Positions 1 to 64,000 of a DNA stretch of 64,000 nucleotides are shown in pieces. The stretch spans positions 128,001 to 192,000 of the forward strand of contig OZ244717.1 in NCBI GenBank assembly GCA_965218975.1, given 5' to 3'. Both the position numbers and the translations under genes were made by a program. The notes beneath the pieces were generated by a model. The model ran no database searches, had not been told where the DNA came from, and worked only from the letters and a program-made list of their open reading frames with translations. Position 1 is the stretch's first letter; the number at the start of each line of letters is the position of its first letter. The DNA is from Candidatus Oxydemutatoraceae bacterium (lineage in GTDB: Bacteria > Pseudomonadota > Gammaproteobacteria > Poriferisulfidales > Oxydemutatoraceae).

Positions 1-50
1 ACAAATTATAATCGGCTTATGCCTACCTGACACATCCTATCTCTCGTTGG

Positions 51-2258
51 TTACTCTAATTCCATCGGATCAACATCAACATGCCATGTTGTTCCTCGCG
101 CTGCACGTAATTGCAATATTTCCGCCATTCCTTTGGAAAGACAACGATTTAATGTGAACCTTTGTTCAGCACTGAGCATCAGTTGAGCATGGTAAACACC
201 TATCTTTTTTTCGGTCGGAGCCGGTACTGGCCCGAATAACTCTACTTTAGGCAATTGATATTTGTGCACAATTGTAGCAACTTCTTTTAGAAAACACTGC
301 GGCGCAAACTCATCTTTCGATTCGGCACGAAACACTGCCAAATAACGGTACGGCGGCATCTGATTCAGATGCCGTTGCGCTAGTAGAGTTTTAGCGAACT
401 GATGGTAGTTTTGGCGTATTAAGCATTGCAGCGCTACATTGTCGGGATGATAGGTCTGCAATGCAACTACTCCAGGTCGCTGCCCGCGCCCCGCTCGCCC
501 CGATACCTGAATAATCAATTGTCCCAACCGCTCTAATGATCTGAAATCAAAAGCAAATAATCTTTGGTCAACGTTAACAATGCCAATTAAGGTCACGTCG
601 GGAAAGTGGTGTCCTTTTGAGATCATCTGCGTACCAACCAGAATTTTTGCATCCCCTGAACGTATCGCTTTCAAATATTTTTCCAACTCACCTTTGCGTC
701 GAGTCGTATCAGCATCAATTCGCACGATTTTAGTTGCGGGAAAAATTTGCCGTAACTCCCGTTCAATACGCTCGGTGCCAAACCCTATCATTTTCAGGCA
801 ATCACTTCGGCAATTCGGACAACAATCAGGACATAGCTGTTTATATTCGCAGTGATGACAATATAGATTATTTTTTGACAGATGGTACGTTAGAGGAAGA
901 TCACACCGCGGGCATTCGATCACCGTGCCGCAATCATGGCACAAAAATTTTGGCGCGTAACCTCGCCGATTTAAAAACAATAGTACTTGTTCGTCACGTT
1001 CAAGACAACGTCGCATCATCTCAATCAAACGCAGCGATAAACCTGCGGTTAAAGGCTGACCGCGTATATCCAATACTCGATATTGCGGTAGTTGCGCCCC
1101 GCCGACGCGATGACTAAGTCGGTGCCACCGGTAACGTTTTTCCAATACATTATGCAGCGACTCTAACGACGGCGTGGCGCTGCCCAAAATAATCGGGATA
1201 TCAAGCAGCTGTGCACGTTTGATCGCAAGATCGCGCGCGTGATAGCGTAATGTATCCTGTTGTTTATAAGATAAGTCATGCTCTTCATCAACCACTATCA
1301 ACCTCAAATCATTACAGGCCGTAAATACAACCGAGCGAGTACCAATAATAATTTTTACTTCGTTGAGCATGGACTTGCACCATGAACGGAAACGATGTCG
1401 GTCGCTTAAACCGGAATGTAAGACAGCGACCACCGAACCGAATCTCTCCCGGAATTGCCGCACTGTTTGTGACGTCAAACCAATTTCAGGTACCAATACC
1501 ATCGCTTGTCCGCCTTCGGAGATAATCCGCCGAATCAACTGTAAATAAATTTCAGTCTTGCCGCTGCCGGTAACCCCTTCAAGCAAATGACACGAAAATC
1601 GCCCTAACGATTCTCTTATTTTCCGAACCGCATCGGCTTGCTCGTCATTCAACGTATGATGTTTTGCCGTTGGTACAACAGTATCGTCGCGCACTTGCGA
1701 TTCGGTACAATAAACCAATTCTTTCCGTATCAATTCGCGTAAAGCGGAACGCCATCCGGGAAAATTTGCACGCAATGCTGTTTCATCCGACGATTGATCA
1801 CGTAAAAACTCAAATAGCGCCTTCTGTTTTTTAGCACGCTTCAGTAAATCCTTGCCCGTATCAACTGTGTTTTGCGCATGCCAAACTCTGATAAAGTTTT
1901 TAGTAATCGCGTTACCTTGTCGCAGCAGACGCGGCAATGTTGTATGCAGTACTTTACCAATCGGATAATGATAGTATTGTGAAGCCCAGCGCAATAACTG
2001 CAACAAATGATCGGAAAATATTGGGCCCGAATCAACGACTTCTTCAATTGTACGCAATTTCTCAACGGCAACTTCCGCTTGCTGTACATGCGCCATCACG
2101 ATACCTACACGCCGTTGATTTTGTAGGTGAACCCGAACACGCGCTCCCACTATCGGCACCGCACCCTCTTCCAGCGGCAGATAATCCAAATACCGGTCTA
2201 AAGGTGCGATAACCGCAACTCGCAAAATGAGAGGCATTGATTGTACTGATTTTCCCAT
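51..2258 (-). CDS. priA: Primosomal protein N' (replication restart helicase)
   Basis: GVTGSGKTE Walker A, DEEH, LGSATPS, two Cys-rich Zn motifs (CHDC/CPRC/CHHC/CPNC), QVSGRAGR, C-terminal DVDP. Confidence 0.97.
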   Translation of the reverse strand: MGKSVQSMPLILRVAVIAPLDRYLDYLPLEEGAVPIVGARVRVHLQNQRRVGIVMAHVQQAEVAVEKLRTIEEVVDSGPIFSDHLLQLLRWASQYYHYPIGKVLHTTLPRLLRQGNAITKNFIRVWHAQNTVDTGKDLLKRAKKQKALFEFLRDQSSDETALRANFPGWRSALRELIRKELVYCTESQVRDDTVVPTAKHHTLNDEQADAVRKIRESLGRFSCHLLEGVTGSGKTEIYLQLIRRIISEGGQAMVLVPEIGLTSQTVRQFRERFGSVVAVLHSGLSDRHRFRSWCKSMLNEVKIIIGTRSVVFTACNDLRLIVVDEEHDLSYKQQDTLRYHARDLAIKRAQLLDIPIILGSATPSLESLHNVLEKRYRWHRLSHRVGGAQLPQYRVLDIRGQPLTAGLSLRLIEMMRRCLERDEQVLLFLNRRGYAPKFLCHDCGTVIECPRCDLPLTYHLSKNNLYCHHCEYKQLCPDCCPNCRSDCLKMIGFGTERIERELRQIFPATKIVRIDADTTRRKGELEKYLKAIRSGDAKILVGTQMISKGHHFPDVTLIGIVNVDQRLFAFDFRSLERLGQLIIQVSGRAGRGQRPGVVALQTYHPDNVALQCLIRQNYHQFAKTLLAQRHLNQMPPYRYLAVFRAESKDEFAPQCFLKEVATIVHKYQLPKVELFGPVPAPTEKKIGVYHAQLMLSAEQRFTLNRCLSKGMAEILQLRAARGTTWHVDVDPMELE

Positions 2259-2360
2259 AGTCGCTATCTAGTTACTTAAGCTGATATCAAATGACATATC
2301 CTATAGATAAATTGCGGATACTTGGCCATTATTGTCTTTAGCGCCTATATTTTTCGTAAA

Positions 2361-2381
2361 TGTGGATAACTCTGTGGGTAA
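2361..2381. promoter_or_regulatory. Tandem DnaA boxes upstream of priA
   Basis: TGTGGATAA (perfect reverse complement of TTATCCACA) at 2361-2369 and one-mismatch TGTGGGTAA at 2373-2381. Confidence 0.55.
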
Positions 2382-2725
2382 TCTGTTATTATTTCCCCGA
2401 TAGTTTGGCGAGAGCAAACATCATTGAGGCAGTTGATCGATAGACTTTGCCATAGTATATATAAAGTATGGTGGAAATCTTTCGCTTTACCGGCAGACTA
2501 TAGTAAATGTGGGCAATATTACCACTTACTACCTTTATAAATCATATAGCTAATGAATATAAAAAATAAGCAGCTTTTTCCGCAGAATATTGTACTCGGT
2601 TTGACTGACGCAGATACAGCAAATGGATAATTAAAGTTTTAATAAACTCAAAATGGTCGACAAAAAACAACATTTTTCGGTATGATGAATGCAATAAACC
2701 ATAGCCAAGCAGAGAGGTTTTTTTC

Positions 2726-3310
2726 GTGTACAACCGATTAGATCAATGGATTCTACGCACCAATAATGCCGGGATGCCGCTTGAGTGGGTCACCTATCGC
2801 AATGCGGTTAAGTTTCATTATACCGGTCGGGTTGCTTATAATTTCGGCAAGCTACTGTATAAGATCCGCGGCGGAATCAATGCAGTCAGCCGGCAACAGA
2901 GCATGATAGAACTTTACTCAATCGTTGCGACCCACGGCGATACATCGAACTTACATAAGTACTATACGCCACCGCTAAATAGCGGGACGCTATTTCGCCG
3001 CGATTCATTTATCTGCATGTACTGCGGCAATCATTTCAGCCGCAGCAAACTTTCGCGCGATCATGTGATACCGCTAAGCGCCGGTGGTAAAGACGAATGG
3101 AAAAATGTTGTAACTGCGTGTCGGACTTGCAATAATCGTAAAGCAGGTAAAACACCGGAAGCTGCCGGTATGCAACTGCTTGCAGTACCGTTTGCCCCGA
3201 CTCGTGCCGAGTACGTTTATTTGCAATCGCGCAATATTCTAGCCGATCAGATGGAATTTCTGAGAAACTATTTTCCAAGAAGCAGCCGCCTCCATAATCA
3301 CCGGCACTAA
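2726..3310 (+). CDS. HNH endonuclease
   Basis: RRDSFICMYCG...SRDHVIPLSAGG...NVVTACRTCNNRK (McrA/HNH motif). Confidence 0.88.
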   Translation: MYNRLDQWILRTNNAGMPLEWVTYRNAVKFHYTGRVAYNFGKLLYKIRGGINAVSRQQSMIELYSIVATHGDTSNLHKYYTPPLNSGTLFRRDSFICMYCGNHFSRSKLSRDHVIPLSAGGKDEWKNVVTACRTCNNRKAGKTPEAAGMQLLAVPFAPTRAEYVYLQSRNILADQMEFLRNYFPRSSRLHNHRH

Positions 3311-3325
3311 GTATCCGGCCCACCT

Positions 3326-4414
3326 GTGCCATTTCAAGGAAAAAGTGACTATCGCCATGACAGTATTCCCCACACAGGCCTGCTGTTAGTCAACCTCGGC
3401 ACTCCTTCGGCGCCGACCGCATCGGCGATTCGTAGTTATTTGAGGGAATTCTTATCGGACCGCCGTGTCATTGAGATACCGCGTTTACTATGGTTGCCGA
3501 TTCTGCACTTATTCGTTCTACCGTTAAGACCAAAACACCTTGTCCGCGCATATAAGAAAATATGGCTGGAAGACGGCGCACCGTTGCTAGTCTATACGCG
3601 CAAACAAGCAGAAGCCCTTACACAAAGATTATATCAAAACGGTATGGATAAAATCATTGTACAAACCGCAATGTGTTACGGCGACCCAAGTATTAGCGAA
3701 GGGATCAAAGTACTTAAAGAAAACAATATTCGGCAACTACTAATATTACCGCTTTATCCCCAGTATTCGGCGACCACGACCGGGGCCGTATTTGATATTG
3801 TCACGCAAACTTTGCGCGATTACCGCTGGCTTCCGGAAGTCCGTTTTATTAACCAGTACTATGACCACTCGCAATATATCCACGCTTGTGCCGAACAGAT
3901 TCGCCGGTATCGTGATCATGCTAATTCCAAACGTAAATTACTGTTTTCATTTCATGGTTTGCCACACCGTAACCTACTTGCGGGAGACCCGTATCATTGT
4001 CATTGCCATGCAACCGCGCGATTGATTGCAGACGCATTGAGTTTACAGCGAGATGATTGGATCATTAGCTTCCAATCCCGCTTCGGGTACGCTGAGTGGC
4101 TGAAACCCTACACCGATGAAACATTAAAAGCATTGCCCGGAAAAGGAGTTACTGAAATTGATATTTTTTGTCCGGGTTTTGCTGCCGATTGCCTTGAAAC
4201 ATTGGAAGAAATCGCAGTTCAGAATCATGGATTTTTTATGGCAGCGGGGGGGGAAGATTTCAATTACATTCCGGCGCTCAATGACTCGCAACCGCATATC
4301 GAATTCTTGGCTCAATTGGTACGCCAACATTTATCGGGATGGAATATTAATCCTAACAATGCGAGCGAACGCCGAAAAATCCGTGAACGCGCACTTACTT
4401 GCCATGGGCGCTAA
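3326..4414 (+). CDS. hemH: Ferrochelatase
   Basis: LLVNLGTP, LPLYPQYS, FSFHGLP, FQSRFG..EWLKPYT, CPGFAADCLETLEEI. Confidence 0.97.
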   Translation: MPFQGKSDYRHDSIPHTGLLLVNLGTPSAPTASAIRSYLREFLSDRRVIEIPRLLWLPILHLFVLPLRPKHLVRAYKKIWLEDGAPLLVYTRKQAEALTQRLYQNGMDKIIVQTAMCYGDPSISEGIKVLKENNIRQLLILPLYPQYSATTTGAVFDIVTQTLRDYRWLPEVRFINQYYDHSQYIHACAEQIRRYRDHANSKRKLLFSFHGLPHRNLLAGDPYHCHCHATARLIADALSLQRDDWIISFQSRFGYAEWLKPYTDETLKALPGKGVTEIDIFCPGFAADCLETLEEIAVQNHGFFMAAGGEDFNYIPALNDSQPHIEFLAQLVRQHLSGWNINPNNASERRKIRERALTCHGR

Positions 4415-4436
4415 AAACTAAGGACATCTACTATCA

Positions 4437-5339
4437 TCAGCTAGCGACTCGCAAGTTTTTAATACACTTCTCAAAGCGTCTTTTATAGTACTCACGGAAA
4501 CTTGCCGTAACGCTCAACGATTCAAATCCGGATAAATCAGGTTGCCGAATCGTCATATCAACGGACTCCGATAACGGCACATCACAAACAATCCGAGTCA
4601 GACGACGAGATAAAAGGAGCGTTTCGGCATGTTCTGAAATCAATCCTGAAATACGGCTCGCGCCACGCAATCCTTCAACTTTTTCAACCGAATCTAAGTT
4701 GTTCAACAAATTTTCTATGGTGCCGAAATAATTCAACAACTTTGCCGCACTCACGACGCCTATTCCGGGAATACCGGGAATGTTATCAACACTATCACCG
4801 GCAAGCGCAAGCCAATCCGGTATCTGCTCCGGCAGTACGCCAAAGTGCGCTTTGACATCCTCCGAACGAAAACGGCGACGTTTTGTATAATCCCACCATA
4901 TATCATCCGTTTGAATAAGTTGCGCCAAATCCTTATCGCTTGAAACGATGATGACTTGCAGTCCGCGCTTTTTTGCATAAACCGCCAAAGTGCCAATCAA
5001 ATCATCCGCCTCATAATGGTGATGCGCGATCTCAAGAATACCGAGTGCACGGATTAATTCGCGACATTGCACTATCTGTCTCTTTAATTCGATCGGTGCA
5101 GGTTCACGATTTTCTTTATATGGAGGATAAATCTCGTTACGGTAGGAATGTTCAAGACTTTCATCGAAAACAAATGCGATATATTGCGGCTTTACTTCAT
5201 CAAGAAAACGTGTAGTAAAATCAAAGAAGCCGCGCAAGGCATTGATCGGATGCCCCTCATGATTTACCCAGCTATCCGGCATCGCAAACCAAGCGCGAAA
5301 AATATAAATGCTGGCATCAACCAGATAAACCTGTGACAT
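4437..5339 (-). CDS. Stand-alone 5'-3' exonuclease / flap endonuclease (PolI N-terminal, Xni-like)
   Basis: LVDAS, YKENR, YEADDLIGTLA, SSDKDLAQL, LAGDSVDNIPGIPGIG. Confidence 0.9.
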   Translation of the reverse strand: MSQVYLVDASIYIFRAWFAMPDSWVNHEGHPINALRGFFDFTTRFLDEVKPQYIAFVFDESLEHSYRNEIYPPYKENREPAPIELKRQIVQCRELIRALGILEIAHHHYEADDLIGTLAVYAKKRGLQVIIVSSDKDLAQLIQTDDIWWDYTKRRRFRSEDVKAHFGVLPEQIPDWLALAGDSVDNIPGIPGIGVVSAAKLLNYFGTIENLLNNLDSVEKVEGLRGASRISGLISEHAETLLLSRRLTRIVCDVPLSESVDMTIRQPDLSGFESLSVTASFREYYKRRFEKCIKNLRVAS

Positions 5340-5347
5340 CGCTCCCG

Positions 5348-6841
5348 CTACCGGACTGTTTTAATAACTTGCCCGACTTCCAAAGCGCCTTCCGGGTACA
5401 TTCCATTGATCAACCTTAAAAGATCTTCTTTATGATGCGGGAATGAAGTGTCTTGGGACAAGCTGGAAAATGTATCTCCTCCCTTTACAGTAATTAATTG
5501 TACTCTCATTGGTTGCGCCAGCACATATTCGTCTTCTCTTAAGGCGCGCAAACTTTTCATTGTCTCAAGAAAAGCAAAGTCATTGTCAACAAACTCGCTT
5601 GGCTCTTTTGCCACTGCCAAAAATTTAAAGACTTTATTGCGGAAAAATAACACTCCAATACGTGACCTTTTATAACCGTACGGCGTGCCAATCCTTTTCA
5701 GGACCGCGGTCTGCCCCGGCAACTCTGCATCTAACGCCATTGAGGTCCCTTGCTCAAAGCCTTTGAACCTCATCTCTAAAAATTCCTCGGGCGTTTGCTT
5801 ACGGTTTCTGTCCTCGACTTGTAGCAAAATCGTTGATGTATTTTTCAGGTTAGTCACGACAAATTGCGATGGGGAATTTCGCGTCAGCCAGTTTCCCGGG
5901 AAAGTGAAAGTAATACCAAGGTCCGCATGATAAAAGTGATTATTCCTAACAACACCGCCTTTGCTTAAAGAACCAAAAGTTAATCCTTGAATCCGATCAA
6001 GATATTCCTGTCGTTTAATTTCCGCCGTATTCTCCTCTTGTTGCCGTTCAGCCGCGACGATGGCTGCTTCACGCAAACGTTTTTCGTTATCCGGATGCGT
6101 GGCAAACACACCATGGTAAACATTCGGTCGACGGTTTTGCTCTTCGGCCAACTGTTTCTCAAATTCTTCATGCGACTTCAAAATCCGCAAGACTTCAAGT
6201 ATTTGATCCGGCTGATAACCTGTTTTTGCCAGATATTCGACACCTAAACGATCCGCCTCAAGCTCATTTCCCCGCCCATATCCACGTACAACCGCTGTAC
6301 TAATGAACTGCGAAATATTAGGCAGCAAGCTGCCGTTTTGACTTTGCGCCAGCACTTGCATCAAAATAGCCGCCAGTTGGCTTTTTGCATGCTGCCGTAC
6401 GCTATGGCGCGCTGCTATATGTCCCATTTCATGCCCTAACACCGCCGCAAGTTCCGCTTCCGAATTAAGATATGCCAACATGCCTCGAGTGATATAAATA
6501 TACCCTGGGGTAGCAAAAGCATTGACTTGATCCGTATCCAAAATCGTAAAATGATAAATCAGATGATCGCGATGGCTATATTGAGAAAGTTTTTTGCCAA
6601 CCTGAGCAACATAGGCTTTTAATGGAGGATCATCATATTCTCCGCCATAATATTTGACCAAATGCGGGTGATAGCGTTCGCCCATCCCCTCAAGCTCTTG
6701 TTCTTCGGAAACAAGTACTAAATCCTTTCTACCGGTTACAGGATTTGTCGCACAAGCGACTAATGTCACACATACAAAAATGCTCAAAAGGATAAATCGG
6801 AGATCTAATGAATTATTTTTGGTGAATAAATTCAATCGCAT
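5348..6841 (-). CDS. M48-family Zn metalloprotease lipoprotein with C-terminal LysM-like region
   Basis: Lipobox LVAC, NAFA, HEMGH zincin motif, ELEAD, THP; start moved to ATG at 6841 to reduce overlap with the upstream gene. Confidence 0.88.
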   Translation of the reverse strand: MRLNLFTKNNSLDLRFILLSIFVCVTLVACATNPVTGRKDLVLVSEEQELEGMGERYHPHLVKYYGGEYDDPPLKAYVAQVGKKLSQYSHRDHLIYHFTILDTDQVNAFATPGYIYITRGMLAYLNSEAELAAVLGHEMGHIAARHSVRQHAKSQLAAILMQVLAQSQNGSLLPNISQFISTAVVRGYGRGNELEADRLGVEYLAKTGYQPDQILEVLRILKSHEEFEKQLAEEQNRRPNVYHGVFATHPDNEKRLREAAIVAAERQQEENTAEIKRQEYLDRIQGLTFGSLSKGGVVRNNHFYHADLGITFTFPGNWLTRNSPSQFVVTNLKNTSTILLQVEDRNRKQTPEEFLEMRFKGFEQGTSMALDAELPGQTAVLKRIGTPYGYKRSRIGVLFFRNKVFKFLAVAKEPSEFVDNDFAFLETMKSLRALREDEYVLAQPMRVQLITVKGGDTFSSLSQDTSFPHHKEDLLRLINGMYPEGALEVGQVIKTVR

Positions 6842-7619
6842 TAGGATGGCGCACTTGTAAAACTCTTTCTTGAAACCGTCGGTTATTATAAACCCAGCCC
6901 CGTGCATATAAGCAAACCGGCGCCGAAGCGTTTTTTATGCTATGAAGCAAGCGCCGGAGGTAGGATTGAATATCGTCATTGCTCATTTTAAGCACGAATT
7001 TATCCGCCAGACGTAAAAGAACCGATTGCCGCGCATGATGTATCTCTTGCACACAGCCGCGTACACGCATAAAACCTGTTCGCCGAACATCCTCTGCCTT
7101 AAACGGAGCAAAGTATTTATGCTGCCAAATTCCAGCCTTTTTTTGGCGCGCTCTCTGTTCGGCAGCCTGATAGCATTCATGGTGCTTTAGATTCGGCGGA
7201 ATAGTAATTGCATAACCGTACCCCGCGGCGATCAACCCAGCCGCAAGATTACTCCGATCAGGTGAAAACAAATGTGCGAGACGACGCTCATAACGATCAT
7301 GCTCCCTGCTATCGGATTCAAGATAGACTCTTTTCCCCGTCAGCTGTCGGCGCAGCATGTTGCGCGCCGATATCCCCAGCGGTTCGCCCGGTCTATCGCG
7401 TGCCGCAATTTCAGGAGTATTCAATCCGATCAAACGAACTTTGTCGCCATTTTCTAACCATATCGTATCACCGTCATGGACATAAGAAACGATCGCTTCG
7501 GTGAGATGTCCGATCGGCGTACAATCGTCTGCAGCGACTACTCCGACACATAGGAATAATAGCAGTAGCAGTGGAAAGGTTTGTTTACTTTTTCCCGTAA
7601 CGCTTGCGGAATTTATCAA
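6813..7619 (-). CDS. Thermonuclease (staphylococcal nuclease family), exported
   Basis: [37 protein letters not shown]; hydrophobic signal-like N-terminus; start uncertain (TTG inside rpmE). Confidence 0.87.
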
Positions 7620-7791
7620 CTTGCCCGGCGCTCTCTAGTATTTTTTGTTTACCCGTATAAAAAGGATGACAAGCGGAACATACTTCTACCGTCAATTCAC
7701 TATCGGGATAAGTTGACCGCGTCGTGAAACTATTCCCGCAGCCACAAGTAATTTTAACTTCGTTGTATTCGGGGTGAATCCCTGCTTTCAT
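7585..7791 (-). CDS. rpmE: 50S ribosomal protein L31 (Zn-binding type)
   Basis: MKAGIHPEY...CGCG...[13 protein letters not shown]...VDKFRKRY; true ATG at 7791, not the 8013 of the ORF track. Confidence 0.97.
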
Positions 7792-7853
7792 AGTTCGTCT
7801 CCGGATGAAAGAGGCATACATGATAATAAAACACCGCAAAGTACGCAACTTCC

Positions 7854-8468
7854 TGTACGATGCCACCCTAGTGGGATTCTTGAAGAGCTTCTGGGGAAGC
7901 ATTCGGCAGTAACATTCGGATCGGTGCTTTCTGTCCGTTGCCGGCATGAGGACGGTGCAGGGTGAGACGCGCCCGGAAAACCGAACGGTTTTCAGCGGCG
8001 AACGACCCGACAAGGACGTCGGGGCTGGGGTTTATTCGCAGAACTAAGCTTCGTCATGAACGACAAGTACTTTGCCGGGTTGCGGCCAGATTCGCCGGCG
8101 CCTCTTGCGCGGCGCTTTGTCGCAGTCATACAAGGCACCGAGACCAGTGCGGCGATAACGCCAGCGCCAGCGGTACAAAGTACTGCGACCGACCTTGAAT
8201 GCGCTCGGTGACATCCGATCTGTAGTTTCCCCTGAAACAGCAAGCCGATTACCGATCGGCAGGAAACATCGTGTGTGCATTTAGTCCGTGTTTCTCCCAA
8301 AATGAGGGCATCATATTTCTATTGAGCCGTTGTGTTCATGAGCCTCCATTTTTGAAGCAAAATTGGCTCATATAGAAACCTTTGATGCGGTGGCCGATGT
8401 GCTGATATTGCATATCGGTCACCTTTTTATTGAGGTCCGAGAATCCGGTATGTATCCGGACACGCACA
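7854..8468 (-). mobile_element. Degenerate IS481-like element (non-autonomous, copy A) carrying one hairpin repeat
   Basis: TGT...ACA ends; minus-strand fragments MQYQHIGHRIKGFY, WEKHGL and AFKVGRSTLYRW (transposase HTH); collinear with 57253-58367. Confidence 0.7.
7960..8075 (+). repeat. Multi-hairpin repeat, single copy
   Basis: GGGTGAGACGCGCCCGGAAAACCGAACGGTTTTCAGCGGCGAACGACCCGACAAGGACGTCGGGGCTGG...; matches copies at 21.1-21.8, 25.0-25.85 and 57.3-58.0 kb. Confidence 0.9.
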
Positions 8469-8679
8469 CACGGTAAAACCCCCGGATGCGATAGCCTATA
8501 TATTGGATTTGCAAAGCTGCTCCTCCTGTCGGGTGGAGTGCCAAATGTTTCTGAGCTTATGCACGGTATTCGCCCAAGAAACCATCCGTGAATTCCGGAA
8601 CCGATACAGTGCTGGAGTTGACCAAGCTGGCTCCTCATAATGTAAACTTTATGGCCGACCGTAAATAAATGGAGCGTTT

Positions 8680-11600
8680 ATGGATTTCATCCCGGAAGAA
8701 TTGCTACGAGGCCATGAGGATAGGGAGGTTGTTTTTTTCTGCGGCGTAGGTGTTTCCGTACCTGCAGGTTTACCATCCTTTAAAAAATTGGTTGAAGACA
8801 CACTTGCTGATCTGCTACCACTCAAAGAGCAGTGCGAACCAGGTTCCACAGAAGCACTGGCATGGCAGGCATTTGAGGACAAGAAATACGACGAAGCCTT
8901 GGGCATTCTGGAATCCCCTCAGCACGGTGGCTACGAAGCCAAGGATGTACGTGAAAAGGTACGCCGTCATCTGTCAGAGCCGAGGACTAAAACACTGGAT
9001 AAGCACCTGATTTTGACTCGGCTGGCAGACCTTGACACAGAACACGGACGACTCGTTACCACAAATTTTGACGAATTATTCGAGCGCTCACAGATAAAAT
9101 TGAGAAAGCTCGAACAATCCAGCCACCGAATGGATGTGCATATTGCTCCGACTCTACCACCGGCAAAGCCAGAGACATTTAAAGGATTGGTCTATTTGCA
9201 CGGTAAACTAGGAAGTTCCCCAAACAACCGGCAGCTAGTATTAACTACGGCTAATTTCGGCATGGCTTATATGCTTGAAGGCTGGGCATTGCGGTTCGTG
9301 ACCGAGCTCTTCCGGCACTATCATGTCGTTTTCATCGGATACAGTCTTGAGGACCCTACGATGCGCTATCTGGTAAGCGCATTAGCGGCAGCGCGTGAGG
9401 AACGCTCCCAACAATTCAAGGAACCTTACGTCTTTGCGCCTTACAGCAGTGAAGAAACGGCAGGTTTGGACAAAGTCAAACAACAATGGAAACTTAGAGG
9501 CATAACACCAATTCTTTACGACAAAACCAACAAACACCAGCAACTATGGCAAGCCTTAGAAAAGTGGGCTGACAACTATCGTCAGGGGATTACCGGACGC
9601 CGACAGTTAGTGTCCCATCTCAGTCAGCTTCCGCCTGTTTCAGATGAAAATGACTCTACCATCCGAGATATGGCGTGGGCACTCAAAGACACCAACGTTG
9701 CAAGACATTTCGCAGACCTGACAGGGAAGCGCCGACCTATCCCTGAATGGATTATGCCTCTACAAAAGAAGGGGTTGCTGAGTTTGCCCATAGGCCAAAC
9801 CGATGATGGACAACCCATCTTTGTGCCACTGGTCTCATCTCGACAGCTTGCAGATCTTTTTGACTTGAACGAAGTTACATTCCACTTGGGCCGTTGGATT
9901 GCTAAGTGTCTTGACAGTCAGGTAGTGCTGGACTGGGCACTCACTGAAGGCGCAATCTTGCACTCGGAATTGCATCATCAAATCAGAACCCAGCTAGATG
10001 AAAACACGACTCAGCTTCCTCCGGCACTTCACAAGATCTGGCGAATATTAGCGGATGGAAGTTACGCACATATGCTGTCGGAAAGATACACAAATCGCTC
10101 CTATCGCAATTTTACCCATCCCAGTTTGGGGCCTGATGCAACTTTTGCTTTGCAGATTTTTTTAAACCGCCTTCGACCAATTCCAATATTCAAGGCCAGG
10201 CCAGATTTTCTCTGGCGTAAACAAATTCCGGACCCAAGCCGTCCGAGGAATTGGTGTGAAATTGAAATTGAGTTGATTGGGGTTAACGGTGATTATGAGA
10301 TTCAAAAATTTCGTAACAATGCTGAAGACTGGAGTAGTGCCCTGGCAGTCATTGCAGAGGAACTCACGACACGCCTTCGCGAAGCTATGGGCTGGTTTTG
10401 TGAATTTGGCCTGGCTGGTCCGAACGAAGACATCACCCATATTGAATATAAATCCATCAGCCCACATGAACAGAACAAGCATGCCCATCATGCCCATACC
10501 TGGACACAACTCATTGCACTAGCTAGGGACTCATACGACGCTCTTGTTGCTCAAGAAGATCATGCTGCAGCAACACACCTCGTACAACGCTGGCGATCTC
10601 TCCCCTATCCTGTATTTCGGCGGTTAGCGCTGTACGCAGCTACGAAAAATCCCCGCTTAGACGTAGAGTTTGGACTAGATATTCTTTTAGATAGGCAACA
10701 ACCAGCATTATGGGATATCAATATCATGCGCGAACCGCTGCGTTTCCTAAGAAAGCGCGGTCATCAGTTTCGAGAAGAGCAGCTTACCCAACTGACTGAA
10801 GCCATATTGGAAGGGCCGCCAAGGCAAATGTACCAAGAAGATCTCACGGCAGATGAGTGGAATACAGTTCGTGACTACCAGATCCTTTTGCGTCTTTATA
10901 AACTGAAGGAAGCCGGTGTGTTGTTACCAGTATCTGTGCAGAAAACCTATGACCGCATTCAAAGTAGTCTGTCGTGGCAACCAAAGGGTGATCATTCGGA
11001 GGAGTTTAGTTTTTTTATATCTTCTGACACTGCAGCTCTTGGTCCAATCAATGAAAGTAAGCTTGAAAATTTTGGAGAAATGTCCGATGAGCAATTCATT
11101 CAATGGTCGGAAAAGCAGCAAGACGAAGATATTCTTCTTTGGAAGCGTAGTGGCAGCTGGTCTCAGTTTGTAAAAAACGATACCCAAGCAGCAGTAAGGC
11201 TTCTTAAAGCTGCATCGGACAACAATGTCTGGCCGGCGCGCCCTTGGTACTACGTACTGTATGCGTGCGGACAAGAAGGACAGGAAAATGTTACAGATGC
11301 TTTGAAACAAGTGATTGCCAAACTTTTGGTTGATATGCCTATACAGACATTGGGTAAACTGTATCTTCAAGCTGCGAGATGGTTTGAAGGTGTGTGGCGA
11401 CAACTTGACGAGGCATTGAGACGAAAGCTATGGCGAAGAATATGGGACGCATCAATTGAGGGAGAAGAGCCGCAGCATGATTTGGATTTCAATATGGCCC
11501 ATCACCATGCCGGTGGAATCTTGGGGAATATTCTTTATAACGAATTGACTAAGCGCATTCCAAGCATTGCATCCGGTCAATCTCCTGGGTTCCCAAAACA

Positions 11601-12426
11601 GTTAAGACGGGATTTTGAATATCTCACTGAACATGAAGAGCCGTCTATCAAGATGGCTCGAGTCCGATTGGCCCCGATGCTTTTTGCTCTCTATCGCATT
11701 GACCCAGATTTGACCAAACGCACATTTTTCCGGCGGATGGACCCTGAGGACAAGGAAACATTCGATCCGTATTTGTGGGAAGGTTATTTGTGGTATGCGC
11801 ATTGCTCAGCCGATCTTCTGGTAGCTTTCAAGCCTCTACTATTCAAGATACTTCGGCATCTTGATTGTATCCCTGAACACAGCCGTGATCGTGCAGTTAC
11901 TTTATTTACCTATCAGGCAGTCCCGCCAGATCGTGGGATCAGCACCGATGAAGCCAGGGGTGTTCTTTGGATACTGGGACCAGATAAATTGGTGAGTGTC
12001 GCAGCATCTCTCCGTAACATGTTGCAAGGTGCTGGTGAGAAGTCCTTGGCATTGTGGAGAGATACTGTCGAGCCTTGGTTTAATAAGGTGTGGCCCAGAC
12101 GTCCCAGTGACAAATCACCTGCCCTATCCGAAAATCTTGCTTGGATGGCCATAGACGCTGGGGAGGCATTTCCATCTATAGTCAATACGATCCAAGACAT
12201 ACTGACACCTGAGAATGAGGGTGCTGCTCTTCATTTTCTTTCTACGGAGGAGCAAGATACTGGTCTTGTAAGCCGGTATCCCCAAGACTCTTTAAGTCTC
12301 ATAGATCAGCTCGTTTACGATGGTAGAGATCATGAAATTCTGGGTGGATTGCTGAACACAATATCCGCAGCAGATCCTACACTGAAGGAAACAGATTCCT
12401 TTAATCGACTCTCAAAAATGTTATAA
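8680..12426 (+). CDS. SIR2-domain anti-phage protein, Dsr1-like
   Basis: N-terminal SIR2_2 motifs VVFFCGVGVS..GLPSF, TTNFD, YLHG, FIGYSLEDP followed by ~1000 aa helical region; size and N-terminus resemble defence-associated sirtuin Dsr1. Confidence 0.8.
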   Translation: MDFIPEELLRGHEDREVVFFCGVGVSVPAGLPSFKKLVEDTLADLLPLKEQCEPGSTEALAWQAFEDKKYDEALGILESPQHGGYEAKDVREKVRRHLSEPRTKTLDKHLILTRLADLDTEHGRLVTTNFDELFERSQIKLRKLEQSSHRMDVHIAPTLPPAKPETFKGLVYLHGKLGSSPNNRQLVLTTANFGMAYMLEGWALRFVTELFRHYHVVFIGYSLEDPTMRYLVSALAAAREERSQQFKEPYVFAPYSSEETAGLDKVKQQWKLRGITPILYDKTNKHQQLWQALEKWADNYRQGITGRRQLVSHLSQLPPVSDENDSTIRDMAWALKDTNVARHFADLTGKRRPIPEWIMPLQKKGLLSLPIGQTDDGQPIFVPLVSSRQLADLFDLNEVTFHLGRWIAKCLDSQVVLDWALTEGAILHSELHHQIRTQLDENTTQLPPALHKIWRILADGSYAHMLSERYTNRSYRNFTHPSLGPDATFALQIFLNRLRPIPIFKARPDFLWRKQIPDPSRPRNWCEIEIELIGVNGDYEIQKFRNNAEDWSSALAVIAEELTTRLREAMGWFCEFGLAGPNEDITHIEYKSISPHEQNKHAHHAHTWTQLIALARDSYDALVAQEDHAAATHLVQRWRSLPYPVFRRLALYAATKNPRLDVEFGLDILLDRQQPALWDINIMREPLRFLRKRGHQFREEQLTQLTEAILEGPPRQMYQEDLTADEWNTVRDYQILLRLYKLKEAGVLLPVSVQKTYDRIQSSLSWQPKGDHSEEFSFFISSDTAALGPINESKLENFGEMSDEQFIQWSEKQQDEDILLWKRSGSWSQFVKNDTQAAVRLLKAASDNNVWPARPWYYVLYACGQEGQENVTDALKQVIAKLLVDMPIQTLGKLYLQAARWFEGVWRQLDEALRRKLWRRIWDASIEGEEPQHDLDFNMAHHHAGGILGNILYNELTKRIPSIASGQSPGFPKQLRRDFEYLTEHEEPSIKMARVRLAPMLFALYRIDPDLTKRTFFRRMDPEDKETFDPYLWEGYLWYAHCSADLLVAFKPLLFKILRHLDCIPEHSRDRAVTLFTYQAVPPDRGISTDEARGVLWILGPDKLVSVAASLRNMLQGAGEKSLALWRDTVEPWFNKVWPRRPSDKSPALSENLAWMAIDAGEAFPSIVNTIQDILTPENEGAALHFLSTEEQDTGLVSRYPQDSLSLIDQLVYDGRDHEILGGLLNTISAADPTLKETDSFNRLSKML

Positions 12427-12783
12427 AAACCATGCTGCGGCAGGTGGTCTTGACTTCGTAGGTTTTGGCTTTGATTTTGGTTTGGTCGCGGCAAATCTTC
12501 CTGTACGATTCTCCAGACGACCGCAAAATCAATCTCAAAATAGCCATGTACGATGCGATTGCGCAAACTGATGATGTGAGGCCAAGAAATTTCCCGATGT
12601 GCTTTCCTAATATCTTCACTGACACGGGAAGCGCCTTCTCCCACAATTTCCAGCACTTTAAGAATCACATTCCGGTGTAAATCGCTCTGTACAAACTGCG
12701 AGTAAGTAAGTCCTTTTGCAAATGCTATTGCCTGACGCGCAAGCTACCGGCATATCAAGCAGGTAGGCGTCGTCACGCCGCAT
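12330..12783 (-). pseudogene. HEPN (DUF86/HepT-like) toxin, copy 1, frameshifted
   Basis: RNRIVH RX4H motif; extra A at 12741-12742 relative to intact copy 2 shifts the frame; C-terminus replaced after EDLPR. Confidence 0.75.
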
Positions 12784-13084
12784 AGATGACTTCAACGGAA
12801 TCTAGAATCGCCTTCCGGCGAATGTAGTTATGGCTTTGCTCCACGGATGTACGTGTCAGAACATCCACTCGTCTACCGAACAAGTCTGATAACTCAGAGG
12901 CTATACCGACAAACTTCAACCCCGGCGTATGACCTGGCGCAAACTCTACCAGTATGTCAATGTCGCTCTCCGGTCCGAAATCTTTTCTTAATGCTGAACC
13001 AAAGATCGCAAGCTGGGCTATGCCGTTTGCACGACAGAACTCAGCAACGCGGTCCTTTGGAATGTACAAGTCCGGATTCATGCT
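12448..13084. repeat. ~635 bp direct duplication of the MNT-HEPN module (partner at 21831-22466)
   Basis: Near-identical from TCTTGACTTCGTAGG to CCGGATTCATGCT in both places. Confidence 0.93.
12773..13081 (-). CDS. Minimal nucleotidyltransferase (MNT) antitoxin, copy 1
   Basis: IFGSALRKDFGPESDIDILVEF (GSX10DXD); overlaps the HEPN start. Confidence 0.88.
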   Translation of the reverse strand: MNPDLYIPKDRVAEFCRANGIAQLAIFGSALRKDFGPESDIDILVEFAPGHTPGLKFVGIASELSDLFGRRVDVLTRTSVEQSHNYIRRKAILDSVEVIYAA

Positions 13085-13243
13085 TTTGAAACCCCCAACT
13101 CTGGCATTCGGTCCCACGTTTGGTTGCACAATACCTCCCCCTGCCATGTTCAATCTTCATATCTTTCACTTTCATTCATCTGCCCTCCTTCATAGACGCC
13201 CCTGTAGTGCTGCTCTACAGCCTTCAACCTGCGTTTGATCAGA

Positions 13244-14182
13244 TTAATCTCCAGCTTCGGTGTTTTGACGCCTTGTCATTAGTGAACGGATCAATTGTTC
13301 CGAACAGCCGGCAATCCAGCGGCTTTGATTGGCGGTAGCCGAATTTACTTTCCTGATAAACCAATCTTGATCTCGACCAAGTATAGCCAAGGTTTCTCTA
13401 TCTGGATCTGGTGATTCTAAAGCCAAAACAACCACATCGTGAGCGATAGGGAGGCAACTCTGCTCATCTCGATTCATCTTGAAAATGGTAATGCCATGAC
13501 TTCCAATCACGAAGCTTCTTTTGGGCACTTCAATAACACCAATCCATAAACAGTTTTCCCCGCAAAATTTTTTCTCTTCTCGGAGAAGACGAATGTCATC
13601 GCTTGCGGCGAATTGCGCATTGACATTTCGCTGCCTTTTTTGCGTCTGTATTACTCTATTTAGATCTTGATAAACCGAATCCTTGTCAGGTAACGGCTGG
13701 TTCAGTTTTTTGGCCCACTCTTTTGCTATTTCATAGTAACCATCCTTAAAACTTTTGCTTGACATTAGCCGCTGCTGAGACTCAGGGGTTCTTCCGGCCA
13801 TCGAATATATAAACCTTTTGAAAACGTCGGAATCATTTTGAGAAAGTTCCGGGCATTGTTTACTTCGGGCTTTTTTAATTATCTCCTTTACAACAGGGCC
13901 TACTGCCCCTTCGAGCTTTTGAATAGCTTTATCAAATTTATAATTTTTCCCGGGCAAGTCACCTGTATTGGGATCCCTGACGCGCTCGGTGTATAGCTCC
14001 GTCCCCACGAAAACGTTTCTAGGCCTGGTTTTCCAAGTCTTTCCTTTTTCTCTGTCGCCTACCCAGAGATAACCTTCACAATCGCAAAAATTGTTAAGCA
14101 ACAATTGTGGAACGTAATGCTGCCGTTTCGGGTTATCGGTACCCACCCTATTTTGCCCTGCAGTTAAAATTCTTAAGCTCAC
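13244..14182 (-). CDS. DUF4238 domain protein
   Basis: N-terminal KRQHYVPQLLLNNF signature; defence-island context. Confidence 0.72.
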   Translation of the reverse strand: MSLRILTAGQNRVGTDNPKRQHYVPQLLLNNFCDCEGYLWVGDREKGKTWKTRPRNVFVGTELYTERVRDPNTGDLPGKNYKFDKAIQKLEGAVGPVVKEIIKKARSKQCPELSQNDSDVFKRFIYSMAGRTPESQQRLMSSKSFKDGYYEIAKEWAKKLNQPLPDKDSVYQDLNRVIQTQKRQRNVNAQFAASDDIRLLREEKKFCGENCLWIGVIEVPKRSFVIGSHGITIFKMNRDEQSCLPIAHDVVVLALESPDPDRETLAILGRDQDWFIRKVNSATANQSRWIAGCSEQLIRSLMTRRQNTEAGD

Positions 14183-14552
14183 ATGGCATCGTACAGTCCC
14201 TTTTTGATGACATCAAATTCAAATATGATTGAGAAATTAAAATCCGCCAAACCTAAGAGTTCCCCTTCAAGATCACCTATAACTTGCAAATACCAGTCGT
14301 TATTTCGGCGTTGGTTTTCAACACTGTCAATACTCGTATACCCAATGGCTCACGGGCCTGCTATCGCACAATATCCTTGGTCCGGCGGTTCTCTTTATCA
14401 GGCCATCGTTCTACTTGCAGCTTGGAATAACCTTGGCTGCAAAAGAAGGTAACAACCGCTTCAATTACGTCACTGTCATCGTGCTTATCCATGGTGCCTA
14501 TCAAATGTGCGGCAGTTCAGGTGAGGGCTTCACTAAATAGTTGCTCCAACTT

Positions 14553-17500
14553 TTACCGGACCTTTACTCCGGTATCAAATGGTTCCGGCAAGCTCCCGAC
14601 GATACTCACGGTTACAACGCTTACATGCACAATTCGACGAATCGCCGCAATCAGGTCTCTTGAGTCATAAAACCAGCCGTTAGGATCATTCACGATACCG
14701 CTATGTGTATCCTTGGCTATCCTGTAGCGGTCAATGAACCATCCAAGTGGAGTGCGGCCATTAACTTCATAGTGATGTGCTTCAGCGGGGACCCGTTCCA
14801 GACGGACATAGTCGTTAACTATAAGTGTTGATTTTTCGTCATCGGCAAACCGCATGGCTTTACGTCCGATCTGAAAATGTTCCGGTTGTGGTTCTCCGGG
14901 CTGTGTATACACGACTTCAAGCGGATGCTCCTCACACGTTTCATAACCCAGGTGAAGTTCGGCAAGTTTTTTTCCGGCTTCTGCAAAGGCATGAAAATCC
15001 GGGGCCATCGGGACACGCGGCAAATCCTTGGACAAATCATTGGCAAATTGTTCTCGATAGGCGGGTGCATGAAGGACACCGTAAACGTAATAGAAAATCG
15101 TGTCCTTGCTGATTGTGTTGTCATTGTAATGAATACGAAATTTCTTGAGCGTGACGTCAGTGATGTTATCAATGCGCTTCGGGTCATGCGTGTCCGCCAA
15201 TAGTTCGCCCTGCTTTTCTTCCTTTTTTTGCTCATACCGGTATCGAGGGAAACATTGGCCATTAAACATCAATTGAATATCCGGCATTGTATCTACCATA
15301 AGAACACAGAACGGCTTGGTTGAACCGATGCCCGGCACGCAGATCACCCGATTTTCGCTGTCGGAAGTTGGGAAGATGCGATCCATCTGGTACTTATTAC
15401 TCACAAATACATATTCGATGTAACAGTGCTGTTTGACGAAAGGTCGATATTGTGTCGTCCAGATCTTGTCTGTCGAATACGCCACAGCTTTCTGTCTGCG
15501 CAAGTTGTTTTTTAACTCCCGGTCCCACCTCATATTCGAAGAATGCTGGCTAGCAACCTTATCTACTGTGTACTCAGGATGTTCTTGGCGAACCTGCAAC
15601 GCACCCAGATAATCGTTCGCCATATTTTGTGCATTCTCTGCGCAGGCATTGCGGGAAAAGTTGTAGGTGTACGCGTCACGGCTGGTCTTATAGCCATTGC
15701 TATATAGCTTGAATACTGCATCACTTATCCTCCCTGCTTTCGCGTCTTTTGACCCCAAAGGATAAAACGCCTGAAATGCTTCATCACGCTGACCAATCCA
15801 GTCGTTATGCTGCCGATCCGGTTTGATTTTTTGCCAGTCCTTAATGCCAGAAATTGAGCCTGCTTCCCGCAGAATTTTCAGCTTTCCCTCGCGCTTCAGA
15901 TAATCCCCGATATCTCGGTACAGGATGCGACATCCCCCATCACTAGCATTCGGATTCGGATTGCGCGCCAGAATCACAATACCTACAGTTGCACTAGAGC
16001 CTTTGCCGAACACAGGCCCCCCTTCTGCACGTCCACGTTCACCTCCTTTCCATGTGTGACCACGCAAATTCAATACGTAAATTGAGTTGAACTCCTCTGC
16101 AAGACAGGCACGTACCCCTGAATCTACATTCCCATCAATCCACGAACCATTCGTTACAAACGCGACGACACCCCGCTCGCCAATCCGATCCGAAGCCCAA
16201 CGGATCGCCATTTTGTACGTGTCATAAAGGCTGTTTTTGTTAGTTGACTTGGACCGGTCAGCAAAAGTTTCGGTGACCCTCGTAGCAATCTCTGGATAAG
16301 CAATGTTTGGATTATCATCCGCTGAACTCCTCTGACCAGCTCGCCAAGGAGGGTTACTAACAATCACCTGAATCGGCAGCTTCTGCTGGCGCTCCGCGCG
16401 CGCGCTATTGTCCGGTAACCAGTCCTTCGGAAAGCTCGCACGCTCAGTATGAAGATTGAACGTGTCCGTCAGAACAATGCCGCCGAACGGCTCATAGTCA
16501 CTCTCGGTACCACGTCTGCCATGAAATGCTTCCTCGATATGAACGGCTGCAATGTAGTAGGCCAGCAAAATGATCTCGTTGGCATGAAGCTCTGTACGGT
16601 ACTTCCTGACCAGATCGCCATCTCGGATCAGTTGTGACTGCAATAGACGCACCAGAAAGATGCCGGTGCCGGTGAACGGATCCAGGACATGCACGCCTTC
16701 ATCGCTTAACGAACGTCCGAACTCGTTACGTAACACCTCATCCGCACTAGCCAAAATGAAATCAACAATCTCCACCGGTGTGTAGACGATGCCCAGCCGG
16801 TCCGCATCCTTTTTCATCGCTGTAGCGAAGAACTTCTCATACAGCTCCATCAGCACCCGCTGGCGTGCCGCACTATTGTCCAGGCCTTGCGCGCGCATCC
16901 GTACACTTTCATAGAAGCTTTCCATGTCACGTATTTCATTCTCCAGCCCGAATTCCCCAAAATCCTTCCTCAGGGAATCAAGTGCCCGGGCCACCGGATT
17001 GCCTTCTGCAAAATTGTATTGCTCGAACAGGGCCTCGAAGACAGGGCGCGTCAGGATGTGCTGGGCCATCATGTGAATGGCGCTGTCACGGGTAATGGAA
17101 TCATTGATCGAGACTTTCAGTTCCTTATGGAACGCCCCGAACCACTCGCATAAAGTGTCATTTTCAGGATCATTAAGCAGCCCTTCAATCCGTGCAATCA
17201 GGCGTGAGAAGATATGAGCCACGTCCTTGGCCCAGGTTTCCCAGTACTTACGATCTCCACACTTCTCGACAATCTTTGCAAAGATTGCACCGGGCGGCAG
17301 ATCAAGAAGCGGAAAAGCCAGCTGTGCAGAAGAAACATCTCCTTCCTCAGACCATTTACCACCACTGAAGATAATCCGGCTTGTCGGGGTGTTGTTGAGG
17401 TCAATCTGGTTGATCTCGGCATCCAGTCGGTCATCGTGGGAGCGCAAGGCCTGCAACACATCCCAGACAACGGCATAGGTTTCGTTGTCATTCAGTGCTT

Positions 17501-19307
17501 CTGCAGGATCGATATCTACCGGCACGGCAATCGGGAGAATGATGTACCCATATTCTTTTCCAGGGGCCTTGCGCATCGCGCGCCCCACTGCCTGCACGAT
17601 ATCCACATGCGATTTGCGTGCACTCATGAACAACACTGCATCCAGCGCCGGCACATCAATCCCTTCAGACAGACACCGCGCATTCGTGAGAATACGGCAG
17701 GTTCCGTTTGTATCTTTCTTCAACCATTCAATCCGGGCCTTCCTGTCGAGCGCATGGTGCTGTCCATCAACATGCTTCACTTCACATCGGAATGCCTTGG
17801 AAGAGTCCTCCTTAGGGAGCAAGGCAATTGCCTGTTCGATCACGCTATCCCAATGCGCTTCCAGCCGTTGGGATGATCGGATCGTGTTCACAAATGCAAT
17901 CGCACGACGCAAACGGTGGGCTCCACCAGCATTAAGAGGTTTGTCTTCCGGGTTCTGCAAAGCCTGCCAGCAACCCACAATCTTTGCCGCATCAGAAAGG
18001 TTGATCTCGCTGTCTTGCGCGGCCAAATGCTCCTGTAGGGCAGCATCTACCTGCTGTTCGGATATGGCAAGTACCACCACCTTGTAATCGGACAACAGGT
18101 TCTGCTCCACTGCTCTTGAGAAAGGCAGGCGATGAAACTCGGACCCGTAGGTCTCCGGATCGTCCATGGAAAAAACTTCCATGTCATGACTGGCGGCCCT
18201 GGACTTGGCGCTTGCCGTATACAGTCGTGGGGTAGCAGTCATGTACAGACGCTTGGCCGCACGAATCCGCTGTGCATCATGGACCAGTACGAATGGTGAG
18301 GTCTTGTCACCGGGCCGGTCCACACCGGTCGTGCGATGTGCCTCGTCACACAGAATGAGGTCAAAGGCCGGTGCCCCTTCATCTTGGGCACTTTCGACCA
18401 AAGGAAGCGAATGGTAGGTGCAGAACACAACAGTCATTGCATCTGCAGATGCATTCTGCAAAGCCCTGGATATTGCGGTGGGGTCGGTCGTGACCGGAAT
18501 CTCCAGTTCCCGAAGCGAGGCATCCTCATTGATTCGACCGGCCCGTGTATCGGAACAGATTCCAATGTATCGGTGTGGTATGGCCCGTTGTTCAGCCCAC
18601 TCGCGCATCGCCTGCTGGAACAGGGAAATTGAGGGTACCAGGAAAAGTGCCCGGCCACCGATGCCTGCAGCGGATTCGGCAATGCGTAATGCAGTGAAGG
18701 TCTTGCCGGTCCCGCAAGCCATAATCAGCTTGCCGTGGTCCTGCCCGGAAAACCCGTTCAGCACGTCGTCAAATGCAGCCTGTTGATGGGGTCTAAGACT
18801 GAATGGCTCAGCACGGTATGAAAGTGACTCCGGGTCTTGATGTACCAGGTCCGGCCAGTCGAACGGACGGCTCGCCAGATCACCGAAACGAAGTACATTG
18901 CAGGCAGGTTGTAATCGATCAAGGGCCTTCCTTGCATTCGGCCCCCATTCATCCCCTGTGTCCACAACCATGCGCGCCGTGAACGGTTCGCGAGCCGAAG
19001 CTGAAATGAATGAATCAAGATGTGTTTTCGATATCCGCGTACCCGGTGCATAGCACTTGCACTGAATAGCGCAATAACCGCCTTGACGCTCTTGCGTGAC
19101 CAGATCTATACCCGTGTCACTTCCATCGTAGTCCGGGCGTATCTGCGCCCATTCGGACCACAGCCAGACATCACTGAACCGGTCCCGATAGACCGGGTCC
19201 TGCTTAAAGTAGGCCTTCATCAGTCTTTCAAACAGGCGACCTTTTCCCAATTCTGAATCGGCTATGGATCGGATATGATTCAGTGCTTGCCGGAAACTTT
19301 CAGCCAT
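14553..19307 (-). CDS. Type ISP restriction-modification enzyme (Mrr-like nuclease, SF2 helicase, m6A MTase, TRD)
   Basis: DTGIDLV..AIQCKCY; MACGTGKT, CDEAH, QAVGR; VLDPFTGTG, NPPW; C-terminal YRPF/YEVNGR specificity region; 1584 aa LlaGI-like architecture. Confidence 0.93.
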   Translation of the reverse strand: MAESFRQALNHIRSIADSELGKGRLFERLMKAYFKQDPVYRDRFSDVWLWSEWAQIRPDYDGSDTGIDLVTQERQGGYCAIQCKCYAPGTRISKTHLDSFISASAREPFTARMVVDTGDEWGPNARKALDRLQPACNVLRFGDLASRPFDWPDLVHQDPESLSYRAEPFSLRPHQQAAFDDVLNGFSGQDHGKLIMACGTGKTFTALRIAESAAGIGGRALFLVPSISLFQQAMREWAEQRAIPHRYIGICSDTRAGRINEDASLRELEIPVTTDPTAISRALQNASADAMTVVFCTYHSLPLVESAQDEGAPAFDLILCDEAHRTTGVDRPGDKTSPFVLVHDAQRIRAAKRLYMTATPRLYTASAKSRAASHDMEVFSMDDPETYGSEFHRLPFSRAVEQNLLSDYKVVVLAISEQQVDAALQEHLAAQDSEINLSDAAKIVGCWQALQNPEDKPLNAGGAHRLRRAIAFVNTIRSSQRLEAHWDSVIEQAIALLPKEDSSKAFRCEVKHVDGQHHALDRKARIEWLKKDTNGTCRILTNARCLSEGIDVPALDAVLFMSARKSHVDIVQAVGRAMRKAPGKEYGYIILPIAVPVDIDPAEALNDNETYAVVWDVLQALRSHDDRLDAEINQIDLNNTPTSRIIFSGGKWSEEGDVSSAQLAFPLLDLPPGAIFAKIVEKCGDRKYWETWAKDVAHIFSRLIARIEGLLNDPENDTLCEWFGAFHKELKVSINDSITRDSAIHMMAQHILTRPVFEALFEQYNFAEGNPVARALDSLRKDFGEFGLENEIRDMESFYESVRMRAQGLDNSAARQRVLMELYEKFFATAMKKDADRLGIVYTPVEIVDFILASADEVLRNEFGRSLSDEGVHVLDPFTGTGIFLVRLLQSQLIRDGDLVRKYRTELHANEIILLAYYIAAVHIEEAFHGRRGTESDYEPFGGIVLTDTFNLHTERASFPKDWLPDNSARAERQQKLPIQVIVSNPPWRAGQRSSADDNPNIAYPEIATRVTETFADRSKSTNKNSLYDTYKMAIRWASDRIGERGVVAFVTNGSWIDGNVDSGVRACLAEEFNSIYVLNLRGHTWKGGERGRAEGGPVFGKGSSATVGIVILARNPNPNASDGGCRILYRDIGDYLKREGKLKILREAGSISGIKDWQKIKPDRQHNDWIGQRDEAFQAFYPLGSKDAKAGRISDAVFKLYSNGYKTSRDAYTYNFSRNACAENAQNMANDYLGALQVRQEHPEYTVDKVASQHSSNMRWDRELKNNLRRQKAVAYSTDKIWTTQYRPFVKQHCYIEYVFVSNKYQMDRIFPTSDSENRVICVPGIGSTKPFCVLMVDTMPDIQLMFNGQCFPRYRYEQKKEEKQGELLADTHDPKRIDNITDVTLKKFRIHYNDNTISKDTIFYYVYGVLHAPAYREQFANDLSKDLPRVPMAPDFHAFAEAGKKLAELHLGYETCEEHPLEVVYTQPGEPQPEHFQIGRKAMRFADDEKSTLIVNDYVRLERVPAEAHHYEVNGRTPLGWFIDRYRIAKDTHSGIVNDPNGWFYDSRDLIAAIRRIVHVSVVTVSIVGSLPEPFDTGVKVR

Positions 19308-19550
19308 GGGTAAAAATCAGAGGACAGTTACGTGTTTGACGAAGCAATAAAAGGGGCATACATCTCTTCCGAGCGAAAAGCGTTATTGTATTGGTTTCCG
19401 TAACCTTTGTTTACCTAAATTTCATTTTGCGAGTGATGGCATGAAACACGTCATTATAAATGGCGTGGGAACTTCATCACCCGGGTATTTGGCAGTACGT
19501 CTGATTGATGCCTGCGAGTTAAACAATCAAAGAACAGACAAAAAACCACG

Positions 19551-19669
19551 CCGGTTTCTGTAACGGTTTTCCATTGACGCTGATTCCCGATTCTGTTTGG
19601 GTCGCACCAGTGATCTGTGGCGACTGCATGACCTGGTCGCAACAAGTCCTTTGCCGGTATTCCAGTGAA
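19551..19669. repeat. ~118 bp diverged direct repeat (partner at 24385-24501)
   Basis: Shared CTGTAACG..CATTGAC..ATTCCCGATTCTGTT..TGATCTGTGGCGACTGCA..GTCGCAACAAGTCCTTTGCCGGTAT. Confidence 0.85.
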
Positions 19670-19690
19670 TGTATAGTGCCGGACACATAC
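19670..19690 (+). mobile_element. Isolated IS481-like terminal inverted repeat
   Basis: TGTATAGTGCCGGACACATA matches the reverse complement of the end at 22617-22636 at 17/20 positions. Confidence 0.6.
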
Positions 19691-19922
19691 AATTCGTCTA
19701 ATGGGATGACTCGCCTCTTGCGGGTCCAGATAAAGCAGCCTACAGTCGTCCCTGGTCATGGCACGCAGGCCATATATGCAGCTTTGTTGATTTTTCTGTG
19801 TCAGCCTAAAATTTTTCGGACAACCTGCTTAAAAAATCAATTGCGTCATTGAAGCTTGCCGGATCCTGTGATTTGGCATAGGACATCCTCGAAACAAATT
19901 GTTCATACTCCACTTTATACAT

Positions 19923-20357
19923 TCATCGCGGCGCCAAAAGTTCGTCCACGTGCTTTGCTACTTCTCGCGCAACTCGTAACAATGCGGCGACGAGTTGTTC
20001 GTCTATTTCCATTGCGCCTTCGTACTCAGCAAGGTTGCGCTTGCGGTGGGCATGGTCCAGTACACGCCACTGCTCCCGAGGCAGATTGATGGTGTGTTGC
20101 AGGCATTGAAAGACCAGATAACGCGAATCGGAGCGGTAGCCTTGCGTTCGCAAAGCTGCGAGCGCGAGCGCATGGGCCGCGTTGTAGCCAAGGTCAAAAC
20201 GGCTCTCCAGGCTCAAGTCCTTTCTTCCGGCATCGTCAAGGCGGCGTAAGCCGGAACGAAACAGACCCTCGATTTCCTCCTCCACGGCCAGCTCCGCCTT
20301 GAGTTGACCGATGCGCGCCAGATTATCGAGTTGCTGATTTGTCGTTTTCTTTTCCAA
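19923..20357 (-). CDS. HEPN-like protein, partner of the upstream nucleotidyltransferase
   Basis: FDLGYNAAHALALAAL...HRKRNLAEYEG; overlaps the end of the MNT gene. Confidence 0.7.
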   Translation of the reverse strand: MEKKTTNQQLDNLARIGQLKAELAVEEEIEGLFRSGLRRLDDAGRKDLSLESRFDLGYNAAHALALAALRTQGYRSDSRYLVFQCLQHTINLPREQWRVLDHAHRKRNLAEYEGAMEIDEQLVAALLRVAREVAKHVDELLAPR

Positions 20358-20988
20358 TGAGCACCAGACGTTCGCCGGCGAACACCCGGGTCAGGAAGGT
20401 GTTTCCGGCCGATCGTCGAGCGTTGAACTCCTGCACCGTATAGAGAATGGGGCTGATCTTGCGGTCAAGGCTCGATTCCACAGGAGCAAGCGCGGTGTAG
20501 AGATCTTCCAGCATCATGCCGTCAGCGGTGACGAGCAGATCTATATCGCTGTCTGCCGTATCTGTGCCATGCACGACGGAACCGTAGATCATAGCCAGCG
20601 TAATGCGGTCGGCAAAAGGCTCCAGCGCCTGCCGGATCGGCTCAACCATGGCAACTGTTTTGCGCACGATGCCAACTAGTTCGTGATACACGGGACCGGC
20701 GGGATTGGCCTTGTAATGCTTCTGCGTTCCGATTGAGGTAACGTTCACCAGCCTGCTGGAGGCCAAGCGCTGTAGCTCGCGCTGCACAGCTCCGGAACCG
20801 GAGCCGGTCAGCTCGATCAACTCACTGGTAAAAAAGCTCCGGTCGGGCTGGCCGAATAGTAGGGCCAGAACCCGCTGCTGGGTGGTGGTGAAGAGCGCAT
20901 CGGCGAGACTGGTGGGTGTACCGACGTGCTCAGCCGCCGTCTTGCGGCGGGTCGGCCGCGACAGGCGTGTTGGTGTTGATATGCCCAT
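20323..20988 (-). CDS. HTH-nucleotidyltransferase (MNT-type antitoxin/regulator)
   Basis: N-terminal wHTH (QRVLALLFGQP..GAVQRELQRL) plus IYGSVVHGTDTADSDIDLLV; visibly GC-richer than the backbone; start uncertain. Confidence 0.8.
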   Translation of the reverse strand: MGISTPTRLSRPTRRKTAAEHVGTPTSLADALFTTTQQRVLALLFGQPDRSFFTSELIELTGSGSGAVQRELQRLASSRLVNVTSIGTQKHYKANPAGPVYHELVGIVRKTVAMVEPIRQALEPFADRITLAMIYGSVVHGTDTADSDIDLLVTADGMMLEDLYTALAPVESSLDRKISPILYTVQEFNARRSAGNTFLTRVFAGERLVLIGKENDKSATR

Positions 20989-21060
20989 AATGGGTATTCT
21001 AATGCCTGATCCGGGCAATATGCAATGTGTGTATAAGTCCATAACATTTAGCACTCCGGC

Positions 21061-21158
21061 GGCACTTCGGGTGGTGAGTCAAAAGCGATTGTATCGGGGA
21101 CTGCAACCCCAGTGAATGTCAGTGAATAATGGGTGAGCCGCGCCTCGGAAAACCGAAT
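21061..21158 (+). repeat. Left long inverted repeat (partner at 25826-25918)
   Basis: GGCACTTCGGGTGGTGAGTCAAAAGCGATTGTATCGGGGACTGCAACCCCAGTGAATGTCAGTGAATAATGGGTGAGCCGCGCCTCGGAAAACC is the near-exact reverse complement of 25826-25918. Confidence 0.9.
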
Positions 21159-21830
21159 GGGTGAGCCGCGCCCGGAAAACCAATTGGTTTTCAGCGGCGA
21201 ACGACCCGACAAGGGCGTCGGGGCTGGGGTTTATTTGCAGAACCAAGCTTCGTCATGGACGACATGTACTGTGCTAATAATCCGGTACAATCTGCCACCA
21301 AACGCAAAACTGATAAGCCGCGCCCGGAAAACCAATTGGTTTTCAGCGGCGAACGACCCGACAAGGACGTCGGGGCTGGGGTTTATTTGCAGAACCAAGC
21401 TTCGTCATGGACGACATGTACTGTGCTAATAATCCGGTACAATCTGCCACCAAATGCAAAACTGATAAGCCGCGCCCGGAAAACCAATTGGTTTTCAGCG
21501 GCGAACGACCCGACAAGGACGTCGGGGCTGGGGTTTATTTGCAGAACCAAGCTTCGTCATGGACGACATGTACTGTGCTAATAATCCGGTACAATCTGCC
21601 ACCAAACGCAAAACTGATAAGCCGCGCCCGGAAAACCAATTGGTTTTCAGCGGCGAACGACCCGACAAGGACGTCGGGGCTGGGGTTTATTGACAGCACG
21701 AAATGGACGACAAGCTCTGTCAAGGACGACATGTGGCACAATCCGGCACAATCCACCAACAACCCTGCACAATCCGGCACAACCCTGCTACCAAACACAA
21801 AACGGGTGAGCCGCGCCCGGAAAATCGATC
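21159..21830 (+). repeat. Tandem array of the hairpin repeat, 152 bp period (4 cores plus a half copy at 21804)
   Basis: AGCCGCGCCCGG recurs at 21164, 21316, 21468 and 21620; linkers are near-identical. Confidence 0.95.
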
Positions 21831-22165
21831 TCTTGACTTCGTAGGTTTTGGCCTTGATTTTGGTTTGGTCGCGGCAAATCTTCCTGTACGATTCTCCAGA
21901 CGACCGCAAAATCAATCTCAAAATAGCCATGTACGATGCGATTGCGCAAACTGATGATGTGAGGCCAAGAAATTTCCCGATGTGCTTTCCTAATATCTTC
22001 ACTGACACGGGAAGCGCCTTCTCCCACAATTTCCAGCACTTTAAGAATCGCATTCCGGTGTAAATCGCTCTGTACAAACTGCGAGTAAGTAAGTCCTTTT
22101 GCAAATGCTATTGCCTTACGTGCAGCTACCAGCATATCAAGCAGGTAGGCGTCGTCACGCCGCAT
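21788..22165 (-). CDS. HEPN (DUF86/HepT-like) toxin, copy 2
   Basis: MRRDDAYLLDML...IVGEGA...WPHIISLRNRIVHGYF; C-terminal tail runs into the repeat array. Confidence 0.82.
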   Translation of the reverse strand: MRRDDAYLLDMLVAARKAIAFAKGLTYSQFVQSDLHRNAILKVLEIVGEGASRVSEDIRKAHREISWPHIISLRNRIVHGYFEIDFAVVWRIVQEDLPRPNQNQGQNLRSQEIDFPGAAHPFCVW

Positions 22166-22463
22166 AGATGACTTCAACGGAATCTAGAATCGCCTTCCGG
22201 CGAATGTAGTTATGGCTTTGCTCCACTGACGTACGTGTCAGAACATCCACTCGTCTACCGAACAAGTCTGATAACTCAGAGGCTATACTGACAAACTTCA
22301 ACCCCGGCGTATGACCTGGCGCAAACTCTACCAGTATGTCAACGTCGCTCTCCGGTCCGAAATCTTTTCTTAATGCTGAACCAAAGATCGCGAGCTGGAC
22401 TATGCCGTTTGCACGACAGAACTCAGCAACGCGGTCCTTTGGAATGTACAAACCCGGATTCAT
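22155..22463 (-). CDS. MNT antitoxin, copy 2
   Basis: IFGSALRKDFGPESDVDILVEF; near-identical to copy 1. Confidence 0.88.
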   Translation of the reverse strand: MNPGLYIPKDRVAEFCRANGIVQLAIFGSALRKDFGPESDVDILVEFAPGHTPGLKFVSIASELSDLFGRRVDVLTRTSVEQSHNYIRRKAILDSVEVIYAA

Positions 22464-22466
22464 GCT

Positions 22467-22636
22467 AATGAGGGCATCGTGTTTCTGTTGAATCTTAGAG
22501 CGTTCATGAGCCTCCATTCTTGAAGCTAAATTGGCTCATATAGAAATCTTTGATGCGGTGGCCGATGTGCTGATATTGCATGTCGGTCACCTTTTTAAAT
22601 CGTGCCGTGAGTCCCATATGTATCTGGCACCATACA
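22467..22636 (-). mobile_element. IS481-like left-end fragment
   Basis: Homologous to the ends of the elements at 8302-8468 and 58200-58367 (MQYQHIGHRIK start; ...TATGTATCTGGCACCATACA end). Confidence 0.75.
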
Positions 22637-23006
22637 ATATTTGTATGACCGCCACAGCTGCACACTAGTGTTGTTGAATGACGGCCCGACAAGGGTAATC
22701 AAGGATGGTCAGGGATAGTCTAAGCGGGGGGATGGTTCAATGCCCAGTACGATGTTCGCGTGAAATGCCGCAATAACTACAGGCATTTGTTTGAACTATG
22801 CAAGTTTTTGAGATCACCAATGTTATTGATCAACTCAGAGGTAGAACAGTGGATCGCGCCTGCGCTATTCCTTGCTTGGGACCGGCACATTCTAAATGGT
22901 GGCCTAGATGACAAAATGTCCTTGATGGATCTTATAACCTCAGAAGAATTTTACAAACTACTCGGAGTGACACAGGAATTCGTAACTATGCGGGCAAACC
23001 GACTAG

Positions 23007-23561
23007 TTGATCTATACATTAACGTCGGACGTCGGACGTCTCGCCCGCCTCCTTAGTGCAAAAAAGTTACCTTCGGTTGAGGCTGGTAAAGATGCAGCCA
23101 TACTTGATGCGCGAGAACCACCTGAAGTGCCCGAAGAAGAAGGACTTGAATGGCTTGAACAACAGGTATCAGATGAGGCTGTTGAACGGCAGCCGGTTGA
23201 ACGGCAGGAGCAGAAACGCAACCGAAAAAAGGCAGCTGCACTTAAAAAGCACTACGACAACACCTGCATGTTCTGTGGTGCTCGGCCACAGGTTTCGGAG
23301 GATACTTTCTACTCGGAAGCTGCACACATTAGGGGTTTAGGCGAACTTCACAATGGACCTGACAAAGCGAGTAATATGATCGTGTTGTGCCCAAATCACC
23401 ATCCACAATTTGACCAAGGCATGCTCCGGCTTTACAAGGACGGCGCCCGCTACCGCATCATATCAAAAATAGTAGGTGGCCCATTGCATGGAAAAGAAAT
23501 TGCCCTAGCGCACTCTGTTGACGACTACTGCATAGAGTGCCATTACAACTGGCTTAAGTAG
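23007..23561 (+). CDS. HNH endonuclease (probably the C-terminal part of a split gene with 22760-23056)
   Basis: LKKHYDNTCMFCG...YSEAAHIRGLG..HNGPD..SNMIVLCPNHH. Confidence 0.75.
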   Translation: MIYTLTSDVGRLARLLSAKKLPSVEAGKDAAILDAREPPEVPEEEGLEWLEQQVSDEAVERQPVERQEQKRNRKKAAALKKHYDNTCMFCGARPQVSEDTFYSEAAHIRGLGELHNGPDKASNMIVLCPNHHPQFDQGMLRLYKDGARYRIISKIVGGPLHGKEIALAHSVDDYCIECHYNWLK

Positions 23562-23573
23562 ACAAGAATTTAG

Positions 23574-24308
23574 GTGAAAATTGTGGAGCTCTCGGTACTG
23601 GAATACAACTGGGGTACTGCAAGGGAAGATATACAGAGGGTCCTAATAGATACTGCCTCTCATATCAACAGAGAACTGAGGCATAAGTTTGATGGCAAGA
23701 TCAATGTGTTAAATCTTCCAGAGGAAAATAGCCCGAAAACCTACTACAGAAACTTGTCCAGTGATTCTTATCGCATCAATTTAACTGCCAACGATAACAG
23801 ATGGAGTCAGTTTGCTTACCAGTTCGCGCACGAATTTTGCCATGTCCTGTCAGGCCACGAAAACTTAAGGGGCAACCCTAACAACTGGTTTCATGAATCA
23901 ATCTGTCAACTTGCTTCCTTATTTACACTTCGCAGGATGGGTGAACGTTGGCCATCAAATCCGCCGTCTCCCAACTGGGCAGATTACGCGACTAGTCTGA
24001 CATGCTACGCGAAAGACATTCTTGTGAATGCCAGGCAGTATTCGCCTCCAGATGGCAAATTTGATGCTTGGCTGCAATCTAACGAAAAGCAATTGCGAAG
24101 CGATCCGTATCTGCGTAAAAAAAACCTCGTAGTCGCAGCTAGGCTTCTTCCCCTGTTCGAACAGCAAATGCAAGGCTGGAATGTTATCACCAAACTTCCA
24201 AACTCGATGTCTAGGTTTCCCAAATATCTGTCAGAATGGAAGTTAGATATTGATCCTGAAGACCGGCTTTTTTTAGAACAAGTGAAAAACAAGTTAACCG
24301 GAATGTAG
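23574..24308 (+). CDS. Hypothetical protein with HEXXH zincin-like motif
   Basis: QFAYQFAHEFCH...WFHESIC; intact 244 aa ORF immediately downstream of the HNH gene. Confidence 0.62.
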   Translation: MKIVELSVLEYNWGTAREDIQRVLIDTASHINRELRHKFDGKINVLNLPEENSPKTYYRNLSSDSYRINLTANDNRWSQFAYQFAHEFCHVLSGHENLRGNPNNWFHESICQLASLFTLRRMGERWPSNPPSPNWADYATSLTCYAKDILVNARQYSPPDGKFDAWLQSNEKQLRSDPYLRKKNLVVAARLLPLFEQQMQGWNVITKLPNSMSRFPKYLSEWKLDIDPEDRLFLEQVKNKLTGM

Positions 24309-24384
24309 GGTTATCTACCTTGGCATCAAGAGCCATTGGGGTCACTGCGGTTACTACACGCAACACTGCTCGTGAATCAAATAA

Positions 24385-24501
24385 CCGGTCCTGTAACGAT
24401 TTTTCATTGACCCTAATTCCCGATTCTGTTCTGATCGCATCATTGATCTGTGGCGACTGCAGACCCAGTCGCAACAAGTCCTTTGCCGGTATCCCGGTAA
24501 A
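24385..24501. repeat. Second copy of the ~118 bp direct repeat
   Basis: Matches 19551-19669. Confidence 0.85.
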
Positions 24502-25046
24502 AACGCCAATACAAAAACCATCCATCGCACCGATGCGACCCTTCATCCGAAAGGTATTCAAGGGCACAGCACGCAACCTGCAGGTACACACTATCTGTCC
24601 AGACGTGCCAGGCATCCGGAGCTCTTTATTGTCCATACGATCCGCAACAGACCGCCACAGGCTGGAATCCACCAGCCAGGCGCAACCGGCGCTGCAATGT
24701 GCGACGCGGCAAGGAAACTTTTAGTGCATTTTTTATCTCTTCTACGGCCCCCCCTCAGGAAACTTCGCAACAATTTGTAGTACGGAATCAAGTTCAATTT
24801 GAGAAACTTTTTTTGGCATGGTTTTTCTGGCGCGATTAGTCTATTGCGCCACAATAATAATACTTATTTGGCGCATTTCAGTATTCGCGCCATTTTAAGT
24901 GGCATGAAAAACTCAATTTTTATATTTATCACTGAAAAAACCCAAAATACTCTAAAAAAAATTTAAATAAGCTCAGAAACACTTGGAATCGTTTTGTGTT
25001 TGTACCGGATGTTCGGCGGATTGTGCCGGATTGTGCCGGGCTGTTA

Positions 25047-25849
25047 GCAAAGTACTTGTCGTCCATGACGAAGCTTAGTCCTGCGAATAAACCCCAGCCC
25101 CGACGTCCTTGTCGGGTCGTTCGCCGCTGAAACCCGTTCGGTTTTCCGAGCGCGCCTCACCCATGACGCGACTTGGTTCTGTCAATAAGCCCCAGCCTCG
25201 ACATCCTTGTCGGGTCGTTCGCCGCTGAAACCCGTTCGGTTTTCCGAGCGCGCCTCACCCATGACGCGACTTGGTTCTGTCAATAAGCCCCAGCCTCGAC
25301 ATCCTTGTCGGGTCGTTCGCCGCTGAAACCCGTTCGGTTTTCCGAGCGCGCCTCACCCATGACGCGACTTGGTTCTGTCAATAAGCCCCAGCCTCGACAT
25401 CCTTGTCGGGTCGTTCGCCGCTGAAACCCGTTCGGTTTTCCGAGCGCGCCTCACCCATGACGCGACTTGGTTCTGTCAATAAGCCCCAGCCTCGACATCC
25501 TTGTCGGGTCGTTCGCCGCTGAAACCCGTTCGGTTTTCCGAGCGCGCCTCACCCATGACGCGACTTGGTTCTGTCAATAAGCCCCAGCCTCGACATCCTT
25601 GTCGGGTCGTTCGCCGCTGAAAACCGTTCGGTTTTCCGGGGCGCGGCTCACCCGTTTTGTGTTTGGTGGCAGATTATTAGCAAAGTGCTTGGTGCAGGTT
25701 TGTCGGCAAAGTACTTGGTGCAGGTTTGTCGGCAAAGTACTTGTCGTCCATGACGAGACTTCGTGCTGTCAATGAGCCCCAGCCCCAACGTCCATGTCGG
25801 GTCGTTCGCCGCTGAAAACCGATCGGTTTTCCGAGGCGCGGCTCACCCA
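25047..25849 (-). repeat. Inverted tandem array of the hairpin repeat, 98 bp period (6 tandem cores plus 1 separate)
   Basis: ATGACGCG recurs at 25163, 25261, 25359, 25457 and 25555; further cores at 25047-25162 and 25732-25849. Confidence 0.95.
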
Positions 25850-25918
25850 TTATTCACTGGCATTCACTGGGGTTGCAATCCCCGATACAATCGCTCTTGA
25901 CTCACCACTCGGAGTGCC
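25826..25918 (-). repeat. Right long inverted repeat
   Basis: Reverse complement of 21061-21154. Confidence 0.9.
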
Positions 25919-25931
25919 AAATATTATAGAC

Positions 25932-28900
25932 CTATCTATACAATAGCTTTCGTTTATTTAAAAAATATGGCTTGATAATTGCCCACTCTGATTGATAATA
26001 ATTGCTGCCGATACTTTTGCCTTTGGCCATAAAACTCTGAAAGACCAATCGTTTGATATCGTCATGTATCTTCAATGGCAAAACCCGGTATCGAATTTTT
26101 TCGAAATTGCTGTTATATATAACTTTCCATCCTTGCAAATGAAGCTGTTCTCTAGCTGATATGTTTTGAGTTAGATGGGCTTTAAATTTCTTACGCCCGT
26201 TCTCGTTGAAGCAAATCCCGATAATTTCTTCTGACTCTATCAGTTTCAGACAGGATAATTTCTCTTTTGTACTCAGCCCATTCTTATATTCCTTTTCTAC
26301 CTTCTTTGAAAGTAACCATTTGATGCGCACTTTGTTTATATGTCCTGAATCGTAGCACTGTAATAAATAACCGTCCTGGTATTTTGATGTTATTTTAATC
26401 GTATAATCCGCATCTGATCGTTTATTATCAGTCGTCAAAATATAGGTGCCTGATTTGTACAGATTAAAATATCTAAGCGCCCCCGCCTCATCGGAACTAA
26501 TGTTGGTATTTTCATGTTCGGAATGATTAAATTCATCCTCGCGATTGGAATTGGCATTTTCATGGACTATCTCCTCCGCGGGAGAGAATGTCTCCGGACT
26601 TCCCGCATTCCCATCTTCTTGAGCAGAAGATGACTGATCCAAAGCTGTATCCGAGTCTTCTAATCGGGAAATCATTTTCCAAAGAGGTTCCAATGTTTTA
26701 ACTCTATTCGCGTAGTATTCGAAACCTCTAACACGGAAAAATTGCCAGCCATGCCTTTCGAGCTCATTTTGACGACCTATGTCGTGTTGACGTTGTTCAA
26801 GGCCATGCCATTTGTCACCATCGCATTCGATGGCTATTTTTACCCCGTTGGGAAGCGAAGAAACTAAGTCAATGCGATATTTTCCGCTAGCAACTTTATA
26901 TTGAGGGGTAACTATTAAATTTCCTCTGACTAGATCATTATAAACCTCAACCTCAAACCAACTACCAAACGGCTTTGGCGCTTTACCTTTTTTCTTCTCT
27001 ATCGGAATACAGATTGGTTGTTGCGGCGATTTATAGTTTTTGAAGTGGTCTAGTAATTTATACCTCAAGTCTTCCTTGTTGGTTAAGTCATCTAATTGCA
27101 CCGAATGGAATAACCAGATTTGCTCTTCTGCTCTGCTGACTGCAACATTAAACCGTCTTTCATGACTTGTTTTTACAAGCGATGACCGCCTATGGTTATG
27201 TGCGGTCACTAAACTCAAGAAAATGATATCTCTTTCATCCCCTTGAAATGCAGCAGCATTGCCGCAAACTATTTTTCGCTTATGAAATTCCTCTGGCCCG
27301 ATTCGGTTTAAGAGCAAATTTTCAATGCATCTTGATTGTTGACTGCCTTGTAGTGTAATGACACCAAATGTTTTACCGTCATAACTTTCATCATGCACTA
27401 ATCTTTCGATAGTTTCGGCGATTTCTTCAGCTTCAGGCTCATTGGTGATGCTTGCTTCTTTGCCCTCCGTGTAACCCTTGTTACAAAAAATCGAAACTAA
27501 TGGTTTAAGTCTTTTTTCCGAATATTGCTTGACCGGATAAAGTGATTTTCCGTTAGGGGCATAAAAATGCTTGTTACAGAACTCTATAATCTCCGGCATA
27601 CACCGGAAATGTTCTCGCAATACTGTGGTAACCCCACTGCAAAGTATTTCCGCAATGTCGAAAAAACTATAATCCGTTTCGAAAGAGCCTGAATATGGTA
27701 TTCCTTGCAAATGTTTGTTGATAAGTGATGTTACAGAACCTTCACCCACGCCAATATATTCAGGTGATGTTTGTTTGTCGTCTCCGGCGATGATGACCTT
27801 TTTTGATATATATAAGAGAAATATCGCATCCGGCCCCAGCTGACTTGCTTCGTCAACAATGACGTAGTCGTACATTTCCGGTTTCGGTTGAACAGTTTCT
27901 GCTACCTTATATAAAGGCATAATCCAGCATGGAATGGAATCTTTACAATCCTCCATGTATTTTTGGGCCGTTCTACGATTTTTCATCGCTTTTTTGCCTC
28001 TACTCGTCTTTCCGATTTTACTTACAGCTTTTGCCCAAGCCGTCAAACTACGACTTAACTCAGGGTTTTGCTTTAATCTCTCGACCACTTTAAACCACGC
28101 CTTCTTAGCCGCAAGCTTGGCAATGCTCTCTTTTTCCTCATTTTCCAATTCTTTTATATCATCCCACAATTGTTTATCATCAACATCTGTGCGCTTTTCT
28201 ATTTCATTTTTCGCATGTCTGAACAATATTGCTTGTTCTAATCCGGGAAGATCTTGTTTAGAGAAATTACCCGATCGGATGGAAGATAAAATTTTGGGAC
28301 AAACTTCTCCAATATTTTCTTTTAGATTCACAAAGTCCTGATATCGGTTTTTATCATCCGTTAGTTTCTTTGCAGTTGTCAGGGCCTCATCGTATGAGCT
28401 GTGATCAATTCGCTTGAATGCATTCAAGATGCCTTTCTTTATCGGGTGAAAATTACCATGATTTAAGTATTCTTCTGCTTTTGCGATGACTTTCCTATAT
28501 TTCGCCACCGAATGAATCAATTCGTAGTACTTGCGCCTATCTGATAATAATTTCTCCTCCGGGACCTCTACATTCCAGATCTTCGCAAGCTCCTCAAGGT
28601 CAAGTCGGATGTCAAAATCTCTTAAAGCAATTTGAAATTCTTCTTTAGTATCGCACGGGCTCCCGTTAACCTTACACTCATCAATAAAATAAAGGCGTTC
28701 TTTGATTTCTCTGGGAAGAAAAGCCTTCAGATTGAAAAAAGGACCCGGTAATTCATGCCCCTCTTCTAAATATTTAAGTAAAGTTTCAGCGTCTTGCTTA
28801 AGCTGCCTAAGACTTTTATCTGGTAAAGCAACCTCAATGTCTCTATCAAGTTCTCTTAAATCATGCTTTTTGATTCTCTCGAGCGCCGACTCGGACTGCT

Positions 28901-30813
28901 CTAACTTCTCATGATCAAGAGATGTGCTGTCTATATTATTGAGCAAATCCGCAACATTGCTGTTAATTTTTTTTAAGTGTATCCACAAAATTTTCGTACC
29001 CTGTAAACTCATCCGGCTCGGGAAGTCTGTTGATATTGGGTATTTCATTTCCAAATTCGGGGCTATCCGTTCGTTCGCACTCGTCGCGCAATTCCATAAA
29101 CCTCCCTAAATCAGTCAGTAGTTTTTTATTGTTAACATCATCGAACGTGTCTTGATACCATTGATGCTTTGGAGCATCCGCTTCAAGTTTTTCGGCAACC
29201 TGCATCAGGGTTCCGCGATATTGGGAATTTATCTCTAACTTTCGGGTATCTTGTTTTTCGATTTCTATAAACTTATTGGTATTTTCAGCAATGCTTTCTC
29301 TTGTTTGTTTTAACCGAGTTTCCAATTCATCAATCTTGACTTGATATGAATTCAGATCTTCCCCCTTTGATAATTCTTCATTAATAGAATTTACACTTGA
29401 TTCTAAATCTTGAACGGATGACGAGTCGCCGCCGAGAAAATTAACCGTCAATTTTTGAAATTCAGGAGGCAATTTATCTTTTAATACTTCTAAAGCCGGT
29501 TTTTTATATGCCGTAATAAGAACCTTTTTACCATAGGCAAGAAGATGGCAAATCAGATTGGCAATAGTATGTGATTTCCCTGTTCCGGGAGGGCCTTGAA
29601 CCAGTACTTGATGACTTATTCCGGCCTTATTAATAATCTCAATCTGCTCATCATTCCATTCTTTAGGAAAAAGTACCGGCTCATCTCTAGGTGAAGAAGC
29701 TAAACTTTCTCCGTCGGAAAAATCACTCGCAGAATCTTTTTTCGCGCCGACTAAGCTATTTAATGCCGGTATTTCGATTCCATCAGATTCATTTTCAATA
29801 TCGTTCGATATCTTCTTATAGAGAGTAGTAAAACTTTTTGCGCTTTGTTTTCTTAACAATAACGCAGGAGAAAATAGAATGACGGGCTTTGCTGGTGGCG
29901 TGTTCGTGTTTGGTTTCTCAATAGAATTATCATAGCTTCCGTCAGACGAAACACGCTCCGCAAACATTTTCAAGCCATATTGCGTCTCGTCAGAATTATC
30001 AAAAACCGTATCTATTTTCTTTTCGTTTATATATTCCTTTGCTGCAATTTCAGCAGCAGTTATATTGTCAGGATCAAACTGTTCGGTTAGATCAAGTATA
30101 AAATCCGTTTCAATTTGCAGGGTTGATTCTAAGTCCGGGGTAATAGATATTGAAGAACTTCTTTCTGATTGCTTAAAATCAATTTCAACTCGCTGAGTTA
30201 ATATATGTCTGAATATTTTCGGTGAATCGCGATCTTTCTGAAAATTCAGTAATCCGACGCCCATTACCAACTCATACTCTTCACTAAATTGCTGCGCCCT
30301 GTTGTACATTAGAAAAAGTTTTCTGTAAACTTTGTCGAGTTTCTTATACTCATCATGCAATTTTTCATAGGATTCTTTTTTTTCATTGTAATTAATAGCG
30401 TCTTTAAGCCATTTGCCATCTCTGTACTGCTCAAACTTCTTTCGGGTCTGCGGAAATTTTTTGATCGAAAGAGTCTTACCATCTATTTCAATAGTTTCAT
30501 GCAGTTTGGGTTCATCACTCGTTTTCTTTAATGTTGACGGATCAATCCACTTTTTAAGTTCTGGCGGTGGCTCAGCAAATTGGGGTTCTACAGGTTCTCT
30601 TGGCTTAGGAATTTCAAGCCAATAATCATTATCCCGATTGAAATTCTCTCTGATGATATTTTTAAACGATTCGTCTTCCGGAATATCGTTTAACCAGATT
30701 TTTTCCGGATAAGAATTTTCTTGGAAATCAATGTTTCTTACAGACTTGCTTCTCAGCTCCGAAAATTCTTTTAGGTAATTAAATACTTGCAGATATTTCT
30801 TTTTATTGCTCAC
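25932..30813 (-). pseudogene. ~1630 aa SF1 (UPF1/DNA2-like) helicase fused to a Vsr/DUF559-like nuclease, split by a frameshift in an A8 run
   Basis: ORF 28963-30813 has QGPPGTGKS; ORF 25932-29054 has IVDEASQ, GDDKQ, LREHFRC, FQGDERD, RFNVAVSRA, then RIDLV..AIECDG..WH..GWQFFRV; removing one base from T8 at 28967-28974 fuses them. Confidence 0.8.
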
Positions 30814-30990
30814 AATTTACGACCTCAGCTGCGCCGAAACTGCCGTGCCGCTCACTTTAATCGCCGGAATCTTGCTTTCAAGGGAAGCCGGAATGACATT
30901 TTCCAATGATCTCGGGACAATTTAACCAATTTCTTAGCCGTCATAATATATTATTGCGGAGTACCGTTCTATAGCATGTATGGAGTCCTC

Positions 30991-32190
30991 TTAATTATGC
31001 ACATTTTGCGTTGTGGAATGGCAATCCGAAGGCAGAAAATCCATCTGAATATCGTTCAGGAAATTCAAACCGAGATGAGTCGTTCGAATCTGCCCTTTTT
31101 CGTATATCAGCAAACCTTGCTCAACCAAATTATTAATCTTTTCGGCAACACTTTGAAACGGCAATCCGGTCATCATCGTAAACAATGTTTTTGAAAACCC
31201 CTCTGTCAAACGCAGCGCGTTTAGCATGAATTCAAAAATAAGTTGCTGCGCCGTCACAAGGCGGCGGCTTGCACAAAAATCACGCTTGTCGATAGCCGCC
31301 ATATACGCGGCGGGGTTTTTGTACTTCACCAATCGCCACACGCTACCTTCTCTCCCTTCATCCGGACAACTAACTTTCGTATGCGCTCCCGCGCCGATAC
31401 CGAGGTAATCACCATACCGCCAATAATTCAAATTGTGCAAACACCGTAAATGCGGCTGAGCATAGGCTGAAATTTCATACCGCTGATAACCATGGTCGGC
31501 AAGCAAATCCAACCCCATCGCTTCAATTTTTTCCATGGTTCCTTCATCGGGCAAACGTGGTGTATTTACATAAAACAATGTATTCGGTTCAATAGTCATT
31601 TGATAATAAGAAATATGTTGCGGTTTCAATTTGATTGCAGACTTGAGATCATACTGCGCCATCGCTAAAGTCTGCCGCGGCAGGCCAAACATCAAATCAA
31701 GATTGATATTCTTAAATCCGGCATTGCGTGCGGCAGCAACGGCAGCAATCGCTTCTCTAGCGCTATGCGCACGCCCCAACCGACTTAACGATTCGGAGGT
31801 AAAACTCTGCACTCCCAATGACAAGCGGTTTACTCCCGCTTGTTTAAATGCAGCAAATTTCTCTTGCTCGGCACTCCCGGGGTTTGCCTCCAAAGTAATT
31901 TCAACGCCGTCGGATAAAACGAGCCTCTGCCTAAAAGCATCAAGCAAGTTACTTATGCACTGTGCGCTAAATAAACTTGGCGTTCCTCCGCCGATGAAGA
32001 CACTTTGCACTTCACGCGATTGAACCCACTCTAGACTGGATTCAAAATCAACTAGCAACGCATCCGAATATCGCTGTTCGGCAAACGAACCGCGAACCGC
32101 ATATGAATTAAAATCGCAATACGGGCATTTGCTCTCGCACCATGGCAAGTGCACATACAAAGACAATGGCGGTCGCGTGGTAAGCGTCAT
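30991..32190 (-). CDS. hemW: Radical SAM heme chaperone
   Basis: YVHLPWCESKCPYCDFNS, GGGTPS, EANP, YEISAY, HNLNYW; follows rdgB. Confidence 0.92.
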   Translation of the reverse strand: MTLTTRPPLSLYVHLPWCESKCPYCDFNSYAVRGSFAEQRYSDALLVDFESSLEWVQSREVQSVFIGGGTPSLFSAQCISNLLDAFRQRLVLSDGVEITLEANPGSAEQEKFAAFKQAGVNRLSLGVQSFTSESLSRLGRAHSAREAIAAVAAARNAGFKNINLDLMFGLPRQTLAMAQYDLKSAIKLKPQHISYYQMTIEPNTLFYVNTPRLPDEGTMEKIEAMGLDLLADHGYQRYEISAYAQPHLRCLHNLNYWRYGDYLGIGAGAHTKVSCPDEGREGSVWRLVKYKNPAAYMAAIDKRDFCASRRLVTAQQLIFEFMLNALRLTEGFSKTLFTMMTGLPFQSVAEKINNLVEQGLLIYEKGQIRTTHLGLNFLNDIQMDFLPSDCHSTTQNVHN

Positions 32191-32783
32191 TGAAAGTCAT
32201 GTGTCAGTATCATCTTCAATTGACGCAAAGCAAGTGCTCGATGGCTGACCTTATTTTTTACTTTCATGGGAAGTTGTGCGGCGGTGCAATTATATTGCGG
32301 CACATAGAAAATCGGGTCATAACCGAAGCCATTGTCCCCTACCGGTTGACGCACTAAACGACCATGCCAAACCGCATACGCTAGAACCGGTTGTTCCATC
32401 GCGGGTTCCAAGTAGGCAATCGCACAATGGAAGCTTGCGGTCAAATCCGCTAGAGGTATTTCGGCAGTTACTTGAATGAGCTTTGCCAAATTCGCTGCAT
32501 CGTCGGCATCTTCTCCGGCGTAACGTGAAGAAAATATCCCCGGTGCACCGGACAACGCATCAACCGCAAGCCCCGAATCGTCGGCTAATGCCGGCAATCC
32601 GGCCGAAGCGCAAACATATTGCGCTTTCATAACGGCATTTTCTTCAAATGTCGCACCGGTCTCAGGCGGGGTGTTTAATGTCCTTTGCGACTGGGATTTC
32701 AATGTGCATACCCCTTTGAGCATTACCGAAAATTCCGCAAACTTTTTCAAATTATCACTTGCAAGGATAACATCATAATTCAT
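32187..32783 (-). CDS. rdgB: dITP/XTP pyrophosphatase
   Basis: [30 protein letters not shown]. Confidence 0.95.
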
Positions 32784-33490
32784 AAATTAAGCGCCGATCT
32801 TTGTGCCGCAATAATCTCAGTAATTCCCTTACTCGTCAGTTCAAGCAAAGCATCCAAATCATTGCGCCGAAACGCGTTTCCCTCCGCTGTGCCTTGTATC
32901 TCAATAAATTGTCTCGCCTCATTCATTACAACATTGATGTCAACTTCCGCATGATTATCTTCACTGTAGTCAAGATCAAGCAGGAAGCTTCCTTTACAAA
33001 TGCCTGCCGAAACTGCCGCAACCATTCCATGCAACGGGTTTTCTTTGATAACTTTATGTTTTAACAAGTGTTGAACCGCATCATATAATGCGATATATGC
33101 GCCGCTAATTGCCGCGGTTCGAGTGCCGCCGTCCGCTTGCAGCACATCACAATCCAATGTGACCGTCCGCTCCCTCAAAGCGGCGAAATCAACCACCGAA
33201 CGCAAAGAGCGGCCGATGAGCCTACGAATCTCTTGGGCGCGCCCATGATGCACCGTATCGCGCCGAGTGCGCGTCTGCGTTGAACCCGGCAACATTCCAT
33301 ACTCCGCAGTAACCCATCCGTTTCGACTGCCTTTGCGGAAAAGCGGCACGCGGTCTTCCGATATCGCGGTACATAAAACCCGGGTGTCTCCGAACTCAAC
33401 TAAGACCGAACCGGGTGCATGACATGTGTAGCTTCGGGTAAAACGCACCTCGCGCAATTGATCCGCTTTGCGTCCCTTAGACCTGATCAT
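32780..33490 (-). CDS. rph: Ribonuclease PH
   Basis: [46 protein letters not shown]; start taken at MIRSKGR. Confidence 0.96.
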
Positions 33491-33689
33491 AATTTCCGAT
33501 AACAATAATGAAATAATGAATGAATAAAAATAGTCAGTATTCTCGACTTATACGCAACGCATAATGCGAACAAACTTAGCTGCTACAGTCCCGCTTATTA
33601 TACCCCCCTACGCAAACAAAACGCCTTACCGATCGATATAATCTTATAAAATATTACTCACCAAATAATTCGACAAAAGTCACGATAAC

Positions 33690-34187
33690 ATGAGCGCAAA
33701 AAAAATTTTTATCCTCACGACCGGAGGCACCTTCGATAAAGTTTACTACGATAAATTAAGCACGTACAAGATCGGCGAGCCGCAGATCGAATGGATTTTG
33801 GCACAGGCAAACCCCCGCATTGATATAGAGATTCAATCAGTAATCAAAAAAGACAGTTTGGATATGATTGATGCCGACCGTGATCTGCTAAAGGAGCGGC
33901 TAATAAGCATAACGGGGCAGCGAATTATCATTATCCACGGTACCGATACGATGGTTGAAACGGCAAACAACTTGCAAACAATAACCAATAAAACTGTCGT
34001 TTTGACCGGAGCAATGCGTCCGGCACGTTTTCGCGACAGCGACGCTATATTTAATACCGGCTTTGCACTAGCAGCCGTGCAATTGCTGCCTGCCGGTATT
34101 TTTATCGCGATGAACGGCAAAGTATTCACTCCTGATACGGTACAAAAAAACCGAACTGCCGGATGTTTTGAAACTATTCAAAAGTAG
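33690..34187 (+). CDS. Short asparaginase-domain protein
   Basis: TTGGTFDK, HGTDTM, VLTGAMRP. Confidence 0.87.
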   Translation: MSAKKIFILTTGGTFDKVYYDKLSTYKIGEPQIEWILAQANPRIDIEIQSVIKKDSLDMIDADRDLLKERLISITGQRIIIIHGTDTMVETANNLQTITNKTVVLTGAMRPARFRDSDAIFNTGFALAAVQLLPAGIFIAMNGKVFTPDTVQKNRTAGCFETIQK

Positions 34188-34216
34188 CGCTTCATTCAAT
34201 TGTGATTGATGTTCCT

Positions 34217-34245
34217 CTTGAAAAAAATTAATCGCCCCCCATATA
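34217..34245 (+). promoter_or_regulatory. Sigma-32 (RpoH) heat-shock promoter
   Basis: CTTGAAA-N13-CCCCATATA upstream of the Hsp20 gene; GGAGG RBS follows. Confidence 0.8.
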
Positions 34246-34286
34246 AAGATGTAACAATAAATGAACTATAAACGGAGGTAGTCGTT

Positions 34287-34712
34287 ATGTATTTGACAAG
34301 GCATGAACCTTTCCTAGATATCTTTCATAACATTTTGGGAATTAATGATTCCTTGAATGTTAGCACGCCAACTCGGAGCCTGTCGCCTTCGGTTGATGTT
34401 ATAGAAAAAGAAAACCAATGGACTTTCTATTTCGATTTACCCGGAGTGGATAAAGAACACATTGATATTGAGGTGGACGGAAATCAACTCGTTGTCTCCG
34501 GTGAGCGTCAGAGCGAAAAAGAGGAGAAAAAAAGCAGTTATACGTACACCGAACGTGTACACGGAAAATTTCAGCGGTGCTTTACTTTGCCTGACAACGC
34601 TGATACCGAGAAAATCTCGGCTGCATCGGAAAACGGTGTGTTGAAAGTGCATGTCGAGAAAATCGCGCAAGCGCAAGCACAGCCGAGAAAAATCGCACTT
34701 CAACCGAATTAA
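34287..34712 (+). CDS. Small heat-shock protein (Hsp20/alpha-crystallin)
   Basis: PSVDVIE..DLPGV..ERVHGKFQRCFTLP..NGVLKV. Confidence 0.93.
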   Translation: MYLTRHEPFLDIFHNILGINDSLNVSTPTRSLSPSVDVIEKENQWTFYFDLPGVDKEHIDIEVDGNQLVVSGERQSEKEEKKSSYTYTERVHGKFQRCFTLPDNADTEKISAASENGVLKVHVEKIAQAQAQPRKIALQPN

Positions 34713-34730
34713 AACAACGTAAATGCAAAT

Positions 34731-34772
34731 AGGCGCCATAGCCTCATCAAGAATATGGCGCCTTACTTTTTA
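34731..34772 (+). terminator. Probable intrinsic terminator
   Basis: AGGCGCCATA/TATGGCGCCT 10 bp stem followed by a T-tract just after the Hsp20 stop. Confidence 0.6.
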
Positions 34773-34819
34773 CTCACCGGCTAAAGTGTATATCTAATTT
34801 ATCTGGCCCCGCCCAATAG

Positions 34820-36193
34820 ATGACACTAAAACATGCACCAAACTTAGTAGCTGCTTGCATCGGCATCCTCGCAGGTATTTTATGTTTAAGCAATGTTGCT
34901 ACCGCGACAATACCTCTCACGACAAAAGGCGGCATACCGACGCTAGCGCCACTACTGGAAAAAACGCTTCCCTCGGTCGTACACATAGAGACGCAATCAA
35001 CTATCGTTCTTCGTAGAAAACAACTGCCGTTCCCATTTGGGGATTTTTTTGCTCCGATTCCTCCTCCGGCGCAGGAGAGACAACGCAGCGGTGCCGGTTC
35101 CGGAGTTATCATTGATGCGAAGAAAGGGCACATCATTACCAATAGCCATGTCATACAAAAAGCCAAGAATATTATTGTTACTCTAAATGATGGTAGACGT
35201 TTTGAAGCGGAAATTCTCGGACAGGACCCTGACACGGATATTGCAGTTTTACAAATTTCTGCCGATCAGCTTACAGAAATTAAACGAGGCGATTCGGAGC
35301 AATTGCGCGTCGGTGATTTTGTCCTTGCAATCGGTAATCCTTTCGGACTTGAACAATCGGTTACTTCCGGAATCGTCAGCGCACTAGGCAGGAGTGGTCT
35401 GGGAATAGAATCGTATGAAGATTTTATCCAAACCGATGCCTCTATCAACCCGGGTAACTCAGGCGGCGCACTGATTAATTTACACGGCGAGTTGATCGGA
35501 ATCAACACTGCGATTTACGGTCCGAGCGGCGGCAATATCGGTATCGGATTTGCCATTCCTGCCAATATGGCATTTAGTGTCACCGAGCAATTACTGCAAT
35601 ACGGCAGTGTTAACCGCGGTAAACTTGGTGTCGCAATTCAGAGCTTGACTTCCGACTTGGCAAAAGCTTTCGGCGTTGAACAAACATCCGGCGCAATTAT
35701 TACTAACATCGAAAAAGGTTCGGCGGCGGAAGAGGCCGGCTTACAGTCCGGAGATATCGTCCTTTCAATCAACGGAAAAGTTGTTAACAATGCTTCCGAT
35801 ATGAGAAATTTTATCGGCTTATTGCGCGCCGGAACAAAAATCTCATTGGACATTTTGCGGGATGAAAAACAAATTCGCATTACCGCAACCATCAGCCCGC
35901 CGAAAAATCTGATTGTACAAGGCAGCAAATATCACTCGAAACTAAGTGATACACTTTTACAAGTTGTCACTGAAAACGACTCGCCATACCATGAGAACGG
36001 CATTTTGGTGAAGCAAATCAGGTCTGCCAGTGTTGCGTATAGGGCGGGAATGCGTGAGGATGATTTAATTGTCGCTGCCAACCGTATGCGCGTAACAACA
36101 ATCGAAGAACTTAACGAGGTGATTCAAAACAGCACTTCTATTTTATTAAACATCCATCGCGGGCCACGCGGCTTATTTATTATCCTCAAATAA
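34820..36193 (+). CDS. degQ: Periplasmic serine protease DegQ/DegP (HtrA)
   Basis: GSGVII, TNSHV, DIAVL, QTDASINPGNSGGAL, two PDZ domains. Confidence 0.88.
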   Translation: MTLKHAPNLVAACIGILAGILCLSNVATATIPLTTKGGIPTLAPLLEKTLPSVVHIETQSTIVLRRKQLPFPFGDFFAPIPPPAQERQRSGAGSGVIIDAKKGHIITNSHVIQKAKNIIVTLNDGRRFEAEILGQDPDTDIAVLQISADQLTEIKRGDSEQLRVGDFVLAIGNPFGLEQSVTSGIVSALGRSGLGIESYEDFIQTDASINPGNSGGALINLHGELIGINTAIYGPSGGNIGIGFAIPANMAFSVTEQLLQYGSVNRGKLGVAIQSLTSDLAKAFGVEQTSGAIITNIEKGSAAEEAGLQSGDIVLSINGKVVNNASDMRNFIGLLRAGTKISLDILRDEKQIRITATISPPKNLIVQGSKYHSKLSDTLLQVVTENDSPYHENGILVKQIRSASVAYRAGMREDDLIVAANRMRVTTIEELNEVIQNSTSILLNIHRGPRGLFIILK

Positions 36194-36269
36194 TAAAAAC
36201 CAACGTCCGGCTTCAACCGCTATCGCTTCCCTCTCCTTTATAATCTTAGGAAGCTCTTGAAATCCAGAA

Positions 36270-36506
36270 TCATCCTCCTGTAACCGGTGGAAAAAAAGCG
36301 ACCTCATCTCCGTCACAAACTTTAGTTTCAGCTGTCGCATAAGCATGATTGACGGCACACAAAACTCCTTCCGGCAAACCGCTTTGCCCGGTATTTGCCT
36401 GAATCCAAACATCTCGAACCGACTGTGCTTGCGCTGCATCCAACACCTCCTCGTCTTTACCCAACTTTTCTTTCAAACTTGCAAAATATTTGATCGTAAT
36501 CACCAT
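36270..36506 (-). CDS. moaD: Molybdopterin synthase sulfur carrier
   Basis: YFASLKE...AVNH...DGDEVAFFPPVTGG. Confidence 0.92.
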   Translation of the reverse strand: MVITIKYFASLKEKLGKDEEVLDAAQAQSVRDVWIQANTGQSGLPEGVLCAVNHAYATAETKVCDGDEVAFFPPVTGG

Positions 36507-36587
36507 TTTTCTCGCTCAACATCATCCTATATCCGTCTATAATACCACTTTGCCTATTAGCACAGTCACAATAAATAAAAGCAAGAA

Positions 36588-37067
36588 ATGGCGGAATTAA
36601 CTCATTTTGACCGACATGGCGAAGCGCACATGGTTAATATCGGCGATAAAGATATTACACATCGCATTGCTATCGCTACGGGGAAAATTTCAATGCAAGC
36701 TGCAACTCTTGACCGCATCCGCCGGAGAGGCCATAAAAAAGGCGATGTTCTCGGAGTTGCCAGAATCGCCGGTATTATGGCGGCAAAGAAAACCGCCGAA
36801 ATTATTCCGCTTTGCCACTCGCTACAACTATCCTCGGTTAGAATCAACTTTATGCCGGTCGATAATCCCCCAAGGATTGAATGTGAAGCCTGCATTGAGC
36901 TCAATGGACGCACCGGCGCAGAGATAGAGGCATTATTTGCAGTACAAACTGCTCTGCTCACTATTTACGATATGTGTAAATCGGTTGATCGAGGAATGTG
37001 TATCAGCGACGTACGTTTGGTTAAGAAAAGCGGCGGAAAATCGGGAGATTGGACAAGGAAGGGATAG
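36588..37067 (+). CDS. moaC: Cyclic pyranopterin monophosphate synthase
   Basis: LTHFD..AHMV, KKGDVL, IPLCH, TIYDMCK, KSGGKSG. Confidence 0.96.
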   Translation: MAELTHFDRHGEAHMVNIGDKDITHRIAIATGKISMQAATLDRIRRRGHKKGDVLGVARIAGIMAAKKTAEIIPLCHSLQLSSVRINFMPVDNPPRIECEACIELNGRTGAEIEALFAVQTALLTIYDMCKSVDRGMCISDVRLVKKSGGKSGDWTRKG

Positions 37068-37094
37068 CCTCATATTAGTTGCCTAATTTAGCGC

Positions 37095-38129
37095 ATGCAG
37101 GACCCGGATTTTAGCAATCAATTGATCACATGGTTTCAACGTCACGGGCGTAAAAATTTACCATGGCAAAAAAAGAAAACTGCCTACCGTATTTGGGTTT
37201 CTGAAATCATGCTGCAGCAAACGCAGGTTAAAACTGTCATCCCTTATTTTATACGCTTCATGCACAGATTCCCTACGGTTTCAAGACTCGCCTCTGCCGA
37301 ACTTGACGAAGTGCTCGAATGCTGGGCAGGATTGGGTTACTATAGCCGCGCAAAGTATTTGCATCAATCAGCAAGACGGGTCCGTGACAAACACCATGGC
37401 AAAATACCTGCAGAAATAGCTGCATTGGTTCAACTGCCCGGAATAGGCCGTTCAACTGCGGGGGCAATCCTTGCTCTATGTTATGAAAAACCATTTCCAA
37501 TATTAGACGGCAATGTAAAGCGAGTGTTGACGCGATACTTTAACATTGCGGGTTGGCCGGGAAAATCTCAAGTTGAAAAAAAACTTTGGAAGTTGTCGGA
37601 AAGGTTGTTGCCGGCAAAACAGATTGCGGACTATACTCAATCCTTAATGGATTTGGGCGCGCTTATTTGTACAATACAGACACCTGATTGTGCCGTTTGC
37701 CCAGTGCGCAATAATTGCCAAGCGCGCATTGCGAATAAAATTGCACTGCGACCGGGGAAAAAACCTGCGGTAAGCAAACCGCAGCGCTCGGTAATTATGC
37801 TGATTATCACAGTGAAAGACTCAGTTCTATTAGTACGCCGCCCACCGACCGGTATTTGGGCCGGATTGATGTGTTTCCCTGAGTTTACCCGGTTTGAATC
37901 TATGGAAATTTGGTGTCGTAAACAATTAAAAGCAAGCTACTCTATCAACGAATGGGCTGTTTTCAAGCACACATTCACTCACTTTCACCTCATCGTTACA
38001 CCGATACACATCAATCTACCGGCCAAACCGAAACAGGGTGTTAGAGAAACATCATACGTTTGGTGTAAAATGTACGCACAGCTTGCTGTTCCGGCACCGG
38101 TCAAAAAGCTGCTGCAAAAACTTCAATGA
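37095..38129 (+). CDS. mutY: A/G-specific adenine glycosylase
   Basis: WVSEIMLQQTQV, GLGYYSRA, LPGIGRSTAGAI, DGNVKRV, Fe-S Cys cluster. Confidence 0.96.
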   Translation: MQDPDFSNQLITWFQRHGRKNLPWQKKKTAYRIWVSEIMLQQTQVKTVIPYFIRFMHRFPTVSRLASAELDEVLECWAGLGYYSRAKYLHQSARRVRDKHHGKIPAEIAALVQLPGIGRSTAGAILALCYEKPFPILDGNVKRVLTRYFNIAGWPGKSQVEKKLWKLSERLLPAKQIADYTQSLMDLGALICTIQTPDCAVCPVRNNCQARIANKIALRPGKKPAVSKPQRSVIMLIITVKDSVLLVRRPPTGIWAGLMCFPEFTRFESMEIWCRKQLKASYSINEWAVFKHTFTHFHLIVTPIHINLPAKPKQGVRETSYVWCKMYAQLAVPAPVKKLLQKLQ

Positions 38130-38141
38130 AAAAGATTTATT

Positions 38142-38414
38142 ATGGCACGTAATATCAACTGTATAAAATTAAAACGCGAAGCGCCAGGGCTTGAATATCT
38201 GCCTTACCCGGGTGAGCTTGGTCAAAAGATTTATGACAATATCAGTCAAGAGGCATGGCAGGAATGGACCAAGCATCAGACCATGTTGATCAATGAGTAC
38301 CGACTGACACCGGTTGACCCTAAGGCGAGAAAATTCCTTGAGGAAGAAATGGAAAAGTTCTTATTCGGCGAGGGTTCAGCGGCGCCAAAAGAATTTGTTC
38401 CCCCTGAAGAATAG
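38142..38414 (+). CDS. yggX: Fe(II)-trafficking / oxidative damage protection protein
   Basis: [29 protein letters not shown]; follows mutY. Confidence 0.93.
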
Positions 38415-38467
38415 GCCTAGGGCTCGGTATACAAAGCTACCGGAAGATAAACTAATACTGTTTTAAT

Positions 38468-38540
<73 letters not shown>

Positions 38541-38763
38541 CCCGACATGGAGATTGCCAGCCTAAACCGATATGCACTCGGCGCATACCATACTACTCCA
38601 AACATAACTATACGCAACACGATAATCTTGCTCATCAAACAGATCATGTTTAAGCGTTCTGTGCATCCGGAATCAACCCCCTTTGCCCGCCTGGTCAAAG
38701 CAAAAACACTACGATAGAGATTTCTTTCTCTTTTAGAAAAAAAGTCCGGCGGGCTCAAGTGCG

Positions 38764-39729
38764 CTACCACCGTAGATGTCTGCCACGTCTGTGCTTTTTT
38801 CCTCGTTTGCGCCACAGTCTAAATCTTTGTTGAATACTCGTGCCGCCACTTTGCCAAAATCTCAACAACCATCGGTCATAACCGGTTGGTTCCCTACCGA
38901 GGTAGACTCGTAACGGCGATCGGCTCGTGCCGCCATCCATAGCATAGGTCTCGACGCGAACCATAGCATATCTCGACGGAACCGCTTTTGCTAAATCGGA
39001 AAAATCAAAAAAATGTTTCACTGCAGGTGCTCGAATATGCCAACGTTTAGCTCGTTCGGCTTTATCGTTATCAAGTAAACACAGTGACACAAGTTTGATA
39101 TCAGGCAAGCTTTCGGTTCCTTGCGGAGCATTGACGAGAAAATTACCCGCATACGCATCACCGTGACGAAGACCGGCAATATGAATCTTTTTGATAAAAG
39201 CGGCCATTTTGCATGTGCATGTACAGTGCAATTGATCGGCATATCGATTATCCTGAGCGAATTGCCCCCTGATGTTCACAATTGTCTCACCACTCTGATA
39301 TTCGTATAAAAAATAATTGTCTGTTATAAACCATTTTTTCCAGCCATGTCGAAAAGTCCAATATGCCAAAGGGCGCGGCACCGGAATTCCCTCACTGTGC
39401 AACAGGCAAGAACCGACAAATGCCCTGCGTGCATATATCCCCAGCAAACAATAAAACCATATTTCAATTCTTCTAGACAAACGATAACGAAAATTAACCG
39501 TGGTTTTTTTCATCGCCAACTTAGTCGGATGATATGGAAGAAAAAAAGCATACAAGGTATTACTAGGCCTGCCATATGACAAAATATGAAATTGACCCCG
39601 CTCAAATTCGCGAAATTCTCCCCGCTTGATCCATTCAATCAATTTATTCTTTTCTTGCAAGCTGGAAACGACCGTATATGTTCCGGGCGAATATTTGCCG
39701 TGTAACAACTTACGTGCACCGGCATTCAT
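38764..39729 (-). CDS. Kdo/WaaP/InaA-like lipopolysaccharide kinase paralog 1
   Basis: GIPVPRPLAY, IHIAGLRHGDAYAGNFLV, LLDND. Confidence 0.75.
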   Translation of the reverse strand: MNAGARKLLHGKYSPGTYTVVSSLQEKNKLIEWIKRGEFREFERGQFHILSYGRPSNTLYAFFLPYHPTKLAMKKTTVNFRYRLSRRIEIWFYCLLGIYARRAFVGSCLLHSEGIPVPRPLAYWTFRHGWKKWFITDNYFLYEYQSGETIVNIRGQFAQDNRYADQLHCTCTCKMAAFIKKIHIAGLRHGDAYAGNFLVNAPQGTESLPDIKLVSLCLLDNDKAERAKRWHIRAPAVKHFFDFSDLAKAVPSRYAMVRVETYAMDGGTSRSPLRVYLGREPTGYDRWLLRFWQSGGTSIQQRFRLWRKRGKKHRRGRHLRW

Positions 39730-39779
39730 AGCGTACGCCGGGTCGCATCAAGTCCGCCGCGCTTTTATGCACTGCGCGG

Positions 39780-40712
39780 TCAATGTCTGCCATGTTTACG
39801 CTTCTTTCTTTGTTTGCACCACTTCATAATCCGCCGCTTCAATCTTCGCCGAATATTTATGCCGCCGCCTTGCCAAAACCTTAGCAACCATAGATCATAA
39901 CCGGTTGGCTCTCTGCCGAGGTAGACTCGTAACGGTGAAACAATCGTAGTATATTTCTTCGTATACTTCTTCGGAATCGCTCTCGCCAAGTCGTCAAAAT
40001 CAAAAAAATGTTTCACCGCAGGTACTCGAATATGCCAACGTTTAGCTCGTTCGGCTTTATCGTTATCAAGTAAACACAGCGACGCAAGTTTGATATCAGG
40101 CAAGCTTTCGGTTTCTTGCGGAACGCTGACGAGAAAATTATTGTCACTCGGGTCACCGTGGCGAAGACCGAGAATATGAAGCTGTTTGATAAAAGCAAAC
40201 TTTTTGCAATACAATTGATTGATATATTGATATTGATCATCTTGAGCGGCTCGCCTCCTGATCTCCTCAATTGTCTCACCGTTTTGATATTCGTATAAAA
40301 AATAATTGTCTGTTATAAACCATTTTTTCCAGCCATGCCGAAAAGTCCAATATGCCAAAGGGCGCAGCGCTGAAATTCCCTCATCGTACAACAGGCAAGA
40401 GGCGGTAAATGCCCTGCGCGCAAGTCTCCCTAACAAACAAAGATACCATATCTCAATCCTCCCACGTAAACGGAAACGAGGATTAACTATGTTTCTTTTC
40501 ATTACCAACTTAGCCGGATGATACGGAAGAAAAAAAACATACAAGGCACGGCTATACAGGAACGAAATATTAAATTGGTCTTGCTCAAATTCGCGAAATT
40601 CTCCCCGCTTGATCCATTCAATCAGTTTATTCTTTTCTTGCAAGCCGGAAACGACCGTATATGTTCCGGACGAATATTTACCGCGCAGTAACGGACGCAC
40701 ACTAGCATTCAT
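39780..40712 (-). CDS. Kdo/WaaP-like kinase paralog 2
   Basis: RPLAY, LHILGLRHGDPSDNNFLV, LLDND. Confidence 0.75.
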   Translation of the reverse strand: MNASVRPLLRGKYSSGTYTVVSGLQEKNKLIEWIKRGEFREFEQDQFNISFLYSRALYVFFLPYHPAKLVMKRNIVNPRFRLRGRIEIWYLCLLGRLARRAFTASCLLYDEGISALRPLAYWTFRHGWKKWFITDNYFLYEYQNGETIEEIRRRAAQDDQYQYINQLYCKKFAFIKQLHILGLRHGDPSDNNFLVSVPQETESLPDIKLASLCLLDNDKAERAKRWHIRVPAVKHFFDFDDLARAIPKKYTKKYTTIVSPLRVYLGREPTGYDLWLLRFWQGGGINIRRRLKRRIMKWCKQRKKRKHGRH

Positions 40713-40766
40713 AGCGCACGCCGGGGCGCATTGAAAAAGTCCGACGTGCTTTGATGCACTACGCGG

Positions 40767-41713
40767 CTAATCTCCGCCATGTTTGCGCTTTTTTCTTTGT
40801 TTGTAATACTTCCTAATCTTCCCCCTTAATATTCGCTGAATAGGTATGCCGCGGCTTTGCCAGAATTTCAGTAACCATAGGTCATAACGGGTCGGTTCCC
40901 TACTGAGATAGACTCGCAACAGTGAAACAGCCTTGTCATACCCTGTAACAAATCCTTTTGTTAAGTCTTTGAAATCGAAAAAATATTTCACTGCAGGTAC
41001 TAGAATGTGCCAATATTTGACCCGTTTGGCATAATCGTTATCAATTAAATACATTGATGCAATGTTTATATCAGGAAAACATCCGGTTTGTTGCGGATCG
41101 CTGATGATAAAATTGCCGGTTTTCTGGTCACCGTGGCGGAGACCGGCAAGATGGACCAGTTTAATAAAAGAAAAAATTTTGCAATGCCATTGGTGGATAT
41201 CTTCTTTTCTTCCGTGTTGATTCAATCGCCTTATGAGGCTCTTCAATGTCTCGCCGTGCTGGTATTCGTATAAAAAATAATTGCCTGTTCTAAACCGTTT
41301 TTCCCAGCCATGCCGAAAAAGTCCAATATGCCAAAGGGCGCGGCGTTGAAATTCCCTCATCGTACAACAGGCAAGAGGAGAAAAATACTTTGCGGGCAGG
41401 TTTCCCTGACAAATGGTCATACCATGATCTAATCCTCCTAGGCCTAAACCTCCTAAGAAAATTGGAACTAGGATTAAGCATTTTTCTTTTCATTACCAAC
41501 TTGGTCGGATACGATGGCAGAAAAAAAGCATAAACAATACCATAAGGACGACGTTGTCGTTGTGAAATAATAAATTGGTCTCGCTCAAAATTCCGAAATT
41601 CTCCTCGCTTGATCCATTCAATCAGTTTATCCTTTTCTTGCACGTCGGAAACGATCGTATATGTTCCGGACGAATATTTGCCGCGCAAGTAACGGACGCA
41701 CACTAGCATTCAT
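40767..41713 (-). pseudogene. Kdo/WaaP-like kinase paralog 3, two +1 frameshifts
   Basis: HGDQKTGN, LIDND; extra bases near 41687 and in A5 at 41316-41320 relative to paralog 2. Confidence 0.72.
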
Positions 41714-41768
41714 AGCGCACGCCGGGTCGCCATTGAAAAAGTCCGACGTGCTTTGATGCACTACGCAG

Positions 41769-42701
41769 CTAATCCCTGCCATGTTTGCGCTTCTTTCTTT
41801 GTTTGCACCACTTCATAATCCTCTTCATAATCCTCCGCCTTAATCTTCGCCGAATACGTGTGCCGCCTTGCCAAAATCTCAACAACCATCGGTCATATCC
41901 GGTTGGTTCCCTACCGAGGTAGACTCGTAACGGCGGATCTATAGCATATCTCGACGGAACCGCTTTTGCTAAATCAAGAAAATCAAAAAAATGTTTCACT
42001 GCAGGTACCCGAATATACACACGCCCGAAGCTATCGTTATCAAGTAAACACAGCGACGCAAGTTTCATATCAGGCAAATCTTCGGTTTCTTGCGGAGCGC
42101 TGACGAGAAAATTACCCGCATACGCATTACCGTGACGAAGACCGGCAATATGAAGCTGTTTGATAAAAGTGGCCATTTTGCAATGTAATTGATCAATATA
42201 TTGATATTGGCCATCCCCCCTGATGGCTTGTCCCCTGATGTCCACAATTGCCTCACCGTTCTGATATTCGTATAAAAAATAATTGTCTGTTATAAACCAT
42301 TTCTTCCAGCCATGCCGGAAAGTCCAATATGCCAAAGGGCGCGGCGTTGAAATTCTCGCATCGTGCAACAGGCAAGAGCCGACAAATGCCCTGCGTGCAT
42401 ATATCCCCAGCAAACAACGAAACCATACTTGAATCCTCCTAAGCAAAAGAGAACGAGGATTAACTGTGGCTTTTTTCATTACCAGCTTAGTCGGATGATA
42501 CGGAAGAAAAAAAGCATAAATGGTATTACGAGAACTATACAGGAACGAAATCTTAAATTGGTCTTGCTCAAAATTCCGAAATTCTCCCCGCTGAATCCAT
42601 TCGATTAGTTCATCCTTTCCCTGCAAACCGGAAACAACCGTATATGTTCCGGACGAATACTTGCCGCGCAGTAACGGACGTACACTAGCATTCATGTTCA
42701 T
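41769..42701 (-). CDS. Kdo/WaaP-like kinase paralog 4 (HGN instead of HGD)
   Basis: LRHGNAYAGNFLV, LLDND; ATGA overlap with the cysQ stop. Confidence 0.75.
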   Translation of the reverse strand: MNMNASVRPLLRGKYSSGTYTVVSGLQGKDELIEWIQRGEFRNFEQDQFKISFLYSSRNTIYAFFLPYHPTKLVMKKATVNPRSLLLRRIQVWFRCLLGIYARRAFVGSCLLHDARISTPRPLAYWTFRHGWKKWFITDNYFLYEYQNGEAIVDIRGQAIRGDGQYQYIDQLHCKMATFIKQLHIAGLRHGNAYAGNFLVSAPQETEDLPDMKLASLCLLDNDSFGRVYIRVPAVKHFFDFLDLAKAVPSRYAIDPPLRVYLGREPTGYDRWLLRFWQGGTRIRRRLRRRIMKRIMKWCKQRKKRKHGRD

Positions 42702-43519
42702 AGCGTACGCCGGGTCGCATCGAAATGAATACGCGCCTTGGCGGAAGGCGCAAATGCGACAAACGGGGGATTAATTAAGGAATCTTTCATATTATAACGA
42801 AAAGGGTTACCCGACCAATCAGTGAGTCGCCCTCCCGCCTCTTCAAGCACACATTGTCCGGCGGCAGTGTCCCATTCGTAAGTGTTGCCTAACCGCGGAT
42901 AAATATCCGCCTCCGCTGCAGCGATCAAACAGCACTTGATCATGCTCCCGCGACGTAGCAGTTTATGCGGCCCCAAACTCCTTAAGAAATCTTTTATCTT
43001 ATTTCTGGCATGGGAGAAACTTACCGCTACGACCGGCTCGGCGATTGGGAGTTGCCGCGCTTCAAGTGAAGTCACTTGATCGTTGATAAAACGATATGCG
43101 CCATTACCCATAGATGCCGCATAGCAACTTTCTTCGGTAGGAACATAAACCGCACCGAGGATGGCATGATGTCGATAAATCAATGCAATATTTACAGTAA
43201 AGTCATCGCGCTGATTAATAAATTCTTTGGTGCCATCCAGAGGGTCAACTAGCCAATAAGCTTCCCATCCCCTACGTTCAGAAAAAGGAATCTCCGAATT
43301 TTCCTCGGATAAAACCGGCAAATTCGGTTGTAATGCAGCGAGTTCCTCGGTAATAATCGTATGCGCAACTTTATCGGCTGCCGTTACCGGCGATCCGTCC
43401 TGTTTGTAATCAACAGAAAAATTATCAGCGTAAATTTCCCGGATGCTTCTCGCTGCGGATGCGCCGATCCTGCGCACTTCAACAAGCAACGATTCCAGAT
43501 CAAAGGGAGAAGGTGTCAT
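42698..43519 (-). CDS. cysQ: 3'(2'),5'-bisphosphate nucleotidase
   Basis: SPVTAAD, LSEE, WLVDPLDGTKEFI, YPRLG..EWDTAAG. Confidence 0.94.
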   Translation of the reverse strand: MTPSPFDLESLLVEVRRIGASAARSIREIYADNFSVDYKQDGSPVTAADKVAHTIITEELAALQPNLPVLSEENSEIPFSERRGWEAYWLVDPLDGTKEFINQRDDFTVNIALIYRHHAILGAVYVPTEESCYAASMGNGAYRFINDQVTSLEARQLPIAEPVVAVSFSHARNKIKDFLRSLGPHKLLRRGSMIKCCLIAAAEADIYPRLGNTYEWDTAAGQCVLEEAGGRLTDWSGNPFRYNMKDSLINPPFVAFAPSAKARIHFDATRRTL

Positions 43520-43528
43520 AATTAAATT

Positions 43529-43945
43529 TCAGCCTCGCACCCAACGCTTAAAACGCTTCTTACAATATTCTAATAACGATTCATAATTTTCAAAATATAG
43601 ATGAAACCCGTCTTCCGCCGGTGCGTCGTATTCGCAATACTCATTGGAATGATCACGGCAAATTTGCGGACGTATTTCGTAAATACCGCAGATGCCATGC
43701 GGACGCAAGTGTGTGCAAGTAGTTTCAAACAGCAGATACCAACCATCGTCGTCCTTATAAATCTTAACACCTTGATGTGAAACTTGCCACAAAAGATATT
43801 CAAAATCTTCTTTACTCCTTGGTGTATCTATTTTCTGAGTTACATACTGACAGCATTTGCTACCCACACAAAAACTACACTTATTCTCCGAAGTTAATAC
43901 AATTTGCGCATCAACTTTAATCGGAATGTTCCCAAAATGTTGCAT
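43529..43945 (-). CDS. YkgJ/UPF0153 cysteine-cluster protein
   Basis: CSFC..SKCC...CTHL...CGIYEIRPQICR. Confidence 0.85.
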   Translation of the reverse strand: MQHFGNIPIKVDAQIVLTSENKCSFCVGSKCCQYVTQKIDTPRSKEDFEYLLWQVSHQGVKIYKDDDGWYLLFETTCTHLRPHGICGIYEIRPQICRDHSNEYCEYDAPAEDGFHLYFENYESLLEYCKKRFKRWVRG

Positions 43946-43948
43946 TGC

Positions 43949-44341
43949 CTAAACCGCCCTGATACTCATTTGATTAATACTCCAAGCAAAAGTACAGTCC
44001 AGTTCGGCTCTGACCCACACCAATCCGTCCAATCCGTCTTGAACTATTTTCTCAAGAGGGGTTTGGTTATTGTTCAATCGCCGGTGAGGAATATTAATCC
44101 ATACTTTTCCCATCTCTTTGTTTTGCGGAAATGTCGTACGCAAAGCTTCAATAATACCAATAAGATGCTCAAGCCTTTCTTCTAATTGCGAATCCGGAAG
44201 AAAGCGACCATCGCGCCATTCCGCCATCCGACGCGCCAACCGCCCCTCCACGCCGAGTATTTTGGCAATTTCTCCCGATTGAAGCTCCCAATCCGAAAAC
44301 ACTCGCATTACCGACCGAATCTGATCATAATTAAACTTCAT
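43949..44341 (-). CDS. Xre/MbcA/ParS antitoxin-like (DUF2384) protein
   Basis: W.L...IAKILG...LRTTFP..W...PHRRL..TPL pattern; start taken at MKFNY. Confidence 0.6.
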   Translation of the reverse strand: MKFNYDQIRSVMRVFSDWELQSGEIAKILGVEGRLARRMAEWRDGRFLPDSQLEERLEHLIGIIEALRTTFPQNKEMGKVWINIPHRRLNNNQTPLEKIVQDGLDGLVWVRAELDCTFAWSINQMSIRAV

Positions 44342-44386
44342 CGTTAAATTTTTAAGACGTAAACGAACCCTTGAGAATATATACAC

Positions 44387-44620
44387 TCAAGACCCATCTG
44401 CATAATACGGTTTTTCTCTCAAGTACTTGCCCTGAGCTTCCATCAATTCTTTTTCACGTTCGGCTATCAGGATGAAGCATTCTCGGATAGATTGTATTGT
44501 GCTGTCTTGTAACGGATGACGCATACCTTTTGAACTCGGTGTCGTATCTTTAATAATTTGTGCCAACACTTTACGCATCATGCGCATAATACGCTGCTCC
44601 TTGCTCAAACCATCCTGCAT
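44387..44620 (-). CDS. Small conserved hypothetical protein
   Basis: 77 aa ORF with GAGGA RBS, co-oriented in the metXW-cysQ run. Confidence 0.65.
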   Translation of the reverse strand: MQDGLSKEQRIMRMMRKVLAQIIKDTTPSSKGMRHPLQDSTIQSIRECFILIAEREKELMEAQGKYLREKPYYADGS

Positions 44621-44787
44621 TGTCCCGTCCTCACATAATTAAAAGCGCATTATATATAGAAGCATAAGGCTCCGGCAAAAAGAGACGATAAGTCATATTG
44701 TAGACAAGTTTACTCCGGCAAGGAAAGTGATAACGCACAAACTCGGTCAATGACGCTCACTGAAAATATCGTTCATTCTACAACATT

Positions 44788-45387
44788 TTAATCACGGGTA
44801 ATGCGATACAATGCAATCTCTCTGAACCAATTCGGCATAATCTGCGGACCGATACCAACGCGATGAGTGCAGTTAATCGCAATACGTTCCAAAATACGGA
44901 TCCTGCGTTTCGCACAAACATCTTCAAAATCTTTAACCGTACACAGATGGATATTTTCAGTTTCATACCACATCGCGGGCAATGCTTCGGTAACCGGCAT
45001 TCTTCCACGTAATAGAAATTGCAAGCGGCAGCGCCAATGCCCCATATTGGGAAAAGTGATAATTCCCTCATTACCGACGTGTAACATTTCTTCAAGCAGT
45101 TCTACCGGATTGGGTAAAGCTTGTAATGTCTGAGTCATAACGACGTAATCGAACATATTATTGTTGAAATAATGTGTCAGTCCATCGTTTAAATTAATTT
45201 GAATTACATTGACACCATTCTTAATACATCGGACAACATTCGCATCGTCTATTTCCAAACCTAACCCGCGTACGCCTCTTTGCTGCGCCAAATACTTCAA
45301 CAAGGCGCCGTCGCCACAACCCAAATCCAAAACGTTGGAGCCTCGCTGAATCCAATTGCAGATAATTTCCAGATCGGCACGCATCAT
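44788..45387 (-). CDS. metW: Methionine biosynthesis protein MetW
   Basis: [27 protein letters not shown]; downstream of metX. Confidence 0.94.
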
Positions 45388-46544
45388 TCGCTTTCGCGCA
45401 CTATTTCCGGCACCACTTTGCTACTCATGTAAGATTTCAGCACTTCCATATATTGCGGGATCGCCATTAAAAAAGCATCGTGTCCTTGTTGTGCAGTGAT
45501 CTCCGTGTATGTTGTACGCTTACCCGATTTCAACAGTGCATGGACAATTTCGCGCGAGCGTTCCAGCGGGAATCGCCAGTCGGTTGTAAACGAAACCACT
45601 AAAAATTGGGCATTGGTTGCAGCAAAAGCTCGCGACAATTGATCATCAAAATCGGCAGCGGGATCAAAATAATCCAGCACTTTTGTCATCAGTAAGTAAG
45701 TGTTGGCATCAAAACGGTCGACAAAGGATCTGCCTTGATAACGTAAATAACTTTCCACCTGAAAATCCACATCGAACCCGAAGCTCAACTTACCCTCGCG
45801 TAAATCACGTCCGAATTTACTCCGCATAGCATCGTCCGAAAGGTAAGTGATATGTCCCAGCATCCGCGCAAGCATTAATCCTCGCCGCGGCACGCTGTGA
45901 TCGTAATAATTGCCGCCATTAAATTCCGGGTCGGCAATAATTGCCTGTCGAGCAACTTCATTGAAAGCAATGTTTTGCGCAGATAACCTAGGCGCCGCCG
46001 CAATGACTAACGCATGTCTCAAGTCGTGCGGATAGTCAATGGCCCACTGCATTACCTGCATTCCTCCCAAACTACCGCCGATCACTGCTGCCCAACGCCC
46101 AATACCTAATGCATCGCCGAGCATTTTTTGACTACGTACCCAATCGCGCACAGTCACGATGGGGAAATCAGCCGCATATAACTTGCCGGTTTCGGGGTTG
46201 ATGGTGTTCGGCCCGCTACTTCCTTTGCAACCACCTAAATTATTCGGACAAACAAAAAAGAATTGATCCGTATCAAAAGGTTTCCCAGGCCCGATACAAG
46301 TATCCCACCATCCGGGTTTTTTATCTTTCATACTATGATAGCCTGCCGCATGTTGGTCGCTAGACAAAGCATGACAAACCAACACCGCGTTTGAAGCATC
46401 TTTATTCAATTTGCCATACGTTTCATATGCAAGCGTAAAATTAGGTAAAATGCGCTCACAATCCAATAGCAACGACTGACGAATTGATATGGTCTGCGGT
46501 CGGACAATTCCAACAGAATCAAATGGTATGTTGTCTGGCATCAA
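45384..46544 (-). CDS. metX: Homoserine O-acyltransferase
   Basis: [31 protein letters not shown]. Confidence 0.95.
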
Positions 46545-46887
46545 ACTCTTCGAGGACTATTCCTTGTTTTGCATTTATCGGAATTATATAGATAGTCGGC
46601 AGTGAGTGCAGTAACACGTATCATCGTCACCGCATTTTAGGTTTTTCGAAACTATTCAGCCTTTACTTTTCTATTTCTGTAAAAATGGTGATCCGATGAA
46701 AATTTCATCATTTCCTACAAAGTATCATGCCCAAAAAACACGGACAGAAATGACCTGTTAAGTTAAGGGGACGACATATACTGCTCTAATTAAGTAATGG
46801 GTAAAAATAAACAAGATGATGACGTTTTTTTGCATAACCTCAGCAGATGCGTATAATGCTTCCCCTTTAGTTACGATAAATTTTATT

Positions 46888-47100
46888 ATGCCGGGAGTAA
46901 AAGTTAAAGAAAACGAACCTTTTGATGTCGCATTGCGCCGATTTCGCCGGTCCTGCGAAAAAGCCGGAATCCTAACCGAAATACGGAGGCGAGAGTTTTA
47001 TGAAAAACCGACAACTATTCGCAAACGCAAAGCCGCCGCTGCGGTCAAACGGCAACGCAAACAAAACGGTCTCTTTCCTCGCCACAACCGCCTTTATTGA
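46888..47100 (+). CDS. rpsU: 30S ribosomal protein S21
   Basis: [35 protein letters not shown]; ATG at 46888. Confidence 0.97.
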
Positions 47101-50086
<2,986 letters not shown>

Positions 50087-50095
50087 ACGGTTCGT

Positions 50096-51853
50096 TTAGT
50101 AATCGCCGTGTACAATTTCGACTTGCGGCATTCCCCAACAAACATGCCCCATATCTTGCGCCATTTGCCCTAATCCTTCCGTTTCAATATAGTGGCGATA
50201 AGGGTGCGGCGGAAAAATTAATCCTTTGCGATGAATATCAGCATTTACCAAAAGCATCGTACCGCCTACACCGTCCAACTCAACATAATCCGTATCGGGA
50301 AAATGTTTTAGATAATAACGTCCGTAACCGACCGGCGGTTGCAAAATACCGTCAATCAGATATCGTTCCCAATCAAGCGTATCCGCATCTTCACGTAACT
50401 TAAAAGTATTCAAATCAAAAGTATCGCCATTCTCTCCGACACAATGCGGCACAACAATATCTTTACCGGACTGTAAGAGGTGAAGAAATGTATCCTCATG
50501 CCAACTGAGAAGGTCCGCATCAACCCATAATACCCACGCCTCATCGCGCAATGTCCTGCTTAATAATACGTTGCGGCTTTGTGCCAAAATCGACCGCCGC
50601 CGGAACTGTTGGCCGACGGCCCAACGTTGCCCTCGCATACGATAAGCAAAATCTTGTTTATGCAACTCAACGCGCGCATATTTCTTACGCAATTCAGGCA
50701 ATAACTCTTTGAGCAAATCGTAAGAACCGTCATCGCTGTCACTCTCAAGCAAACCGATGGAAATTTTTTTCTCGGGATAATCCGTGCCGGCAAGATTCTG
50801 GAAAAACCTTGGAATGTGCGACATGGCATTTTTAACCGGCGTCAAAATCAATAAATCCGGATAGGCATCGGGACGCTTGACTACAGGCAAAGGTTTCGAA
50901 GTATCCTCATGCATCGCTTTGGTTTCCGCCTTTGTAGCCAAATCAATACCATATTCCGCCGACAAATCACGCAACTTTACCGCATATTGATCGCCGCAAT
51001 AACGATACGAGTGTTGCCGGATAATCTTCTTATAATGTCCGACCCCCCAAGTGTTTTGCCCATGAAAAACGTAAATATAGGCATCCGGTCGGTCACATAA
51101 TGCCGTTCTCGCAGTGCGTACAATTGCATTACACACCACCGTATCCTCGCCTTTTTTCATCGGCGCATAATCGGGAACCAACCGCTTCTCGCAAACCATT
51201 GTGCCCTCTGCCATGCAATAGCCGGAAATATCTAAACGATGCCGCTCAGGAGACCACAAAAGCTGACGATGCAAAAAGCAGACTTCAACTTCCAATGCCC
51301 GAATGACGCCCATTTGCAATGATAATCTGTCGGGGTGGCTCAGATCGTCATCGTCCCATTGCGCAATGTATTCTCCGCTCGCATGGTCTAACGATACATT
51401 GCGCAAGTGGCCTAGCGAATAATTTTTATTCGGTAAACGAATATGCACAATCGATGCATCCGACAAAGAATCCGTCCATTGCTTTAACCGATCGTCAGAA
51501 TCATAATCAATAATAATCAGTTCTTTACTCGGATAACTTTGTCTGCGAAAGCATTCAATTGATTTCTGCGCCAGCGAGAACCGCTTGCGTGTTATCATCA
51601 GGCAAGAAATTTTAGGATGAGACGACTGTTGTAAAATATCGTAAGCAACCGGCAAATCAACCGCAGCATGCGATACACACCGTCCGTGCACTAAACAGCT
51701 TGTCCAAACCTGCGATGCGGATAAAGGAGGCAGGACAAGCGGTGAAGGAATCTTAAAACTCCACCGAAAACCTTTTTCAGGATGAAGTAAGAAATAAAAG
51801 CGCCGTGCCCAACATCCGGACCAATTCCGAATCTGTCGCTCTAGACTATTCAT
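50096..51853 (-). CDS. GT2 + Anp1/Mnn9 (GT62-like) glycosyltransferase fusion, copy 1
   Basis: GT2: ISCLMIT..QSY..ELIIID..AQWDDDD; Anp1-like: LILTPVKNA..SRN.LL..WVLWVDAD..FDLN..LDGVGG..FP..IETEGL..MA..MG. Confidence 0.8.
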   Translation of the reverse strand: MNSLERQIRNWSGCWARRFYFLLHPEKGFRWSFKIPSPLVLPPLSASQVWTSCLVHGRCVSHAAVDLPVAYDILQQSSHPKISCLMITRKRFSLAQKSIECFRRQSYPSKELIIIDYDSDDRLKQWTDSLSDASIVHIRLPNKNYSLGHLRNVSLDHASGEYIAQWDDDDLSHPDRLSLQMGVIRALEVEVCFLHRQLLWSPERHRLDISGYCMAEGTMVCEKRLVPDYAPMKKGEDTVVCNAIVRTARTALCDRPDAYIYVFHGQNTWGVGHYKKIIRQHSYRYCGDQYAVKLRDLSAEYGIDLATKAETKAMHEDTSKPLPVVKRPDAYPDLLILTPVKNAMSHIPRFFQNLAGTDYPEKKISIGLLESDSDDGSYDLLKELLPELRKKYARVELHKQDFAYRMRGQRWAVGQQFRRRSILAQSRNVLLSRTLRDEAWVLWVDADLLSWHEDTFLHLLQSGKDIVVPHCVGENGDTFDLNTFKLREDADTLDWERYLIDGILQPPVGYGRYYLKHFPDTDYVELDGVGGTMLLVNADIHRKGLIFPPHPYRHYIETEGLGQMAQDMGHVCWGMPQVEIVHGDY

Positions 51854-52292
51854 TTCTTATACCCCGCAACAAGTACATAAACCGAAGCGGATATTTTCAT
51901 CCGAGCAGCAAAATCCAATCTGTCTGCAGGTTAAAACAAATCACAAGGCTGACCGGGATTCTGCGTCAACGTAAAAACATCCGGCTCTATTTGAACATGG
52001 ATCAAATGTATCGCCAAGTTGGCTTTCACGGAAGATAACCGATTGGCATAGTCTGTTCCCCGGAAACATTCCGGATACCGGCAGGATCAAGAGGCTTTTA
52101 CACATTTGATTAGAATGAATATAAGGCGTTACACCACTCCCGCCATTGTGGAAACGCCTTGGCTTTCAACTCCGATAAGCAATCTTGTCTTGGCCTTTTG
52201 GCATAGCTATTGCCCATAGCAAGGCGTCTAATAAGTCTCAGAAAAATCGCTCATCCGCTTATCAATCTGCCCATTGTGCGACTTACTATTGC

Positions 52293-54062
52293 TTAGTAAT
52301 CGCCGTGTACAATTTCGACTTGCGGCATTCCCCAACAAACATGCCCCATATCTTGCGCCATTTGCCCTAATCCTTCCGTTTCAATATAGTGGCGATAAGG
52401 GTGCGGCGGAAAAATTAATCCTTTGCGATGAATATCAGCATTTACCAAAAGCATCGTACCGCCTACACCGTCCAACTCAACATAATCCGTATCGGGAAAA
52501 TGTTTTAGATAATAACGTCCGTAACCGACCGGCGGTTGCAAAATACCGTCAATCAGATATCGTTCCCAATCAAGCGTATCCGCATCTTCACGTAACTTAA
52601 AAGTATTCAAATCAAAAGTATCGCCATTCTCTCCGACACAATGCGGCACAACAATATCTTTACCGGACTGTAAGAGGTGAAGAAATGTATCCTCATGCCA
52701 ACTGAGAAGGTCCGCATCAACCCATAATACCCACGCCTCATCGCGCAATGTCCTGCTTAATAATACGTTGCGGCTTTGTGCCAAAATCGACCGCCGCCGG
52801 AACTGTTGGCCGACGGCCCAACGTTGCCCTCGCATACGATAAGCAAAATCTTGTTTATGCAACTCAACGCGCGCATATTTCTTACGCAATTCAGGCAATA
52901 ACTCTTTGAGCAAATCGTAAGAACCGTCATCGCTGTCACTCTCAAGCAAACCGATGGAAATTTTTTTCTCGGGATAATCCGTGCCGGCAAGATTCTGGAA
53001 AAACCTTGGAATGTGCGGCATGGCATTTTTAACCGGCGTCAAAATCAATAAATCCGGATAGGCATCGGGACGCTTGACTACAGGCAAAGGTTTCGAAGTA
53101 TCCTCATGCATCGCTTTGGTTTCCGCCTTTGTAGCCAAATCAATACCATATTCCGCCGACAAATCACGCAACTTTACCGCATATTGATCACCGCAATAAC
53201 GATACGAGTGTTGCCGGATAATCTTCTTATAATGTCCGACTCCCCAAGTGTTTTGCCCATGAAAAACGTAAATATAGGCATCCGGTCGGTCACATAATGC
53301 CGTTCTCGCAGTGCGTACAATCGTATCGCACACCGCCGTATCCTCGCCTTTTTTCATCGGCGCATAATCGGGAACCAACCGCTTCTCGCAAACCATTGTG
53401 TTCTCTGCCATACAATAGCCGGAAATATCTAAACAATGCCGTTCGGGAAACCACAAAAGCTGACGATGCAAAAAGCAGACTTCAACTTCCAATGCCCGAA
53501 TGACGCCCATTTGCAATGATAATCTGTCGGGGTGGCTCAGATCGTCATCGTCCCATTGCGCAATGTATTCTCCGCTCGCATGGTCTAACGATACATTGCG
53601 CAAGTGGCCTAGCGAATGATTTTTATTCGGTAAACGAATATGCACAATCGATGCATCCGACAAAGAATCCGTCCATTGCTTTAACTGATCATCAGAATCA
53701 TCGTCAATAATAATCAGTTCTTTACTCGAATAACTTTGTCTGCGAAAGCATTCAATTGATTTCTGCACCAGCGAGAACCTCTTGCGCGTTATCATCAGGC
53801 AGGAAATTTTGGGATGAGACGACTGTCGCAAAATATCGTAAGCAACCGGCAAATCAACCGCAGCATGCGATACACACCGTCCGTGCACTAAGCAACTTGT
53901 CCAAACCTGCGGCGCGGGTAAGGGGCGCGGGGCAAGCGGTGAAGGAATCTTAAAACTCCAATAGCGTAAATATTGCCAGCTTTCTCCGGGACGAAGTAAA
54001 ATATAAAAGCGCCGTCCCCAACGCTTAATCCAATTCCGGGTACATTGTTTTAATTTACTCAT
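52293..54062 (-). CDS. GT2 + Anp1/Mnn9 glycosyltransferase fusion, copy 2
   Basis: Near-identical to copy 1 at an offset of 2197 bp. Confidence 0.8.
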   Translation of the reverse strand: MSKLKQCTRNWIKRWGRRFYILLRPGESWQYLRYWSFKIPSPLAPRPLPAPQVWTSCLVHGRCVSHAAVDLPVAYDILRQSSHPKISCLMITRKRFSLVQKSIECFRRQSYSSKELIIIDDDSDDQLKQWTDSLSDASIVHIRLPNKNHSLGHLRNVSLDHASGEYIAQWDDDDLSHPDRLSLQMGVIRALEVEVCFLHRQLLWFPERHCLDISGYCMAENTMVCEKRLVPDYAPMKKGEDTAVCDTIVRTARTALCDRPDAYIYVFHGQNTWGVGHYKKIIRQHSYRYCGDQYAVKLRDLSAEYGIDLATKAETKAMHEDTSKPLPVVKRPDAYPDLLILTPVKNAMPHIPRFFQNLAGTDYPEKKISIGLLESDSDDGSYDLLKELLPELRKKYARVELHKQDFAYRMRGQRWAVGQQFRRRSILAQSRNVLLSRTLRDEAWVLWVDADLLSWHEDTFLHLLQSGKDIVVPHCVGENGDTFDLNTFKLREDADTLDWERYLIDGILQPPVGYGRYYLKHFPDTDYVELDGVGGTMLLVNADIHRKGLIFPPHPYRHYIETEGLGQMAQDMGHVCWGMPQVEIVHGDY

Positions 54063-54774
54063 TTTTTGTATTCCATAACAAACGCTGAACCATTCTAATT
54101 AAACCGCGTCCACGCCACCACGTTCCTTGCCAATGATGAATAGCGTATGCATCATCAAGATCCCAACTTGATCGCTGCAGATAAATTTGATCTTTATCGA
54201 CCGGGTAAAGCTTTCGGTAAGATTCGATGCTAATATCGGCTTTGTTCGGGTAAGTAGAATAAGCTTGGGAAGCAAGCAGCGGTCCGGTACTAATCAATAC
54301 ATCGTCGGTGATTTTTTGCATCGTCATCAGATGAATCAAATGATCTAAAAACGGATGCTGCGGAACGGATGCTATAAAAGCATTGCAAAGTATCTTACCG
54401 TCTGCCGGTTTTTCGGAAAGTTTATATAGATGTGACGGCGGTTCGCAACCGATGACCAACTGTTTGTTTTCAAGCAATTGATCTACCGAACGCAAACACT
54501 CGAAGTCTAAATCAACATAAATCCCGCCGTAGTGCTTTAAGATAAAATAGCGTGCCGCATCGGCCCGCATAATATTTTCAGGATACATTTCGTATGTCGG
54601 TACGAACCACGCATAATATTTTTCCAAAAACTCGAGATTATCTTTATCGGTCCAGAAACGATGTTCGGAATTAGGATGATACCGCATCCATGTCGCGCGA
54701 AATTGCTTAAATTGCTGCGGCAACCGCTGCGATTTCCATGTTTGATGGAAAATGTAGGGAATATAGCGTGCCAC
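54055..54774 (-). CDS. GT32 DXD glycosyltransferase (Och1/Sur1-like mannosyltransferase)
   Basis: IPYIFHQTWK..FWTD..RADAARYFILKHYGGIYVDLD..NAFIAS.P.HPF..TGP..HHWQGTW. Confidence 0.87.
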   Translation of the reverse strand: MARYIPYIFHQTWKSQRLPQQFKQFRATWMRYHPNSEHRFWTDKDNLEFLEKYYAWFVPTYEMYPENIMRADAARYFILKHYGGIYVDLDFECLRSVDQLLENKQLVIGCEPPSHLYKLSEKPADGKILCNAFIASVPQHPFLDHLIHLMTMQKITDDVLISTGPLLASQAYSTYPNKADISIESYRKLYPVDKDQIYLQRSSWDLDDAYAIHHWQGTWWRGRGLIRMVQRLLWNTKNE

Positions 54775-54782
54775 GATTTAGT

Positions 54783-57191
54783 TCAGAAAAGCATCTGATC
54801 AAGATCACCACCGGGAATACCTTTTGCTCCCGGTGCGTCGGCAATACCTTTTGGAAGATAGTCTTTGCGGAAAGTTTCTATAATTGCGCTTTCATCGGCA
54901 GGATGCGCCAGCAACCCATTCACAATATTGATGCGCGCCGATATAATGTCATCCGGTTTATAGAAATTCGTTTCAGGTTTATCTTTCAAAACCCGCCCCA
55001 TAAAATCAATCCACATTGGCAAAGCGGCGCGACTACCGGTTTCATGACGCCCTAATGGCCTAACATCATCAAAACCGACCCAAACGGTACAAACAATATC
55101 ACGGTTGAAACCACTAAACCATGTATCACGCTGATCATCCGTCGTACCGGTCTTTCCCGCTAAATCGTTACGTCCCAACGATCCGGCACGCCGACCGGTA
55201 CCACTTCGGATAACATCTTGCATCATGCTGGTAATTTGATAAGCGACCCCCGAAGAAATAATCGACGGGGCGGGATATGGCAGAGAGGGCGATCCATCAG
55301 ACACCCTATTTGCCACCGTGCCTGCCGACGCAAATGTTGCGGTCGGCGTACTAGTCGGAAGCAAACATTCGATACAGGCAGTTAGCAGAGATTCTTGATA
55401 AATCAGTGTGTCATTAAGATAAATTTCATCAACTAAATAAGCATTCACCTTAAAGCCCCCGTTAGCAAAGGTCGCATAACCAGTTGCCATCTCAATCGGC
55501 GATGCTGCTCCTGAACCCAACGCAAAAGTTAGATTATGCGGCAAGCTAGTTCGCTCAAAACCGAATTGCAGAACATGATCAATCACAGTACGTAGCCCCA
55601 TCTCATCAACTAAACGAACTGAAATCAAATTACGCGAATGCTTCAGTGCTTCGCGTAGTCGCGTCGGACCAAAAAATTTGCCGCTATAATTCGACGGACG
55701 CCAATCTTGACGCGTGCCTTGATTACTAAATACAACCGGAGTATCTGTAATAATACTTGCCGGAGTGTACCCTCGCGTTAGCGCCGCCGAGTAGATAAAC
55801 GGCTTGAAGCTTGACCCCGGCTGGCGCTTGGATTGCACCGCCCGATTAAATTTACTCAGTTGAAAATCATAACCGCCCGATAAAGCCAACACCGCACCAT
55901 TATTCGGCTGCAACGCGACAATCGCACCGGCGACATCAGGCACTTGCCTGAGTGTCCACCCTTGACTTTGTTTTATCAAACGCACCACTTGCCCGGCAGT
56001 TAGTACATCCGATGCGGTCTCAGGCGGCAACCCACGTTGATTTTCATTGATGTACGCACGTGCCCAAGTATATTGTTTTTCATCCAGAACTATTGCCCGA
56101 CTGTCCGCCAAAACCGCTTGTGCACTGCTTGCTAAAACGGCGGTAATGACCGCCGGCTGCAACTCGCCGATCGGAAAATAGTTTGCAAGAATTATCTCCG
56201 GCGATTGCTCCTTTAAATCAAAGATTGCTTCGCTGCCACGCCAGCCATGACGTAAATCATAAGCACGCAAAGATTTTCTCAGACTTTCATCGGCATATCG
56301 TTGATATTGGCCATTCAACGTAGTAATCACAGTATAACCACCGGTGTAAGCGTCATCTCCATAACGCTCAACCATTTCTGCACGTACCATTTCGGCAACG
56401 TAAGGTGCGCTCACATCTAATGGCGCTCGGTGCCAAGTCGCAGTCACCGGACTCGATACTGCACTTTCGAATTGTTCGAGCGTAATCATTTCCAACTCAA
56501 GCATTCTTTTCAAGACTGCGTTTCTACGAGTAATCGCAGCGGTCGGATACGACAGAGGATTGTATCGTGAAGGCCCTTTGGGCAAACCGGCAATCATCGC
56601 CATTTGCGCTAAATTCAAATCACCGACAGATTTACCATAATAGACTTGCACTGCCGCACCGACTCCGTACGCATGATGCCCTAAAAAGATTTTATTAAGG
56701 TACAAATTAAGAATTTCCTGTTTGTTGAATTGCCGCTCTATTAGCAAGGCAAGAAAAATTTCCTTCAGTTTACGTTTATATGTCCGCGTACTAGTTAGGA
56801 AATAATTACGCGCCAATTGCATCGTAATCGTACTTCCGCCTTGTTTTTTCTCTCCGGTACGAAACAGGATAATAGCGGCACGCAGCAGCCCCTCATAATC
56901 AATACCGGGGTGTTCAAAAAAACGATCATCTTCAATTGCAAGAAACGCTTGAATCAAAGTTGGCGGAATTTCCGAATACTCAATAGGAATTCGTCGTTTC
57001 TCTCCGAATTCACCCATCAGCTCACGGTCCGCAGTGTAAATCCGCAACGGTGTTTGCAAATGAATCTCCTTGAGCTTTGCCACCGACGGCAAATCCGTAG
57101 CAACATAAAAATAAGCGAGTAAGACCACGGCGACACCTACTACGAACAGACTCGGGACGATGTATAAAATTCTCTTAAGCAACAGATTCAT
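54783..57191 (-). CDS. mrcA: Penicillin-binding protein 1A
   Basis: EDDRF, GGSTITMQLARN, RKLKE; SSFK, SRN, KTGT. Confidence 0.95.
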   Translation of the reverse strand: MNLLLKRILYIVPSLFVVGVAVVLLAYFYVATDLPSVAKLKEIHLQTPLRIYTADRELMGEFGEKRRIPIEYSEIPPTLIQAFLAIEDDRFFEHPGIDYEGLLRAAIILFRTGEKKQGGSTITMQLARNYFLTSTRTYKRKLKEIFLALLIERQFNKQEILNLYLNKIFLGHHAYGVGAAVQVYYGKSVGDLNLAQMAMIAGLPKGPSRYNPLSYPTAAITRRNAVLKRMLELEMITLEQFESAVSSPVTATWHRAPLDVSAPYVAEMVRAEMVERYGDDAYTGGYTVITTLNGQYQRYADESLRKSLRAYDLRHGWRGSEAIFDLKEQSPEIILANYFPIGELQPAVITAVLASSAQAVLADSRAIVLDEKQYTWARAYINENQRGLPPETASDVLTAGQVVRLIKQSQGWTLRQVPDVAGAIVALQPNNGAVLALSGGYDFQLSKFNRAVQSKRQPGSSFKPFIYSAALTRGYTPASIITDTPVVFSNQGTRQDWRPSNYSGKFFGPTRLREALKHSRNLISVRLVDEMGLRTVIDHVLQFGFERTSLPHNLTFALGSGAASPIEMATGYATFANGGFKVNAYLVDEIYLNDTLIYQESLLTACIECLLPTSTPTATFASAGTVANRVSDGSPSLPYPAPSIISSGVAYQITSMMQDVIRSGTGRRAGSLGRNDLAGKTGTTDDQRDTWFSGFNRDIVCTVWVGFDDVRPLGRHETGSRAALPMWIDFMGRVLKDKPETNFYKPDDIISARINIVNGLLAHPADESAIIETFRKDYLPKGIADAPGAKGIPGGDLDQMLF

Positions 57192-57359
57192 ACAGGCAAA
57201 AAGTTGTATAAACAGTTAGTATAATACCAATTACTATTCATATCCGTATGACTGTACGATGTTACCCTAAATGGGATTCTTGAAGGGCTTCGGAGGAAGC
57301 GTTCGGCAGTAACATTCGGATCGGCGCTTTCTGTCCGTTGCCGGCATGAGGACGGTGCA

Positions 57360-57582
57360 GGGTGAGATGCGCCCGGAAAACCGATCGGTTTTCAGCGGCG
57401 AACGACCCGACAAGGACGTCGGGGCTGGCGCTCATTGACAGAACCCAGTCTCGTCATGGACGAGCAGGGTGAGACGCGCCCGGAAAACCGATCGGTTTTC
57501 AGCGGCGAACGACCCGACAAGGACGTCGGGGCTGGCGTTCATTGACAGAACCAAGTCTCGTCATGGACGACAGACACTTTGC
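57360..57582 (+). repeat. Hairpin repeat dimer (107 bp period)
   Basis: GGGTGAG at 57360 and 57467. Confidence 0.92.
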
Positions 57583-57820
57583 TGAGCATTCACCAACAAA
57601 CTACAAAACGGCTTCATAACCGGTCATTGAATGCTTCCGTATCGGCGAATAGCAGGTTTTCTGCATGATCGATACAATCTTCTTGAACGGTGCGGTTGAA
57701 GCGCTCGATGTGCGCGTTCATTTTTGGACACTTGGGATAGGTCAGCCACTGCTCAATCGCGGGTGATTCCCGGATGAGCCGGGCAAACCTGTCCTTGAAA
57801 CTCACTACCACCATCTGTCA

Positions 57821-58044
57821 GGGTGAGACGCGCTCGGAAAACCGATCGGTTTTCAGCGGCGAACGACCCGACAAGGACCGTCAGGGCTGGCGCTTATTCG
57901 CAGAACCAAGTCTCGTCACGGACGAGCAGGGTGAGACGCGCCCGGAAAACCGAACGGTTTTCAGCGGCGAACGACCCGACAAGGATGTCGGGGCTGACGC
58001 TCATTGACAGAACCAAGTCTCGTCATGGACGACAGGCACTTTGC
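57821..58044 (+). repeat. Hairpin repeat dimer (108 bp period)
   Basis: GGGTGAG at 57821 and 57929. Confidence 0.92.
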
Positions 58045-58426
58045 CGGGTTGCGGCCAGACCCGCCGACGCCTCTTGCGCAGCGCTTTGCTGCGGTCATGC
58101 AAGGCGCTGAGCCCAGTGCGGCAATAACGTCGGCGCCAGCGGTACAAAGTGCTGCGACCGACCTTAAATGCGTTTAGGGTTACAATCCTCCCAAAATAAC
58201 AGGGCATCGTGTTTCTGTTGAGCCGTTGTGTTCATGAGCCTCTATTTTTGAAGCAAAATTGGCTCATATAGAAACCTTTGATGCGGTGGTGGCCGATGTG
58301 CTGATATTGCATATCGGTCACCTTTTCGAGTTAAGCCGTGAGTCCCATATGTATCTGGTACTATACATTGATCAAAACTTCGATAATAAAAAAAGCATTG
58401 GGACATCAAGTGATTAAAGCGTTTCT

Positions 58427-58948
58427 ATGAAAAACCTATCGCGTATTTTCCTGATCGGAGCAATGGGCTGCGGTAAAACTACCGTAGGACAGGCGCTTGC
58501 CAAGCAATTGGGATGGGAATTTATTGACATTGACCGCGTGTGCGAAGCGCATACCGGAAAGAGTATTACGCAAATATTTGCAGATGAGGGAGAAAAAGCT
58601 TTCCGAAAATATGAAGCCGCTCAAATCGCCGAGCGAAGCAGCGGTAATAAAATTGTTCTTGCAACCGGCGGCGGTGCGATATTGATGCCGGAAAATCGCT
58701 ATCATCTACAAACACGCGGCAACGTGATCTTCTTGGATGCCAGCATTGAAACACAGGCTGCTCATATAAAAAACGACAATAGCCGACCATTGCTCGCCAA
58801 CAGCAATCCATATGAGACATTACAGAGACTCTATTGTGAGAGAAAACCTTTGTATCAAAAAATTGCCGATTTTAAAGTGAGTGTTGATCATCAATTACCC
58901 ATACAGATCGCTGATAAAATACTCAGTTTATTACGGCTTGGAACATGA
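58427..58948 (+). CDS. aroK: Shikimate kinase
   Basis: IGAMGCGKTTVG, GEKAFR..E, LATGGG, RPLL. Confidence 0.95.
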   Translation: MKNLSRIFLIGAMGCGKTTVGQALAKQLGWEFIDIDRVCEAHTGKSITQIFADEGEKAFRKYEAAQIAERSSGNKIVLATGGGAILMPENRYHLQTRGNVIFLDASIETQAAHIKNDNSRPLLANSNPYETLQRLYCERKPLYQKIADFKVSVDHQLPIQIADKILSLLRLGT

Positions 58949-60042
58949 TCGACTCATCAATAAAATTGTTAAATTTCGATAGCGGTGACAGCCGCTATCC
59001 GATTTATATCGGGCACGGGTTACTCAAGGAACCTTCTTACTTTGAAGAAATACTACATAATCGCCGCTGCGCCATTGTAACGGATAAACAAGTCGCGTCT
59101 CTATACCTAGCTCAAATCAAGAAAACGCTACCTGTTAAAAACTCGGTTGAAATTGTCCTGCCCGCGGGAGAAACCAGCAAGACGTTTGCGTCTGTTGAAA
59201 ATATTTGCGGCAAACTTCTGCAGAGTAGCATTGATCGCAGTGGTATGTTGATTGCATTGGGCGGCGGTGTGGTAGGTGACATCACCGGGTTTGCCGCTGC
59301 CTGTTATCAACGAGGCGTTGATTTTATTCAACTTCCGACAACCCTGTTGGCACAGGTAGACGCTTCGGTCGGAGGGAAAACCGGGGTGAATCACGTTTTA
59401 GGGAAAAATATGATCGGCGCGTTTCATCAGCCGCGCGCAGTTATAATTGACTTGGAGACACTGAACACATTACCCGCGCGACAGATCGCCGCAGGCACCG
59501 CTGAAATTATTAAATACGGTCTTATTATCGATGCTGGCTTTTTTTCTTGGTTGGAAAAAAACATTACCGAAATTCAACAACTGAAAACACAACCACTCGG
59601 CGAAGCGATTTATCGCTCTTGCGAAATCAAAGCTGAAATCGTCGTACAAGATCAATATGAAAAAACCGGACTGCGAATGTTGCTCAACCTCGGGCATACT
59701 TTCGGACATGCCATTGAAACCGGTTTGGGACATGGTAGTTGGCTGCACGGCGAAGCAGTCGGTTGCGGTATGGCGCTAGCAGCGCAGTTTTCAGAACGAC
59801 GTAATCTCATATCAGCCGACGATACTACTCGTATTATGGCATTGATCCGAAAAGCAAGATTGCCGATTAAATTGCCGGGAAACCTAAATGCACTTGAATT
59901 GACCAAGCTAATGCAACGCGATAAAAAAAATCTGGGCGGCAAGCAACATCTTATTCTATTGAAAAAAATAGGCGAAGCATTTGTTGACAAGCAGGTTCCT
60001 GTCACTGAAATTGAGAGTTTTTTAAGTACTTTGCGCACATAA
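58945..60042 (+). CDS. aroB: 3-dehydroquinate synthase
   Basis: GGGVVGD, PTTLLAQVDASVGGKT, LNLGHTFGHAIE, HGEAV. Confidence 0.97.
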   Translation: MIDSSIKLLNFDSGDSRYPIYIGHGLLKEPSYFEEILHNRRCAIVTDKQVASLYLAQIKKTLPVKNSVEIVLPAGETSKTFASVENICGKLLQSSIDRSGMLIALGGGVVGDITGFAAACYQRGVDFIQLPTTLLAQVDASVGGKTGVNHVLGKNMIGAFHQPRAVIIDLETLNTLPARQIAAGTAEIIKYGLIIDAGFFSWLEKNITEIQQLKTQPLGEAIYRSCEIKAEIVVQDQYEKTGLRMLLNLGHTFGHAIETGLGHGSWLHGEAVGCGMALAAQFSERRNLISADDTTRIMALIRKARLPIKLPGNLNALELTKLMQRDKKNLGGKQHLILLKKIGEAFVDKQVPVTEIESFLSTLRT

Positions 60043-60170
60043 ATATCCATATCATTTTCTTCGATGTACCTCGTGAAAAACACATCCTAATTGAAGAATA
60101 CCCACAGCAAGAAGCATCGGTGATCCGTTATGCGCATGGTATAATGGGCGTTTATTATAAACCGTATCTA

Positions 60171-63100
60171 ATGAACCAAGCGCCTCATACAAAACTATAT
60201 TCGCCAAAATTTGAAAAAGACAGTTGTGGCTTCGGTCTGATCGCGCAGATGGACGATCAACCCAGCCATGAGTTATTGGAAACAGCAATTCAATCGTTAG
60301 CACGGCTGACTCACCGAGGCGCAATTGATGCCGATGGCAAAACCGGCGACGGATGCGGACTATTGCTGAAGATGCCAAAGGCATATATGCAAACCAAAGC
60401 GGTTGAAGCCGGCATCAAATTGGGCGACCTATTTGCAGTCGGCGCAATATTTCTTAGCCGCGACGAAGCCGCCGCCGCACGCGAGCGGCAAATGCTTGAA
60501 GAAGCGTTGCGCGGCGAACAGCTTGATCCCGCCGGTTGGCGTACTGTTCCGATAAACCTCGAGGTATGCGGTCAAGTCGCATTGGATACTTTACCTAGAA
60601 TTGAGCAAATTTTTGTCAACACCAACGAAACCGATCCGGAAACATTTGAGCGGAAATTATTTATCGCTTCACGTCGAACAGCCTGTATGATCACTTCCGA
60701 TACCAGCACATTTTACATTGCAAGCTTGTCATCTCGCGTTATTTCCTACAAAGGTTTGGTGATGCCGGGAAACCTGCCGATTTTCTACAGGGATTTGAAC
60801 GACAAACTTTTGGCAACTTCAATTTGTGTGTTTCACCAGCGATTTTCCACCAATACATGGCCGCAATGGCGACTTGCACAACCATTTCATTTTCTTGCGC
60901 ACAATGGAGAAATCAACACGATCCAGGGCAACCGTAACTGGGCACGGGCACGCATTTGTAATCTGAAAAGTTCTCTATTGCCTAATCTTACCGAATTTGG
61001 TTCGATTGTCTGCGAAGATGGTTCCGACTCAAGCAGTCTTGATAATATGTTGGAAGTTTTACTTGCCGGAGGGTTGGACATTTTTCATGCCGTACGTTTG
61101 TTAATTCCTCCGGCATGGCAAAACATCAGCCACTTTGACACCGACTTACGCGCATTTTATGAATACAATGCATTACACATGGAACCCTGGGACGGCCCCG
61201 CTGGCATTGTGATGACCGACGGACGTTATGCCGCTTGTGTAATGGACCGCAATGGTTTAAGGCCTGCACGCTATGCGATCACTAAAGATCGCCATATTAT
61301 ACTTGCATCGGAAATCGGAGTGCATGATTACCGTTCGGAAGAAATAGAAACCAAAGGACGTTTGCAGCCCGGAGAAATGATCGCAGTTGATATTGCCACC
61401 GGCAAATTGCTGTTGTCGGAGGATATTAATCATCAGCTCAAACAACGTAAACCTTACCGTGATTGGCTAAATAAAAACTTACTGCGCCTATCTTCATCCG
61501 CCGAAAATAATCAACTGATTAAAAATCCGATGCCAAATGAAGACATGATGACTTATGAAAAAATGTTCGGGGTATCTTCTGAAGAAAAAGAACAGGTTAT
61601 TCGCGTATTAGCGGAAGTAGGGCAAGAAGGTGTCGGCTCAATGGGTGATGATACCCCCTTACCGGTACTTTCAACGCAAACACGTTCGGTGTTTGATAAT
61701 TTCCGCCAGCTATTTGCCCAAGTAACTAACCCGCCCATAGATCCGTTACGTGAACAAATCGTCATGTCGCTTGAAACTTCACTAGGTCCCGAATTGAACC
61801 CTTTTGCGGATATGTGCGACTGTCGGCACATTGTGATTGATTCGCCGGTTTTGTCCGAACAAAAGCTTTCCATGCTGACAGATAGCACTAAAAGCGGCTA
61901 CTTGAGCCGGGTATTTGATTTGAATATTCCGTCGGAAACAAGAATTGAAGACGGCATTCGGACTTTGTGCGACGAAATTACCGTTTCTGTTCGCAACGAG
62001 AACATTACTTTCATCATATTATCGGACTATAAAATTGCGCGAGGGAAAATACCTATACCCGCCCTATTAGCTTGCGGCGCAGCACATCAACAGCTTATTC
62101 GCGAAGGACTGCGCTGCCGAGTCAATATCATTGTCGAAACTGCTACCGCTCGCGATCCTCATCATTTTGCGACTCTAATCGGTCATGGTGCAACTGCGAT
62201 TTTCCCCTATCTCTCATACCATCTATTAGAGAACATGCACCGCACACAAAGTGTCAAAAATGATATCGCTCCGGACACTTTAGCCATTAACTATCGACAA
62301 AGTATAAACAAAGGTTTATATAAAATTATGTCGAAGATGGGTATTTCAACCATCTCAAGCTACCGCAGCGCCGCATTGTTTGAGATTGTCGGATTACATG
62401 ACGAGGTAGTGTCGCTTTGTTTCCCCGATACAAGCAATCGAATACAAGGCGCTAAGTTTGAGGATTTGCGTGAAGATCAGTTGCGTTTAGCATGGCAAGC
62501 TTGGAATAAACAGACATCCATTCAACAAGGCGGTCTTCTGAAATACATTCATAACGGCGAATACCATGCTTATAATCCCGATGTTGTTCAAAGCCTACAT
62601 AGGGCGGTTAAGAGCGGCAGCTACGAAGATTATAAAGTATTCGCCGATCACGTTAATCACCGCCAGCCAATGGTATTGCGTGACCTACTAAATCTTAAAG
62701 ATACAAACCGATCAATTTCGTTGGATGCAGTCGAGCCTATTGAAAACATACTGCCACGATTCAATTCCGCAGGCATGTCGCTTGGCGCTTTATCACCCGA
62801 TGCACATGAGGTATTGGCACAAGCGATGAACATCATCGGAGCACGCTCCAATTCCGGCGAGGGCGGCGAAGATTCGGCACGCTACAACACCGACAAGTCA
62901 TCAAAAATTAAACAAGTCGCATCCGGCAGATTTGGTGTTACCCCTCATTATTTAATGAATGCCGAAGTTTTACAAATTAAAATTGCGCAAGGAGCAAAGC
63001 CGGGAGAAGGCGGACAACTACCTGGCCATAAAGTCGACAAAATGATCGCCAAACTACGTTACGCAAAAGAAGGAGTCGCATTAATCTCACCGCCCCCTCA

Positions 63101-64000
63101 TCATGACATTTATTCGATCGAAGACCTTGCGCAACTAATTTTTGACTTAAAGCAAGTTAATCCAAACGCGCTGGTTTCAGTTAAATTAGTTGCCGAAGCG
63201 GGCGTCGGCACGATTGCGGCAGGCGTCGCTAAAGCGTATGCGGACTTGATTACCATTTCAGGCTATGACGGCGGCACCGGTGCAAGTCCGTTAACCAGCA
63301 TCAAATATGCCGGCTCTCCATGGGAAATTGGTCTGACAGAAACACATAAGACGCTACGAGCGAATAATCTCCGCGACAAAGTTCGTTTGCAAACCGACGG
63401 CGGCTTAAAAACCGGTTTGGATGTAATCAAAGCTGCGCTGCTAGGTGCCGAGAGCTTTGGATTTGGCACCGCACCGATGATTGCAATGGGATGTAAGTAT
63501 CTACGTATATGTCATTTGAATAACTGTGCGACCGGGATCGCAACCCAGAATCATGAATTACGTATGCGTCATTTCATCGGTAAAGCCGACATGGTTGTCA
63601 ATTATTTTAAGTTTGTCGCAACTGAAATTAGGGAATGGATGGCATATCTCGGGGTATGCCGGTTTGAAGATTTAATCGGGCATACCGAACTACTAGAGAT
63701 TAACCAGGGAAAAACTGCTCGGCAACAAAACTTAGACCTTTCACCATTATTGTCTCAAGGCGATATTCCCGAAGGAAGACCGCATTTTTGCAATCAACCG
63801 AAAAATAAACCATTTGACCAAGCAATTCTTGCCGGAAGAATGATTGCCGACATCTCGGATAACATTACGCGAAAAATTTCCGGGGAATTTTATTACCAAA
63901 TACACAACACCGACCGCTCAATCGGGGCACGTATTTCAGGCGAGATTGCAAAACGTTACGGCAACCGGGGAATGCACGATAAACCATTACATATTCATTT
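60171..64000 (+). CDS. gltB: Glutamate synthase large subunit (partial, runs off the window; absent from the ORF track)
   Basis: ATG at 60171 reads MNQAPHTKLYSPKFEKDSCGFG..HRGA.DADGKTGDGCG; later HQRFSTNT, AHNGEIN, EPWDGPA, QIKIAQGAKPGEGGQLPG. Confidence 0.96.
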   Translation, partial: MNQAPHTKLYSPKFEKDSCGFGLIAQMDDQPSHELLETAIQSLARLTHRGAIDADGKTGDGCGLLLKMPKAYMQTKAVEAGIKLGDLFAVGAIFLSRDEAAAARERQMLEEALRGEQLDPAGWRTVPINLEVCGQVALDTLPRIEQIFVNTNETDPETFERKLFIASRRTACMITSDTSTFYIASLSSRVISYKGLVMPGNLPIFYRDLNDKLLATSICVFHQRFSTNTWPQWRLAQPFHFLAHNGEINTIQGNRNWARARICNLKSSLLPNLTEFGSIVCEDGSDSSSLDNMLEVLLAGGLDIFHAVRLLIPPAWQNISHFDTDLRAFYEYNALHMEPWDGPAGIVMTDGRYAACVMDRNGLRPARYAITKDRHIILASEIGVHDYRSEEIETKGRLQPGEMIAVDIATGKLLLSEDINHQLKQRKPYRDWLNKNLLRLSSSAENNQLIKNPMPNEDMMTYEKMFGVSSEEKEQVIRVLAEVGQEGVGSMGDDTPLPVLSTQTRSVFDNFRQLFAQVTNPPIDPLREQIVMSLETSLGPELNPFADMCDCRHIVIDSPVLSEQKLSMLTDSTKSGYLSRVFDLNIPSETRIEDGIRTLCDEITVSVRNENITFIILSDYKIARGKIPIPALLACGAAHQQLIREGLRCRVNIIVETATARDPHHFATLIGHGATAIFPYLSYHLLENMHRTQSVKNDIAPDTLAINYRQSINKGLYKIMSKMGISTISSYRSAALFEIVGLHDEVVSLCFPDTSNRIQGAKFEDLREDQLRLAWQAWNKQTSIQQGGLLKYIHNGEYHAYNPDVVQSLHRAVKSGSYEDYKVFADHVNHRQPMVLRDLLNLKDTNRSISLDAVEPIENILPRFNSAGMSLGALSPDAHEVLAQAMNIIGARSNSGEGGEDSARYNTDKSSKIKQVASGRFGVTPHYLMNAEVLQIKIAQGAKPGEGGQLPGHKVDKMIAKLRYAKEGVALISPPPHHDIYSIEDLAQLIFDLKQVNPNALVSVKLVAEAGVGTIAAGVAKAYADLITISGYDGGTGASPLTSIKYAGSPWEIGLTETHKTLRANNLRDKVRLQTDGGLKTGLDVIKAALLGAESFGFGTAPMIAMGCKYLRICHLNNCATGIATQNHELRMRHFIGKADMVVNYFKFVATEIREWMAYLGVCRFEDLIGHTELLEINQGKTARQQNLDLSPLLSQGDIPEGRPHFCNQPKNKPFDQAILAGRMIADISDNITRKISGEFYYQIHNTDRSIGARISGEIAKRYGNRGMHDKPLHIH

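Follow-up and report, generated by a model that had tools for sequence, protein, structure and literature searches.

An uncatalogued family of small structured repeats with CsrA-site-like hairpin loops, carried by broken IS481 elements in a gammaproteobacterial genome

REP, BIME and REPIN repeats with RAYT, together with IS91-type one-ended transposition, exemplify chromosomal, hairpin-based, non-autonomous elements with one fixed end, and RAYT cuts at CT. The repeat described here (the core) also forms arrays and doublets with one fixed end; however, it lacks a GTAG-tagged palindrome and a linked HUH enzyme, its junctions lie at GG, and it has an RNA-type multi-helix fold. A literature search found no description of the family, and the nearest papers concern the TwoAYGGAY RNA motif RF01731, whose successive A(Y/N)GGAY-loop hairpins are proposed CsrA sites (PMC2864571; PMC4333381). 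Both families are multi-copy and strain-variable with mobility unexplained, and both contain two sequential hairpins, the first of ours being nearly identical to the Rfam consensus. In contrast to TwoAYGGAY, the core family has broader ANGGAN loops in both hairpins, an extra 5' helix with tandem G.A pairs, and tandem arrays with some convergent doublets in place of mainly divergent doublets. RF01731 gave no match at E<=10, and its best score in this genome (21.1 bits, with 150 of 291 candidates scored) fell far short of the cut-off of 43 bits. The 20 highest-ranking MI-APC pairs in our model include none from an RF01731-type basal stem round both hairpins, and element flanks are unrelated across genomes. 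Genome G033 contains both families, as separate elements. The main text of a 2026 preprint (bioRxiv 10.64898/2026.09.22.753630) describes an extended Pseudomonadota TwoAYGGAY with three extra hairpins, a long basal stem, a 3' pseudoknot and lineage variants, calls the multiplication route of such repeats open, and does not mention tRNA or GG targeting. The core family could be a lineage variant of this extended form. As a sister family, it offers exact junctions, a target rule and a filled/empty pair, which makes the mechanism testable.

The tRNA-linked repeats (TLR) of E. coli are tRNA-operon units that carry 18-19 bp copied from the mature 3' end of the upstream tRNA; among the rRNA-operon members, three are reported to bind CsrA in vitro, and tRNA-operon TLRs have low CsrA scores (PMC8144298). 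The anatomy is similar, yet the tRNA end and length differ, as TLRs are described there as duplicating 3' ends only, whereas the core family in most cases duplicates 17 nt at the start of the tRNA (sense) or 14 nt at its end (antisense). With one family member as the sole query, blastn against E. coli genomes gave no match. The sponge RNAs CsrB, RsmY and RsmZ present ANGGA in short hairpins (PMC7366521); the core differs in having two sites per unit, in being dispersed and mobile, and in having no identified promoter of its own.

Copies and fold of the core

Within the 64-kb stretch of DNA analysed (the window), hairpin 1 matched 16 times, compared to 0.01 expected, and none of 100 shuffles reached 16. 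The covariance model also returned 16 matches, grouped 1+4+7+4. An earlier note on this DNA had reported 16 near-full cores and two half copies, and both counts hold, with the hairpin-1 matches at the positions it gave and the halves being 5' core pieces at about 21132-21158 and 21804-21828. We also recovered its periods of 152, 98 and 107/108 bp (108 separates 57821 and 57929), its hairpin-1 centres GAAC, GATC and AATT, and its stem mismatch in the 98-bp units (one mismatch in five units). The features of the window are as follows.

7854..8468, plus strand: non-autonomous IS481-type relic with subtype A ends TGT...ACA and one core (from ends and copy depth)
7960..8064, plus strand: single core (model match, 99.9 bits)
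21030..22636, plus strand: composite IS481 relic with a subtype B end (transposase C-terminal end), core array, cargo and subtype A far end
21132..21158, plus strand: 5' core fragment, meeting a full core at GG
21159..21721, plus strand: four cores with period 152 (core plus 3' tail), model matches at 21159-21263, 21311-21415, 21463-21567 and 21615-21721
21804..21828, plus strand: 5' core fragment
24967..25942, minus strand: IS481 subtype B relic with two inverted ends, containing seven cores
25058..25848, minus strand: seven cores (model matches), the outer ones at 25743-25848 and 25058-25162 and the 98-bp units at 25557-25653, 25459-25554, 25361-25456, 25263-25358 and 25165-25260
57253..58367, plus strand: IS481 subtype A relic with two ends, mrcA/aroK intergenic
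57360..57571, plus strand: two cores with period 107 (57360-57464, 57467-57571)
57613..57820, minus strand: IS481 integrase core fragment between the core pairs (limits approximate; from translation)
57821..58033, plus strand: two cores with period 108 (57821-57926, 57929-58033)
58051..58312, minus strand: broken N-terminal part of IS481 transposase (limits approximate; from translation)

The first relic carries transposase scraps on the minus strand, and the cargo of the 21-kb relic is an MntA-like nucleotidyltransferase gene. In the 98-bp units the cut falls within the second ANGGAN loop. Independent contigs end at the limits of the 57-kb relic, where the integrase fragment has an rve_3 match (genome 185659-185757). 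An ISL3-like end, considered for the 21- and 25-kb flanks, was dropped; these flanks are the end of a second IS481.

The family unit spans about 105-117 nt and comprises a 5' GG, a tandem-G.A helix capped by a variable domain, and two ANGGAN-loop hairpins. The covarying 5' helix had been overlooked by the earlier note, whose hairpin 1 is the domain on that helix and the variable part of the whole family. Its third hairpin, TCGTC-ATG-GACGA, occurs as written in 8 of 16 cores, but the covarying register is GTC-ATGGAC-GAC with a six-base loop; AAGTACTT, said often to follow the core, does so in only 3 of 16. Covariation, proposed earlier as a check, is strong across more copies and spans three helices: compensatory changes affect 11 of 16 pairs in an unfitted alignment and 15 of 16 in an alignment of 88 distinct rows, a level reached by 0 of 500 shuffles, while slid controls were 32-40% paired, and every one of the top 11 MI-APC pairs is a predicted pair. 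G-U and A-C counts (27 and 23) show no strand bias, which leaves room for the helices to function as single-stranded DNA. Selection on hairpin-1 symmetry was not upheld: a palindromic centre is present in 218 of 269 ungapped cores, but these represent two haplotypes (GATC, 133; AATT, 85) that differ by one compensatory pair. None of the outcomes that the earlier note named as counting against it arose for the core itself, and no Rfam family matched the core. Group II intron domain V, hammerhead and integron attC had no Rfam support as its identity, and antisense matches to anti-hemB, Hrs13 and Ysr224 were weak, under the cut-off and set aside.

IS481 as carrier and the search for an enzyme

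The whole genome contains about 312 cores at 98 loci, and 92 of these loci, including all four in the window, lie within broken IS481 elements. The earlier claim that the repeat is confined to mobile and defence DNA fails where defence DNA is concerned, as loci are chromosome-wide (30 of 33 64-kb bins occupied), the copy at 7960 is upstream of rpmE, and those at 57360-58044 lie between mrcA and aroK. Nor is the relic at 57 kb an exception, since all four window loci sit in IS481 relics. The proposal that the core helps to rearrange the defence island is not supported, as the core is genome-wide and IS481-borne; its presence in that island is probably incidental and of little consequence for the island itself.

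IS481 is the best family for the carrier, although the fragments fall under the curated full-length cut-off (NF033577). The carriers resemble IS481 and its non-autonomous derivatives in their TGT...ACA ends, transposase homology, DDE fragments and target duplication, which measures 5 bp in 5 of 43 two-ended elements (none at 4 or 6 bp). In comparison with IS481 itself, the core rides as a passenger within coding sequence, and both core-free IS copies (a native site at genome 211212) and IS-free core homologues exist. The primary site of core entry lost about 17 nt and is not a clean insertion. The core itself lacks the terminal inverted repeats and fixed-length target duplication of a MITE or IS end, having one fixed end, a variable tail and a duplication of 0 to >20 nt. 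The core is an independent family member and no part of the IS, because 31 of 149 other genomes of the class contain divergent copies that the covariance model detects. It would be a passenger that wrecks its own IS host.

The window holds no cognate enzyme, as noted before, and none was found elsewhere in the genome. Profile searches of this genome gave no match for Y1_Tnp, IS110 or RVT_1; Y2_Tnp also had no match, but the control was equally silent. Neither a DEDD recombinase of the IS110 bridge/seek RNA type, nor a linked or host reverse transcriptase, nor a Y1 transposase flanked by the repeat was present. The suggested REP/PATE repeat with RAYT is not supported, given the absence of the Y1 transposase from this genome and from four of the five other carriers first tested. 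DUF559 was rejected as the enzyme, since it occurs here only within two large proteins and in 0 of 4 further carriers, as was GIY-YIG (sole frame of UvrC size). A scan of 97 of the 143 ORFs listed next to homologous elements showed housekeeping genes and two DDE integrase frames, and revealed neither an RT nor a HUH enzyme nor a recombinase. The earlier description of a non-autonomous structured element that lacks a cognate enzyme nearby holds.

GG junctions in other genomes and explanations for the spread

A blastn search with the core matched 0 of 30 relatives, after which the covariance model was positive in 2 of 52. Homologues comprise 15 genome and 7 metagenome stretches, and five carriers have at least 32-150 copies per genome. 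Carriers with 100+ dispersed copies showed no IS link among the loci read. Plasmids and phages gave no match to the window core, and a homologue gave one partial match, in a 509-kb Xanthomonas record, with viral stretches numbering 0 and 1; the family is near absent from both. It is a widespread, uncatalogued chromosomal family of small structured elements in Gammaproteobacteria.

In other genomes, the fixed 5' GG of the element adjoins a GG of the target. Many such targets are tRNA genes, and 17 of the 29 best matches lie within 70 nt of one (loci were chosen as best model matches, some from close relatives). Insertions duplicate the tRNA end, or the element provides the stop codon of a gene; it supplied the last codon and stop in 14 of 71 cases, one being a tandem artefact. 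Among 77 elements 36, and among 69 elements 27, have a flanking repeat of at least 14 nt that ends at the 5' boundary (null, 3 of 300), and GG continues in 35 and 26 of these. Where a single insertion into a tRNA gene has a duplicated end, the cut is at GG in 26 of 26 cases. The target rule is GG, at tRNA position 18 or in the T-arm on the other strand. Copies next to tRNAs are sense in 41 of 54 cases and antisense in 13. In this genome, 15 of 28 junction classes continue with GG and 13 do not. A clean 141-nt insertion in reverse orientation into another IS is seen at a filled site (1216700) with empty sites at 559619 and 237041, and represents one event with three descendants. The core is a junction hot spot.

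We think it probable that this is a CsrA-type family spread by a polar, GG-anchored DNA reaction and carried here by IS481. A unit that starts with the element's 5' GG and runs to a GG about 30-60 nt beyond the last hairpin would be copied or excised and joined to another GG; the junction pattern is observed, and from it we infer a circle or strand-transfer step and an enzyme. Local events would yield tandem arrays and adjacent deletions, and the captured 3' flank would rebuild tRNA ends, allowing tRNA-gene insertions to persist. Here, a single copy would have entered an IS481 transposase gene and been spread by IS481 transposition in trans, while the same GG-anchored events would have broken IS481 copies and built the arrays. 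A bolder version, possible though doubtful, is a gene-less, class-wide mobile RNA/DNA element that inserts by a GG-specific reaction of its own, homing to tRNA genes and the ends of other genes and rebuilding them. The insertion would be run by host machinery or by a chromosomal enzyme yet to be recognised, guided by the captured 3' flank, and the element would distribute CsrA sponges in a dose that follows copy number (about 425 sites here).

The polar DNA reaction was weighed against three other routes. A REP/REPIN-like single-stranded DNA substrate of a HUH transposase (RAYT/TnpA or IS91-type) acting in trans, with the loops as enzyme-binding sites, was the main idea of the earlier note. 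It would account for one fixed and one variable end, the capture of flanks, the arrays and convergent doublets (G132), the near absence of the family from plasmids and phages, and the lack of G-U bias. Y1_Tnp is found in 25 of 35 carriers (a count among carriers only), yet it is missing from this genome, from four of the highest-copy carriers and from the 97 ORFs beside elements. Cutting at GG is unlike the CT of RAYT, and hexa- and pentaloop GGA variants fit CsrA sites, which makes this route unlikely. Quite unlikely is a vertically kept 3' UTR or tRNA-leader RNA with no dedicated mobility, whose hairpins would stall replication and which would multiply by GG slippage and IS481 hitch-hiking. 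Gene-end copies that look orthologous across distant genomes, GCAGG microhomology at many junctions, neutral-looking variation here and the failure to find an enzyme are consistent with it; slippage, however, does not account for a single end that stays fixed across dozens of unrelated sites, insertions in 13 tRNA types in both orientations, the clean reverse-orientation insertion into another IS, and the 100+ dispersed copies in carriers without an IS link in the loci read. We consider RNA-based retroposition very unlikely. In that bacterial SINE-like scheme, a template-jumping RT would link mature tRNA ends to element RNA, copying the RNA to its 5' GG and re-annealing at a nearby GG. Duplications do stop at or near mature tRNA termini, as 5 of 6 convergent insertions have 0 extra nt and 14 of 20 sense single insertions have at most 2, and abundant RNAs are targeted (tRNAs, a cold-shock gene). 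However, homology limited to the mature tRNA explains sharp ends equally, and a tRNA-Thr (L112) without encoded CCA had genomic letters duplicated. Moreover, RVT_1 occurs in 10 of 34 carriers and is absent from the five carriers with copy counts and from this genome, where GG junctions are abundant.

CsrA-form hairpin loops

Both hairpin loops keep the CsrA-site form CANGGANG, and five-base variants CAGGANG occur. The sequence has the traits of a sponge RNA, with ANGGA in short hairpin loops and csrA in the host. We found csrA in 32 of 32 carriers and the element in 0 of 20 csrA-less genomes, a weak association (p 0.008) given that csrA is present in 130 of 150 genomes and kin are non-independent. 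Element RNA from the ANGGA strand most likely binds the CsrA dimer and would act as a small sponge when co-transcribed with tRNAs or located at gene 3' ends; if it does bind CsrA, a selfish repeat has become part of the circuitry of a global regulator. Among the earlier guesses (HUH substrate, recombination site, small RNA unit), the latter two fit best and probably both apply. Rare loop variants in this genome (1.0-1.6%) are about as frequent as those in the IS arm (1.7%); the loops are kept no better, which suggests that most copies here may be neutral. Of the 463 CsrA-form hairpins in this 2-Mb genome, 425 sit in cores, which thus supply nine tenths of its ideal CsrA-form sites.

The core repeat and its IS481 carrier

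The hairpin-1 pattern (GAAAACC-N4-GGTTTTC) occurs 16 times in the window, against an expectation of 0.01, at the places where the earlier note had counted 16 near-full copies of the core, a structured unit of approximately 105 nt. A covariance model search of the window returned the identical 16 cores, and the unit periods of 152, 98 and 107 bp were all reproduced. The third hairpin as first drawn is exact in 8 of the 16 copies, and AAGTACTT, described as often following the core, is present behind 3 of 16. Across the genome under study (G000; single contig, 2.08 Mb, 99.4% complete), of which the window is positions 128001-192000, we found 98 loci, 49 on each strand, that together contain 312 core anchors. 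Two of the window loci lie within a defence island (Dsr1-like sirtuin, type ISP restriction enzyme, helicases), one lies upstream of rpmE and one in the mrcA-aroK gap:

Window 8680-30813: defence island with Dsr1-like SIR2 protein, DUF4238, type ISP restriction-modification enzyme, HNH and helicase-nuclease

These last two positions, and the occupation of 30 of the 33 64-kb bins of G000 by core loci, contradict the defence part of the proposed confinement of the repeat to mobile and defence DNA, and we conclude that its tie to the defence island is incidental. In public short-read runs, contigs with the element reached very high summed depth, compared with 104-158 in unique flanks, which is not a measure of copy number, and the two top-ranking runs could be the source sample itself. 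Because these contigs reach such depth and include a tandem-type joint, the repeat is not an invention of the assembly, a concern raised earlier; this result bears on the repeat rather than on array lengths.

On the opposite strand, the DNA among and around the cores translates to pieces of a DDE transposase, for which the best family is IS481 (NF033577; a piece of 181 aa matches with E 6e-21) and the intact relatives are 312-315 aa and ~47% identical. An IS end or transposase piece occurs at 92 of 98 core loci, and IS pieces were recognized by eye at 5 of the remaining 6. The earlier note had placed an IS relic only at 57 kb; the arrays at 21 and 25 kb are also housed in IS481, of a second subtype. 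A 5-bp target duplication is kept in 5 of 43 two-ended elements, and one of 4 or 6 bp in none. G000 retains no intact copy of this transposase, with the longest frame under a match being 246 codons and partly core sequence. A copy of the primary site without a core lies at G000 211212; compared with it, core plus tail has taken the place of ~17 nt. Taken together, we conclude that the core in G000 is a passenger of a dead IS481.

Fold, loops and wider family

From 5' to 3', the core comprises GG, a two-pair helix, tandem G.A pairs, a five-pair helix that closes a variable domain and corresponds to hairpin 1, the hairpin P2, an invariant GCYGG, a variable linker and the hairpin P3. Two-sided changes were detected in 11 of 16 pairs of an unfitted 23-row alignment (0/500 shuffles). 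In 88 distinct model-aligned rows, which are related and fitted to the model, 15 of 16 pairs covary and paired cells amount to 95%, compared with 32-40% when slid. The top 11 MI-APC pairs (57 rows) were all predicted pairs. The triloop register first assigned to P3 performed no better than shuffles (302/500).

The P2 and P3 loops both have the form C-ANGGAN-G, with CAGGANG variants, which is the form of a CsrA site. PMC7366521 describes CsrA sites as hairpins showing ANGGA. All 32 carriers encode csrA, and the element occurs in 0 of 20 csrA-less genomes (p 0.008, overstated by kinship, with one unpublished genome, G072, among the element-negative rows). Cores hold 425 of the 463 CsrA-form hairpins of G000. 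Two results speak against this reading: G-U and A-C counts (27 versus 23) show no bias towards G-U, and within G000 the loops give no sign of selection.

A 23-letter pattern search retrieved 7 metagenome and 15 genome stretches, titled as Pseudohongiella, Pseudomonadales, Xanthomonadaceae and other Gammaproteobacteria, in which the entire core architecture is kept. Covariance model R1 matched at least 31 of 149 other genomes (one per family, same class), a lower bound because 24 candidates were scored per genome; five carriers had 143, 43, 109, 32 and at least 150 model matches. The element was present in 2 of 52 genomes at the order level and, with model R2, in 7 of 150 genomes of a phylum sample including G000, with strong matches in 4 of the same class and marginal matches in 2 outside it. 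It was almost missing from the plasmids and phages searched.

The nearest known motif, TwoAYGGAY (RF01731), has both loops in common with the core family, and its first hairpin is almost the same. However, the core scores 21 bits against a cut-off of 43, and the family lacks the TwoAYGGAY basal stem. TwoAYGGAY is tabulated in PMC2864571, and PMC4333381 proposes that it binds CsrA. A preprint (bioRxiv 10.64898/2026.09.22.753630) reports, in its main text, up to 202 copies in Pseudomonas and divergent doublets, leaves the mode of movement unsettled and mentions neither IS481 nor a tRNA link, although its supplement may show the core variant. According to PMC2718517, R200 has 47 copies in SBW25, close to the preprint's 48 matches, and our guess is that R200 is TwoAYGGAY. 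The part of PMC9788540 consulted contains nothing on the element, and we found no description of the core family in the open-access library searched. We conclude that the core belongs to an uncatalogued TwoAYGGAY-like family. Separately, a TwoAYGGAY-like element in stretch L045 (1535-1634) gives an antisense match to Rfam Ysr224, a Yersinia sRNA, that stays under the cut-off; Ysr224 could be a repeat of this kind read on its other strand.

Insertion at GG and tRNA genes

The element has a constant 5' end and a variable 3' tail. Direct repeats of at least 14 nt that stop precisely on the 5' boundary were seen in 36 of 77 elements and in 27 of 69; the downstream copy continues with GG in 35 and 26 of these, respectively (null 3/300). 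In the 29 readable best matches among 31 class carriers, a tRNA gene lies no more than 70 nt from the 3' end in 17 and no more than 330 nt from it in 20. Outside the window, a tRNA lies within 70 nt of 54 of 152 elements, in sense orientation for 41 and convergent for 13, and these tRNAs represent 13 amino-acid types. The tRNA end is duplicated upstream in 26 of 39 single tRNA-adjacent elements, with the cut at GG in 26/26, and 13 of 39 have no duplication. Sense tRNAs are cut mostly after nt 17 (D-loop), and antisense ones mostly 14 nt from the CCA end. One element transported a tRNA-Phe fragment into a tRNA-Met locus. According to PMC8144298, E. coli tRNA-linked repeats copy 18-19 bp of tRNA 3' ends.

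Non-tRNA targets include terminators, a REP-like palindrome and a cold-shock-like gene (family by eye; L163, 77-439), in which the start rebuilt by the insertion and the orphan start are not the same. They differ as paralogues would, and the gene seems to hold a second in-frame insert. Of 71 testable elements, 14 provide a long frame with its final codon and stop, one being a tandem artefact, and genes ending in an element include Rho and a ribonucleotide reductase.

In G000, only 4 of 98 core loci have a tRNA at a distance of 400 nt or less. Its non-tandem 5' junctions, 187 in all, group into 30 classes, some of them out of register, and GG continuation occurs in 15 of 28 classes with a known empty continuation. 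A 141-nt unit, consisting of core and a tail ending in donor transposase letters, lies in reverse orientation within another IS481, with AGGG as the sole shared sequence:

G000 326543, 1216700, 1751526: 141-nt insertion, filled sites
G000 237041, 559619: 141-nt insertion, empty sites

We conclude that the family bears a clear GG/tRNA insertion signature and that the 98-, 107- and 152-bp periods come from this one reaction acting on a GG that lies either in the P3 loop or in the tail. The unit between two GGs would be copied and then rejoined, and the captured flank may permit tRNA insertions to survive. A search of G000, other carriers and ORFs beside elements found no mobilising enzyme.

Repeatedly, the element occupies a tRNA-Ser/tRNA-Arg cluster (stretches L084, L090, L104, L145, L161, L169), which follows csrA in several carrier genomes.

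Other features of the window

In Gammaproteobacteria, pilMNOPQ usually sits between mrcA and aroK. Here, an IS relic (57192-58426) occupies the gap between these divergent genes, and G000 has only one weak PilM-family match, which points to a possible loss of the pilus operon. Within the defence island, an MntA-like nucleotidyltransferase module is present in near-identical duplicate (12448-13084 and 21831-22695), the second copy being cargo of a composite IS481 relic, and the helicase-nuclease is apparently split over two overlapping frames (25932-29054 and 28963-30813). A 4.2-kb block behind tRNA-Phe (38667-42824) has mostly unannotated ORFs and ~5 other copies in G000, and near-identical GT2/Anp1-domain glycosyltransferase genes form a tandem pair at 50096-54062. 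Simple 10-bp repeats occur in the core 3' tail (21735-21790 and 24990-25050), and different short repeats lie upstream of the doublets of another genome, G132 (L134, L137-L141), reminiscent of the short repeats reported to flank TwoAYGGAY.
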